Assembly: GCA_002269645.1 (NCBI GenBank)
Contig: NIVC01002369.1
Coordinates: 115,847 to 179,846 of the forward strand
DNA: 64,000 bases
Direction: 5' to 3'
Source of the DNA: Macrostomum lignano
Lineage: Eukaryota
Numbering within the stretch: position 1 is the stretch's first letter; every line of letters begins with the position of its first letter. The notes beneath the pieces are model-generated. The model was not told the origin of the DNA and made no database searches. It worked only from the letters and a program-made list of their open reading frames with translations. A program made the translations under genes and the position numbers. This document shows, piece by piece, positions 1-64,000 of this stretch.

Positions 1-1312
1 TCAGACTTTTATGTATCCCGAGCATTTTTCAAAATCGGAAAATGCGAAAAAAATTAGTATTCAGACGTTTCACTTCTCCAATTAATTTGAATAACTCTGA
101 TTGCGTACTTTACTCTTAGGGAAATTCAGTAGTTTCTATTACAGACGGCTAGCTAGAGAAATATCAAGCACTCAATCGAAGTACCTGGCGTTACATTACA
201 ATTCGGAAATCAACTTTCAATATTTTCCAATACTTTAAGTGTGTACTCACGGTGCGCTGTTACCATTAAAGCACTCTCGGAATTGAGTTTTGGCTGCTGT
301 ATTTTGGAGGTTTGCCATGGTTTTGCGAAAAGTTATCATCTTTATCAGAGATTATAGCTACATGAAAGTATTGAGGTCGGCTGAGTGCTCTATTATAATT
401 TATATGTAGATGTCAAGCTATTTCCAAAAGGCAAATTATAATTCAGAGGTAGAGTGGAATAAGACTAATAGACTAGTAGACTAAGTAGATAGTAAAGATC
501 TCATCAACCAGGCCAATCTTTAACTAATCAGAATTTCAATTCAACTGATCGACGATTGCGTTGAAAATCGAGCTCTACATTCGAAAGAGCTCTACCTCTA
601 CACCTTTTAATTTCAGTTTTGAACAATCAGCAACCAGTTTTAATTTTCTGGCATCCAATAATTCCGACACTTTTTGGTTGTGACAGCTTCGATTTTCAAA
701 CAGTTTCGACAAACTGCGATGCAGATTCGACAGTTGACATTACATTTCCAACAAACATTCAATCAGTTCTAACAATTGCCAACCAATTCCGTCAAATAGG
801 GGTAGAAATTTTCCTGTTGGCGCATTATCGTTTTTTCTGGTTGAAATTTCCATTCCACAAATTCTATTTCAATCGATATTTTTCAATCGATAAAGACGAG
901 TAAATTAGGCACTAAATATAGGCAAAGTATCTTCTCCAAACCTTTTACATTAAAATGTATTGACTTTCTTTTACAGGTGGGCCTGAGCCCTGAGATGTAT
1001 GTATACACAAGCAAATCGAAAGAGACAAAAACAAGCAACCTAATCAACCGTAAGAACATCAATGTTCTTTCTTTCAATACTGAATATCGGTATTGGCAAT
1101 ATGGCAATATCAATAACCAAAGATGCAAAGAAAGATAAAAAATATAAGTCTGAATGGAAATTACAACATTACAAATGTATTTGAATTTACGGACTTCTTG
1201 AACTTTAGGTAGATACAATAGTTGCAGTTTTGATAGGATCATAATTTTGTCACTAAATGGGTTTTTATGGTGCTGATTTCAAATTTGAGCTTAATTTTTT
1301 CGTAGCTTAAAG

Positions 1313-1965
1313 CCAACCACCGGGACATGGGAAATGGGGGGTTTTAGGGTGGGGAGAATCTTCGTGGGAATTGATTTTATCTACTTAAACTTCAATAGAG
1401 GCATGGGGATCTATTGAAGATTAGATAGGTAAATTCTGAACCCAAGGGGGGGGTCTGATGAGGGGGGTCTGACAAGGGGGGGGGGGTGGGCTGATAACTA
1501 CCAACCACTGGGACATGGGGAATGGGGGGTTTTAGGGTGGGGAAAATCTTCATGGGGATTGATTTTACCTACCTAAACTTCAATAGAGGCATGGGGGTCT
1601 ATTGTAGATTAGGTAGGTAAATTCTAAACCTAAGGGGGGTCTGATGAGGGGGGGGTGGGCCAATAACCACCAACCAATAGGACATAGGGAATGGGGGTTT
1701 GGGTTTAGGATAGGGAGAATCTTCATCGGGATTGATTTTACCTACCTAAACTTCAATAGAGGCATGGGGGTCTATTGTAGATTAGGTAGGTAAATTCTAA
1801 ACCTAAGGGGGGTCTGATGAGGGGGGTGGGCCAATAACCACCAACCAATAGGACATAGGGAATGGGGATTTGGGTTTAGGATAGGGAGAATCTTCATCGG
1901 GATTGATTTTACCTACCTTAACTTTAATAGAGGCATTGGGGTCTATTGTAGATTAGGTAGATAAA
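1313..1965. repeat. Tandem repeat, ~3.7 units of 169-188 bp, each with an internal ~24-27 bp stem hairpin
   Basis: Units start ccaacca at 1313, 1501, 1670 and 1841. Units 2-4 contain tttacctacctaaacttcaataga-ggcatggggg-tctattgtagattaggtaggtaaa or a close variant (arms pair with 2 mismatches in 24); unit 1 is more diverged. Long G runs on the + strand. Confidence 0.9.
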
Positions 1966-3544
1966 TTCGGAGACTGAGGGTTCCAGAGTGGAAATGTAAT
2001 GAAGCTTAAATAAAACATTCAGCAAGTTATCAACACCTCCATCGAGAAAAATTATAATCTTATCAAAGTAATTGATATCAGCAGCTATATTACCTTTCAG
2101 AATAGAGAAGACAACGCAGATTAGTAGACATTAAGTATACGTAAACATTTAAAGAATGTACAGCTAGTCACAACCATGAGAGAACAATAGCGAATCAAAA
2201 GCAGGAGGCGAGGGCGGTGGCGAACCCGCTTAAAAATTGAAGCCGATCTAGGAATGACAGTTAAGATCGCTTCCAAGTTAAACTGACGTTTAAATTCATT
2301 GCACTTCAACAATGCCTTCAGATGCGCCGCGCAATAGCTGCGGCTGAGCTGTCGGTTGCACATCGGCCGATTGGGCAGGTGTAATCAATTATTATTTTAT
2401 TATTACTTTAACAAAGCACGGTCAAAAAAGTGAAAAAATGACTGTTAAACTTAGCTAACTGTAAATAAATTTTAAAGTTTAAAGTTAAAATATTAGGCTG
2501 AACTTCTGTACACACATAAATGAAACACAGCATGAAAAGTAATAGATCTGAATGTTTTCGCGCGCTGCTCAGATAGTTTTTATTTTACAAGCGCGCGCAT
2601 TCACTTGTATTATGAACTGTCGAATTATTGCGCGCAATCTTTTGGGACATAACTTTCAGACCTTAATCTATAAGATTTTACTACAGCCGCATCTGGGGCA
2701 TGAGTTTAAAATTTTGACGCGGCTGAGACGCGGCAGCAACATGGAAGTGCGCATTCTCAGTTTTTGCCTCAATCTCGAAATTAGCTTTCTTTTGTTCATT
2801 TCTACTATTTAAAGGGTATTAATAACCAAAATAATTAAAGATCTAAGCGATAGGTGTGCAACTATACTACTAGTTACTGTTTAGTCCTTGGTTTGTGTTT
2901 CTTGCTATTTATAAAGAAAAGATAATTTTTATATAATATATCTTTTGAATTCTGTCTTGAAACTTTCATAGTAAAAGACACATTTGTAATGAACGTGCAA
3001 CCGAGAGAAAAACGTGTATTATTCAAGAGTGCCAAAAAGCATATTATATAGAGGGGCGAGGGGGGCTGAGCAATCGATAGCAACGTACATGATTGGGGGA
3101 CGGGGCGGCTGGGGCGCAGATGTGCGTACAATAAATTATAGTTACAAGTGCATCACTGACATCTCTCTTCTAATAGCAAAAATCGAGAGGAATTAAAATC
3201 AATTATTCATAGAATTATCACTAATCACTCCTTTCTAATAGCAAAAAATCGAGAGGAATTAAAATCAATGGCTCGAAGGAATTATCGCTTCCAAAACATT
3301 TCATTATTTGCGCATTAGACATGTGCGAAAACTCAAAAAATATTTCTTTTAAAACAAATGAAAAAAAAATACTTTTTTAAATATTTTTAGACAAAAAAAA
3401 CAACAACGAAATTCGATTTAGATAAGGAATAAAAATATTTGGAATATTTTCTCAGCAACAAAGTCAGCGGATTAACCCTAATCTTTGCATAAAAAATCCA
3501 TGCAACAGTCCTTGAAAACAAACAAAAGTCACTGTCCCTATCAC

Positions 3545-5317
3545 TCACACGTCATGTCTGTAGCGGAGAGGCGGAATGCCCTTTGTGGTTCTGGCAGAGC
3601 GGCGGAGTGGCTCTTCAGGCTCCGCAAGATCTGATGCCGCCAACTCATCGCCGGCCGGAGCCGCCTGGGCCGCCAGCTGGACGTCTTCGGCTTCAGCAGT
3701 GGACTGCTGCGGCGGCACTGGTCGCAGGTCCCGGCGATTGCGAATCAGCTCCCTGCCGCTTTGAGTCAGCAGTCGGTAGTTGCGGTGCTCCGGGTTAGCT
3801 TGCGTCACAACGGCTGGCTCCCATCTGAAACCGTGCCGAAAACGAACTGCATCTCCCTGATTCAGTGTTGAGAGCGGTCGGGCTTGCTGGTCGTAGTGCC
3901 GTTTTTGAGCAGCCTGCAGCGGGGCTTTAGAGAATCCGGTTGTTCTGTCTTTGAGCAGCGCCTCCTCACCTGCTGGCAGCTTCGTACGAATCAACCGACC
4001 GAACATGAGCTCGCTGGGGCTGGTGCTCGTACCGCTAATTGGTGAAGCTCGATATTCCATTAGCGCAATTTCAGGCTGATCAGCTTTCCTCAGGATGCTC
4101 TTTGCCACTTTGACTGCCTTTTCAGCCATCCCGTTGGACTGAGGATATCCGGGTGACGAGCGCGTGTGCACGAAACCAAACTGTGCAGCAAACTCTTGAA
4201 ACTTAAACGAGCTGAATGGGGGCCCATTGTCACTGACCAGCTCTTCGACGATACCGAACCTGGCGAACATCGACTTAATTCGAGCAATCACCAAGTCAGC
4301 TCCAGACTGTTGACCTAACTTTGCCAGTTCGATCCAGTTGCTGTAATAACAGGTAACGATTAGCCACTTGTCACCATTGAAGTCCAGCAGATCACAACCA
4401 ACCTTGGTCCATGGTGCATTCGGAATCTGATGGTTCAACAGCGGTTCCTTTGGGTTGGCCGGCTGAAAAGTTTGACAAGTGCTGCAGTTCTTCACGAAGT
4501 TCTTAATGTCCGCTGACATGCCTGGCCAGTACAGAATTTGACGAGCTCGGGCCTCCGTCTTGCCCGCGCCACCATGACCTTCGTGTAAAATTTGCAGAAT
4601 CTTTTGCCGCAACGATGCTGGAACAATAACGCGGTCCAACTTCATCAGCACGCCATCATTGTAGGTCAAGTCCTCCTTGAAGCTCCAATACGGACGGACA
4701 GAGTGGCAAATGTTCCGAAAGTTGCTTGGCCAACCCGTCTGAACAAACCGGGCTACAGAACTTAAGTCCGAATCTTTGCGGGTCTCGTCTCGGATTTCTT
4801 GCAAACGAATGGCAGAAATCGGGAGGCTCATTTGATGCACCTCCACCTCAATTTCGTCGTCTAGAGCAGCCTCGGCCTCCGGAAGGTAAGCTCTTGAAAG
4901 CGTATCGGCAATCAGCATCTTGGATCCCGGTGCCCAGGATACACGCAGATTATATCTTTTGAGTTGGTAAAGCATTCGAGCAATGCGTGGCGGAACATGC
5001 AGCAAGTCACGCTTAAAAATAACCTCCAGGGGCTTGTGGTCTGTAGTCACTCGTACTACTGGTAGGCCATAGATGTAGTCATGAAATTTCTTGCAAGCAA
5101 TAACGACGGCCAGAGTCTCCTTCTCAATCTGAGCATAGTTCTTTTGCGTGTTGGTCAGCGCAGCCGATCCATACGCCACAGGCTGTCCATTCTGGAGCAA
5201 AACGCAACCAACTCCGACCGATGAACTGTCAACTTGAAGCTCAACTTCCATATCGGCGTCAAACAACCTTAGCACAGGAGCGTCCGACAGAACATCTTTT
5301 AGCTTCTCAAAAGCGAA
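3545..5317 (-). mobile_element. Ty3/Gypsy (Mag/K02A2.6-like) pol fragment: RT connection/RNase H plus integrase
   Basis: 576-aa ORF, extendable upstream to FAFEKLKDVLSDAPVL. RNase H motifs VDSSSVGVGCVLLQ, NYAQIEKETLA, TDHKPL, IADTLSR. Integrase HHCC (HEGH...CSTC) and DDE core (GCDL, SDNGPPF, QSNGMAEKAV). RNase H before integrase is the Gypsy order. Abrupt switch to AT-rich DNA at both ends; no RT core and no clear LTR. Confidence 0.95.
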
Positions 5318-6051
5318 TTATGTTTGATAATTATACTAATCTATATATATTAGCAAAATTTTAATTGCATTGTTCTAATAAAAAATAATAGTTAGAAATC
5401 TATAAAAAAGCATTACTTTTTGTTCCTCTATCCTCAATTTTAGCAGCCAAAAGTTTTAAAATGTAAGAACTATTTCAGCTTTTAGGTAGCTTCATTTTAA
5501 ATAGATATTTTTCATACATATTTGAAATAAACAACTAAAATGGTTCACCGTTTTATAGTCACTCAAAATCCTGCTTATCAATGAAAGTTCCTTTCGAGGC
5601 ATTTAGAATTCAGTATTGAATCATTATAAATCAATAAATAACTTTAAATCATTAAATCACAAAAATAACCTGTTTGCATGCACTTGCATTTGCACTTTGA
5701 GCTCCCATCGTTTGATTTTTATCATCAGTAGTATTTTGTCCTTGTTATTTTCATAAAATATTTTTAATTGTGATTAGTGACTTCTAGCTTTATCATGTCA
5801 GATAAAAAGCAATGTATAAGCTGTTGGGCATGTAGAAGCCATCAAAAGCGATCATAATTTTCTTGAATAATATAGGTATATATGTCTGGAACAAGTAGAA
5901 AGTTTAAAAAGTACTAACTGTAAAGTTGTAAAACTGCCAAAGTTGGTAGAAGAAACACAAAAGCTAATAAAAAATGTGCTTCACAAAAATAGTGCAGTAC
6001 CATCGAAAAATATGACTAATTTTATTTTCACTGTCCTTGCAGTTATTTCAG

Positions 6052-7290
6052 GTTGCACATGGAGCACCAATTAAACAAATGGTTTGTAGTTCGCTTTGCT
6101 CAGAATGCGATGCAAGCCGTCAATGAACAGGACTTGTGCGTCATTACTGCAGCGAGCAAAGAAGAGGCTCCTCTACGTCTATGCTACGGGAGGAAAGTAC
6201 ATGTAGCCGTAGCTGGACGCTCCTCGAGCAGTTTACAACCCGGGACTCTGATGGTCCCTGCTTTGCCTACCTTTGCGCTGATCAGGAACTGCCTCCCAAT
6301 CATGGAATAGAGACGGTGAGAATGATATGCTGGACAGCGCCTGGCACTTATTTGTTACAGTAGGCGGCTAGCTTGCAAAACTATAGATGAGAAAATGTGG
6401 TATTAGCGGTACAGTATTTGTGTTATGTTTTGTTTTATGAATTTCCCTAACTTTTTAGGGGCACCGAAAATCGGCAACGTGCGACTGGAGCAGATGAACA
6501 AAAAGCTCGATAAGTTGATCGAATTGTGCAGGGCGCCCAGAGTCACGGTGGTAGGACGGTTGGACAGGCTTACACAAGAAAACACGCCTGAGGCTGAACC
6601 ACAGGACAGGTTGATGGAGGAGCAAAATGGCATCGCGACTGGACAGGACGGCGATGAGGCGGCATGTAACATGTAATCTGGTTGAGGAGCTCCCGGCCGT
6701 AACAATAAACAAACGGTGACTCGACATCGCCATTCAGGCTAATGCTGCTGCGCTCGATGCTACGGCAGCCACCAAGCCTGTTACTAAGGAGCTGCTACAG
6801 CTAATCGAACTAATAGGTATGGAGCCTTATCACTTTCTACGAAAAAGGCATTTTCCAGATTTTTTCAAACTTTATTCACAATGTCTGTCACTTCCTTGCA
6901 AATATAAAGAAATGATTATCATAATTTGAAGTTTTAGGTTTTGCAATTTTATAATAATAAAAGCGCACTAAAGGTTCGCCATTTATAAAAGTTAAAGTTC
7001 AACGGCACATTTATATTTGCTGTTTATTATCATATTTCAGGTCGTGATGCTCTTACATGCGACTCCGGGTCCTATATGCAAGGACTACTTAAGTAGAAGG
7101 ACGCAAGACTCAGAATTGGTGAAAATTTCATTGGAGGCCGATTTTTCAATGTATCTCCTGTGTACGCTATTGATCGACAATCCTCCGCACCAGTACTGAG
7201 GCCCAGCTTGAAATGGCGAAGACGCTAGCTGTCCGCGGCGACTTACTCGACGAGCTGCTCGCCCCCTAGAAGCTAAGTGTGTCAGCTAAC
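6052..7290 (+). pseudogene. Decayed spliced gene remnant, possibly a coiled-coil plus BEN-like domain protein
   Basis: Three GC-richer blocks are bounded by canonical splice signals: acceptor 6050-51, donor gtgaga 6316, acceptor 6457-58, donor gtatgg 6817, acceptor 7039-40. Peptides KWFVVRF...AVNEQDL, RLEQMNKKLDKLIELC, and VTKELLQLIELI/GRDAL across the second intron. Stops and frameshifts prevent a single ORF. The BEN assignment is resemblance only. Confidence 0.35.
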
Positions 7291-9536
7291 TGCATTCATT
7301 TACAAAAAATCTTATAACATAAAAATTTGGATATAATTGCGATTCCCAAAAAACACAGCTTTTTATTGCTTATTTTCTTCAGTTTCTACTTATAGACATA
7401 TCGTGAATACATTCACGCATTCGCTCTTTCCCACGCGCATCTCCACTGCTCACTGTTCATTTTTCTTACATTATGGTTAAAATTAAATAAAGAAATAATC
7501 GAGATTGGAGACTGTGTAAAAATTAAGAAAAAATTCTACGTTTTTGTCATTAAACAGACTCGTATCCGTGATAAGAGTTATGTACTTTTGTTAAATTTAA
7601 TAGTGTGAGAGCTAGCGTTGCTACGGTGAGCAAAATACGGCTGAGATTCGGCGTCAGGGCTTCTAAATATGAAATTCCTGATTTACTACTGCAAAAAACT
7701 TTGCGCACTACTAACCGCAGTAGATAAATTCGGACATAACTCCTAAATTTTCGCGACGCTCATTAAATTAAACAATTCTTCTGTCTTCCTACTTTAACTA
7801 GGAACGTCTTCCAACTTACCTGATTGGCTGCAGCTAACATGGAAGAATAAGTGATTTTAAACTAGCGAATATGGATTCCATTTTCTATGCGGGAACCGTG
7901 AGTCAGCATTTTTTAAAAACACTAATTTGACGTAGCATTCTGATGCACTATAACAAACTGAGTGAAGATAAATTAGAATAGACACTCCTTTTATTAGAGT
8001 TAAAAGTTTAACCTCCTTAATTTTTTTTACAATGAATTTATCATAAACTTACCTTTGAGAGCCATGATTCTAAAAAAGTTTAATTTTCAAACATACAATT
8101 CTCCGAAACTACTTGCATCAAATTATCATTAATTACATTGGGGATTAACAAATTGAGCTCCTGTTAACTCTGACGGTATTTTTTTGCAGTTTTCTTTGCT
8201 TTATTATCACTTTGGACAGCCTCTAAGACTCAGGCAAAAGTTTTAGAAAAATCGGAAAATCGGAAGTATTTTACGTACCTAAAGTTCAAGAAGTCCGAAT
8301 GTACTTAAATGCCTAATTAATCTCTTTGTTTATCAGTGGCGTAGCCAGGAATTTCAATCAAGGACCACTGTAGTAGAAGGACTCGGCACTAACGAAACAC
8401 GGAAAAAATTTTGAAGGCTGAAATTTCGCACGCTTTGTGTCTGACTAGGGCTAGGCCTATACTTGCTCGCCATTTGTGTGCAAATTGCAACCACATTTTT
8501 TTAATTCTCTGCTAGCTAGGCCTACTCGAATTCTTAACTAAGCCAATAATATATGGCCATATTCAAACTTTGTATGCTTTTTGAGGGTTTAATTATGTTT
8601 CACACGCATAGCATTGTAGTAAGGTGCTTCGATTTGTCAGAATTTTTGGCTGGCTGTGTTAGCCAGATATGAACTTACTGTTACTTATACTACTCCACTA
8701 ATTGACCCAGATCACTAAGAAGAAAGCTATTTTGCTTTTATAATAGAACTTGTATTTCTTCCTTTGATTACTTATTGGAATTAATGGTTGAATTTGCTTT
8801 GATTGTAGTGATTGCAATGCATTGCATTTAGTAGTTTGTATGTAGGCCTATTCAATAAATCAACTGAGTTGATACCTAATCATTTATGTAGAGCAAATAT
8901 AAGTCCTCTGCTACCTTTACAAGTAATTTAATAGCTATTATAGTATACAGTTATCATATTCAAGCTACATTGCCTATAGGCCTAGGCTATATTCATAATT
9001 TAAGTTTACTTATTTTTACATTTAAAAAGTTTTTTTAATTTGAGTTTAAATCATTATAATATAATGACAATGTATTCATATCAGGCCTATATTAAATTAA
9101 TGGAATAGATAAAACTATTATAAACAAAATTGAATGCAGGTATATGTTAGCAGGTTAAATAATTTTATTTAGATTTGAAATAACTTTATACATAGGCGGG
9201 GTAGGCCCTAATTTTATTTATTACTTTACTTTTCTAAACATATGTTGTAGGCGTGGTTGCTCTCACTGAAATTATCCCACCACCTGGCTACCAAAGTTGT
9301 TGTAGGGGTTACTTCTGTCCTCCAACTATCCCACTAAATGCCACCAAGTTGTAACAGTGGTTATTGTTCTTTCTATTTAAATCTCTACTGCTGACACCAA
9401 AGTTGTTATAGGGCTAACTTCCTACACTAATCTTTAATTGTTCTTGTTAAGTTGGTAGCTGCCACCAGGATTATTCCATTAATAAATTATAAGTTTATCA
9501 ATATTAGAATAATCCGACAAATTTTTCTTAGAATGG

Positions 9537-9630
9537 GTCTGAGTATTTAGTCTGTGTATTTAGTCTGAGTATTTAGTCTGTGTATTTAGTCTGAGTATTT
9601 AGTCTGAGTATTTAGTCTGAGTATTAGTCT
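9537..9630. repeat. 13-bp minisatellite (gtctg[a/t]gtattta) x~7
   Basis: Read directly in the sequence; lies inside the 8334-11885 element. Confidence 0.9.
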
Positions 9631-10538
9631 TAGAAAACTGTTAGCCCTTAAAGATTTTACTCCTCTGTTATTCTGGTAGCGTTTATTCTGATTCTGGTAA
9701 TGTTTACTGTACTTTTGGCCTAAGTGGTCTATTGGCTATACTGGTATATGTATTCCATGTACTGTGCAAGTCCTTGGGCATTACCAAGATCAGAGGGTCA
9801 CAGCCTCCAGTTATCTTACATGTATTACTTCAGATCTACTTTGCAACTTCTTACTACTCAACACTTTCCTTCTCAGTAGTATGTACTGTATATGCTTCAG
9901 TCTATTTCACTCTTATTTCTACAAATGAATAACTCAGAAAATGGCTTCTCTTATATTTATTTTGAAAAACACTCCTTTCTTATTATTCTCACTTCTTTTG
10001 TAGGAACTGCACGAAGGCAAGATGCTCTCCTCTTGGCTCAGATTGCGTCTATTTATACTAAAATTTGCTACAGTTTTAAACAAAAATTCATTAGCGCAAA
10101 ATATTATAGAAAATACGAGTAGTAAAACAAAATATGTTTCTTAGTTTTTGGCATGAATTCAAATTGACTAAATGGTGACTATTTTATAAAGAAATCGGGA
10201 GGGGCCCTGCACACATACATAGCAAAATATTGGATAAAAGCTAGGCCTATTCAATTCAAGGTCTTTATACCATACTTTTAATATTGCTTAGCATAAGTTT
10301 AGGCTATATTTGGTTCATTATGCATGCATGCTAAAATTAAAAATATATAGGCCCCTTAGTTCAACAAGCATTGTAAGCTATTTAAAAAAAAATTTGGCTT
10401 ACCTTTTTATACTATAACCCTTCAAATGCTTTCATTGGCTACTTAGTATTAATAAAAATTCAAAACACAATTTTTTATTTTTTTCATAAAACCCTCTATA
10501 ACTAGAATCATAAAAATTTCAGGATACACCCAATTCCT

Positions 10539-10658
10539 ATGAAGTGCTGTGTCCCAGGATGCAACAGCAACTATCCCACTGGTGGTAGAAAAAGAATGCA
10601 AGGTTTCAAGGCCATCTCCTTGCAATGGACAGTGATTGCAGAACTAGTACCAGTGTAG
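10539..10658 (+). pseudogene. THAP zinc-finger N-terminal remnant
   Basis: MKCCVPGCNSNYPTGGRKRMQGFKAISLQWTVIAELVPV* matches the THAP start C-C-V-P-G-C-x-S-N-Y...F...W. The C-terminal C-x-x-H is lost. Preceded by the acceptor-like aatttcag at 10522. Confidence 0.6.
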
Positions 10659-12345
10659 CCTACTGCCTACTACTGTTGGACCATGCTCTCTAGGCTATTG
10701 AGTTGTCTGTAAAATTATTACCCTTCTCTTCATTCTCACTTCCCCTACTCACTACTATCCCCTCACTCTATCCTCCTCTCAACTTCCTTCCTCACTGTCC
10801 CTTCACTCTCCCCTCCTTATACTCTCCCCTGACTTGGTCTATATTGTTTCTAGTCTGTTGGTATTAAAAATGACATTCCACACTGTTTCAGTATAGCCAC
10901 CAATCTATTGGTTATAAATGGCCTTACAGTTACCTTTTATGCATTGTTTACAGAGTTCAGTCAATTTATGTTTTTTTAAGAATGTTTCATGTTTTGATCC
11001 AAAGTTTCTACTGATCTTGCATTTCATCTTTATTTGTGTTTGCTTATTTTTCATGCATGTTGTCATAATTTTTTTCTAGTACATTTTTCAATAAATGGCT
11101 ACCAGTACCAGACTATTTAAACATTAAGATTTTTTCAAATGAGATCTTGTACAATGACATTATTGTGTTCAAAATTCATATATAAACCTTTACTAAATTA
11201 TTTTTGCACAGTTTACTATGCGCATGTCTAACATCTGTACAGACAATAAGTGCAGATATACAGATCGACTGTACATGTTCTGGGGGCTGGCTGAGTACCT
11301 GCTGCTCTGGTCTATTTAATCCCTTACTGGAAACCTCTCAATGCATCACAGAAGAAATCAACAAATAGAAGTGAGCAGTAGTGATGCAAACTCATGCAAT
11401 ATGCGAAAAGCATTAGCTGTATCACTGTGCTATGAGAGTGCTGTACAAAACTCTTCATTTTAAGTTGCAAACATCACTAAAAGAGGTGGAAAGGTCAGCC
11501 AATGTTCTTGGAACATTCAGCTGCTCATGTGGTTAAAAAATCACCCTAATACCTGTATCTGAAGAGGCAGCATCAAACTTTGAAAATCAGCCTTCAAAAA
11601 ATTTCTCGTGGTTTGTGAGTGCCGAGTCCTTCTACTACAGTGGTCCTTGATTTCAATTTGGTGAGGGGTGGGTTGGCCTAGCTAGCCATACAGTATACCA
11701 TGCCTTATGCCATTGCCACTTTTGGCGCACTCATTTTGGTGCCGCAGGCTCTCATTTCGGCGCCGCAGGCTGTCAGTGTCAGGCACTCAATTGCCTCATG
11801 GTTTTTGGTATTCCCCACACCCAACCCCATCCCCCAGGCGATTGGGGGGGGGGGCAGCCCCCCTGGCCCCCTGGCTATGCCACTGTTGTTTATGAGGATA
11901 ATTATACAAATGTAGCAGCTTCTTACTAATTAACTTTAATAATGAATTAAAATTGTGAACTTTATTGCTTGCATGTGAGTATTAATTGCTTTTATTCCAT
12001 CCTTCCCTATGTTTTGTAACTTTCTGCTATGCCTGCTAATGCTATTAAAACAATCTTAATATTCATACAACATAGGAACATTTTTATTAATAACTAATTA
12101 GCTTAAAGTTTCAAATAAATAAGTTAATTATTTTACCTTATGCTTATTTTAGTAGTATTATGCACACAATATTTTAAATATTATTTATTACTTTTTAGCT
12201 TATAAATTACTTTTAGATGACCTCTGTGTTTTGTTAAAAAGTTAGAAAAGCAATAGAATGTAACAGTGCATTTTAAAATCTATTTTGGAAAAAAGTGTAA
12301 GATTTCTATATTTTATGTGTTAACTTTAATAGATTAATGCTTAAT

Positions 12346-12533
12346 CAGTGGCGCAACCAGGGGGGGCTGGGGGGCAATTGCCCCCCCCCCTTAGGTGGAG
12401 GACCAAAAAAAATCAAATGGGGGACCAAGCAAATTTTTGCCAAAAACAGAGCCACCCCTTTGCCACCCCCCTTCCTGGGATTTTACCTTCAAAATCCGCC
12501 CCCACCCTCGAAAAATTTCTGATTGTGCTACTG
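12346..12533. mobile_element. hAT-like MITE, 188 bp, 8-bp TSD
   Basis: TIR cagtggcgcaaccag versus reverse complement cagtagcacaatcag (12/15). TSD tgcttaat at 12338-12345 and 12534-12541. Confidence 0.9.
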
Positions 12534-14391
12534 TGCTTAATAACAATTATCAGTTAATTTTTAGCAAACAAAACAAATAAAAGTAAAAAAATATTTTTTT
12601 TGTTTTAATGCTAACATTTTTGCCATTAACATGAGTTAAGATTTTTATTAATGGTGCTCAACACTACCTGCTAAAGGGAAAACTTTTTTCTACCTTTGTA
12701 TTTGGCTTTTATTGTTTCTATTGGAGATAGATTTATGTTTTTATCCTCCTCTAACAAGAATCCTAGCTATGCGCTTGATTGCCATAAAGCCATTTTATAG
12801 TTTACTAGTTGCTAAAATTGTTTATAAGAATAGACAACAAAGTTGAAAAATCAATAAATAAATTGAACTGACAAATTGATATACCATGTAGCCAACTATC
12901 TCCTGTATAAAGAAGTAAGAATATATTAATAAATTATTTGAAAAGTCTTAAATATTTAGTTTATTTTCATTAAATCAAATAGTTTTATTAATACCATTAT
13001 GAAAAAGTAGTCAATGACTTTCTATAATATTTTTATGATCTTTTTAAATTATCCATTGATTGATTCTAGCCATCTTGTTAAAATCTTATTTATTTCATTT
13101 AATTTACCATTGACTATACAAGTTTTTAGCTATCTTATGATACCCAAGTTATAATGGTAATGAACTTATAAACTTATAAACAGCAACTAGGAATATGGAA
13201 CAGGTTTAGGCTAAGTAGTACAAAATTAATAAAGTATATAAAAAGCGCCTAGGAAATCCTTTTAGTAGCAGAAAAGGCTAAGGCTTAGCTTTGCAAGCAA
13301 ATGGGTTTTAGCCACAATAGCAAGACTAGTAACAGTGGCTTAAATACACCCATTCCAAAAAATTTAAATAGAAGAATAGAGAATCAATTTATCATATCCT
13401 ATTGCAGTGACGATTGCCATACTTTTTTACTTTATTGCCATGAGTTTTTTATATATATTTTTTCCTTTGCTAAAAGCAATCTGTCTACTTTTGTCTCATT
13501 AGGTTAAAATAGGCCCCTATTTGAAGTTTTTAACTCTAAAAACAATATGAATAACTCAACATATTTATTATATAAATTCTAACTTTTTACTTAATTTTAT
13601 TCTATCTAAATGGTATTTTTTGTTTGATTTTGTCTAAGCTATTTTTAGTACTATATTAGAGATTTAGTATATTTAGATTAATTATTTATATTTTTGATGG
13701 TCATACTGGTAGTTAGGTGGTAAGGGCTAAAGTTAAGATGGAATGTTTTATCACTTTTAAAGAGCTCTTAGATCACTATAAAGATTTGAAGACGTAGGAA
13801 ACAGAGACTTTTGATGCCACAATAGTGTGTATATGCATAGTATATTAGCCTAACATATATGCATAAGTAGTCTATTTGTCTATAGAGCAAGGTAGGTCAC
13901 CCAAAAAATAGATCAAAAGGCCATATCTAGTGTACCCTTGTATAGTGTGGCATTGGTCTTGCTACCTAGATTGCTACATACTCTGAATACTACATGCAGC
14001 ATGGTCGCAAGCATAGCATTCAGTTGCCTCTTCAAGGCATCTATCATAGTTTAGGTCTCAGTGTAATATATGTATATCCTACAGTTATAGAAAGTTTACT
14101 AGCTATGGATGTAGATACAGATAGACTATGAGAAAAATATGGTGAAAATATAGAGAGAAAAAAGGTATAATTTATGCTTTTTAACAATTTAATATCTATA
14201 AGATTGCCCTGCAGTTGGACTAAAAATATGCTCATAACTTGGAGTAGATTTCAATGCCAAAGATTTATTGCTACAATTGTTATTGTAAATAAAAGCCACC
14301 CCCTAGCTCTTTCCTTCCCTTCTTTTCTTTTCTAAATCTCTACACTACAACTGTTGTACTATCTTGCTTCTGTCCATGCAAACTGCAGATA

Positions 14392-15099
14392 ATGCCCCGG
14401 GTATCTGTCGCCCGCCCCCTTTGTCCCAGGCGATTCTGCCGCACCCTAGCGGCAGCGGCGCAGTACTTGCGTCATGTGCGGTCACACGGAATGGGCTGCG
14501 ACTCGGAGCCAGAGGAGGCGGCTGCGACCAACTCAGAAGCTGTCAGAGCGGCGGTCGAGCAAGTCGCGTCTCACAATGAGTCAGCGATGCAGCCGTGTGC
14601 AGCCGGCAGTTCTGCAGTGATGAAGCGTCACGAGTGTGAGTCAGTCGAGAGGACCCCAGCTTCAAAGAGTGCTGCAACACGACACCGTCGAGCTCAGGGC
14701 ATCGAGAGACCGTTCCAGTGCAAAACTTGCCAGAAGAAGTTCACCAGAAAAAGCTACCTAAAGGCTCACATTAGTGCAGTGCACATAAAGGCGAAACCGC
14801 ACAAGTGCAAGGTGTGCGGCAAGAGATTTAGTGTCAGCAGCAGCCACATTAGGCACTCCAGGGTGCACACAGGAGAAAAGCCATTTGAGTGCAAGGTGTG
14901 CAGAAAGAGATTCAGTCGCCGCAGCAACCTCTCTTCTCACTCAAGACTGCACACAGGAGAAAAGCCGTTTGAGTGCAAGCTGTGCGGCAAGATATTTAGT
15001 GACAGCAGCAACCTCACTAAGCACTCCAGGGTGCACACAGGAAAAAGCCATTCGAGTGCAAGGTGTTATGCAAAAGATTCAGTTAAGGCAGCGATCTGA
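14392..15099 (+). CDS. C2H2 zinc-finger protein, copy ZF1 (most divergent; 4 fingers plus a frameshifted 5th)
   Basis: 235-aa ORF with TGEKPF linkers. Helices RKSYLKA, VSSSHIR, RRSNLSS, DSSNLTK. Polypyrimidine tract and aactgcag acceptor at 14381-14388. First Cys of the N-terminal motif is replaced (ARPLCPRRFC). Confidence 0.85.
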   Translation: MPRVSVARPLCPRRFCRTLAAAAQYLRHVRSHGMGCDSEPEEAAATNSEAVRAAVEQVASHNESAMQPCAAGSSAVMKRHECESVERTPASKSAATRHRRAQGIERPFQCKTCQKKFTRKSYLKAHISAVHIKAKPHKCKVCGKRFSVSSSHIRHSRVHTGEKPFECKVCRKRFSRRSNLSSHSRLHTGEKPFECKLCGKIFSDSSNLTKHSRVHTGKSHSSARCYAKDSVKAAI

Positions 15100-15683
15100 A
15101 AAGGCACTCCAAGCAGCACATTGTTTAATGAATATTAAACTTTGCGCTCCGTGATTGCCACTACGTCTGGGTCCTTACTGTGCGCCAGGCATTTTCAATT
15201 CACTAGCAGTAGATCAGCAGCTTTTTTGGCTGTACGTATTAAGAACTGTCCCAAAAATGTCAATGAAAGCGGATTCAATAGCCAGTTAGTTACAGCATCC
15301 AATGACCTGTTAGTCTCAGTATCTCGGTAACTGATTGGTTTCCAGCATTTTCAGTTTTTCACTTCATTACTTATTGTATTAGTACTCACGCATTTTCAGT
15401 ACTCATTTAAATTCGTCTAACTTTTTACAAACATTCTCTAATCAGAATGTTTTAATCATGATAAATTGCTCATCAGTGTGAATTTTGCCATGCACATCAT
15501 GCCGTTTAGCAGCAACATTTTCACTCGGTTAAATCCATCATCAATTGGTTGTCTTAAATTCAAGTAAAGCATGCATGGGATTTTTATCACTTTCATAAAA
15601 TACAAAATTCTGCTTTAAATTTGTCAATATAACCCAGCAATTGTCTTTATGTTTTCGATATTGGGGATGTTCATTTCCTTTAG

Positions 15684-16769
15684 ATGTCTTTCCGTTTCGG
15701 ATCACAAAGTGACGAAGTCCCTACCGCTCCGCATTGCAGCTCAGGCAGAGACCCGCTTCGAGCATCGGCATCTCCGCACAGATCGCAGCCCCACAGTTTC
15801 TCAGAGATGCGCCGGGGCTCTGTCGCCTGCCCCTTTTGTCCCAGGCGGTTCTGCCGCACCCGATCGGCAGCGGCGCAGTACTTGCGTCATGTGCGGTCAC
15901 ACGGAATGGGCTGCGACTCGGAGCCAGAGAACGAGGCTGCGACCAACTCAGAAGCTGGCAGAGCGGCGGCGGTCGAGCAGGTCGAGTCTCGCAATGAGTC
16001 AGCGATGCAGCCGTGTGCAGACGGCAGTTCTGCAGTGACGAAGAGTCCGGAGTGCGAGTCAGCCGGGAAGACCCGAGCTTTGAACAGTGCTGCAACACGG
16101 CAACGTCAAGCTCAGGCTGTCGAGAGGGCGTTCCAGTGCAACACTTGCCAGAAGAAGTTCACCAGAAAAAGCCACCTCAAAGCTCACATTAGTGCAGTGC
16201 ACAAGAAGGCGAAACCGCACAAGTGCAAGGTGTGCGGCAAGAGGTTCGGTCAAGCATGGAGCCTCACTTCCCACTCAAGGCTGCACACAGGAGAAAAGCC
16301 ATTTGAGTGCAAGGTGTGCGGCAAGAGATTTAGTGACAGCAGCAGCCTCACTAAGCACTCTAGGCTTCACACAGGAGAAAAGCCTTTCGAGTGCAAGGTT
16401 TGCGGCAAAAGATTCAATCAAGCATGCAGCCTCTCTTCCCACTCAAGGCTGCACACAGGAGAAAAGCCATTTGAATGCAAGGTGTGCGGCAAGAGATTTA
16501 GTGTCAGTAGCAGCCTCACTAAGCACTCTAGGCTTCACACAGGAGAAAAGCCTTTCGAGTGCAAGGTTTGCGGCAAAAGATTCAATCAAGCATGCAGCCT
16601 CTCTTCCCACTCAAGGCTGCACACAGGAGAAAAGCCATTTGAGTGCAAGGTGTGCGGCAAGAGATTTAATGTAAGCAGCAACCTCACTAAGCACTCCAGG
16701 GTGCACACAAGAAAAAGCCATTCGAGTGCAAGGTGTTCTGCAAAAGATTCAGTTAAGGCAGCAATCTGA
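15684..16769 (+). CDS. C2H2 zinc-finger protein ZF2 (7 fingers plus frameshifted tail)
   Basis: 361-aa ORF. N-terminal CPFC...HVRSH motif. Helices [49 protein letters not shown]. The true start codon (MSF or MRRGSV) is uncertain. Confidence 0.9.
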
Positions 16770-17089
16770 AGAGGCACTCCAAGCAGCACATTTTTCAACG
16801 AATATTTAACTTTGCGCACCGTGATTGTAGAAATGGACACACGATCTTTGTTTTTCTGTGCTCCAGGCGTTTTCAGTGTACGAGTACTTGCAATCGTTTA
16901 ACAGCTTTTTGTTTCTATGTAATTATGCTTTGTCTTGAATCTTTCCTTTAGGATGCATGAGGAAGTTGATGCACTGATGAGCTGTTGCTGCCAAATGTTT
17001 TCAGTTTTTTCCCAGTAGTCACATTGCGTACTGTACGAATCCTCGGCACTTATGCTACTTCTCGTTTGACTTATTTTAATTTTTGCTTA

Positions 17090-17615
17090 AAAAATTCTGC
17101 GCACAGTAGGCACGAATATTATAAACTGATAGTTCGGTGATTGTCAGTTTTCTAATTATTGAGTTAGCGAAGTCACAAATTGCCAAAGTTAGGTCGATCT
17201 GTAGTTGTCCGATAGCTTTACAACTTGACCAGAATGCGTCATATAGAGTTTCGGCTGGGTGGCTGAATCACTTGGTGCCCTCCGAGTAACCTGTTTCGAT
17301 GCACTTTAATCATAGTGCTCATATGCTGTCTTAATTGTCAAATTTTGAAAAATTGCATGCTTTCGGGAATCGAGTCAAGTTTGGTGTTAGCGTGGCGTTT
17401 TGCGAGGAATCTTTCTGTTTCTGCTGTTTTGACCTTGAAAGACCTTCCAAGTGCTGTGAGCAGAATGGCGGTCTTCAGCTCGTCGCTTTCATTATCTCGC
17501 TTCGCGGCTGTGAGGGAGAGTGCGAAACCAGCAATTCATGTTTCCACTTCTTCATTTGTTCTCATCGAATGCGATGGGTGCTGGTGGCTTCAACTCTCCT
17601 GTATCAGCCAGCCAT
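17090..17615 (-). mobile_element. Degenerate Gypsy (Mag-like) gag N-terminus in spacer S1; further copies near 28.2-28.8, 32.5-33.1, 35.9-36.4, 45.0-45.5, 55.4-55.9 and 58.7-59.25 kb
   Basis: Minus-strand frames give ELKPPAPIAFDENK, KKWKHE, LTAAKRDNESDELKTAILLTALGRSFKV, TAYEHYD and LTLAICDFAN, in the order expected for Mag-type gag. Interrupted by stops and frameshifts. Confidence 0.7.
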
Positions 17616-17697
17616 GTGTATCGAAGCGTCGGCTTTGAATTAGCTGAGTAGCGACTGAATGATGTATGCGCTTAAGGAGTTAATCGTTAGCTGTGTT

Positions 17698-17857
17698 CCT
17701 CTGACACCATGCTGTTTGTTGTCGTGTTAGTAATGAAATCTCGAAATCTATGGGCTTGTGTCTCCGATTAGCGGTTTTTTGCATGAACACTTAAAGAGGA
17801 CGGCTCAAAAATGAAAGTATAGAGCATAGTCGGGAGTGCTCAGTAGTCCCTGTCACA
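17698..17857 (-). mobile_element. Gypsy 5' LTR (148 bp, TGTGACA...ACAGCA) plus tRNA-Leu-type PBS. Further LTR copies at 28845-28991, 33159-33305, 45599-45746 and 56011-56157; truncated at 36491-36627 and 59341-59477
   Basis: On the - strand the LTR reads TG...CA (17857 to 17710) and is followed immediately by TGGTGTCAGAGG (17709-17698). The first 9 nt are complementary to the tRNA-Leu 3' end including CCA. The gag ATG follows ~85 bp later. Confidence 0.7.
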
Positions 17858-18112
17858 AGCTCTATTTTTCACATTGCGCAAGACAGTACAGTTCATTAGC
17901 ACTTGAGAGAATTCCTAGCTACATAGATATTTTACAATAGAATAATTGCTACCAGCTTCTCCACCATCTAGAAATTGCACCTTTAAACTCCGAGTTGGCG
18001 CGTCAGATTGTAGAAGCATTTGACATCGTGCATTCGTCAAAAATGCTGTCCCAGTAAAGTTCCAATAAGCCGGTCTCTCAGACAGCTGAGAAATGTTTAA
18101 ATTCTGACACCA
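17858..18112 (-). mobile_element. Older Gypsy PBS plus gag start, interrupted by the LTR above (present in each full S1 copy)
   Basis: Second PBS TGGTGTCAGAA at 18112-18102. ATG at 18026 gives MSNASTI*RANSEFKGAISRWWRSW*QLFY, resembling gag F-x-G-N-x-x-x-x-W-R-x-W-K-Q-x-F. Ends exactly at the inner LTR. Confidence 0.5.
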
Positions 18113-18911
18113 AATTTCGTTTCGATTGGCTGGCTTTTGAGCTTTCCTCGTCTTAGCCGGTGGGGCCGCCTACCCACCTTTTTTGTTACGGCTTAGTATT
18201 TCGCTCCGGGTTTGCGCATCCACCTTAAATTGTTCAGTCGCGCAAAGTTGCAGTACAAGTGGCAGAAATCAATGGGTCCTGCCAGGCAGTCTAGCGATAA
18301 TTAAATAAAAATCTGTTTATTTTGATTTAGCTAAAACCCCAATCGAAACCCGGTAAAATTGGTTGAGACTGCGGTGTTAAATGATAACAGCACCGATTGA
18401 GTTCGGTTTGATCTGTAAGCGTGCACTGTTCAAACAATTGTTTAACGGCATCGTCGCGTTGCGTACGATATTTAAATATACAACAGGCTTTGCTTCTATT
18501 AACCAGCCTGTTTTCGAGTCATTCTTTCCCTGAAGCTTGATGGTTCAGGGGTCCTGTATATATAATTTCCAAGGCATCATCACACCAGTATCGGAAGTCA
18601 CGTTGTAAGCTCCTTTGTTGCAGGCCCGCGCGATCCAGGCGGACAAGCTCGAAGCCTTTGATAATGATTTTGGAGGCTGGATGGAGCTTGCTCTCTTAGA
18701 TAGCGGTTTAGGTATATATAAGGCAACTAAAAACTGTTTTATTGTAAATCTATTTTACCAAAGTGAGGACCATGCAGTGATAGTTGAAATTGTTGGTATC
18801 TGGTCTCCAGTAGAAAATTGAATGAGATAATGGAAGAATTGAGCAAAAATCAAGAAAAATTTGTATGTTAGGAAGTTTACCTGGAAGGCTTTGGGTCACT
18901 ATCTTTCACGA

Positions 18912-19023
18912 GCCAAGGATTGCTCCTCAGTGTAAATTTAACCATGCACATCATGCCGTTTAGCAGCAACATTTTCACTCTGTTAAATCCATCATCAATT
19001 GGTTGTCTTAAATTCAAGTAAAG
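18912..19023 (+). promoter_or_regulatory. Conserved upstream block (putative core promoter or non-coding first exon ending at a GT donor) found before nearly all ZF copies
   Basis: gccaaggatt...cacat...ttagca(g/a)(c/t)aa...tttcac is shared by three otherwise unrelated spacer types (18912, 24869, 26387). Each is followed by a donor-like GT (caa|gtaaag 19018, cc|gtaaga 24976, caa|gtatag 26496). Confidence 0.5.
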
Positions 19024-19135
19024 CATGCATGGGATTTTTATCACTTTCATAAAATAAAAAATTATGCTTTTTATTTGTCAATATAACCCAGAAATTGTCT
19101 ATGTTTTCGATATTGGGGATGTTCATTTCCTTTGC

Positions 19136-20077
19136 ATGTCTTTCCATTCCGGATCACAAAGTGACGAAGTCCCTACCGCTCCGCATTGCAGCTCAGGCAG
19201 AAACCCGCTTCGAGCATCGGCATCTCCGCACAGATCGCAGCCCCACAGTTTCTCAGAGATGCGCCGGGGCTCTGTCGCCTGCCCCTTTTGTCCCAGGCGG
19301 TTCTGCCGCACCCGATCGGCAGCGGCGCAGTACTTGCATCATGTGCGGTCACACGGAATCGGCTGCGACTCGGAGCCAGAGGAGGCGGCTGCGACCAACT
19401 CAGAAGCTGGCAGAGCGGCGGCGGTCGAGCAGGTCGAGTCTCGCAATGAGTCAGCGATGCAGCCGTGTGCAGCCGGCAGTTCTGCAGTGACGAAGCGTCA
19501 CGAGTGCGAGTCAGCCGGGAAGACCCGAGCTTTGAACAGTGCTGCAACACGGCAACGTCAAGCTCAGGCTGTCGAGAGGGCGTTCCAGTGCAACACTTGC
19601 CAGAAGAAGTTCACCAGAAAAAGCCACCTCAAAGCTCACATTAGTGCAGTGCACATGAAGGCGAAACCGCACAAGTGCAATGTGTGCGGCAAGAGATTTA
19701 GTGACAGCAGCAGCCTCACTAAGCACTCTAGGCTGCACACAGGAGAAAAGCCATTTGAGTGCAAGGTTTGCGGCAAAAGATTCAATCAAGCATGCAGCCT
19801 CTCTTCCCACTCAAGGCTTCACACAGGAGAAAAGCCATTTGAGTGCAAGGTGTGCGGCAAGAGATTTAGTGTCAGTAGCAGCCTCACTAAGCACTCTAGG
19901 CTTCACACAGGAGAAAAGCCTTTCGAGTGCAAGGTTTGCGGCAAAAGATTCAATCAAGCAAGCAGCCTCTCTTCCCACTCAAGGCTGCACACAGGTGAAA
20001 AGCCATTTGAGTACAAAGACGGGCTTCGAGCATCGGCATCTCCGCACAGATCGCAGCCTGTAATCAGAATGTTTTAA
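19136..20077 (+). CDS. C2H2 zinc-finger protein ZF3 (5 fingers, chimeric C-terminus)
   Basis: ORF is open from 19064; the homologous MSF ATG is at 19136. Helices [35 protein letters not shown], then TGEKPFEY fused to [14 protein letters not shown]. Confidence 0.88.
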   Translation: MSFHSGSQSDEVPTAPHCSSGRNPLRASASPHRSQPHSFSEMRRGSVACPFCPRRFCRTRSAAAQYLHHVRSHGIGCDSEPEEAAATNSEAGRAAAVEQVESRNESAMQPCAAGSSAVTKRHECESAGKTRALNSAATRQRQAQAVERAFQCNTCQKKFTRKSHLKAHISAVHMKAKPHKCNVCGKRFSDSSSLTKHSRLHTGEKPFECKVCGKRFNQACSLSSHSRLHTGEKPFECKVCGKRFSVSSSLTKHSRLHTGEKPFECKVCGKRFNQASSLSSHSRLHTGEKPFEYKDGLRASASPHRSQPVIRMF

Positions 20078-20295
20078 GCATAATGCAGTTTTGTAAATGC
20101 GAGGCAAATATTTGATTTCAAAACTGTTTTTCTTCGTGTATTTTTTAAATTACACTGGTGGCATTGCAATTTTTACTTATTGTTTTTTACGTTTGTCTCG
20201 TTGTGTTGATTTTCTATATTAATTTTAACAATCCACGTGTAGTGCATGTGTCCTTGGTGGTCTGTCAGGGCAGCAGAGTCTCACACTGCTTCTTG

Positions 20296-20539
20296 TACCG
20301 TTTCGATTGGCTGGCCTTTGAGCTTTGCTGGTCTTAGCCGGTGGGGCCGCCTACCCAGCCTTTTTGTTACGGCTTTTTAGTATTTCGCTCCGGGTTTGCG
20401 CATCCACCTTAAATTGTTCAGTCGCGCAAAGTTGCAGTACAAGTGGCAGAAATTAATGGGTCCTGCCAGGCAGTCTAGCGATAAATAAATAAAAATCTGT
20501 TTATTTTGATTTAGCTAAAACACCAATCGAAACCCGGTA
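20296..20539. mobile_element. Possible MITE of ~245 bp bounded by short inverted repeats; homologous copies in S1 (e.g. 18119-18349)
   Basis: Left end taccgtttcgattgg; right end ccaatcgaaacccggta (11-bp perfect core plus taccg). In this spacer the homology to S1 starts at the left repeat. No clear TSD. Confidence 0.4.
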
Positions 20540-20793
20540 AAACCCGCTGTGGGTCACTATCTTTCACGAGCCAAGGATTGCTCCTCAGTGTAAATTTAAC
20601 CATGCACATCATGCCGTTTAGCAGCAACATTTTCACTCGGTTAAATCCATCATCAATTGGTTGTCTTAAATTCAAGTAAAGCATGCATGGGATTTTTATC
20701 ACTTTCATAAAATAAAAAATTATGCTTTTTATTTGTCAATATAACCCAGAAATTGTCTATGTTTTCGATATTGGGGATGTTCATTTCCTTTGC

Positions 20794-21729
20794 ATGTCTT
20801 TCCATTCCGGATCACAAAGTGACGAAGTCCCTACCGCTCCGCATTGCAGCTCAGGCAGAAACCCGCTTCGAGCATCGGCATCTCCGCACAGATCGCAGCC
20901 CCACAGTTTCTCAGAGATGCGCCGGGGCTCTGTCGCCTGCCCCTTTTGTCCTAGGCGGTTCTGCCGCACCCGATCGGCAGCGGCGCAGTACTTGCATCAT
21001 GTGCGGTCACACGGAATCGGCTGCGACTCGGAGCCAGAGGAGGCGGCTGCGACCAACTCAGAAGCTGGCAGAGCGGCGGCGGTCGAGCAGGTCGAGTCTC
21101 GCAATGAGTCAGCGATGCAGCCGTGTGCAGCCGGCAGTTCTGCAGTGACGAAGAGTCCGGAGTGCGAGTCAGCCGGGAACACCCGAGCTTCAAAGAGTGC
21201 TGCAACACGGCAACGTCAAGCTCAGGGTGTCGAGAGGGTGTTCCAGTGCGACACTTGCCAGAAGAAGCTCACCAGAAAATGCCACCTCAAAGCTCACATT
21301 AGTGCAGTGCACATGAAGGCGAAACCGTACAAGTGCAAGGTGTGCGGCAAGAGATTCGGTTTCAGCAGCGCCCTCACTACACACTATAGAGTGCACACAG
21401 GAGAAAAGCCATTTGAGTGCAAGGTGTGCGGCAAGAGATTCGGTTTCAGCAGCAACCTCTCTTCTCACTCAAGGCTGCACACAGGAGAAAAGCCATTTGA
21501 GTGCAAGGTGTGCGGCAAGAGATTTAGTGTCAGTAGCAGCCTCACTAAGCACTCTAGGCTTCACACAGGAGAAAAACCATTTGAGTGCAAGGTGTGCGGC
21601 AAGCGATTTACTCAAATCTCCAACCTCACTATGCACTCTAGAGTTCACACAGGAGAAAAGCCATTTGAGTGCAAGCGATTTAATCGAGGCAGCCATCAGA
21701 AAACGCACGCTAATCGGCACGTAGTGTAA
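20794..21729 (+). CDS. C2H2 zinc-finger protein ZF4 (5 fingers plus a last finger broken by a 12-nt deletion)
   Basis: ORF is open from 20722. Helices [35 protein letters not shown]. Tail [21 protein letters not shown] lacks VCGK. Confidence 0.88.
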   Translation: MSFHSGSQSDEVPTAPHCSSGRNPLRASASPHRSQPHSFSEMRRGSVACPFCPRRFCRTRSAAAQYLHHVRSHGIGCDSEPEEAAATNSEAGRAAAVEQVESRNESAMQPCAAGSSAVTKSPECESAGNTRASKSAATRQRQAQGVERVFQCDTCQKKLTRKCHLKAHISAVHMKAKPYKCKVCGKRFGFSSALTTHYRVHTGEKPFECKVCGKRFGFSSNLSSHSRLHTGEKPFECKVCGKRFSVSSSLTKHSRLHTGEKPFECKVCGKRFTQISNLTMHSRVHTGEKPFECKRFNRGSHQKTHANRHVV

Positions 21730-22689
21730 CGAATATTAAACTTTGCCCTCCGTGGCTGCAGAAGTGAACTTCGGGGTCAGAGTTCTGAGTGTTCGCCACG
21801 CGTTTTTAAGTCACTGGCAATCCATTAACAGCCTTTTTGTCCGTAAATTTTAATGATCATCCTTGAATTGTCCAAAAGTAATGCATACCGTATCTAAACC
21901 AATGGTCAGTTGATCAGTGTCAGTACCCACTGATTGGTTTGAAGCATTTTCTGTTTTAATTAAGCACCTTCATTGACTGCACTGCTAGACCAGTGTTTAA
22001 TTCTTGTTGCTGCCAAAGGTTTCAATTTGTTGTTTGCTTCTTATTTCATTATTTTCTGTATTACTCAGCACTCATATTTTATGTTTGACTTATTGTTATT
22101 ATAGTGTCTCCGCGATTGAATTTTGTAAAGACCAAGCTAAAATTTGATCTCAAAACTTGTTTTTCTTCATGTATTTTCGAATTACACTTGCAGCATGGCA
22201 ATCTTCACTTGTTATTTTTTTATGTCTGTCTGGATTTGTTGATTTTTATATTAATATTAACAAACCACGTGTAGTGCATGGGCCCTCGGGGGGTCTGTCA
22301 GGGCAGGAGGGTCTCACACTGCTTACGCCGTTAAGTTGCTTACTGCTTACTGCTTATCCCTCTAGTTAAGGAGACAAAAAGTTATACTTTACAAATTGGT
22401 TCTGGTTCTAGAATCAGAACAAGCAATATGAAAAGCCTCTTAGAGGTAAACTTAACTTTTTTGATTTGGCCGAAGCCCCAATCAAAGTCGGGTAAAATAA
22501 GTTGACTCTGTGGTATAAAAGACAATAGTTTAGAGCAATTGCTTCAGCAGCAATAGTTTGAGTTTGATAGCTTGATATGTCAGGAGTTCCTTATTTTACG
22601 TCTTTTCCTACTTTTCCTATAGTACTTGGGTTGGGCACCCGGACCGACCCCAGTTTCTTCACAGGTAAACTGTGGAATGCAGCTGTCTC

Positions 22690-23164
22690 CTCTCCCTAGC
22701 CACCCTATCACTCACCCAACCCACCCTAAGACTCTCCCTAGCCACCCTATCACTCACCCAAACCACCCTAAGACTCTCCCTAGCCACCCTTTCACTCACC
22801 CAAACCACCCTAAGACTCTCCCTAGCCACCCTATCACTCACCCAACCCACCCTAAGACTCTCCCTAGCCACCCTATCACTCACCCAACCCACCCTAAGAC
22901 TCTCCCTAGCCACCCTATCACTCACCCAACCCACCCTAAGACTCTCCCTAGCCACCCTATCACTCACCCAACCCACCCTAAGACTCTCCCTAGCCACCCT
23001 ATCACTCACCCAACCCACCCTAAGACTCTCCCTAGCCACCCTATCACTCACCCAACCCACCCTAAGACTCTCCCTAGCCACCCTATCACTCACCCAACCC
23101 ACCCTAAGACTCTCCCTAGCCACCCTATCACTCACCCAAACCACCCTAAGACTCTCCCTAGCCA
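22690..23164. repeat. 42-bp satellite, array 1 (11 units)
   Basis: Unit ctctccctagccaccctatcactcacccaa(c/a)ccaccctaaga; (23152-22690)/42 = 11. Confidence 0.97.
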
Positions 23165-23314
23165 TCCTAGGACTCCACTGCCACTCTACCAGTCACCCTG
23201 CTACTCCAATTTTCACCCTACCTACCCTGCTAACTGTTCAGCAACTTCTCTTAACCCATTTCCTCTGCCATTGCACCTTTTTAGAATTTATCCTATTAGA
23301 TGATTTTTTAACTA

Positions 23315-23732
23315 TAGTATTTGTCATGCTATCTCAGCCTAGAGACATCCAAACTCAGCCAGCCCATCTCAACAGTGCGATTTTTTACGTAAGCCAGTCA
23401 AGTTTTACCATAGACATGCTTCTTAAGGCCATGCTATCTCAGCCTGGGACATGCAATCTCAGCCACTTTTCAGATTCTTACTGACTTTTCTTGCTGCGTT
23501 CATTCATTGCTGTTTGTTGCCATTTCATGTCACGTTACAGAAATGATAGCATTGAGATCTGTTTGCAATTGAAATCTATATTGGCTGAGATTGCATGTCC
23601 CAGGCTGAGATAGCATGGCCTTAAGAAGCATGTCTATGGTAAAACTCGACTAGCTCGAGCCAAAAAACGCATTGCGGAATGGGGCTGGCTGAGTTTGGAT
23701 GTCCCTAGGCTGAGATAGCATGACAAAAGCTA
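23315..23732. mobile_element. MITE, 418 bp, ~150-bp TIRs, TA target duplication
   Basis: TIRs 23315-23465 and 23582-23732 (tagtatttgtcatgctatctcagcc...). The empty site aacTAttaaataac is seen in the three paralogous blocks near 40385, 50480 and 61303. Confidence 0.92.
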
Positions 23733-23879
23733 TATTAAATAACTTACTAAAGAATGAAATTGTTTTGATAGTGTTCCAATCACTACCCTTCTCTTATTTA
23801 ATTTTCACCTACCGAATACTCGTAAACTACAGAGTGGTAAATGCGATTGCTGTTGTGTAAAACATTTCTCAGAGGCACT

Positions 23880-24560
23880 TATGCTCAGCTCCCAAGTCCT
23901 TCAAGTAATTCTCTCACAGTTTCGACACTTGGCTCCACATGCCAGGCATGACTCTGGCAGATGCTTCTTCATAAAAAAACTGCAGGCCTTGCCCGAAATG
24001 CGCATTTGGCCTTGAGCACTGCTTTGATGTCGCATTTTGTCCTTTGTTGAACTGACTGCTTCCAACTTTCCTTGAGGTCAAGGCACTCTTACTGACTTGC
24101 TTTTGCGCTGCAGCAGTCTCCACCGCAAGCATCAATGTTAACGGGCCTTTAATAATCAGTTCTTTCACCACGGAGGCATTGCACAGTCCGGCTGCAAACT
24201 GGTCTCTTAGAGCTTCTTGCAGAATGTATTCAAATACCACATCTGTCGCAGTCTCGCAGTCGGTTCTCAAAATATGCTTATGGGTACTCGTCTTGCTTCG
24301 CTACGTTAAACCTGTGACGCTCAGGCACAAGTTTTTGTGAGGTGACAAGCTACTTGATTTCATCCTCTAGATTCTCGAATGCATTGACCTCTAGCTTCGC
24401 CGGAGGGACCAAGAAGTTTCCTAATTTGTCATACGCGGCTACCGCCATGAGGCTTAAAAAGTCAATCTTGAGTAAGACTCCGTCAACCTTCTCGTCTTTC
24501 ATGTCCAATTTTCTGCAGACGGCTTCAATCCGCTAAATGCCTCAGAAATTCCTTCAGTCC
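23880..24560 (-). mobile_element. Degenerate Gypsy (Mag-like) gag with zinc knuckles (block X); copies near 40530-41200, 50630-51290 and 61470-62110
   Basis: Minus strand gives RIEAVCRKLDMKDEKVDGVLLKIDFLSLMAVAAYDKLGNFLVPPAK...ERHRFN, then EALRDQFAAGLCNASVVKELIIKGPLTLMLAVETA, then KKHLPESCLACGAKCRNC. Contains stops and frameshifts. Confidence 0.75.
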
Positions 24561-25011
24561 AGGGCGACTCCCGCAGGTTCCCTCAAGACAGTGACGCCCT
24601 TGTTTTTTCAGTTCGTCCAGAGCCAAACAGACAGAAGTTTCACGATCGTGCTGCTCAGCTAGAAATTCTAAATGATGATGTACATTGACACTCGGCAGCT
24701 TAAAACGCGCCGTTTTGTTTAATTTCCCAAACCGTCTCAAATAAGCACGCAGAATTGGGAACGCAGCAAGATGATACAGACAGAAAAATGAGGCGGTGCA
24801 ACTGGGTCAGTTTGGGGTAGACGTGGCGGGGAGAGGTAAAAGTGCACTGCCGGCCTTCTTAACCGGGGGCCAAGGATTGCTCATCAATGCAGATGTACCC
24901 GGTCACATTGCCGTTTAGCAATAACCTTTCACCCAGTAAAATGTCCATTAAAAACTACTGTCTGTTTACTTTTCCGTAAGACTCAGCTATAAGTGTAGTT
25001 CACTTCCTTTG

Positions 25012-25509
25012 ATGTCTTTCACTTCCGGATCACAAAGTGACGAAGTCCCTACCGCTCCGCATTGCAGCTCCGACAGAGACGGGCATCTCCGAACAGATCG
25101 CAGCCCCACAGTTTCTCAGAGATGCGCCGGGGCTCTGTCGCCTGCCCCTTTTGTCCCAGGCGGTTCTGCCGCACCCGATCGGCAGCGGCGCAGTACTTGC
25201 GGTCGGGAACACCCGAGCTTCAAAGAGTGCTGCAACATGGCAACGTCAAGCTCAGGGCATCGAGAGCCCGTTCCAGTGCGACACTTGCCAGAAGAAGTTT
25301 ACCAAAAAAAGCCATATCAAAGCTCACATTAGTGCAGTGCACAAGAAGGCAAACCGTACAAGTGCAAGGTGTGCGGCAAGAGATTCCATGTCAGCAGCGC
25401 CTTCACTACATACTCGAGGCGGCACACAGGAGAAAAGCCATTTGAGTGCAGGGTGTGCAGCAAGATACTAAATAAAGCCAGCATACTGAAGAGGCACTCC
25501 AAGCAGTAG
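25012..25509 (+). pseudogene. ZF5: zinc-finger pseudogene (3 fingers)
   Basis: A ~180-bp deletion removes HVRSH and the acidic linker (gtacttgcg|gtcgggaac). 1-bp deletion in aaggc-aaaccg. Finger 2 has His>Tyr (VSSAFTTY). TAG replaces the last His. Confidence 0.85.
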
Positions 25510-26772
25510 GTTTTGTAGAGAATATTCAACTTCGTGTTCCGTGATCGCTGAAATAGACTCCGGATATTTGTTCTTCCTGTGCTCCACGCGTTTTCAATTT
25601 ATTCGCAATCTCTTGACAACTTTTTGTTCTTTGTATTAATGATTTTTGTTAAATTTTTCTGAAGAATGCATTAGGAAGTTGTTGCACTGGTTAGCTGTTG
25701 CTGCCAAAGGAAGTTGATTTTTGCTGTTTTTATAAATTATACCGGTGGCATTGAAGTCTATGTTTTGTTTTAATATTTGTCTTGATGTGTGTATAATTGT
25801 TTTGATATAAAGATTTTAATAGGCCACGTAAAATGTCGAATGCAGCTGTTGTCATTGGCATGATTGCTCAGCTGTCAGGGCATCAAGCCGGGCAGCAGAG
25901 CGACAGCGAGACAGAGAGAACCTCTGAGCCGTGCCGCAGAGTCCTTTGGAAAAAAGTTGAGTTGAGTTGCAGCTAGAATGTAGGTTTTAATGGCTGCCAA
26001 GACAGTCAACAGGTTGAGCCAAATTACCGTTTCCATGACTGCCCCTGAGCACACTGTTGCCTCTTACACTGATGACTGCACAATCTTATTATTATAGAAT
26101 GAATTTGCCTTCATAATCCTCTTGTTCATTAGTTTCATTAGTAAAATATGCTATGGAGTTGGAATTTCACTTTTTTGCTTTGCTTAAATGCATTCATGCT
26201 AAGCTCCCAGGTCTAGGGCAGTGGGTTCTCCTTTTTAATTTCCCGAGCCGTCTGAAACGGGTAGACAGCATTTGGAATGCAGCAGAGGGACCCTTCAAAC
26301 AGAATGGGAAGGGATGTAACTGGGTGAGTTTGGTGTAGACGCGGCTGAAAGGAGTAAGAGTGCAATGGCAGGCCCTTCTGACGAGTGCCAAGGATTTCTT
26401 ATCGGTACAGCCGATGTACCCGGGCACATTCTCGATTAGCAGCAAGATTTTCACACGCTTGAATCTTCATCGAAAATTGACTGTTGCAAATTCAAGTATA
26501 GCATGCATTCTATATTTACATGTATCACTTTCATAGATGTTTATATAAAGTTAGTCTATTTATTTGTTGATGTAACCCAGCTATCGTCTTTATGTTCTCA
26601 AAATCAGAAAGCATACTTGTAGTTTAGTTCTTTTTGATGTTTTCAATCCCAGTTTACAAACGGATCCAACAAGTGATTAAGATAGTCTACCGCTCCACAT
26701 TCCAGCTTAGGCAGAGACGGGCCTCGAGCATCGGCATCTCCGCACAGATCGCAGCCCCACAGTTCCTCAGAG

Positions 26773-27903
26773 ATGCGCCGGGGCTCTGTCGCCTGCCCCT
26801 TTTGTCCCAGGCGGTTCTGCCGTACCCGTTCGGCAGCGGCGCAGTACTTGCGTCATGTGCGGTCACACGGAATGGGCTGCGACTCGGAGCCAGAGGAGGC
26901 GGCTGCGACCAACTCAGAAGCTGGCAGAGCGGCGGCGGTCGAGCAGGTCGAGTCTCGCAATGAGTCAGCGATGCAGCCGTGTGCAGACGGCAGTTCTGCA
27001 GTGACGAAGAGTCCAGAGTGCGAGTCAGCCGGGAAGACCCGAGCTTTGAACAGTGCTGCAACACGGCAACGTCAAGCTCAGGCTGTCGAGAGGGCGTTCC
27101 AGTGCAACACTTGCCAGAAGAAGTTCACCAGAAAAGGCCACCTCAAAGCTCACATTAGTGCAGTGCACATGAAGGCGAAACTGCACAAGTGCAAGGTGTG
27201 CGGCAAGAGATTCGGTTTCAGCAGCGACCTCAATACACACTCTAGAGTGCACACAGGAGAAAAGCCATTTGAGTGCAAGGTGTGCGGCAAGAGATTCGGT
27301 CAAGCATGGGGCCTCTCTTACCACTCAAGGCTGCACACAGGAGAAAAGCCATTTGAGTGCAATGTGTGCGGCAAGAGATTTAGTGTCAGTAGCAGCCTCA
27401 CTCAGCACTCTAGGCTTCACACAGGAGAAAAGCCTTTCGAGTGCAAGGTGTGCGGCAAAAGATTCAATCAAGCAAGCAATCTCTCTTCCCACTCAAGGCT
27501 GCACACAGGAGAAAAGCCATTTGAGTGCAAGGTGTGCGGCAAGAGATTTAGTGACAGCAGCAGCCTTACTAAGCACTCTAGGCTTCACACAGGAGAAAAG
27601 CCTTTCGAGTGCAAAGTTTGCGGCAAAAGATTCAATCAAGCAAGCAATCTCTCTTCCCACTCAAGGCTGCACACAGGAGAAAAGCCATTTGAGTGCAATG
27701 TGTGCGGCAAGAGATTTAGTGACAGCAGCAGCCTCACTAAGCACTCTAGGCTTCACACAGGAGAAAAGCCGTTTGAGTGCATGGTGTGCGGCAAGAGATT
27801 TCATGTAAGCAGCAACCTCACTAAGCACTCCAGGGTGCACACAAGAAAAAGCTATTCGAGTGCCAGGTGTTCTGCAAAAGATTCAGTTAAGGCAGCAATC
27901 TGA
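26773..27903 (+). CDS. C2H2 zinc-finger protein ZF6 (9 fingers plus frameshifted tail)
   Basis: 376-aa ORF from MRRGSV. Helices [63 protein letters not shown]. Confidence 0.88.
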   Translation: MRRGSVACPFCPRRFCRTRSAAAQYLRHVRSHGMGCDSEPEEAAATNSEAGRAAAVEQVESRNESAMQPCADGSSAVTKSPECESAGKTRALNSAATRQRQAQAVERAFQCNTCQKKFTRKGHLKAHISAVHMKAKLHKCKVCGKRFGFSSDLNTHSRVHTGEKPFECKVCGKRFGQAWGLSYHSRLHTGEKPFECNVCGKRFSVSSSLTQHSRLHTGEKPFECKVCGKRFNQASNLSSHSRLHTGEKPFECKVCGKRFSDSSSLTKHSRLHTGEKPFECKVCGKRFNQASNLSSHSRLHTGEKPFECNVCGKRFSDSSSLTKHSRLHTGEKPFECMVCGKRFHVSSNLTKHSRVHTRKSYSSARCSAKDSVKAAI

Positions 27904-29456
27904 AGAGGCACTCCAAGCAGCACATTTTTAACGAATATTTAACTTTGCGCACCGTGATTGTAGAAATGGACACACGATCTTTGTTTTTCTGTGCTCCAGG
28001 CGTTTTCAGTGTACGAGTACTTGCAATCGTTTAACAGCTTTTTGTTCCTATGTAATTATGCTTTGTCTTGAATCTTTCCTTTAGGATGCATGAGGAAGTT
28101 GATGCACTGATGAGCTGTTGCTGCCAAATGTTTTCAGTTTTTTCCCAGTAGTCACATTGCGTACTGTACGAGTACTCGGCACTTATGCTACTTTTCATTT
28201 GACTTATTTTAATTTTTGCTTAAAAAATTCTGCGCACAGTAGGCACGAATATTATAAACTGATAGTTTGGTGATTGTCAGTTTTCTAATTATTGAGTTAG
28301 CGAAGTCACAAATTCCCAAAGTTAGGTCGATCTGTAGTTGTCCGATAGCTTTACAACTTGACCAGAATGCGTCATATAGAGTTTCGGCTGGGTGGCTGAA
28401 TCACTTGGTGCCCTCCGAGTAACCTGTTTCGATGCACTTTAATCATAGTGCTCATATGCTGTCTTAATTGTCGAAGGTCGAAAAAAATTGCATGCTCTGG
28501 GGAATCGAGTCAAGTTTGGTGTTAGCGTGGCGTTTTGCGAGGAATCTTTCTGTTTCTGCTGTTTTGACCTTGAAAGACCTTCCAAGTGCTGTGAGCAGAA
28601 TGGCGGTCTTCAGCTCGTCGCTTTCATTATCTCGCTTCACGGCTGTGAGGGAGAGCGCGAAACCAGCAATTCATGTTTCCACTTCTTCATTTGTTCTCAT
28701 CGAATGCGATGGATGCTGGTGGCTTCAACTCTCCTGTATCAGCCAGCCATGTGTATCAAAGCGTCGGCTTTGAATTAGCTGAGTAGCGACTGAATGATGT
28801 ATGCGGTTAAGGAGTTAATCGTTAGCTGTGTTCCTCTGACACCATGCTGTTTGTTGTCGTGTTAGTAATGAAATCTCAAATCTATGGGCTTGTGTCTCCG
28901 ATTAGCGGTTTTTCGCATGAACACTTAAAGAGGACGGCTCAAAAATGCAAGTATAGAGCATAGTCGGGAGTGCTCAGTAGTCCCTGTCACAAGCTCTATT
29001 TTTCACATTGCGCAAGACAGTACAGTTAATTAGCACTTGAGAGAATCCCTAGCTACATAAATATTTTACAATAGAATAATTGCTACCAGCTTCTCCACCA
29101 TCTAGAAATTGCATCTTTAAACTCCGAGTTGGCGCGTCAGATTGTAGAAGCATTTGACATCGTGCATTCGTCAAAAATGCTGTCCCAGTAAAGTTCCAAT
29201 AAGCCGGTCTCTCAGACAGCTGAGAAATGTTTAAATTCTGACACCAAATTTCGTTTCGATTGGCTGGCCTTTAGGCTTTGCTCGTCTTAGCCGGTGGGGC
29301 CGCCTACCCACCCTTTTTGTTACGGCTTTTTAGTATTTCGCTCCGGGTTTGCGCATCCACCTTAAATTGTTCAGTCGCGCAAAGTTGCAGTACAATTGGC
29401 AGAAATCAATGGGTCCTGCCAGGCAGTCGAGCGATAATTAAATAAAAAACTGTTTA

Positions 29457-30071
29457 TACTCAGCAACAGCTGAACCCCCCCCCCCAACTCACGCTGTCAC
29501 ACGGGCACAAATGTTAAGCAATGTCTTTAATTCTAGTCTCAGTATCGTGTGTAGGAACCACGAGCATGCAAAAGTGCCGTGACTCGTCGTGGCATCCTGA
29601 TAACCAGCCGGTTGATGAACTCTTGAGGCAGCTGCTGCCAGGCATTCAGCACCGCCAGTCGCAACTGCTCAGCATTCTGTGGGGCATCCTGCTGAACTCT
29701 TCGCTTTACAAAGTCCCAGAAATGCTCGATGGGGTTATGGGTATTTTGTTGTACTTTTTATTTGCAACTCAGTTTGTCATAAATTACCATAGACTAATTT
29801 CCTTTTACAGTTCTTTCTCGCAGTTAAGTTTCTCGTGGAGGGGTTCATGTCTGGAGACTTTGACGGCCAGTTCAATGTGCGAATGCACCATTGCGCAATG
29901 CAGCCACCAGTGGGTTGAGTTGCGCCACCCCCTCCCAAATCCCCCATGCCGCACTTTGCGCTCGCGTCTGGCGGCGGCAGCCTTCACACATTTCTGAGTC
30001 ACCGATGGCATACAAAACTTTTGGGCCGTGTGACGGCGTGAGTTGGGGGGGGGGGTGGCTGTTGCTGAGTA
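29457..30071 (-). mobile_element. Internally deleted Tc1-like DNA transposon, 615 bp, ~55-bp TIRs, TA TSD
   Basis: TIR tactcagcaacagc...cccccaactcacgc(t/c)gtcacacgg at both ends. TA at 29455-56 and 30072-73; empty site ctgttTAttttg in five paralogous spacers. Minus strand encodes IRTLNWPSKSPDMNP and NPIEHFWDFVKRRV...MPRRVTALLHARGSYTRY* (stop at 29539-41), the Tc1 transposase C-terminus. Confidence 0.93.
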
Positions 30072-30889
30072 TATTTTGATTTAGCTAAAACACCAATCCA
30101 AACCCGGTAAAATTGGTTGAGACTGCGGTATTAAATGATAAAAGCACCGATTGAGTTCGGTTTGATCTGTAAGCGTGCACTGTTCAAACAATTGTTTAAC
30201 GGCATCGTCGCGTTGCGTACGATATTCAAATATACAACAGGCTTTGCTTCTATTAACCAGCCTGTTTTCGAGTCATTCTTTCCCTGAAGCTTGATGGTTC
30301 AGGGGTCCTGTATATATAATTTCCAAAGCATCATCACACCAGTATCGGAAGTCACGTTGTAAGCTCCTTTGTTGCAGGCCCGCGCGATCCAGGCGGACCA
30401 GCTCGAAGCCTTTGATAATGATTTTGGAGGCTGGATGGAGCTTGCTCTCTTAGATAGCGGTTTAGGTATATATAAGGCAACTAAAAACTTTTTTATTGTA
30501 AATCTATTTTACCAAAGTGAGGACCATGCAGTGATAGTTGAAATTGTTGGTATCTGGTCTCCAGTAGAAAATTGAATTAGATAATGGAAGAATTGAGCAA
30601 AAATCAAGAAAAATTTGTATGTTAGGAAGTTTACCTGGAAGGCTTTGGCTCACTATCTTTCACGAGCCAAAGATTGCTCCTCAGTGTGAATTTTGCCATG
30701 CACGTCATGCCGTTTAGCAGCAACATTTTCACTCGGTTAAATCCATCATCAATTGGTTGTCTTAAATTCAAGTAAAGCATGCATGGGATTTTTATCACTT
30801 TCATAAAATAAAAAATTTTGCTTTTTATTTGTCAATATAACCCAGAAATTGTCTATGTTTTCGATATTGGGGATGTTCATTTCCTTTGC

Positions 30890-32259
30890 ATGTCTTTCCA
30901 TTCCGGATCACAAAGTGACGAAGTCCCTACCGCTCCGCATTGCAGCTCAGGCAGAGACCCGCTTCGAGCATCGGCATCTCCGCACAGATCGCAGCCCCAC
31001 AGTTCCTCAGAGATGCGCCGGGGCTCTGTCGCCTGCCCCTTTTGTCCCAGGCGGTTCTGCCGTACCCGTTCGGCAGCGGCGCAGTACTTGCATCATGTGC
31101 GGTCACACGGAATGGGCTGCGACTCGGAGCCAGAGGAGGTGGCTGCGACCAACTCAGAAGCTGGCAGAGCGGCGGCGGTCGAGCAGGTCGAGTCTCGCAA
31201 TGAGTCAGCGATGCAGCCGTGTGCAGACGGCAGTTCTGCAGTGACGAAGAGTCCAGAGTGCGAGTCAGCCGGGAAGACCCGAGCTTTGAACAGTGCTGCA
31301 ACACGGCAACGTCAAGCTCAGGCTGTCGAGAGGGCGTTCCAGTGCAACACTTGCCAGAAGAAGTTCACCAGAAAAGCCACCTCAAAGCTCACATTAGTGC
31401 AGTGCACATGAAGGCGAAACCGCACAAGTGCAAGGTGTGCGGCAAGAGATTCGGTTTCAGCAGCGACCTCAATACACACTCTAGAGTGCACACAGGAGAA
31501 AAGCCATTTGAGTGCAAGGTGTGCGGCAAGAGATTCGGTTTCAGCAGCGACCTCAATACACACTCTAGAGTGCACACAGGAGAAAAGCCATTTGAGTGCA
31601 ATGTGTGCGGCAAGAGATTTAGTGACAGCAGCAGCCTTACTAAGCACTCAAGGCTGCACACAGGAGAAAAGCCATTTGAGTGCAATGTGTGCGGCAAGAG
31701 ATTTAGTGACAGCAGCAGCCTTACTAAGCACTCAAGGCTGCACACAGGAGAAAAGCCATTTGAGTGCAATGTGTGCGGCAAGAGATTTAGTGACAGCAGC
31801 AGCCTTACTAAGCACTCAAGGCTGCACACAGGAGAAAAGCCATTTGAGTGCAATGTGTGCGGCAAGAGATTTAGTGACAGCAGCAGCCTTACTAAGCACT
31901 CAAGGCTGCACACAGGAGAAAAGCCATTTGAGTGCAATGTGTGCGGCAAGAGATTTAGTGACAGCAGCAGCCTCACTAAGCACTCAAGGCTTCACACAGG
32001 AGAAAAGCCTTTCGAGTGCAAGGTTTGCGGCAAAAGATTCAATCAAGCAGGCAGCCTCTCTTCCCACTCAAGGCTTCACACAGGAGAAAAGCCGTTTGAG
32101 TGCATGGTGTGCGGCAAGAGATTTAGTGACAGCAGCAGCCTCACTAAGCACTCTAGGCTTCACACAGGAGAAAAGCCGTTTGAGTGCATGGTGTGCGGCA
32201 AGAGATTTCATGTAAGCAGCAACCTCACTAAGCACTCCAGGGTGCACACGAATATTTAA
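30890..32259 (+). pseudogene. ZF7: 11-finger gene with a 1-bp deletion in finger 1
   Basis: ORFs 30818..31411 and 31219..32259 join at accagaaaagccacc (~31375). Helices FSSDLNT x2, DSSSLTK x5, [21 protein letters not shown]; ends TNI. A sequencing error cannot be excluded. Confidence 0.75.
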
Positions 32260-34581
32260 CTTTGCGCATCGTGATTGTAGAAATGGACACACGATCTTTG
32301 TTTTTCTGTGCTCCAGGCGTTTTCAGTGTACGAGTACTTGCAATCGTTTAACAGCTTTTTGTTCCTATGTAATTATGCTTTGTCTTGAATCTTTCCTTTA
32401 GGATGCATGAGGAAGTTGATACACTGATGAGCTGTTGCTGCCAAATGTTTTCAGTTTTTTCCCAGTAGTCACATTGCGTACTGTACGAGTACTCGGCACT
32501 TATGCTACTTCTCGTTTGACTTATTTTAATTTTTGCTTAAAAAATTCTGCGCACAGTAGGCACGAATATTATAAACTGATAGTTCGGTGATTGTCAGCTT
32601 TCTAATTAATGAGTTAGCGAAGTCACAAATTGCCAAAGTTAGGTCGATCTGTAGTTGTCCGATAGCTTTACAACTTGACCAGAATGCTACTCGGCTGGGT
32701 GGCTGAATCACTTGGTGCCCTCCGAGTAACCTGTTTCGATGCACTTTAATCGTAGTGCTCATATGCTGTCTTAATTGTGGAATTTTGAAAAAATTGCATG
32801 CTTTCGGGAATCGAGTCAAGTTTGGTGTTAGCGTGGCGTTTTGCGAGGAATCTTTCTGTTTCTGCTGTTTTGACCTTGAAAGACCTTCCAAGTGCTGTGA
32901 GCAGAATGGCGGTCTTCAGCTCGTCGCTTTCATTATCTCGCTTTGCGGCTGTGAGGAGAGCGCGAAACCAGCAATTCATGTTTTCACTTCTTCATTTGTT
33001 CTCATCGAATGCGATGGATGCTGGTGGCTTCAACTCTCCTGTATCAGCCAGCCATGTGTATCGAAGCATCGGCTTTGAATTAGCTGTATAGCGACTGAAT
33101 GATGTATGCGGTTAATGCGGTTAAGGAGTTAATCGTTAGCTGTGTTCCTCTGACACCATGCTGTTTGTTGTCGTGTTAGTAATGAAATCTCAAATCTATG
33201 GGCTTGTGTCTCCGATTAGCGGTTTTTCGAATGAACACGTAAAGAGGACGGCTCGAAAATGAAAGTATAGAGCATAGTCGGGAGTGCTCAGTAGTCCCTG
33301 TCACAAGCTCTATCTTTCACATTGCGCAAGACAGTACAGTTCATTAGCACTTGAGAGAATCCCTAGCTACATAAATATTTTACAATAGAATAATTGCTAC
33401 CAGCTTCTCCACCATCTAGAAATTGCACCTTTAAACTCCGAGTTGGCGCGTCAGATTGTAGAAGCATTTGACATCGTGCATTCGTCAAAAATGCTGTCCC
33501 AGTAAAGTTCCAATAAGCCGGTCTCTCAGACAGCTGAGAAATGTTTAAATTCTGACACCAAATTTCGTTTCGATTGGCTGGCTTTTGAGCTTTCCTCGTC
33601 TTAGCCGGTGGGGCCGCCTACCCACCTTTTTTGTTACGGCTTAGTATTTCGCTCCGGGTTTGCGCATCCACCTTAAATTGTTCAGTCGCGCAAAGTTGCA
33701 GTACAAGTGGCAGAAATCAATGGGTCCTGCCAGGCAGTCTAGCGATAATTAAATAAAAACTGTTTATTTTGATTTAGCTAAAACCCCAATCGAAACCCGG
33801 TAAAATTGGTTGAGACTGCGGTGTTAAATGATAACAGCACCGATTGAGTTCGGTTTGATCTGTAAGCGTGCACTGTTCAAACAATTGTTTAACGGCATCG
33901 TCGCGTTGCGTACGATATTTAAATATACAACAGGCTTTGCTTCTATTAACCAGCCTGTTTTCGAGTCATTCTTTCCCTGAAGCTTGATGGTTCAGGGGTC
34001 CTGTATATATAATTTCCAAGCATCATCACACCAGTATCGGAAGTCACGTTGTAAGCTCCTTTGTTGCAGGCCCGCGCGATCCAGGCGGACAAGCTCGAAG
34101 CCTTTGATAATGATTTTGGAGGCTGGACGGAGCTTGCTCTCTTAGATAGCGGTTTAGGTATATATAAGGCAACTAAAAACTGTTTTATTGTAAATCTATT
34201 TTACCGAAGTGAGGACCATGCAGTGATAGTTGAAATTGTTGGTATCTGGTCTCCAGTAGAAAATTGAATGAGATAATGGAAGAATTGAGCAAAAATCAAG
34301 AAAAATTTGTATGTTAGGAAGTTTACCTGGAAGGCTTTGGCTCACTATCTTTCACGAGCCAAGGATTGCTCATCAGTGTAAATTTAACCATGCACATCAT
34401 GCCGTTTAGCAGCAACATTTTCACTCTGTTAAATCCATCATCAATTGGTTGTCTTAAATTCAAGTAAAGCATGCATGGGATTTTTATCACTTTCATAAAA
34501 TAAAAAATTATGCTTTTTATTTGTCAATATAACCCAGAAATTGTCTATGTTTTCGATATTGGGGATGTTCATTTCCTTTGC

Positions 34582-35616
34582 ATGTCTTTCCATTCCGGAT
34601 CACAAAGTGACGAAGTCCCTACCGCTCCGCATTGCAGCTCAGGCAGAAACCCGCTTCGAGCATCGGCATCTCCGCACAGATCGCAGCCCCACAGTTTCTC
34701 AGAGATGCGCCGGGGCTCTGTCGCCTGCCCCTTTTGTCCCAGGCGGTTCTGCCGCACCCGATCGGCAGCGGCGCAGTACTTGCATCATGTGCGGTCACAC
34801 GGAATCGGCTGCGACTCGGAGCCAGAGGAGGCGGCTGCGACCAACTCAGAAGCTGGCAGAGCGGCGGCGGTCGAGCAGGTCGAGTCTCGCAATGAGTCAG
34901 CGATGCAGCCGTGTGCAGCCGGCAGTTCTGCAGTGACGAAGCGTTACGAGTGCGAGTCAGCCGGGAAGACCCGAGCTTTGAACAGTGCTGCAACACGGCA
35001 ACGTCAAGCTCAGGCTGTCGAGAGGGCGTTCCAGTGCAACACTTGCCAGAAGAAGTTCACCAGAAAAAGCCACCTCAAAGCTCACATTAGTGCAGTGCAC
35101 ATGAAGGCGAAACCGCACAAGTGCAATGTGTGCGGCAAGAGATTTAGTGACAGCAGCAGCCTCACTAAGCACTCTAGGCTGCACACAGGAGAAAAGCCAT
35201 TTGAGTGCAATGTGTGCGGCAAGAGATTCAGTCAAGCATGGAGCCTCTCTTCCCACTCAAGGCTTCACACAGGAGAAAAGCCTTTCGAGTGCAAGGTTTG
35301 CGGCAAAAGATTCAATCAAGCAAGCCATCTCTCTTCCCACTCAAGGCTGCACACAGGAGAAAAGCCATTTGAGTGCAATGTGTGCGGCAAGAGATTTAGT
35401 GACAGCAGCAGCCTCACTCAGCACTCTAGGCTTCACACAGGAGAAAAGCCTTTCGAGTGCAAGGTTTGCGGCAAAAGATTCAGTCAAGCAGGCAGCCTCT
35501 CTTCCCACTCAAGGCTTCACACAGGAGAAAAGCCGTTTGAGTGCATGGTGTGCGGCAAGAGATTTCGTGTAAGCAGCAACCTCACTAAGCACTCCAGGGT
35601 GCACACGAATATTTAA
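34582..35616 (+). CDS. C2H2 zinc-finger protein ZF8 (7 fingers)
   Basis: ORF is open from 34510. Helices RKSHLKA, DSSSLTK, QAWSLSS, QASHLSS, DSSSLTQ, QAGSLSS, VSSNLTK; ends TNI. Confidence 0.9.
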   Translation: MSFHSGSQSDEVPTAPHCSSGRNPLRASASPHRSQPHSFSEMRRGSVACPFCPRRFCRTRSAAAQYLHHVRSHGIGCDSEPEEAAATNSEAGRAAAVEQVESRNESAMQPCAAGSSAVTKRYECESAGKTRALNSAATRQRQAQAVERAFQCNTCQKKFTRKSHLKAHISAVHMKAKPHKCNVCGKRFSDSSSLTKHSRLHTGEKPFECNVCGKRFSQAWSLSSHSRLHTGEKPFECKVCGKRFNQASHLSSHSRLHTGEKPFECNVCGKRFSDSSSLTQHSRLHTGEKPFECKVCGKRFSQAGSLSSHSRLHTGEKPFECMVCGKRFRVSSNLTKHSRVHTNI

Positions 35617-36627
35617 CTTTGCGCACCGTGATTGTAGAAATGGACACACGATCTTTGTTTTTCTGTGCTCCAGGCGTTTTCAGTGTACGAGTACTTGCAA
35701 TCGTTTAACAGCTTTTTGTTCCTATGTAATTATGCTTTGTCTTGAATCTTTCCTTTAGGATGCATGAGGAAGTTGATGCACTGATGAGCTGTTGCTGCCA
35801 AATGTTTTCAGTTTTTTTCCCAGTAGTCACATTGCGTACTGTACGAGTACTCGGCACTTATGCTACTTTTCGTTTGACTTATTTTAATTTTTGCTTAAAA
35901 AATTCTGCGCACAGTAGGCACGAATATTATAAACTGATAGTTCGGTGATTGTCAGCTTTCTCTTTGTAGTTGTCCGATAGCTTTACAACTTGACCAGAAT
36001 GCAACTCGGCTGGGTGGCTGAATCACTTGGTGCCCTCCGAGTAACCTGTTGCGATGCACTTTAATCGTAGTGCTCATGCTGTCTTAATTGTCGAATTTTG
36101 AAAAAATTGCATGCTTTCGGGAATCGAGTCAAGTTTGGTGTTAGCGTGGCGTTTTGCGAGGAATCTTTCTGTTTCTGATGTTGGTTTTCTCTGCTGCTGT
36201 TTTGACCTTGAAAGACCTTCCAAGTGCTGTGAGCAGAATGGCGGTCTTCAGCTCGTCGCTTTCATTATCTCGCTTCACGGCTGTGAGGGAGAGCGCGAAA
36301 CCAGCAATTCATGTTTTCACTTCTTCATTTGTTCTCATCGAATGCGATGGATGCTGGTGGCTTCAACTCTCCTGTATCAGCCAGCCATGTGTATCGAAGC
36401 GTCGGCTTTGAATTAGATTATTAGCTGTATAGCGACTGAATGATGTATGCGGTTAAGGAGTTAATCGTTAGCTGTGTTCCTCTGACACCATGCTGTTTGT
36501 TGTCGTGTTAGTAATGAAATCTCGAAATCTATGGGCTTGTGTCTCCGATTAGCGGTTTTTCGCATGAACACGTAAAGAGGACGGCTCGAAAATGAAAGTA
36601 TAGAGCCTAGTCGGGAGTGCTCAGTAG

Positions 36628-37099
36628 CCAGAAGAAGCTCACCAGAAAATGCCACCTCAAAGCTCACATTAGTGCAGTGCACAAGAAGGCGAAACCGTAC
36701 AAGTGCAAGGTGTGCGGCAAGAGATTCCATGTCAGCAGCGCCTTCACTACATACTCGAGGCGGCACACAGGAGAAAAGCCATTTGAGTGCAAGGTGTGCG
36801 GCAAGAGATTCGGTTTCAGCAGCAACCTCTCTTCTCACTCAAGGCTGCACACAGGAGAAAAACCATTTGAGTGCAAGGTGTGCGGCAAGAGATTTAGTGT
36901 CAGTAGCAGCCTCACTAAGCACTCTAGGCTTCACACAGGAGAAAAACCATTTGAGTGCAAGGTGTGCGGCAAGCGATTTACTCAAATCTCCAACCTCACT
37001 ATGCACTCTAGAGTTCACACAGGAGAAAAGCCATTTGAGTGCAAGCGATTTAATCGAGGCAGCCATCAGAAAACGCACGCTAATCGGCACATTGTGTAA
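36628..37099 (+). pseudogene. ZF9: 5'-truncated ZF4-like copy fused to an antisense LTR
   Basis: Junction gggagtgctcagtag|ccagaagaagctc joins LTR sequence to the middle of finger 1. Helices VSSAFTT(Y), [21 protein letters not shown]. Confidence 0.85.
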
Positions 37100-38246
37100 C
37101 GAATATTAAACTTTGCCCTCCGTGGCTGCAGAAGTGAACTTCGGGGTCAGAGTTCTGAGTGTTCGCCACGCGTTTTTAAGTCACTGGCAATCCATTAACA
37201 GCCTTTTTGTCCGTAAATTTTAATGATCATCCTTGAATTGTCCAAAAGTAATGCATACCGTATCTAAACCAATGGTCAGTTGATCAGTGTCAGTAGCCAC
37301 TGATTGGTTTGAAGCATTTTCTGTTTTAATTAAGCACCTTCATTGACTGCACTGCTAGACCAGTGTTTAATTCTTGTTGCTGCCAAAGGTTTCAATTTGT
37401 TGTTTGCTTCTTATTTCATTATTTTCTGTATTACTCAGCACCCATATTTTACGTGTTTGACTGTAATCATTGTTATTATAGTGTCTCCGCGATTGAATTT
37501 TGTAAAGACCAAGCTAAAATTTGATCTCAAAACTTGTTTTTCTTCATGTATTTTCGAATTACACTTGCAGCATGGCAATCTTCACTTGTTATTTTTTTAT
37601 GTCTGTCTGGATTTGTTGATTTTTATATTAATATTAACAAACCACGTGTAGTGCATGGGCCCTCGGGGGTCTGTCAGGGCAGGAGAGTCTCACACTGCTT
37701 ACGCCGTTAAGTTGCTTACTGCTTACTGCTTATCCCTCTAGTTAAGGAGACAAAAAGTTATACTTTACAAATTGGTTCTGGTTCTAGAATCAGAACAAGC
37801 AATATGAAAAGCCTCTTAGAGGTAAACTAAACTTTTTTGATTTGGCCGAAGCACCAATCAAAGTCGGGTAAAATTAGTTGACTCTGTGGTATAAAAGACA
37901 ATAGTTTAGAGCAATTGCTTCAGCAGCAAAAGTTTGAGTTTGATAGCTTGATATGTCAGGAGTTCCGTATATTTTGCCAGCTGCTTGTACAGAGTACACA
38001 CGTGAGCCATATACTCGTGACTCACCAATATCCTATACTATATCTTACGGTAGGCACTTTATAAGCACCAGCGAGTGTCACAACAATAATGGTAGCAACG
38101 CAACTTCTGAACTTCATCACGCCAGATCGAGCTACTGTTTCACAAAGCGTCACTACGTCTTTTCCTACTTTTTTTATAGTACTTGGGTTGGGCACCCGGA
38201 CCGACCCCAGTTTCTTCACAGGTAAACTGTGGAATGCAGCTGTCTC

Positions 38247-40229
38247 CTCTCCCTAGCCACCCTATCACTAACCCAACCCACCCTAAGACTCTCCCTAGCC
38301 ACCCTATCACTAACCCAACCCACCCTAAGACTCTCCCTAGCCACCCTATCACTAACCCAACCCACCCTAAGACACTCCCTAGCCACCCTATCACTCACCC
38401 AACCCACCCTAAGACTCTCCCTAGCCACCCTATCACTCACCCAACCCACCCTAAGACTCTCCCTAGCCACCCTATCACTCACCCAACCCACCCTAAGACT
38501 CTCCCTAGCCACCCTATCACTCACCCAACCCACCCTAAGACTCTCCCTAGCCACCCTATCACTCACCCAACCCACCCTAAGACACTCCCTAGCCACCCTA
38601 TCACTCACCCAACCCACCCTAAGACTCTCCCTAGCCACCCTATCACTCACCCAACCCACCCTAAGACTCTCCCTAGCCACCCTATCACTCACCCAAACCA
38701 CCCTAAGACTCTCCCTAGCCACCCTATCACTCACCCAAACCACCCTAAGACTCTCCCTAGCCACCCTATCACTCACCCAAACCACCCTAAGACACTCCCT
38801 AGCCACCCTATCACTCACCCAACCCACCCTAACACTCCCTAGCCACCCTATCACTCACCCAAATCACCCTAAGACTCTCCCTAGCCACCCTATCACTCAC
38901 CCAAAAACCACCCTAAGACTCTCCCTAGCCACCCCATCACTCACCCAAAAACCACTTTAAGACTCTCCCTAGCCACCCTATCACTCACCCAAAAACCACC
39001 CTAAGACTCTCCCTAGCCACCCTTTCACTCACCCAAACCACCCTAAGACTCTCGCTAGCCACCCTATCACTCACCCAAACCACCTTAAGACTCTCCCTAG
39101 CCACCCTATCACTCACCCAAACCACCCTAAGACTCTCCCTAGCCACCCTATCACTCACCCAAAAACCACCCTAAGACTCTCCCTAGCCACCCCATCACTC
39201 ACCCAAAAACCACTTTAAGACTCTCCCTAGCCACCCTATCACTCACCCAAAAACCACCCTAAGACTCTCCCTAGCCACCCTATCACTCACTCAAAAACCA
39301 CCCTAAGACTCTCCCTAGCCACCCTTTCACTCACCCAAAAACCACCCTAAGACTCTCCCTAGCCACCCCATCACTCACCCAAAAACCACTTTAAGACTCT
39401 CCCTAGCCACCCTATCACTCACCCAAAAACCACCCTAAGACTCTCCCTAGCCACCCCATCACTCACCCAAAAACCACCCTAAGACTCTCCCTAGCCACCC
39501 TATCACTCACTCAAAAACCACCCTAAGACTCTCCCTAGCCACCCTTTCACTCACCCAAACCACCCTAAGACTCTCCCTAGCCACCCTATCACTCACCCAA
39601 AAACCACCCTAAGACTCTCCCTAGCCACCCTTTCACTCACCCAAACCACCCTAAGACTCTCCCTAGCCACCCCATCACTCACCCAAAAACCACCCTAAGA
39701 CTCTCCCTAGCCACCCTATCACTCACCCAAACCACCCTAAGACTCTCCCTAGCCACCCTATCACTCACCCAAAAACCACCCTAAGACTCTCCCTAGCCAC
39801 CCTTTCACTCACCCAAACCACCCTAAGACTCTCCCTAGCCACCCCATCACTCACCCAAAAACCACCCTAAGACTCTCCCTAGCCACCCTATCACTCACCC
39901 AAACCACCCTAAGACTCTCCCTAGCCACCCTATCACTCACCCAAAAACCACCCTAAGACTCTCCCTAGCCACCCTATCACTCACCCAAACCACCCTAAGA
40001 CTCTCCCTAGCCACCCTATCACTCACCCAACCCACCCTAAGACTCTCCCTAGCCACCCTCACCCATCACTCACCCACCCTAAAACCACCCAAGACCCTAG
40101 CCACCCTATCACTCACCCAAACCACCCTAAGACTCTCCCTAGCCACCCTATCACTCACCCAAACCACCCTAAGACTCTCCCTAGCCACCCTATCACTCAC
40201 CCAAACCACCCTAAGACTCTCCCTAGCCA
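38247..40229. repeat. 42-bp satellite, array 2 (~46-47 units, including 44-bp variants)
   Basis: Same unit as array 1. Variants are ordered along the array: aacccacc at the 5' end, then aaaccacc, then aaaaaccacc. Confidence 0.97.
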
Positions 40230-41659
40230 GACTCTAGCCAGAGGACTCCACTGCCACTCTACCAGTCACCCTGCCACTCCAATTTTCACCCTACCTACCC
40301 TGCTAACTGTTCAGCAACTTCTCTTAACCCATTTCCTCTGCCATTGCACCTTTTTAGAATTTATCCTATTAGATGATTTTTTAACTATTAAATAACTTAC
40401 TAAAGAATGAAATTGTTTTGATAGTGTTCCAATCACTACCCTTCTCTTATTTAATTTTCACCTACCGAATACTCGTAAACTACAGAGTGGTAAATGCGAT
40501 TGCTGTTGTGTAAAACATTTCTCAGAGGCATTTATGCTCAGCTCCCAAGTCCTTCAAGTAATTCTCTCACAGTTTCGACACTTGGCTCCACATGCCAGGC
40601 ATGACTCTGGCAGATGCTTCTTCATAAAAAAACTGCAGGCCTTGCCCGAAATGCGCATTTGGCCTTGAGCACTGCTTTGATGTCGCATTTTGTCCTTTGT
40701 TGTATTGACTGCTTCCAACTTTCCTTGAGGTCAAGGCACTCTTACTGACTTGCTCTTGCGCTGCAACAGTCTCCACCGCAAGCATCAATGTTAACGGGCC
40801 TTTAATAATCAGTTCTTTCACCACGGAGGCATTGCACAGTCCGGCTACAAACTGGTCTCTTAGAGCTTCTTGCAGAATGTATTCAAATACCACATCTGTC
40901 GCAGTCTCGCAGTCGGTTCTCAAAATATGCTTATGGGTACTCGTCTTGCTTCGCTACGTTAAACCTGTGACGCTCAGGCACAAGTTTTTGTGAGGTGACA
41001 AGCTACTTGATTTCATCCTCTAGATTCTCGAATGCATTGACCTCTAGCTTCGCCGGAGGGACCAAGAAGTTCCCTAATTTGTCATACGCGGCTACCACCA
41101 TGATGAGGCTTAAAAAGTCAGTCTTGAGTAAGACTCCGTCAACCTTCTCGTCTTTCATGTCCAATTTTCTGCAGACGGCTTCAATCCGCTAAATGCCTCA
41201 GAAATTCCTTCAGTCCAGGGCGACTCCCGCAGGTTCCCTCAAGACAGTGACGCCCTTGTTTTTTCAGTTCGTCCAGAGCCAAACAGACAGAAGTTTCACG
41301 ATCGTGCTGCTCAGCTAGCAGTTCTAAATGATAATGTACATGTACATTGACACTCGGCAGCTTAAAACGCGCCGTTTTGTTTAATTTCTTAAACCGCCGT
41401 CTCAAATAAGCACGCAGAATTGGGAACGCAGAAAGATGATACAGACAGAAACTGGGTCGGTTTGGGGTAGACGTGGCGGGGAGAGGTAAAAGTGCACTGC
41501 CGGCCTTCTTAACCGGGGGCTAAGGATTGCTCATCAATGCAGATGTACCCGGTCACATTGCCGTTTAGCAATAACTTTTCACCCAGTAAAATGTCCATTA
41601 AAAATTAGTCTATTTACTTTTATTTAAGACTCAGCTATAAGTGTAGTTCACTTCCTTTG

Positions 41660-42280
41660 ATGTCTTTCAATTCCGGATCACAAAGTGACGAAGTCCCTAC
41701 CGCTCCGCATTGCAGCTCAGGCAGAGACTGGCTTCGAGCATCGGCATCTCCGCACAGATCGCAGCCCCACAGTTCCTCAGAACACCGGGGACACCCCGGA
41801 GACACCGGGGCTCTGTCGCCTGCCCCTTTTGTCCCAGGCGGTTCTGCCGCACCCGATCGGCAGCGGCGCAGTACTTGCGGTCGGGAACACCCGAGCTTCA
41901 AAGAGTGCTGCAACATGGCAACGTCAAGCTCAGGGCATCGAGAGCCCGTTCCAGTGCGATACTTGCCAGAAGAAGTTTACCAAAAAAAGCCATATCAAAG
42001 CTCACATTAGTGCAGTGCACAAGAAGGCAAACCGTACAAGTGCAAGGTGTGCGGCAAGAGATTCCATGTCAGCAGCGCCTTCACTACATACTCGAGGCGG
42101 CACACAGGAGAAAAGCCATTTGAGTGCAAGGTGTGCGGCAGAAGATTTCGTCGTAGGAGCAACCTCACTTCGCACTCAAGGCTGCACACAGAAGAAAAGC
42201 CATTTGAGTGCAGGGTGTGCAGCAAGATACTAAATAAAGCCAGCATACTGAAGAGGCACTCCAAGCAGCAGGTTTTGTAG
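41660..42280 (+). pseudogene. ZF10: ZF5-type pseudogene (4 fingers)
   Basis: Same ~180-bp deletion and linker frameshift as ZF5. Extra finger RRSNLTS. Short insertion aacaccggggacaccccgg near 41780. Confidence 0.85.
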
Positions 42281-43536
42281 AGAATATTCAGTTTCGTGTT
42301 CCGTGATCGCTGAAATAGACTCCGGAAATTTGTTCTTCCTGTGCTCCACGCGTTTTCAATTTATTCGCAATCTTTTAACAGCTTTTTGTTCTTTTGTATT
42401 AGTGATTTTTTGTTGAATTTTTCTGAAGAATGCATTAGGAAGTTGATGCACTAATGAGCTGTTGCTGCCAAAGGAAGTTGATGTTTGCTGTTTTTATAAA
42501 TTATACCGGTGGCATTGAAGTCTATGTTTTGTTTTAATATTTGTCTTGATGTGTGTATAATTGTTTTGATATAGAGATTTTAATAGGCCACGTAAAATGT
42601 CGAATGCAGCTGTTGTCATTGGCATGACTGCTCAGCTGTCAGGGCATTGAGCCGGGCAGCAGAGCGGCAGCGAGACAGAGAGAACCTCTGAGCCGTGTCG
42701 CAGAGTCCTTTGGAAAAAAGTTGAGTTGAGTTGCAGCTAGAATGTAGGTTTTAATGGCTGCCAAGACAGTCAACAAGTTGAGCCAAATTACCGTTCCCAT
42801 GACTGCCCCTCAGCACACCGTTGCCTCTTACACTGATGACTGCACAATCTTATTATTATAGAATGAATTTGCCTTCATAATCCTCTTGTTCATTAGTTTC
42901 ATTAGTAAAATAAGCTATGGAGTTGGAATTTCACTTTTTTGCTTTGCTTAAATGCATTCATGCTAAGCTCCCAGATCTAGGCCAGTGGGTTCTCCTTTTT
43001 AATTTCCCGAGCCGTCTGAAACGGGTAGACAGCATTTGGAATGCAGCAGAGGGACCCTTCAAACAGAATGGGAAGGGATGTAACTGGGTGAGTTTGGTGT
43101 AGACGCGGCTGAAAGGAGTAAGAGTGCAATGGCAGGCCCTCCTGACGAGTGCCAAGGATTTCTTATCGGTACAGCAGATGTACCCGGGCACATTCTCGAT
43201 TAGCAGCAAGATTTTCACACGCTTGAATCTTCATCGAAAATTGACTGTTGCAAATTCAAGTATAGCATGCATTCTATATTTACATGTATCACTTTCATAG
43301 ATGTTTATATAAAGTTAGTCTATTTATTTGTTGATGTAACCCAGCTATCGTCTTTATGTTCTCAAAATCAGAAAGCATACTTGTAGTTTAGTTCTTTTAG
43401 ATGTTTTCAATCCCAGTTTACAAACGGATCCAACAAGTGATTAAGATAGTCTACCGCTCCACATTCCAGCTTAGGCAGAGACGGGCCTCGAGCATCGGCA
43501 TCTCCGCACAGATCGCAGCCCCACAGTTTCTCAGCG

Positions 43537-44666
43537 ATGCGCCGGGGCTCTGTCGCCTGCCCCTTTTGTCCCAGGCGGTTCTGCCGTACCCGTTCGGCAG
43601 CGGCGCAGTACTTGCATCATGTGCGGTCACACGGAATGGGCTGCGACTCGGAGCCAGAGGAGGTGGCTGCGACCAACTCAGAAGCTGGCAGAGCGGCGGC
43701 GGTCGAGCAGGTCGAGTCTCGCAATGAGTCAGCGATGCAGCCGTGTGCAGACGGCAGTTCTGCAGTGACGAAGAGTCCAGAGTGCGAGTCAGCCGGGAAG
43801 ACCCGAGCTTTGAACAGTGCTGCAACACGGCAACGTCAAGCTCAGGCTGTCGAGAGGGCGTTCCAGTGCAACACTTGCCAGAAGAAGTTCACCAGAAAAG
43901 CCACCTCAAAGCTCACATTAGTGCAGTGCACATGAAGGCGAAACCGCACAAGTGCAAGGTGTGCGGCAAGAGATTCGGTTTCAGCAGCGACCTCAATACA
44001 CACTCTAGAGTGCACACAGGAGAAAAGCCATTTGAGTGCAATGTGTGCGGCAAGAGATTCGGTCGAGCATGGGGCCTCTCTTACCACTCAAGGCTGCACA
44101 CAGGAGAAAAGCCATTTGAGTGCAATGTGTGCGGCAAGAGATTTAGTGTCAGTAGCAGCCTCACTCAGCACTCTAGGCTTCACACAGGAGAAAAGCCTTT
44201 CGAGTGCAAGGTGTGCGGCAAAAGATTCAATCAAGCAAGCAATCTCTCTTCCCACTCAAGGCTGCACACAGGAGAAAAGCCATTTGAGTGCAAGGTGTGC
44301 GGCAAGAGATTTAATGACAGCAGCAGCCTCACTAAGCACTCTAGGCTTCACACAGGAGAAAAGCCTTTCGAGTGCAAGGTTTGCGGCAAAAGATTCAATC
44401 AAGCAAGCAATCTCTCTTCCCACTCAAGGCTGCACACAGGAGAAAAGCCATTTGAGTGCAATGTGTGCGGCAAGAGATTTAGTGACAGCAGCAGCCTCAC
44501 TAAGCACTCTAGGCTTCACACAGGAGAAAAGCCGTTTGAGTGCATGGTGTGCGGCAAGAGATTTCATGTAAGCAGCAACCTCACTAAGCACTCCAGGGTG
44601 CACACAAGAAAAAGCTATTCGAGTGCCAGGTGTTCTGCAAAAGATTCAGTTAAGGCAGCAATCTGA
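43537..44666 (+). pseudogene. ZF11: ZF6-like 9-finger gene with a 1-bp deletion in finger 1
   Basis: ORFs 43537..43935 and 43743..44666. Same accagaaaagccacc deletion as ZF7. Helices [56 protein letters not shown]. Confidence 0.75.
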
Positions 44667-47107
44667 AGAGGCTCTTCAAGCAGCACATTTTTAACGAATA
44701 TTTAACTTTGCGCACCGTGATTGTAGAAATGGACACACGATCTTTGTTTTTCTGTGCTCCAGGCGTTTTCAGTGTACGAGTACTTGCAATCGTTTAACAG
44801 CTTTTTGTTCCTATGTAATTATGCTTTGTCTTGAATCTTTCCTTTAGGATGCATGAGGAAGTTGATGCACTGATGAGCTGTTGCTGCCAAATGTTTTCAG
44901 TTTTTTCTCCAGTAGTCACCTTGCGTACTGTACGAGTACTCGGCACTTATGCTACTTTTCGTTTGACTTATTTTAATTTTTGCTTAAAAAATTCTGCGCA
45001 CAGTAGGCACGAATATTATAAACTGATAGTTCGGTGATTGTCAGCTTTCTAATTATTGAGTTAGCGAAGTCACAAATTGCCAAAGTTAGGTCGATCTGTA
45101 GTTGTCCGATAGCTTTACAACTTGACCAGAATGCAACTCGGCTATGTGGCTGAATCACTTGGTGCCCTCCGAGTAACCTGTTTCGATGCACTTTAATCGT
45201 AGTGCTCATATGCTGTCTTAATTGTCGAAGGTCGAAAAAAATTGCATGCTCTGGGGAATCGAGTCAAGTTTGGTGTTAGCGTGGCGTTTTGCGAGGAATC
45301 TTTCTGTTTCTGCTGTTTTGACCTTGAAAGACCTTCCAAGTGCTGTGAGCAGAATGGCGGTCTTTAGCTCGTCGCTTTCATTATCTCGCTTCACGGCTGT
45401 GAGGGAGAGCGCGAAACCAGCAATTCATGTTTCTACTTCTTCATTTGTTCTCATCGAATGCGATGGATGCTGGTGGCTTCAACTCTCCTGTATCAGCCAG
45501 CCATGTGTATCAAAGCGTCGGCTTTGAATTAGCTGTATAGCGACTGAATGATGTATGCGGTTAAGGAGTTAATCGTTAGCTGTGTTCCTCTGACACCATG
45601 CTGTTTGTTGTCGTGTTAGTAATGAAATCTCGAAATCTATGGGCTTGTGTCTCCGATTAGCGGTTTTTTGCATGAACACTTAAAGAGGACGGCTCAAAAA
45701 TGAAAGTATAGAGCATAGTCGGGAGTGCTCAGTAGTCCCTGTTACAAGCTCTATCTTTCACATTGCGCAAGACAGTACAGTTCATTAGCACTTGAGAAAA
45801 TCCCTAGCTACATAAATATTTTACAATAGAATAATTGCTACCAGCTTCTCCACCATCTAGAAATTGCACCTTTAAACTCCGAGTTGGCGCGTCAGATTGT
45901 AGAAGCATTTGACATCGTGCATTCGTCAAAAATGCTGTCCCAGTAAAGTTCCAATAAGCCGGTCTCTGAGACAGCTGAGAAATGTTTAAATTCTGACACC
46001 AAATTTCGTTTCGATTGGCTGGCCTTTAGGCTTTGCTCGTCTTAGCCAGTGGGGCCGCCTACCCACCCTTTTTGTTACGGCTTTTTAGTATTTCGCTCCG
46101 GTTTGCGCATCCACCTTAAATTGTTCAGTCGCGCAAAGTTGCAGTACAATTGGCAGAAATCAATGGGTCCTGCCAGGCAGTCTAGCGATAATAAAAATAA
46201 ACTGTTTATTTTGATTTAGCTAAAACACCAATCCAAACCCGGTAAAATTGGTTGAGACTGCGGTATTAAATGATAACAGCACCGATTGAGTTCGGTTTGA
46301 TCTGTAAGCGTGCACTGTTCAAACAATTGTTTAACGGCATCGTCGCGTTGCGTACGATATTCAAATATACAACAGGCTTTGCTTCTATTAACCAGCCTGT
46401 TTTTGAGTCATTCTTTCCCTGAAGCTTGATGGTTCAGGGGTCCTGTATATATAATTTCCAAGGCATCATCACACCAGTATCGGAAGTCACTTTGTAAGCT
46501 CCTTTGTTGCAGGCCCGCGCGATCCAGGCGGACAAGCTCGAAGCCTTTGATAATGATTTTGGAGGCTGGACGGAGCTTGCTCTCTTAGATAGCGGTTTAG
46601 GTATATATAAGGCAACTAAAAACTGTTTTATTGTAAATCTATTTTACCGAAGTGAGGACCATGCAGTGATAGTTGAAATTGTTGGTATCTGGTCTCCAGT
46701 AGAAAATTGAATGAGATAATGGAAGAATTGAGCAAAAATCAAGAAAAAATTGTATGTTAGGAAGTTTACCTGGAAGGCTTTGGCTCACTATCTTTCACGA
46801 GCCAAGGATTGCTCATCAGTGTAAATTTAACCATGCACATCATGCCGTTTAGCAGCAACATTTTCACTCGGTTAAATCCATCATCAATTGGTTGTCTTAA
46901 ATTCAAGTTCTAAATCATGATGTACATTGACACTCGGCAGCTTAAAACGCGCCGTTTTGTTTAATTTCCCAAACCGTCTCAAATAAGCACGCAGAATTGG
47001 GAACGCAGAAAGATGATACCGACAGAAAAATGACGCGGTGCAACTGGGTCAGTTTGGGGTAGACGTGGCGGGGGAGAGGGTAGAATGGGGAGAGTTCCCT
47101 TCCTTTC

Positions 47108-48055
47108 ATGTCTTTCCATTTCGGATCACAAAGTGACGAAGTCCCTACCGCTCTGAATTGCAGCTCCGGCAGAGACGGGCTTCGAGCATCGGCATCTCCG
47201 CACAGATCGCAGCCACACAGTTCCTCAGAGATGCCCCGGGGCTCTGTCGCCTGCCCCTTTTGTCCCAGGCGGTTCTGCCGCACCCGATCGGCAGCGGCGC
47301 AGTACTTGCGTCATGTGCGGTCACACGGAATGGGCTGCGACTCGGAGCCAGAGGAGGCGGCTGCGACCAACTCAGAAGCTAGCAGAGCGGCGGCGGTCGA
47401 GCAGGTCGAGTCTCGCAATGAGTTAGCGATGCAGCCGTGTGCAGCCGGCAGTTCTGCAGTGACGAAGAGTCCCGAGTGCGAGACAGCCGGGAACACCCGA
47501 GCTTTGAACAGTGCTGCAACACGGCAACGTCAAGCTCAGGCTGTCGAGAGGTCGTTCCAGTGCGACACTTGCCAGAAGAAGTTCACCAGAAAAAGCTACT
47601 TAAAGGCTCACATTAGTGCAGTGCACAAGAAGGCGAAACCGCACAAGTGCAAGGTGTGCGGCAAGAGATTTAGTCAAGCATGCAGCCTCTCTTCCCACTC
47701 AAGGCTGCACACAGGAGAAAAGCCATTTGAGTGCAAGGTGTGCGCCAAGAGATTTACTGACAGCAGCAGCCACATTAGGCACTCCAGGGTGCACACAGAA
47801 GAAAAGCCATTTGAGTGCAAGGTGTGCGGCAAGAGATTTGGTGACAGCAGCAACCTCACTAAGCACTCCAGGGTGCACACAGGAGAAAAGCCTTTCGAGT
47901 GCAAGGTGTGCGGCATGAGATTCAGTTTCAGCAGCAGCCTCTCTTCTCACTCAAGGCTGCACACAGGAGAAAAACCATTTGAGTGCAAGGTGTGCGGCAA
48001 GCGATTTAATCAAGGCAGCCATCTAAAAACGCACGCTAATCGGCACATTGTGTAA
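47108..48055 (+). CDS. C2H2 zinc-finger protein ZF12 (6 fingers; the only copy with an intact terminal finger)
   Basis: 315-aa ORF. Helices RKSYLKA, QACSLSS, DSSSHIR, DSSNLTK, FSSSLSS, QGSHLKT; ends HANRHIV. Its upstream region switches from S1-type to block-X-type sequence at ~46908. Confidence 0.92.
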   Translation: MSFHFGSQSDEVPTALNCSSGRDGLRASASPHRSQPHSSSEMPRGSVACPFCPRRFCRTRSAAAQYLRHVRSHGMGCDSEPEEAAATNSEASRAAAVEQVESRNELAMQPCAAGSSAVTKSPECETAGNTRALNSAATRQRQAQAVERSFQCDTCQKKFTRKSYLKAHISAVHKKAKPHKCKVCGKRFSQACSLSSHSRLHTGEKPFECKVCAKRFTDSSSHIRHSRVHTEEKPFECKVCGKRFGDSSNLTKHSRVHTGEKPFECKVCGMRFSFSSSLSSHSRLHTGEKPFECKVCGKRFNQGSHLKTHANRHIV

Positions 48056-49226
48056 CGAATATTAAACTTTGACCTCCTTGACTGCAGAAGTGAACTACCG
48101 AGTCTGAGTTCTGAGTGTTCGCCACGCGTTTTTAAGTCACTGGCAATCCATTAACAGCCTTTTTTGTCTGTAAATTTTAATGATCATCCTTGAATTGTCC
48201 AAAAGTAATGCATACCGTATCTAAACCAATGGTCAGTTGATCAGTGTCAGTAGCCACTGATTGGTTTGAAGCATTTTCTGTTTTAATTAAGCACCTTCAT
48301 TGACTGCACTGCTAGACCAGTGTTTAATTCTTGTTGCTGCCAAAGGTTTCAATTTGTTGTTTGCTTCTTATTTCATTATTTTCTGTATTACTCAGCACCC
48401 ATATTTTACGTTTGACTTATTTTACTCCTACAAGAATTTCTGTAATCATTGTTATTATAGTGTCTCCGCGATTGAATTTTGTAAAGACCAAGCTAAAATT
48501 TGATCTCAAAACTTGTTTTTCTTCATGTATTTTCGAATTACACTTGCAGCATGGCAATCTTCACTTGTTATTTTTTTATGTCTGTCTGGATTTGTTGATT
48601 TTTTATATTAATATTAACAAACCACGTGTAGTGCATGGGCCCTCGGGGGTCTGTCAGGGCAGGAGAGTCTCACACTGCTTACGCCGTTAAGTTGCTTACT
48701 GCTTACTGCTTATCCCTCTAGTTAAGGAGACAAAAAGTTATACTTTACAAATTGGTTCTGGTTCTAGAATCAGAACAAGCAATATGAAAAGCCTCTTAGA
48801 GGTAAACTAAACTTTTTTGATTTGGCCGAAGCAACAATCAAAGTCGGGTAAAATTAGTTGACTCTGTGGTATAAAAGACAATAGTTTAGAGCAATTGCTT
48901 CAGCAGCAAAAGTTTGAGTTTGATAGCTTGATATGTCAGGAGTTCCGTATATTTTGCCAGCTGCTTGTACAGAGTACACACGTGAGTCATATACTCGTGA
49001 CTCACCAATATCCTATACTATATCTTACGGTAGGCACTTTATAAGCACCAGCGAGTGTCACAACAATAATGGTAGCAACGCAACTTCTGAACTTCATCAC
49101 GCCAGATCGAGCTACTGTTTCACAAAGCGTCACTACGTCTTTTCCTACTTTTTTTATAGTACTTGGGTTGGGCACCCGGACCGACCCCAGTTTCTTCACA
49201 GGTAAACTGTGGAATGCAGCTGTCTC

Positions 49227-50333
49227 CTCTCCCTAGCCACCCTATCACTAACCCAACCCACCCTAAGACTCTCCCTAGCCACCCTATCACTAACCCAACC
49301 CACCCTAAGACTCTCCCTAGCCACCCTATCACTAACCCAACCCACCCTAAGACTCTCCCTAGCCACCCTATCACTCACCCAACCCACCCTAAGACTCTCC
49401 CTAGCCACCCTATCACTCACCCAACCCACCCTAAGACTCTCCCTAGCCACCCTATCACTAACCCAACCCACCCTAAGACTCTCCCTAGCCACCCTATCAC
49501 TCACCCAACCCACCCTAAGACTCTCCCTAGCCACCCTATCACTCACCCAAACCACCCTAAGACTCTCCCTAGCCACCCTATCACTCACCCAAACCACCCT
49601 AAGACTCTCCCTAGCCACCCTATCACTCACCCAACCCACCCTAAGACTCTCCCTAGCCACCCTATCACTCACCCAACCCACCCTAAGACTCTCCCTAGCC
49701 ACCCTATCACTCACCCAACCCACCCTAAGACTCTCCCTAGCCACCCTATCACTCACCCAACCCACCCTAAGACTCTCCCTAGCCACCCTTTCACTCACCC
49801 AAACCACCCTAAGACTCTCCCTAGCCACCCTATCACTCACCCAAACCACCCTAAGACTCTCCTTAGCCACCCTATCACTCACCCAAACCACCCTAAGACT
49901 CTCCCTAGCCACCCCATCACTCACCCAAAAACCACCCTAAGACTCTCCCTAGCCACCCTATCACTCACCCAAACCACCCTAAGACTCTCCCTAGCCACCC
50001 TATCACTCACCCAAACCACCCTAAGACTCTCCCTAGCCACCCTATCACTCACCCAACCCACCCTAAGACTCTCCCTAGCCACCCTATCACTCACCCAACC
50101 CACCCTAAGACTCTCCCTAGCCACCCTATCACTCACCCAACCCACCCTAAGACTCTCCCTAGCCACCCTATCACTCACCCAAACCACCCTAAGACTCTCC
50201 CTAGCCACCCTATCACTCACCCAAATCACCCTAAGACTCTCCCTAGCCACCCTATCACTCACCCAAATCACCCAAAGACTCTCCCTAGCCACCCTATCAC
50301 TCACCCAAACCACCCTAAGACTCTCCCTAGCCA
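49227..50333. repeat. 42-bp satellite, array 3 (26 units)
   Basis: 50321-49227 = 1094 bp = 26 units with one 44-bp variant. Confidence 0.97.
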
Positions 50334-51748
50334 TCCTAGGACTCCACTGCCACTCTACCAGTCACCCTGCCACTCCAATTTTCACCCTACCTACCCTGCT
50401 AACTGTTCAGCAACTTCTCTTAACCCATTTCCTCTGCCATTGCACCTTTTTAGAATTTATCCTATTAGATGATTTTTTAACTATTAAATAACTTACTAAA
50501 GAATGAAATTGTTTTGATAGTGTTCCAATCACTACCCTTCTCTTATTTAATTTTCACCTACCGAATACTCGTAAACTACAGAGTGGTAAATGCGATTGCT
50601 GTTGTGTAAAACATTTCTCAGAGGCACTTATGCTCAGCTCCCAAGTCCTTCAAGTAATTCTCTCACAGTTTCGACACTTGGCTCCACATGCCAGGCATGA
50701 CTCTGGCAGATGCTTCTTCATAAAAAAACTGCAGGCCTTGCCCGAAATGCGCATTTGGCCTTGAGCACTGCTTTGATGTCGCATTTTGTCCTTTGTTGTA
50801 TTGACTGCTTCCAACTTTCCTTGAGGTCAAGGCACTCTTACTGACTTGCTTTTGCGCTGCAGCAGTCTCCACCGCAAGCATCAATGTTAACGGGCCTTTA
50901 ATAATCAGTTCTTTCACCACGGAGGCATTGCACAGTCCGGCTGGTCTCTTAGAGCTTCTTGCAGAATGTATTCAAATGCCACATCTGTCGCAGTCTCGCA
51001 GTCGGTTCTCAAAATATGCTTATGGGTACTCGTCTTGCTTCGCTACGTTAAACCTGTGACGCTCAGGCACAAGTTTTTGTGAGGTGACAAGCTACTTGAT
51101 TTCATCCTCTAGATTCTCGAATGCATTGACCTCTAGCTTCGCCGGAGGGACCAAGAAGTTCCCTAATTTGTCATACGCGGCTACCACCATGATGAGGCTT
51201 AAAAAGTCAGTCTTGAGTAAGACTCCGTCAACCTTCTCGTCTTTCATGTCCAATTTTCTGCAGACGGCTTCAATCCGCTAAATGCCTCAGAAATTCCTTC
51301 AGTCCAGGGCGACTCCCGCAGGTTCCCTCAAGACAGTGACGCCCTTGTTTTTTCAGTTCGTCCAGAGCCAAACAGACAGAAGTTTCACGATCGTGCTGCT
51401 CAGCTAGCAGTTCTAAATGATAATGTACATGTACATTGACACTCGGCAGCTTAAAACGCGCCGTTTTGTTTAATTTCTTAAACCGCCGTCTCAAATAAGC
51501 ACGCAGAATTGGGAACGCAGAAAGATGATACAGACAGAAACTGGGTCGGTTTGGGGTAGACGTGGCGGGGAGAGGTAAAAATGCACTGCCGGCCTTCCTA
51601 ACCGGGGGCTAAGGATTGCTCATCAATGCAGATGTACCCGGTCACATTGCCGTTTAGCAATAACTTTTCACCCAGTAAAATGTCCATTAAAAATTAGTCT
51701 GTTTACTTTTCTTTAAGACTCAGCTATAAGTGTAGTTCACTTCCTTTT

Positions 51749-52596
51749 ATGTCTTTCAATTCCGGATCACAAAGTGACGAAGTCCCTACCGCTCCGCATT
51801 GCAGCTCAGGCAGAGACTGGCTTCGAGCATCGGCATCTCCGCACAGATCGCAGCCCCACAGTTCCTCAGAGATGCACCGGGGCTCTGTCGCCTGCCCCTT
51901 TTGTCCCAGACGGTTCTGCCGCACCCGATCGGCAGCGGCGCAGTACTTGCGGTCGGGAACACCCGAGCTTTAAAGAGTGCTGCAACATGGCAACGTCAAG
52001 CTCAGGGCATCGAGAGCCCGTTCCAGTGCGACACTTGCCAGAAGAAGTTTACCAAAAAAAAGCCATATCAAAGCTCACATTAGTGCAGTGCACAAGAAGG
52101 CAAACCGTACAAGTGCAAGGTGTGCGGCAAGAGATTCCATGTCAGCAGCGCCTTCACTACATACTCGAGGCGGCACACAGGAGAAAAGCCATTTGAGTGC
52201 AAGGTGTGCGGCAAGAGATTTCGTCGTAGGAGCAACCTCACTGCACACTGCAGGGTGCACACAGGAGAAAAGCCATTTAAGTGCAGGGTGTGCAGCAAGA
52301 GATTCAGGTACAGTTACAGCTTCACTTCTCACTCAAGGCTGCACACAGGAGAAAAGCCATTTGATTGCAAGGTGTGCGGCAAGAGATTTCATCACCGCAG
52401 CAACCTCACTTCTCACTCAAGACTGCATACAGGAGGAAAGCTATTTGAGTGCAAGGTGTGCGGCAAGAGATTTCATCACCGCAGCAACCTCACTTCTCAC
52501 TCAAGACTGCATACAGGAGGAAAGCTATTTGAGTGCAAGGTGTGCAGCAAGATACTAAATAAAGCCAGCATACTGAAGAGGCACTCCAAGCAGTAG
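51749..52596 (+). pseudogene. ZF13: ZF5-type pseudogene (7 fingers)
   Basis: Shares the deletion and linker frameshift of ZF5. Fingers VSSAFTT(Y), RRSNLTA, YSYSFTS, HRSNLTS x2, KASILKR (truncated by a stop). Confidence 0.85.
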
Positions 52597-53862
52597 GTTT
52601 TGTAGAGAATATTCAGTTTCGTGTTATGTGATCGCTGAAATTGACTCCGGATATTTGTTCTTCCTGTGCTCCACGCGTTTTCAATTTATTCGCAATCTCT
52701 TGACAACTTTTTGTTCTTTGTATTAATGATTTTTGTTAAATTTTTCTGAAGAATGCATTAGGAAATTGTTGTTGCACTGATGAGCTGTTGCTGCCAAAGG
52801 AAGTTGATGTTTGCTGTTTTTATAAATTATACCGGTGGCATTGAAGTCTTTGTTTTGTTTTAATATTTGTCTTGATGTTTGTATTATTGTTTTGATATAG
52901 AGATTTTAATAGGCCACGTAAAATGTCGAATGCAGCTGTTGTCATTGGCATGATTGCTCAGCTGTCAGGGCATCGAGCCGGGCAGCAGAGCGGCAGCGAG
53001 ACAGAGAGAACCTCTGAGCCGTGCCGCAGAGTCCTTTGGAAAAAAGTTGAGTTGAGTTGCAGCTAGAATGTAGGTTTTAATGGCTGCCAAGACAGTCAAC
53101 AGGTTGAGCCAAATTACCGTTTCCATGACTGCCCCTCAGCACACCGTTGCCTCTTACACTGATGACTGCACAATCTTATTATTAGAGAATGAATTTGCCT
53201 TCATAATCCTCTTGTTCATTAGTTTCATTAGTAAAATAAGCTATGGAGTTGGAATTTCACTTTTTTGCTTTGCTTAAATGCATTCATGCTAAGCTCCCAG
53301 GTCTAGGGCAGTGGGTTCTCCTTTTTAATTTCCCGAGCCGTCTAAAACGGGTAGACAGCATTTGGAATGCAGCAGAGGGACCGTTGAAACAGAATGGGAA
53401 GGGATGTAACTGGGTGAGTTTGGTGTAGACGCGGCTGAAAGGAGTAAGAGTGCAATGGCAGGCCCTTCTGACGAGTGCCAAGGATTTCTTATCGGTACAG
53501 CAGATGTACCCGGGCACATTCTCGATTAGCAGCAAGATTTTCACACGCTTGAATCTTCATCGAAAATTGACTGTTGCAAATTCAAGTATAGCATGCATTC
53601 TATATTTACATGTATCACTTTCATAGATGTTTATATAAAGTTAGGCTATTTATTTGTTGATGTAACCCAGCTATCGTCTTTATGTTCTCAAAATCAGAAA
53701 GCATACTTGTAGTTTAGTTCTTTTTGATGTTTTCAATCCCAGTTTACAAACGGATCCAACAAGTGATTAAGATAGTCTACTGCTCCACATTCCAGCTTAG
53801 GCAGAGACGGGCCTCGAGCATCGGCATCTCCGCACAGATCGCAGCCCCACAGTTCCTCAGAG

Positions 53863-55110
53863 ATGCGCCGGGGCTCTGTCGCCTGCCCCTTTTGTCCCAG
53901 GCGGTTCTGCCGTACCCGTTCGGCAGCGGCGCAGTACTTGCATCATGTGCGGTCACACGGAATGGGCTGCGACTCGGAGCCAGAGGAGGTGGCTGCGACC
54001 AACTCAGAAGCTGGCAGAGCGGCGGCGGTCGAGCAGGTCGAGTCTCGCAATGAGTCAGCGATGCAGCCGTGTGCAGACGGCAGTTCTGCAGTGACGAAGA
54101 GTCCAGAGTGCGAGTCAGCCGGGAAGACCCGAGCTTTGAACAGTGCTGCAACACGGCAACGTCAAGCTCAGGCTGTCGAGAGGGCGTTCCAGTGCAACAC
54201 TTGCCAGAAGAAGTTCACCAGAAAAGACCACCTCAAAGCTCACATTAGTGCAGTGCACATGAAGGCGAAACCGCACAAGTGCAAGGTGTGCGGCAAGAGA
54301 TTCGGTTTCAGCAGCGACCTCAATACACACTCTAGAGTGCACACAGGAGAAAAGCCATTTGAGTGCAAGGTGTGCGGCAAGAGATTCGGTTTCAGCAGCG
54401 ACCTCAATACACACTCTAGAGTGCACACAGGAGAAAAGCCATTTGAGTGCAATGTGTGCGGCAAGAGATTTAGTGACAGCAGCAGCCTTACTAAGCACTC
54501 AAGGCTGCACACAGGAGAAAAGCCATTTGAGTGCAATGTGTGCGGCAAGAGATTTAGTGACAGCAGCAGCCTTACTAAGCACTCAAGGCTGCACACAGGA
54601 GAAAAGCCATTTGAGTGCAATGTGTGCGGCAAGAGATTTAGTGACAGCAGCAGCCTTACTAAGCACTCAAGGCTGCACACAGGAGAAAAGCCATTTGAGT
54701 GCAATGTGTGCGGCAAGAGATTTAGTGACAGCAGCAGCCTTACTAAGCACTCAAGGCTGCACACAGGAGAAAAGCCATTTGAGTGCAATGTGTGCGGCAA
54801 GAGATTTAGTGACAGCAGCAGCCTCACTAAGCACTCAAGGCTTCACACAGGAGAAAAGCCTTTCGAGTGCAAGGTTTGCGGCAAAAGATTCAATCAAGCA
54901 GGCAGCCTCTCTTCCCACTCAAGGCTTCACACAGGAGAAAAGCCGTTTGAGTGCATGGTGTGCGGCAAGAGATTTAGTGACAGCAGCAGCCTCACTAAGC
55001 ACTCTAGGCTTCACACAGGAGAAAAGCCGTTTGAGTGCATGGTGTGCGGCAAGAGATTTCATGTAAGCAGCAACCTCACTAAGCACTCCAGGGTGCACAC
55101 GAATATTTAA
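53863..55110 (+). CDS. C2H2 zinc-finger protein ZF14 (11 fingers)
   Basis: 415-aa intact ORF. ZF6-type upstream region with the ZF7 finger array. Finger 1 helix is RKDHLKA. Confidence 0.9.
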   Translation: MRRGSVACPFCPRRFCRTRSAAAQYLHHVRSHGMGCDSEPEEVAATNSEAGRAAAVEQVESRNESAMQPCADGSSAVTKSPECESAGKTRALNSAATRQRQAQAVERAFQCNTCQKKFTRKDHLKAHISAVHMKAKPHKCKVCGKRFGFSSDLNTHSRVHTGEKPFECKVCGKRFGFSSDLNTHSRVHTGEKPFECNVCGKRFSDSSSLTKHSRLHTGEKPFECNVCGKRFSDSSSLTKHSRLHTGEKPFECNVCGKRFSDSSSLTKHSRLHTGEKPFECNVCGKRFSDSSSLTKHSRLHTGEKPFECNVCGKRFSDSSSLTKHSRLHTGEKPFECKVCGKRFNQAGSLSSHSRLHTGEKPFECMVCGKRFSDSSSLTKHSRLHTGEKPFECMVCGKRFHVSSNLTKHSRVHTNI

Positions 55111-57433
55111 CTTTGCGCATCGTGATTGTAGAAATGGACACACGATCTTTGTTTTTCTGTGCTCCAGGCGTTTTCAGTGTACGAGTACTTGCAATCGTTT
55201 AACAGCTTTTTGTTCCTATGTAATTATGCTTTGTCTTGAATCTTTCCTTTAGGATGCATGAGGAAGTTGATACACTGATGAGCTGTTGCTGCCAAATGTT
55301 TTCAGTTTTTTCCCAGTAGTCACATTGCGTACTGTACGAGTACTCGGCACTTATGCTACTTCTCGTTTGACTTATTTTAATTTTTGCTTAAAAAATTCTG
55401 CGCACAGTAGGCACGAATATTATAAACTGATAGTTCGGTGATTGTCAGCTTTCTAATTAATGAGTTAGCGAAGTCACAAATTGCCAAAGTTAGGTCGATC
55501 TGTAGTTGTCCGATAGCTTTACAACTTGACCAGAATGCTACTCGGCTGGGTGGCTGAATCACTTGGTGCCCTCCGAGTAACCTGTTTCGATGCACTTTAA
55601 TCGTAGTGCTCATATGCTGTCTTAATTGTGGAATTTTGAAAAAATTGCATGCTTTCGGGAATCGAGTCAAGTTTGGTGTTAGCGTGGCGTTTTGCGAGGA
55701 ATCTTTCTGTTTCTGCTGTTTTGACCTTGAAAGACCTTCCAAGTGCTGTGAGCAGAATGGCGGTCTTCAGCTCGTCGCTTTCATTATCTCGCTTTGCGGC
55801 TGTGAGGGAGAGCGCGAAACCAGCAATTCATGTTTTCACTTCTTCATTTGTTCTCATCGAATGCGATGGATGCTGGTGGCTTCAACTCTCCTGTATCAGC
55901 CAGCCATGTGTATCGAAGCATCGGCTTTGAATTAGCTGTATAGCGACTGAATGATGTATGCGGTTAATGCGGTTAAGGAGTTAATCGTTAGCTGTGTTCC
56001 TCTGACACCATGCTGTTTGTTGTCGTGTTAGTAATGAAATCTCAAATCTATGGGCTTGTGTCTCCGATTAGCGGTTTTTCGAATGAACACGTAAAGAGGA
56101 CGGCTCGAAAATGAAAGTATAGAGCATAGTCGGGAGTGCTCAGTAGTCCCTGTCACAAGCTCTATCTTTCACATTGCGCAAGACAGTACAGTTCATTAGC
56201 ACTTGAGAGAATCCCTAGCTACATAAATATTTTACAATAGAATAATTGCTACCAGCTTCTCCACCATCTAGAAATTGCACCTTTAAACTCCGAGTTGGCG
56301 CGTCAGATTGTAGAAGCATTTGACATCGTGCATTCGTCAAAAATGCTGTCCCAGTAAAGTTCCAATAAGCCGGTCTCTCAGACAGCTGAGAAATGTTTAA
56401 ATTCTGACACCAAATTTCGTTTCGATTGGCTGGCTTTTGAGCTTTCCTCGTCTTAGCCGGTGGGGCCGCCTACCCACCTTTTTTGTTACGGCTTAGTATT
56501 TCGCTCCGGGTTTGCGCATCCACCTTAAATTGTTCAGTCGCGCAAAGTTGCAGTACAAGTGGCAGAAATCAATGGGTCCTGCCAGGCAGTCTAGCGATAA
56601 TTAAAAAAAAACTGTTTATTTTGATTTAGCTAAAACCCCAATCGAAACCCGGTAAAATTGGTTGAGACTGCGGTGTTAAATGATAACAGCACCGATTGAG
56701 TTCGGTTTGATCTGTAAGCGTGCACTGTTCAAACAATTGTTTAACGGCATCGTCGCGTTGCGTACGATATTCAAATATACAACAGGCTTTGCTTCTATTA
56801 ACCAGCCTGTTTTTGAGTCATTCTTTCCCTGAAGCTTGATGGTTCAGGGGTCCTGTATATATAATTTCCAAGGCATCATCACACCAGTATCGGAAGTCAC
56901 GTTGTAAGCTCCTTTGTTGCAGGCCCGCGCGATCCAGGCGGACAAGCTCGAAGCCTTTGATAATGATTTTGGAGGCTGGACGGAGCTTGCTCTCTTAGAT
57001 AGCGGTTTAGGTATATATAAGGCAACTAAAAACTGTTTTATTGTAAATCTATTTTACCGAAGTGAGGACCATGCATTATAGTTGAAATTGTTGGTATCTG
57101 GTCTCCAGTAAAAATTGAATGAGATAATGGAAGAATTGAGCAAAAATCAAGAAAAATTTGTATGTTAGGAAGTTTACCTGGAAGGCTTTGGCTCACTATC
57201 TTTCACGAGCCAAGGATTGCTCATCAGTGTAAATTTAACCATGCACATCATGCCGTTTAGCAGCAACATTTTCACTCTGTTAAATCCATCATCAATTGGT
57301 TGTCTTAAATTCAAGTAAAGCATGCATGGGATTTTTATCACTTTCATAAAATAAAAAATTATGCTTTTTATTTGTCAATATACCCAGAAATTGTCTTTAT
57401 GTTTTCGATATTGGGGATGTTCATTTCCTTTGC

Positions 57434-58467
57434 ATGTCTTTCCATTCCGGATCACAAAGTGACGAAGTCCCTACCGCTCCGCATTGCAGCTCAGGCAGAG
57501 ACCCGCTTCGAGCATCGGCATCTCCGCACAGATCGCAGCCCCACAGTTTCTCAGAGATGCGCCGGGGCTCTGTCGCCTGCCCCTTTTGTCCCAGGCGGTT
57601 CTGCCGCACCCGATCGGCAGCGGCGCAGTACTTGCGTCATGTGCGGTCACACGGAATGGGCTGCGACTCGGAGCCAGAGGAGGCGGCTGCGACCAACTCA
57701 GAAGCTGGCAGAGCGGCGGCGGTCGAGCAGGTCGAGTCTCGCAATGAGTCAGCGATGCAGCCGTGTGCAGCGGCAGTTCTGCAGTGACGAAGCGTTACGA
57801 GTGCGAGTCAGCCGGGAAGACCCGAGCTTTGAACAGTGCTGCAACACGGCAACGTCAAGCTCAGGCTGTCGAGAGGGCGTTCCAGTGCAACACTTGCCAG
57901 AAGAAGTTCACCAGAAAAAGCCACCTCAAAGCTCACATTAGTGCAGTGCACATGAAGGCGAAACCGCACAAGTGCAATGTGTGCGGCAAGAGATTTAGTG
58001 ACAGCAGCAGCCTCACTAAGCACTCTAGGCTGCACACAGGAGAAAAGCCATTTGAGTGCAATGTGTGCGGCAAGAGATTCAGTCAAGCATGGAGCCTCTC
58101 TTCCCACTCAAGGCTTCACACAGGAGAAAAGCCTTTCGAGTGCAAGGTTTGCGGCAAAAGATTCAATCAAGCAAGCCATCTCTCTTCCCACTCAAGGCTG
58201 CACACAGGAGAAAAGCCATTTGAGTGCAATGTGTGCGGCAAGAGATTTAGTGACAGCAGCAGCCTCACTCAGCACTCTAGGCTTCACACAGGAGAAAAGC
58301 CTTTCGAGTGCAAGGTTTGCGGCAAAAGATTCAGTCAAGCAGGCAGCCTCTCTTCCCACTCAAGGCTTCACACAGGAGAAAAGCCGTTTGAGTGCATGGT
58401 GTGCGGCAAGAGATTTCGTGTAAGCAGCAACCTCACTAAGCACTCCAGGGTGCACACGAATATTTAA
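57434..58467 (+). pseudogene. ZF15: ZF8 duplicate with a 1-bp deletion near 57770
   Basis: ORFs 57434..57787 and 57763..58467; tgtgcagcggcag versus tgtgcagccggcag in ZF8. Finger array is the same as ZF8. May be a consensus error. Confidence 0.65.
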
Positions 58468-59477
58468 CTTTGCGCACCGTGATTGTAGAAATGGACACAC
58501 GATCTTTGTTTTTCTGTGCTCCAGGCGTTTTCAGTGTACGAGTACTTGCAATCGTTTAACAGCTTTTGTTCCTATGTAATTATGCTTTGTCTTGAATCTT
58601 TCCTTTAGGATGCATGAGGAAGTTGATGCACTGATGAGCTGTTGCTGCCAAATGTTTTCAGTTTTTTTCCCAGTAGTCACATTGCGTACTGTACGAGTAC
58701 TCGGCACTTATGCTACTTTTCGTTTGACTTATTTTAATTTTTGCTTAAAAAATTCTGCGCACAGTAGGCACGAATATTATAAACTGATAGTTCGGTGATT
58801 GTCAGCTTTCTCTTTGTAGTTGTCCGATAGCTTTACAACTTGACCAGAATGCAACTCGGCTGGGTGGCTGAATCACTTGGTGCCCTCCGAGTAACCTGTT
58901 GCGATGCACTTTAATCGTAGTGCTCATGCTGTCTTAATTGTCGAATTTTGAAAAAATTGCATGCTTTCGGGAATCGAGTCAAGTTTGGTGTTAGCGTGGC
59001 GTTTTGCGAGGAATCTTTCTGTTTCTGATGTTGGTTTTCTCTGCTGCTGTTTTGACCTTGAAAGACCTTCCAAGTGCTGTGAGCAGAATGGCGGTCTTCA
59101 GCTCGTCGCTTTCATTATCTCGCTTCACGGCTGTGAGGGAGAGCGCGAAACCAGCAATTCATGTTTTCACTTCTTCATTTGTTCTCATCGAATGCGATGG
59201 ATGCTGGTGGCTTCAACTCTCCTGTATCAGCCAGCCATGTGTATCGAAGCGTCGGCTTTGAATTAGATTATTAGCTGTATAGCGACTGAATGATGTATGC
59301 GGTTAAGGAGTTAATCGTTAGCTGTGTTCCTCTGACACCATGCTGTTTGTTGTCGTGTTAGTAATGAAATCTCGAAATCTATGGGCTTGTGTCTCCGATT
59401 AGCGGTTTTTCGCATGAACACGTAAAGAGGACGGCTCGAAAATGAAAGTATAGAGCCTAGTCGGGAGTGCTCAGTAG

Positions 59478-59947
<470 letters not shown>

Positions 59948-60933
59948 CGAATATTAAACTTTGCCCTCCGTGGCTGCAGAAGTGAACTTCGGGGTCAGAG
60001 TTCTGAGTGTTCGCCACGCGTTTTTAAGTCACTGGCAATCCATTAACAGCCTTTTTGTCCGTAAATTTTAATGATCATCCTTGAATTGTCCAAAAGTAAT
60101 GCATACCGTATCTAAACCAATGGTCAGTTGATCAGTGTCAGTAGCCACTGATTGGTTTGAAGCATTTTCTGTTTTAATTAAGCACCTTCATTGACTGCAC
60201 TGCTAGACCAGTGTTTAATTCTTGTTGCTGCCAAAGGTTTCAATTTGTTGTTTGCTTCTTATTTCATTATTTTCTGTATTACTCAGCACCCATATTTTAC
60301 GTTTGACTTATTTTACTCCTACAAGAATTTCTGTAATCATTGTTATTATAGTGTCTCCGCGATTGAATTTTGTAAAGACCAAGCTAAAATTTGATCTCAA
60401 AACTTGTTTTTCTTCATGTATTTTCGAATTACACTTGCAGCATGGCAATCTTCACTTGTTATTTTTTTATGTCTGTCTGGATTTGTTGATTTTTATATTA
60501 ATATTAACAAACCACGTGTAGTGCATGGGCCCTCGGGGGTCTGTCAGGGCAGGAGAGTCTCACACTGCTTACGCCGTTAAGTTGCTTACTGCTTACTGCT
60601 TATCCCTCTAGTTAAGGAGACAAAAAGTTATACTTTACAAATTGGTTCTGGTTCTAGAATCAGAACAAGCAATATGAAAAGCCTCTTAAAGGTAAACTTA
60701 ACTTTTTTGATTTGGCCGAAGCACCAATCAAAGTCGGGTAAAATAAGTTGACTCTGTGGTATAAAAGACAATAGTTTAGAGCAATTGCTTCAGCAGCAAT
60801 AGTTTGAGTTTGATAGCTTGATATGTCAGGAGTTCCTTATTTTACGTCTTTTCCTACTTTTCCTATAGTACTTGGGTTGGGCACCGGACCGACCCAGTTT
60901 CTTCACAGGTAAACTGTGGAATGCAGCTGTCTC

Positions 60934-61156
60934 CTCTCCCTAGCCACCCTATCACTCACCCAACCCACCCTAAGACTCTCCCTAGCCACCCTATCACTCA
61001 CCCAAACCACCCTAAGACTCTCCCTAGCCACCCTATCACTCACCCAAACCACCCTAAGACTCTCCCTAGCCACCCTATCACTCACCCAAATCACCCAAAG
61101 ACTCTCCCTAGCCACCCTATCACTCACCCAAACCACCCTAAGACTCTCCCTAGCCA
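60934..61156. repeat. 42-bp satellite, array 4 (5 units)
   Basis: (61144-60934)/42 = 5. Confidence 0.97.
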
Positions 61157-62575
61157 TCCTAGGACTCCACTGCCACTCTACCAGTCACCCTGCTACTCCA
61201 ATTTTCACCCTACCTACCCTGCTAACTGTTCAGCAACTTCTCTTAACCCATTTCCTCTGCCATTGCACCTTTTTAGAATTTATCCTATTAGATGATGTTT
61301 TAACTATTAAATAACTTACTAAAGAATGAAATTGTTTTGATAGTGTTCCAATCACTACCCTTCTCTTATTTAATTTTCACCTACCGAATACTCGTAAACT
61401 ACAGAGTGGTAAATGCGATTGCCGTTGTGTAAAACATTTCTCAGAGGCACTTATGCTCAGCTCCCAAGTCCTTCAAGTAATTCTCTCACAGTTTCGACAC
61501 TTGGCTCCACATGCCAGGCATGACTCTGGCAGATGCTTCTTCATTAAAAAACTGCAGCGCCTTGCCCGAAATGCGCATTTGGCCTTGAGCACTGCTTTGA
61601 TGTCGCATTTTGTCCTTTGTTGAACTGACTGCTTCCAACTTTCCTTGAGGTCAAGGCACTCTTACTGACTTGCTTTTGCGCTGCAGCAGTCTCCACCGCA
61701 AGCATCAATGTTAACGGGCCTTTAATAATCAGTTCTTTCACCACGGAGGCATTGCACAGTCCGGCTGCAAACTGGTCTCTTAGAGCTTCTTGCAGAATGT
61801 ATTCAAATACCACATCTGTCGCAGTCTCGCAGTCGGTTCTCAAAATATGCTTATGGGTACTCGTCTTGCTTCGGTTCGTTAAACCTGTGACGCTCAGGCA
61901 CAAGTTTTTGTGAGGCTACTTGATTTCATCCTCTAGATTCTCGAATGCATTGACCTCTAACTTCGCCGGAGGGACCAAGAAGTTTCCTAATTTGTCATAC
62001 GCGGCTACCGCCATGAGGCTTAAAAAGTCAATCTTGAGTAAGACTCCGTCAACCTTCTCGTCTTTCATGTCCAATTTTCTGCAGACGGCTTCAATCCGCT
62101 AAATGCCTCAGAAATTCCTTCAGTCCAGGGCGACTCCCGCAGGTTCCCTCAAGACAGTGACCCTTGTTTTTTTCAGTTCGTCCAGAGCCAAACAGACAGA
62201 AGTTTCACGATCGTGCTGCTCAGCTAGCAATTCTAAATGATGATGTACATTGACACTCGGCAGCTTAAAACGCGCCGTTTTGTTTAATTTCCCAAACCGT
62301 CTCAAATAAGCACGCAGAATTGGGAACGCAGCAAGATGATACAGACAGAAAAATGAGGCGGTGCAACTGGGTCAGTTTGGGTAGACGTGGCGGGGAGAGG
62401 TAAAAGTGCACTGCCGGCCTTCTTAACCGGGGGCCAAGGATTGCTCATCAATGCAGATGTACCGCGTCACATTGCCGTTTAGCAATAACCTTTCACCCAG
62501 TAAAATGTCCATTAAAAATTACTGTCTGTTTACTTTTCCGTAAGACTCAGCTATAAGTGTAGTTCACTTCCTTTG

Positions 62576-63068
62576 ATGTCTTTCACTTCCGATCACAAAG
62601 TGACGAAGTCCCTACCGCTCCGCATTGCAGCTCCGACAGAGACGGGCATCTCCGAACAGATCGCAGCCCCACAGTTTCTCAGAGATGCGCCGGGGCTCTG
62701 TCGCCTGCCCTTTTGTCCCAGGCGGTTCTGCCGCACCCGATCGGCAGCGGCGCAGTACTTGCGGTCGGAACACCCGAGCTTCAAAGAGTGCTGCAACATG
62801 GCAACGTCAAGCTCAGGGCATCGAGAGCCCGTTCCAGTGCGATACTTGCCAGAAGAAGTTTACCAAAAAAGCCATATCAAAGCTCACATTAGTGCAGTGC
62901 ACAGAAGGCAAACCGTACAAGTGCAAGGTGTGCGGCAAGAGATTCCATGTCAGCAGCGCCTTCACTACATACTCGAGGCGGCACACAGGAGAAAAGCCAT
63001 TTGAGTGCAGGGTGTGCAGCAAGATACTAAATAAAGCCAGCATACTGAAGAGGCACTCCAAGCAGTAG
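62576..63068 (+). pseudogene. ZF17: ZF5 duplicate (3 fingers) with several extra 1-bp deletions
   Basis: Near-identical to 25012-25509 apart from single-base losses, mostly in homopolymers. Confidence 0.85.
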
Positions 63069-64000
63069 GTTTTGTAGAGAATATTCAACTTCGTGTTCCG
63101 TGATCGCTGAAATAGACTCCGGATATTTGTTCTTCTGTGCTCCACGCGTTTTCAATTTATTCGCAATCTCTTGACAACTTTTTTCTTTGTATTAATGATT
63201 TTTGTTAAATTTTTTCTGAAGAATGCATTAGGAAGTTGTTGCACTGGTTAGCTGTTGCTGCCAAAGGAAGTTGATTTTTGCTGTTTTTATAAATTATACC
63301 GGTGGCATTGAAGTCTATGTTTTGTTTTAATATTTGTCTTGATGTGTGTATAATTGTTTTGATATAAGATTTAATAGGCACGTAAAATGTCGAATGCAGC
63401 TGTTGTCATTGGCATGATTGCTCAGCTGTCAGGGCATCAAGCCGGGCAGCAGAGCGACAGCGAGACAGAGAGAACCTCTGAGCCGTGCCGCAGAGTCCTT
63501 TGGAAAAAAGTTGAGTGAGTTGCAGCTAGAATGTAGGTTTTAATGGCTGCCAAGACAGTCAACAGGTTGAGCCAAATTACCGTTTCCATGACTGCCCCTG
63601 AGCACACTGTTGCCTCTTACACTGATGACTGCACAATCTTATTATTATAGAATGAATTTGCCTTCATAATCCTCTTGTTCATTAGTTTCATTAGTAAAAT
63701 AAGCTATGGAGTTGGAATTTCACTTTTTTGCTTTGCTTAAATGCATTCATGCTAAGCTCCAGGTCTAGGGCAGTGGGTTCTCCTTTTTAATTTCCCGAGC
63801 CGTCTGAAAGGGTAGACAGCATTTGGAATGCCAGCAGAGGGACCCTTCAAACAGAATGGGAAGGATGTAACGGGTGAGTTTGGTGTTGTAGACGCGGCTG
63901 AAAGGAGTAAGAGTGCAATGGCAGGCCCTTCTGACGAGTGCCAAGGATTTCTTATCGGTACAGCCGATGTACCCGGGCACATTCTCGATTAGCAGCAAGA

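What the first reader, a model, noticed from the sequence alone, without database searches (positions are those of the whole stretch)
14392..63068. 17-copy tandem array of KRAB-less C2H2 zinc-finger genes with combinatorially shuffled finger repertoires
Seen: 17 co-oriented paralogs share one N-terminal region but carry 3-11 fingers drawn from a limited alphabet (DSSSLTK, VSSSLTK, QAxxLSS, FSSDLNT, FSSNLSS, RRSNLTx, HRSNLTS, QISNLTM and others) in different orders. Known: vertebrate KRAB-ZNF clusters and PRDM9 diversify DNA specificity this way, by tandem duplication and 84-bp repeat recombination. Inference: this is an independent, lineage-specific variable DNA-recognition repertoire, possibly for TE surveillance, and it lacks any KRAB, SET, BTB or ZAD domain I can recognise.
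Basis: partly seen in the sequence, partly recalled or inferred. Interest (0 to 1): 0.85.

Follow-up and report, generated by a model that had tools for sequence, protein, structure and literature searches.

The report
Flatworm-specific tandem zinc-finger gene cluster

Summary
The window is the last 64 kb of contig NIVC01002369.1 of the Macrostomum lignano Mlig_3_7 assembly. It carries 17 co-oriented copies of an intronless poly-C2H2 zinc-finger gene: 92 fingers, all on the + strand, 28 distinct recognition helices. All copies share an about 110-aa N-terminal region with no KRAB, SET, BTB, SCAN or ZAD match. A profile search of 1.84 billion representative proteins found that region only in M. 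lignano.

Variation sits in the DNA-contacting helix codons (dN/dS about 1.0-1.45) and not in the scaffold (0.06). Arrays differ by whole 84- or 168-bp units.

The picture needs three corrections:
- Only 8 copies have an intact reading frame. Four carry a shared 175-bp deletion, two are 5'-truncated and three have a single 1-bp indel that may be assembly error.
- Several copies are near-identical members of a 22.85-kb higher-order repeat.
- The array runs into the contig end in a polyploid genome whose scaffolds are often chimeric, so "17" depends on the assembly.

Four copies have RNA-derived GenBank gene models. Three of these models start 1 nt after a conserved AG acceptor, which suggests spliced-leader trans-splicing.

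A role in transposon surveillance is untested analogy. I class this as a new member of a known kind, of moderate interest.

The parts
14392..15099 (+). c1: intact ORF of 235 aa. The N-terminal variant has lost the first Cys of the atypical finger. Finger 1 plus 3 canonical fingers. The unit is 5'-truncated where the array begins.
   Evidence: GenBank model PAA58494 (Mlig012179g1)
15740..16769 (+). c2: reference copy. The mRNA starts after the AG acceptor at 15738-15739. CDS from Met 15807 to 16769 (320 aa), finger 1 plus 6 fingers.
   Evidence: GenBank model PAA58495 (Mlig012179g2)
19259..20077 (+). c3: open frame of 272 aa, finger 1 plus 4 fingers. The array is cut at 20013 and fused to a 45-bp fragment of the 5' region and a deleted spacer.
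20917..21729 (+). c4: intact ORF of 270 aa, finger 1 plus 4 fingers plus a degenerate last finger.
25012..25500 (+). c5: type-B pseudogene with a 13-bp deletion, the 175-bp deletion and a 1-bp deletion. Only finger 1 fits the motif. The next unit has lost a zinc-binding His (His to Tyr).
26773..27903 (+). c6: intact ORF of 376 aa, finger 1 plus 8 fingers. Type-C 5' region (different sequence upstream, same CAG acceptor at 26705).
30890..32259 (+). c7: 11-finger copy with a 1-bp deletion in an A-run inside finger 1 (31372). Either a pseudogene or an assembly error.
34705..35616 (+). c8: intact ORF of 303 aa, finger 1 plus 6 fingers.
36616..37099 (+). c9: 5'-truncated copy that starts inside finger 1, with no N-terminal region. 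One broken and 3 good fingers.
41660..42233 (+). c10: type-B pseudogene with a 17-bp insertion, the 175-bp deletion and a 1-bp deletion.
43425..44666 (+). c11: near-copy of c6 carrying the same 1-bp A-run deletion as c7 (43896).
47231..48055 (+). c12: intact ORF of 274 aa, finger 1 plus 5 fingers.
   Evidence: annotated gene 47165-48055, P0007
51749..52558 (+). c13: type-B pseudogene with the 175-bp deletion and a net frameshift. It keeps 4 good fingers (RRSNLTA, YSYSFTS, HRSNLTS x2).
   Evidence: the same lesion is present in L006
53863..55110 (+). c14: intact ORF of 415 aa, finger 1 plus 10 fingers. Four 84-bp units (54448-54783) are 100% identical.
   Evidence: GenBank model PAA58497 starts at 53797
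57434..58467 (+). c15: near-copy of c8 with a 1-bp deletion at 57771. The matching copy on contig NIVC01004840.1 is intact.
59466..59957 (+). c16: 5'-truncated, frameshifted near-copy of c9.
62576..63068 (+). c17: degenerate type-B pseudogene, the last copy before the contig end.
30927..37975 (+). Higher-order repeat block A (c7-c9). It is 99.2% identical to 53777-60843 at a 22,850-bp offset.
53777..60843 (+). Higher-order repeat block A' (c14-c16).
22690..23188 (+). 42-bp C-rich minisatellite, 11.4 copies, upstream of type-B copy c5.
38247..40229 (+). 42-bp minisatellite, 46 copies, upstream of c10.
49227..50357 (+). 42-bp minisatellite, 26 copies, upstream of c13.
60934..61167 (+). 42-bp minisatellite, 5.4 copies, upstream of c17.

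Best explanation
This is part of a young tandem cluster of intronless poly-C2H2 zinc-finger genes, so far found only in Macrostomum lignano.

Protein layout:
- An orphan N-terminal region of about 110 aa. It holds one atypical C-x2-C-x16-H-x3-H finger, then an acidic segment that is probably disordered.
- A conserved first finger with H-x4-H spacing.
- Then 3-10 canonical 28-residue fingers joined by TGEKP linkers.

How the cluster grows and changes (shown):
- Whole gene-plus-spacer units of 1.7-4.2 kb duplicate.
- A 22.85-kb multi-gene block duplicates.
- Inside genes, in-register unequal exchange adds or removes 84- or 168-bp finger units.
- Selection holds the zinc-binding scaffold and linker fixed, while the base-contacting helix positions change freely or adaptively.
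- About half of the copies have decayed into pseudogenes.

Expression (partly shown, partly inferred): four copies have RNA-derived gene models. The transcripts probably mature by spliced-leader trans-splicing at a conserved AG acceptor 67 nt upstream of the start codon, possibly from multi-gene precursor RNAs.

Function (inferred): the intact proteins are sequence-specific DNA-binding regulators with diverging specificities. Targeting of repeats or transposons, as for KZNF and FiNZ genes, is plausible by analogy only.
For: Organism and locus:
- The window is 100% identical to NIVC01002369.1 of GCA_002269645.1 and ends at the contig end.

Seventeen units, one strand:
-.

Orphan N-terminus:
- No Pfam domain.
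- PDB sequence search gives only weak single-finger hits.
- The exhaustive profile search gives 6 hits, all M. lignano.

Selection pattern in the fingers:
- Entropy is concentrated at finger positions 9-13 and 15-16.
- Nei-Gojobori dN/dS is 0.064 for the scaffold and 0.99-1.45 for helix codons.
- Fingers with the same helix share 95.4% scaffold DNA identity, against 86.7% for fingers with different helices, so finger types are lineages reused at different positions.

Unit gain and loss:
- Four identical 84-bp units lie in c14.
- Tandem Repeats Finder reports 168-bp periodicity.
- Related arrays on contigs L003, L004, L006 and L007 differ by whole fingers at syntenic genes.

Higher-order repeat:
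-.

Expression and trans-splicing:
- GenBank models derive from RNA-seq, with ends cut at SL-read peaks by the TBONE pipeline (PMC5730564).
- Models for c2, c12 and c14 start 1 nt after a conserved (T/C)CAG acceptor.

Not a mobile element:
- Spacers have no Pfam domains, no RNA families and no terminal inverted repeats.
Against: - No binding, expression-level or knock-down data exist for any copy. RNA-seq reads map to several copies at 93-99% identity, so expression is shown for the family, not for each copy.
- One GenBank model lacks two fingers and another fuses two genes, so transcript evidence is imprecise.
- The N-terminal region shows no purifying selection among copies: pN/pS is 1.7 within the window, and there are 1.3 synonymous against 26.7 non-synonymous differences versus a distant copy. 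This could mean relaxed constraint rather than an effector domain.
- Nine of 17 copies are broken.
- Recognition helices are Ser-rich and of low predicted information content (my reading of the helices, not computed).
- Copy number and the 99.2% block duplication could be inflated by mis-joined subgenome copies. 36% of the assembly length lies in chimeric scaffolds (PMC10733133).
Confidence: 0.8

Rival explanations
1. The family is a dedicated transposon- or satellite-silencing system, a functional analogue of KRAB-ZNF or FiNZ-ZNF genes. Diversifying fingers would track M. lignano repeats, and the orphan N-terminus would recruit a silencing cofactor.
For: - Same evolutionary marks as KZNF and FiNZ clusters.
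- An orphan, acidic N-terminal region as in FiNZ (PMC10547256).
- Excess amino-acid change in the N-terminus.
- More than half of the host genome is repetitive, with 21% LTR retrotransposons (PMC5730564).
Against: - No target, timing or cofactor data.
- The N-terminal model has low confidence (pLDDT 46).
- Helices are Ser-rich.
- pN/pS above 1 is equally expected from relaxed constraint in decaying duplicates.
Confidence: 0.25
2. The array is largely non-functional. A recently amplified segment is drifting into pseudogenes, and the intact frames are only the youngest copies that have not yet decayed.
For: - Nine of 17 copies are broken.
- N-terminal pN/pS is 1 or above.
- c3 has a patchwork 3' end.
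- Minisatellites and deleted spacers lie between copies.
Against: - Scaffold dN/dS is 0.064 with dS about 0.39 across finger units. This shows long-term purifying selection on zinc-binding and linker residues.
- Several finger strings are identical across related contigs.
- RNA-derived gene models exist for four copies.
Confidence: 0.15
3. Part of the copy number is an assembly artefact. Homeologous (S/L1/L2) or allelic versions of one shorter array were joined head to tail at a contig end.
For: - The array reaches the contig end.
- Blocks A and A' differ by only 27 substitutions in 7 kb.
- Contig NIVC01004840.1 holds the same blocks as a cyclic permutation at 98.8-99.5% identity.
- 36% of the assembly length lies in chimeric scaffolds, and the genome has three subgenomes (PMC10733133).
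- Single-base indels differ between contigs.
Against: - At least 10 distinct finger strings exist in the window, and they cannot collapse into each other.
- A and A' differ by real substitutions, not only indels.
- The cyclic permutation is what a true tandem higher-order repeat predicts.
Confidence: 0.3
4. The zinc-finger ORF is carried by a transposable element, and the array is a nest of element copies.
For: - Related copies occur on at least 7 contigs.
- An LTR-retrotransposon fragment lies 9 kb upstream.
Against: - All copies are head to tail on one strand, with duplicated spacers.
- No terminal inverted repeats.
- No transposase or reverse-transcriptase ORFs in the spacers.
- The other contigs are syntenic arrays, as expected for homeologs.
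Confidence: 0.03

Closest known systems
KRAB zinc-finger gene clusters of tetrapods
   Same: - Tandem, co-oriented clusters of poly-C2H2 genes with 84-bp finger units and TGEKP linkers.
- A conserved scaffold with variable helix positions.
- Gain and loss of whole fingers, and many pseudogenes.
   Different: - No KRAB (PF01352) or SCAN domain.
- The coding region lies in one exon.
- The 5' end is probably made by spliced-leader trans-splicing.
- No TRIM28-type cofactor link is known in flatworms (my knowledge, not tested).
FiNZ zinc-finger genes of cyprinid fish (Wells et al. 2023, PMC10547256)
   Same: - A lineage-restricted poly-ZF family defined by an orphan, acidic N-terminal sequence with no similarity to known domains.
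- Massive tandem amplification.
   Different: - FiNZ is a 28-aa motif in fish with about 700 genes, and it has experimental evidence for transposon repression.
- Here the N-terminal region is about 110 aa and includes an atypical finger.
- The family is small: at least 16 GenBank gene models on at least 7 contigs.
- Nothing is tested. Sequence similarity to FiNZ was not examined.
ZAD zinc-finger genes of insects
   Same: - An N-terminal zinc-binding module ahead of a C2H2 array.
- Lineage-specific clustered expansion.
   Different: - The ZAD profile (PF07776) does not match.
- The N-terminal module here has C2H2-like spacing, not the C4 ZAD fold.
- The structure model was too poor to compare folds.
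PRDM9 zinc-finger minisatellite
   Same: In-register exchange of 84-bp units produces arrays of near-identical fingers that differ mainly at contact residues. One example is the four identical units in c14.
   Different: No PR/SET or KRAB domain. It is a multi-gene cluster rather than one hypervariable gene. No population data are available.

Membership tests
C2H2 poly-zinc-finger proteins (Krueppel type) | Tandem C-x2-C-x12-H-x3-H fingers joined by TGEKP-like linkers | tested here: met
   zf-C2H2 E = 5e-36 and zf-H2C2_2 E = 3.5e-50. There are 81 canonical fingers, and 68 of them have a TGEKPF linker.
KRAB-ZNF | N-terminal KRAB A/B box (PF01352) | tested here: not met
   The N-terminal 175 aa gives no KRAB hit at E <= 1. 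KRAB appears only in the vertebrate database hits, not in the M. lignano proteins.
ZAD-ZNF | N-terminal zf-AD domain (PF07776), C4 zinc-binding fold | tested here: not met
   No PF07776 hit at E <= 1. A fold-level test was not possible because the model has pLDDT 46.
PRDM9 / PRDM family | PR/SET domain (PF00856 / PF21549) | tested here: not met
   No SET hit in any window protein.
BTB-ZF and SCAN-ZF | BTB (PF00651) or SCAN (PF02023) domain | tested here: not met
   No hit in the N-terminal query.
FiNZ-ZNF | 28-aa FiNZ motif at the N-terminus; restricted to cyprinid fish | not tested
The profile search with the flatworm N-terminus returned no fish proteins, which argues against homology.
Lineage-specific tandem ZNF cluster evolving by finger-unit exchange (a kind, not a homology family) | Tandem paralogs; variation focused on helix contact positions; whole-finger gain and loss between paralogs | tested here: met
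Lineage-specific tandem ZNF cluster evolving by finger-unit exchange (a kind, not a homology family) | Sequence-specific DNA binding with diverged specificities; a repressive effector function | not testable with these tools
   Needs DAP-seq, SELEX, ChIP and reporter assays.

The most novel reading that the evidence does not exclude
The family is an independently evolved, flatworm-specific repeat-silencing system. Trans-spliced, intronless poly-ZF genes would carry a new, rapidly evolving N-terminal effector region and would track M. lignano transposons or the neighbouring minisatellites. That would make it a third or fourth independent invention of the KZNF, FiNZ and ZAD logic, in a model animal with RNAi and transgenesis.
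Probability: 0.2. Interest if true: 0.65.

Novelty: new member of a known kind. Interest (0 to 1): 0.4.

Why it matters
Lineage-specific zinc-finger expansions are proposed to be driven by conflict with transposons across animals. Experimental support exists only for tetrapod KZNFs and zebrafish FiNZ genes.

M. lignano has a repeat-rich genome, and RNAi and transgenesis work in it. It also offers a small family in which every member shares a conserved N-terminal sequence. That sequence could be targeted to knock down the whole family at once.

If the family silences repeats, it would extend the arms-race model to flatworms and supply a new effector region to dissect. If it does not, this is one more unannotated, partly decayed gene cluster.

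Tried and rejected
- AlphaFold2 of the N-terminal region plus finger 1, using a 12-sequence family alignment, gave mean pLDDT 46 and pTM 0.18. This is too poor for fold search, so none was run.
- PDB sequence search of the N-terminus gave only E = 0.3-0.8 hits to single Sp1-type fingers.
- Overlapping-gene explanation for the N-terminal excess of amino-acid changes: the other five frames contain stops and show ordinary pN/pS of 0.6-1.4. Rejected.
- The 175-bp gap of type-B copies as a spliced intron or retrocopy: there is no GT..AG, the length is not a multiple of three, and the junction shows microhomology. Rejected; it is a deletion.
- Subtelomeric location: no TTAGGG arrays were found.
- Transposon-borne ORF: no terminal inverted repeats and no domains in the spacers.
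- Rfam and tRNA scans found nothing.
- Expression tables: the gene identifiers were found neither in the full text of the library nor in the held supplements of three M. lignano papers.
- The literature search found no description of this family.
- Point-substitution comparison between syntenic copies on different contigs: most arrays are identical, so it gave too few changes to be informative.
- I did not try to predict binding motifs. The Ser-rich helices make code-based predictions unreliable, and no M. lignano repeat library was available.


Full report
**Where the window comes from**

The best protein matches to the window's zinc-finger ORFs are "hypothetical proteins" of the free-living flatworm Macrostomum lignano, at 76-99% identity. 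A locus fetched for one of them is 100% identical to window 5741-26769. It places the window at positions 115,847-179,846 of contig NIVC01002369.1 (179,846 bp) of assembly GCA_002269645.1, Mlig_3_7. The window therefore ends exactly at the contig end, and the array is cut off there.

The first 14 kb of the window holds no zinc-finger gene. It has a fragment of a Ty3/gypsy-type pol gene (RNase H plus integrase, 3545-5275, minus strand), a 171-bp tandem repeat, and AT-rich non-coding DNA.

**Checking the observation**

- A motif scan finds 92 C2H2 fingers, all on the + strand, between 14719 and 59866.
- BLAST with the 84-bp consensus unit finds 90 units, all +, in exactly 17 arrays.
- tblastn with the shared N-terminal region anchors 17 copies, c1-c17.
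There are 81 canonical fingers, 28 distinct seven-residue helices and 47 distinct 84-bp DNA units, and DSSSLTK occurs 20 times.
- Finger counts per copy run from 0-1 to 11.

The description and the coordinates are correct.

**State of the 17 copies**

I aligned every copy to the reference copy c2 and walked each array in phase.

| State | Copies | Notes |
|---|---|---|
| Uninterrupted frame from the conserved Met ([11 protein letters not shown]...) to a stop | c1, c2, c3, c4, c6, c8, c12, c14 | c3's array is cut at 20013 and fused to a 45-bp piece of the 5' region and a deletion-riddled spacer |
| "Type B": the same 175-bp deletion in the N-terminal region, plus further indels and a finger with a lost zinc-binding His | c5, c10, c13, c17 | The junction has microhomology and no splice signals. 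The same lesion is in an independent contig, so these are true pseudogenes |
| Start inside finger 1, no N-terminal region | c9, c16 | 5'-truncated |
| A single 1-bp indel in a short homopolymer | c7, c11, c15 | The matching copy of c15 on another contig is intact, so these may be assembly errors |

**Higher-order structure**

- Units (gene plus spacer) are spaced 1.7-4.2 kb apart.
- Window 30927-37975 (c7-c9) matches 53777-60843 (c14-c16) at 99.2% (27 substitutions and 13 indels in 7 kb), giving a 22,850-bp period.
- c5-c6 matches c10-c11 at 97.6%.
- A 42-bp C-rich minisatellite of 5 to 46 copies lies about 1.4-2 kb upstream of every type-B copy.
- Contig NIVC01004840.1 (L006) carries the same blocks as a cyclic permutation (C-A-B against A-B-C-A' in the window) at 98.8-99.5% identity. 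This is what a true tandem higher-order repeat predicts.
- That contig could equally be a homeologous copy. M. lignano DV1 has three subgenomes, and 36% of the Mlig_3_7 assembly length lies in chimeric scaffolds (PMC10733133).
- The window holds about 10-11 distinct finger strings, and the figure of 17 depends on the assembly.

**Gene structure and expression**

- The coding region has no introns.
- GenBank gene models for this assembly derive from RNA-seq. The TBONE pipeline cut their ends at peaks of spliced-leader reads and poly(A) reads (PMC5730564).
- Four models lie in the window: c1 (PAA58494), c2 (PAA58495), c12 (P0007) and a c14+c15 chimera (PAA58497).
- The models for c2, c12 and c14 begin 1 nt after a (T/C)CAG. 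The regex scan recovered this acceptor in 8 copies, including the type-C copies whose upstream sequence differs.
- I infer a spliced-leader trans-splice acceptor, with translation starting at the Met 67 nt downstream.
- c1 and c2 share one transcript-cluster name although their DNA is under 95% identical. This hints that they were cut from one precursor RNA, but it is inference.
- Transcript evidence is imprecise. The c2 model lacks exactly 168 bp (two fingers) relative to the genome.

**The N-terminal region**

- Pfam finds nothing in it except a weak single C2H2 match (E 0.019) over [25 protein letters not shown], which has C-x2-C-x16-H-x3-H spacing, and a weaker C5HCH match (E 0.072).
- KRAB, SCAN, BTB, SET and ZAD are absent.
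- The PDB sequence search gives only marginal single-finger hits.
- An AlphaFold2 model has pLDDT 46, which is consistent with disorder or with too shallow an alignment.
- A profile of the region was searched against 1.84 billion representative proteins. It returned six proteins, all from M. lignano.
- I cannot tell whether other Macrostomum species are represented in that library, so the supported statement is "found only in M. lignano so far".
- Among copies the region shows more amino-acid-changing than silent differences. pN/pS is 1.7 within the window, and there are 1.3 silent against 26.7 replacement differences versus a copy on contig NIVC01000647.1. No alternative frame explains this.
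- This fits either adaptive change or relaxed constraint, and the counts are small.

**How the fingers evolve**

- Entropy per finger position peaks at positions 9-13 and 15-16, which are helix positions -2 to +3, +5 and +6.
- Across 38 unique full units, dN/dS is 0.064 for scaffold and linker codons, with dS about 0.39. It is 0.99-1.45 for helix codons.
- The scaffold has therefore been under long-term purifying selection, while contact residues change freely or adaptively.
- This pairwise test on recombining repeats is indicative, not rigorous.
- Fingers with the same helix share more similar scaffold DNA than fingers with different helices (95.4% against 86.7%). Finger types are therefore lineages reused at different positions.
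- Recent unit amplification is direct. Four 84-bp units in c14 are 100% identical, and several arrays show 168-bp periodicity.
- Related arrays on other contigs differ at syntenic genes by whole units. Examples are a 10-finger gene where the window has the 7-finger c2, 3 against 4 canonical fingers for c3, an extra or replaced finger in c4, and a shorter c12.
- Other genes (c6, c8, c14, c12) have identical finger strings across contigs.
- The first finger and the last finger types are fixed. "Unit gain, loss and local amplification" describes this better than free combinatorial shuffling.

**What it most likely is**

It is a real, young, partly decayed tandem cluster of poly-zinc-finger genes with an orphan N-terminus, so far found only in M. 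lignano. It shows the same evolutionary marks as the KZNF, FiNZ, ZAD and PRDM9 systems.

The structure, the evolutionary pattern, the taxonomic restriction and the existence of transcript-based models are shown. Trans-splicing, DNA binding with diverged specificities and any role against transposons are inferred.

Wells et al. 2023 (PMC10547256) document such expansions across animals and define FiNZ. They do not mention flatworms in the main text. No paper in the searched library describes this family.

**Verdict**

- Novelty: a new member of a known kind.
- Interest is moderate (0.4). Clustered lineage-specific ZNF expansions are expected in repeat-rich animal genomes. This one lies in a tractable model animal and has a conserved handle for knocking down the whole family.

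Noticed in passing
window 22690-23188, 38247-40229, 49227-50357, 60934-61167: A 42-bp C-rich minisatellite (21-bp sub-period, consensus CTCTCCCTAGCCACCCTATCACTCACCCAACCCACCCTAAGA) varies from 5 to 46 copies. It always lies about 1.4-2 kb upstream of a type-B pseudogene. It produces the strong negative GC skew at 38-40 kb and spurious long ORFs.
   Followed up: partly
window 15807-16136 and equivalents; L002 9941-10480: The N-terminal region has an excess of amino-acid-changing over silent differences. Between c2 and the L002 copy, codons 42-150 show Sd 1.3 and Nd 26.7. The other reading frames contain stops, so an overlapping gene does not explain it.
   Followed up: partly
window 15738-15740, 26704-26706, 30944-30946, 41714-41716, 43468-43470, 51803-51805, 53794-53796, 57488-57490: A conserved (T/C)CAG acceptor lies immediately before the 5' ends of the annotated gene models. 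This suggests spliced-leader trans-splicing, with the start codon 67 nt downstream. The ORF that is open upstream (MSFHSGSQSDE...) is probably not translated.
   Followed up: partly
window 20013-20800: The 3' end of c3 is a patchwork. The finger array stops at 20013, then comes a 45-bp fragment of the gene's own 5' region, then three pieces of the normal spacer with deletions. This is a footprint of illegitimate recombination.
   Followed up: yes
window 15741-16769 (PAA58495) and 53797-57747 (PAA58497): The GenBank model for c2 lacks exactly 168 bp (two fingers) compared with the genome. The 507-aa model PAA58497 joins c14 to the 5' part of c15. Repeat collapse or paralog mis-mapping in the transcript assembly is the likely cause.
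   Followed up: partly
window 16700-16769, 27840-27903, 44603-44666, 15036-15099: The C-terminal tail ...HT(R/G)KS(H/Y)SSARC(S/Y)AKDSVKAAI* of c1, c2, c6 and c11 is a frameshifted remnant of one more finger unit. Other copies end in HTNI* or in a finger with an internal deletion ([17 protein letters not shown](V/I)V*).
   Followed up: partly
window 3545-5275 (- strand): A 576-aa ORF carries the RNase H, integrase zinc-binding and integrase core domains. It is a fragment of a Ty3/gypsy-type LTR retrotransposon pol gene, about 9 kb upstream of the array.
   Followed up: partly
window 1313-1968 and 9537-9630: A 171-bp tandem repeat (3.7 copies) and a 13-bp microsatellite (7.3 copies) lie in the repeat-rich flank upstream of the array.
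   Followed up: no
L002 (NIVC01000647.1, locus 61-10975): A more divergent branch of the same family (N-terminus 63-78% identical, with different helices such as QGSHLTT, DVSSFTR and YRSNFTR) lies as 3-4 tandem copies directly upstream of an Npa1/NopRA1 gene. The family therefore also occurs outside this array.
   Followed up: partly
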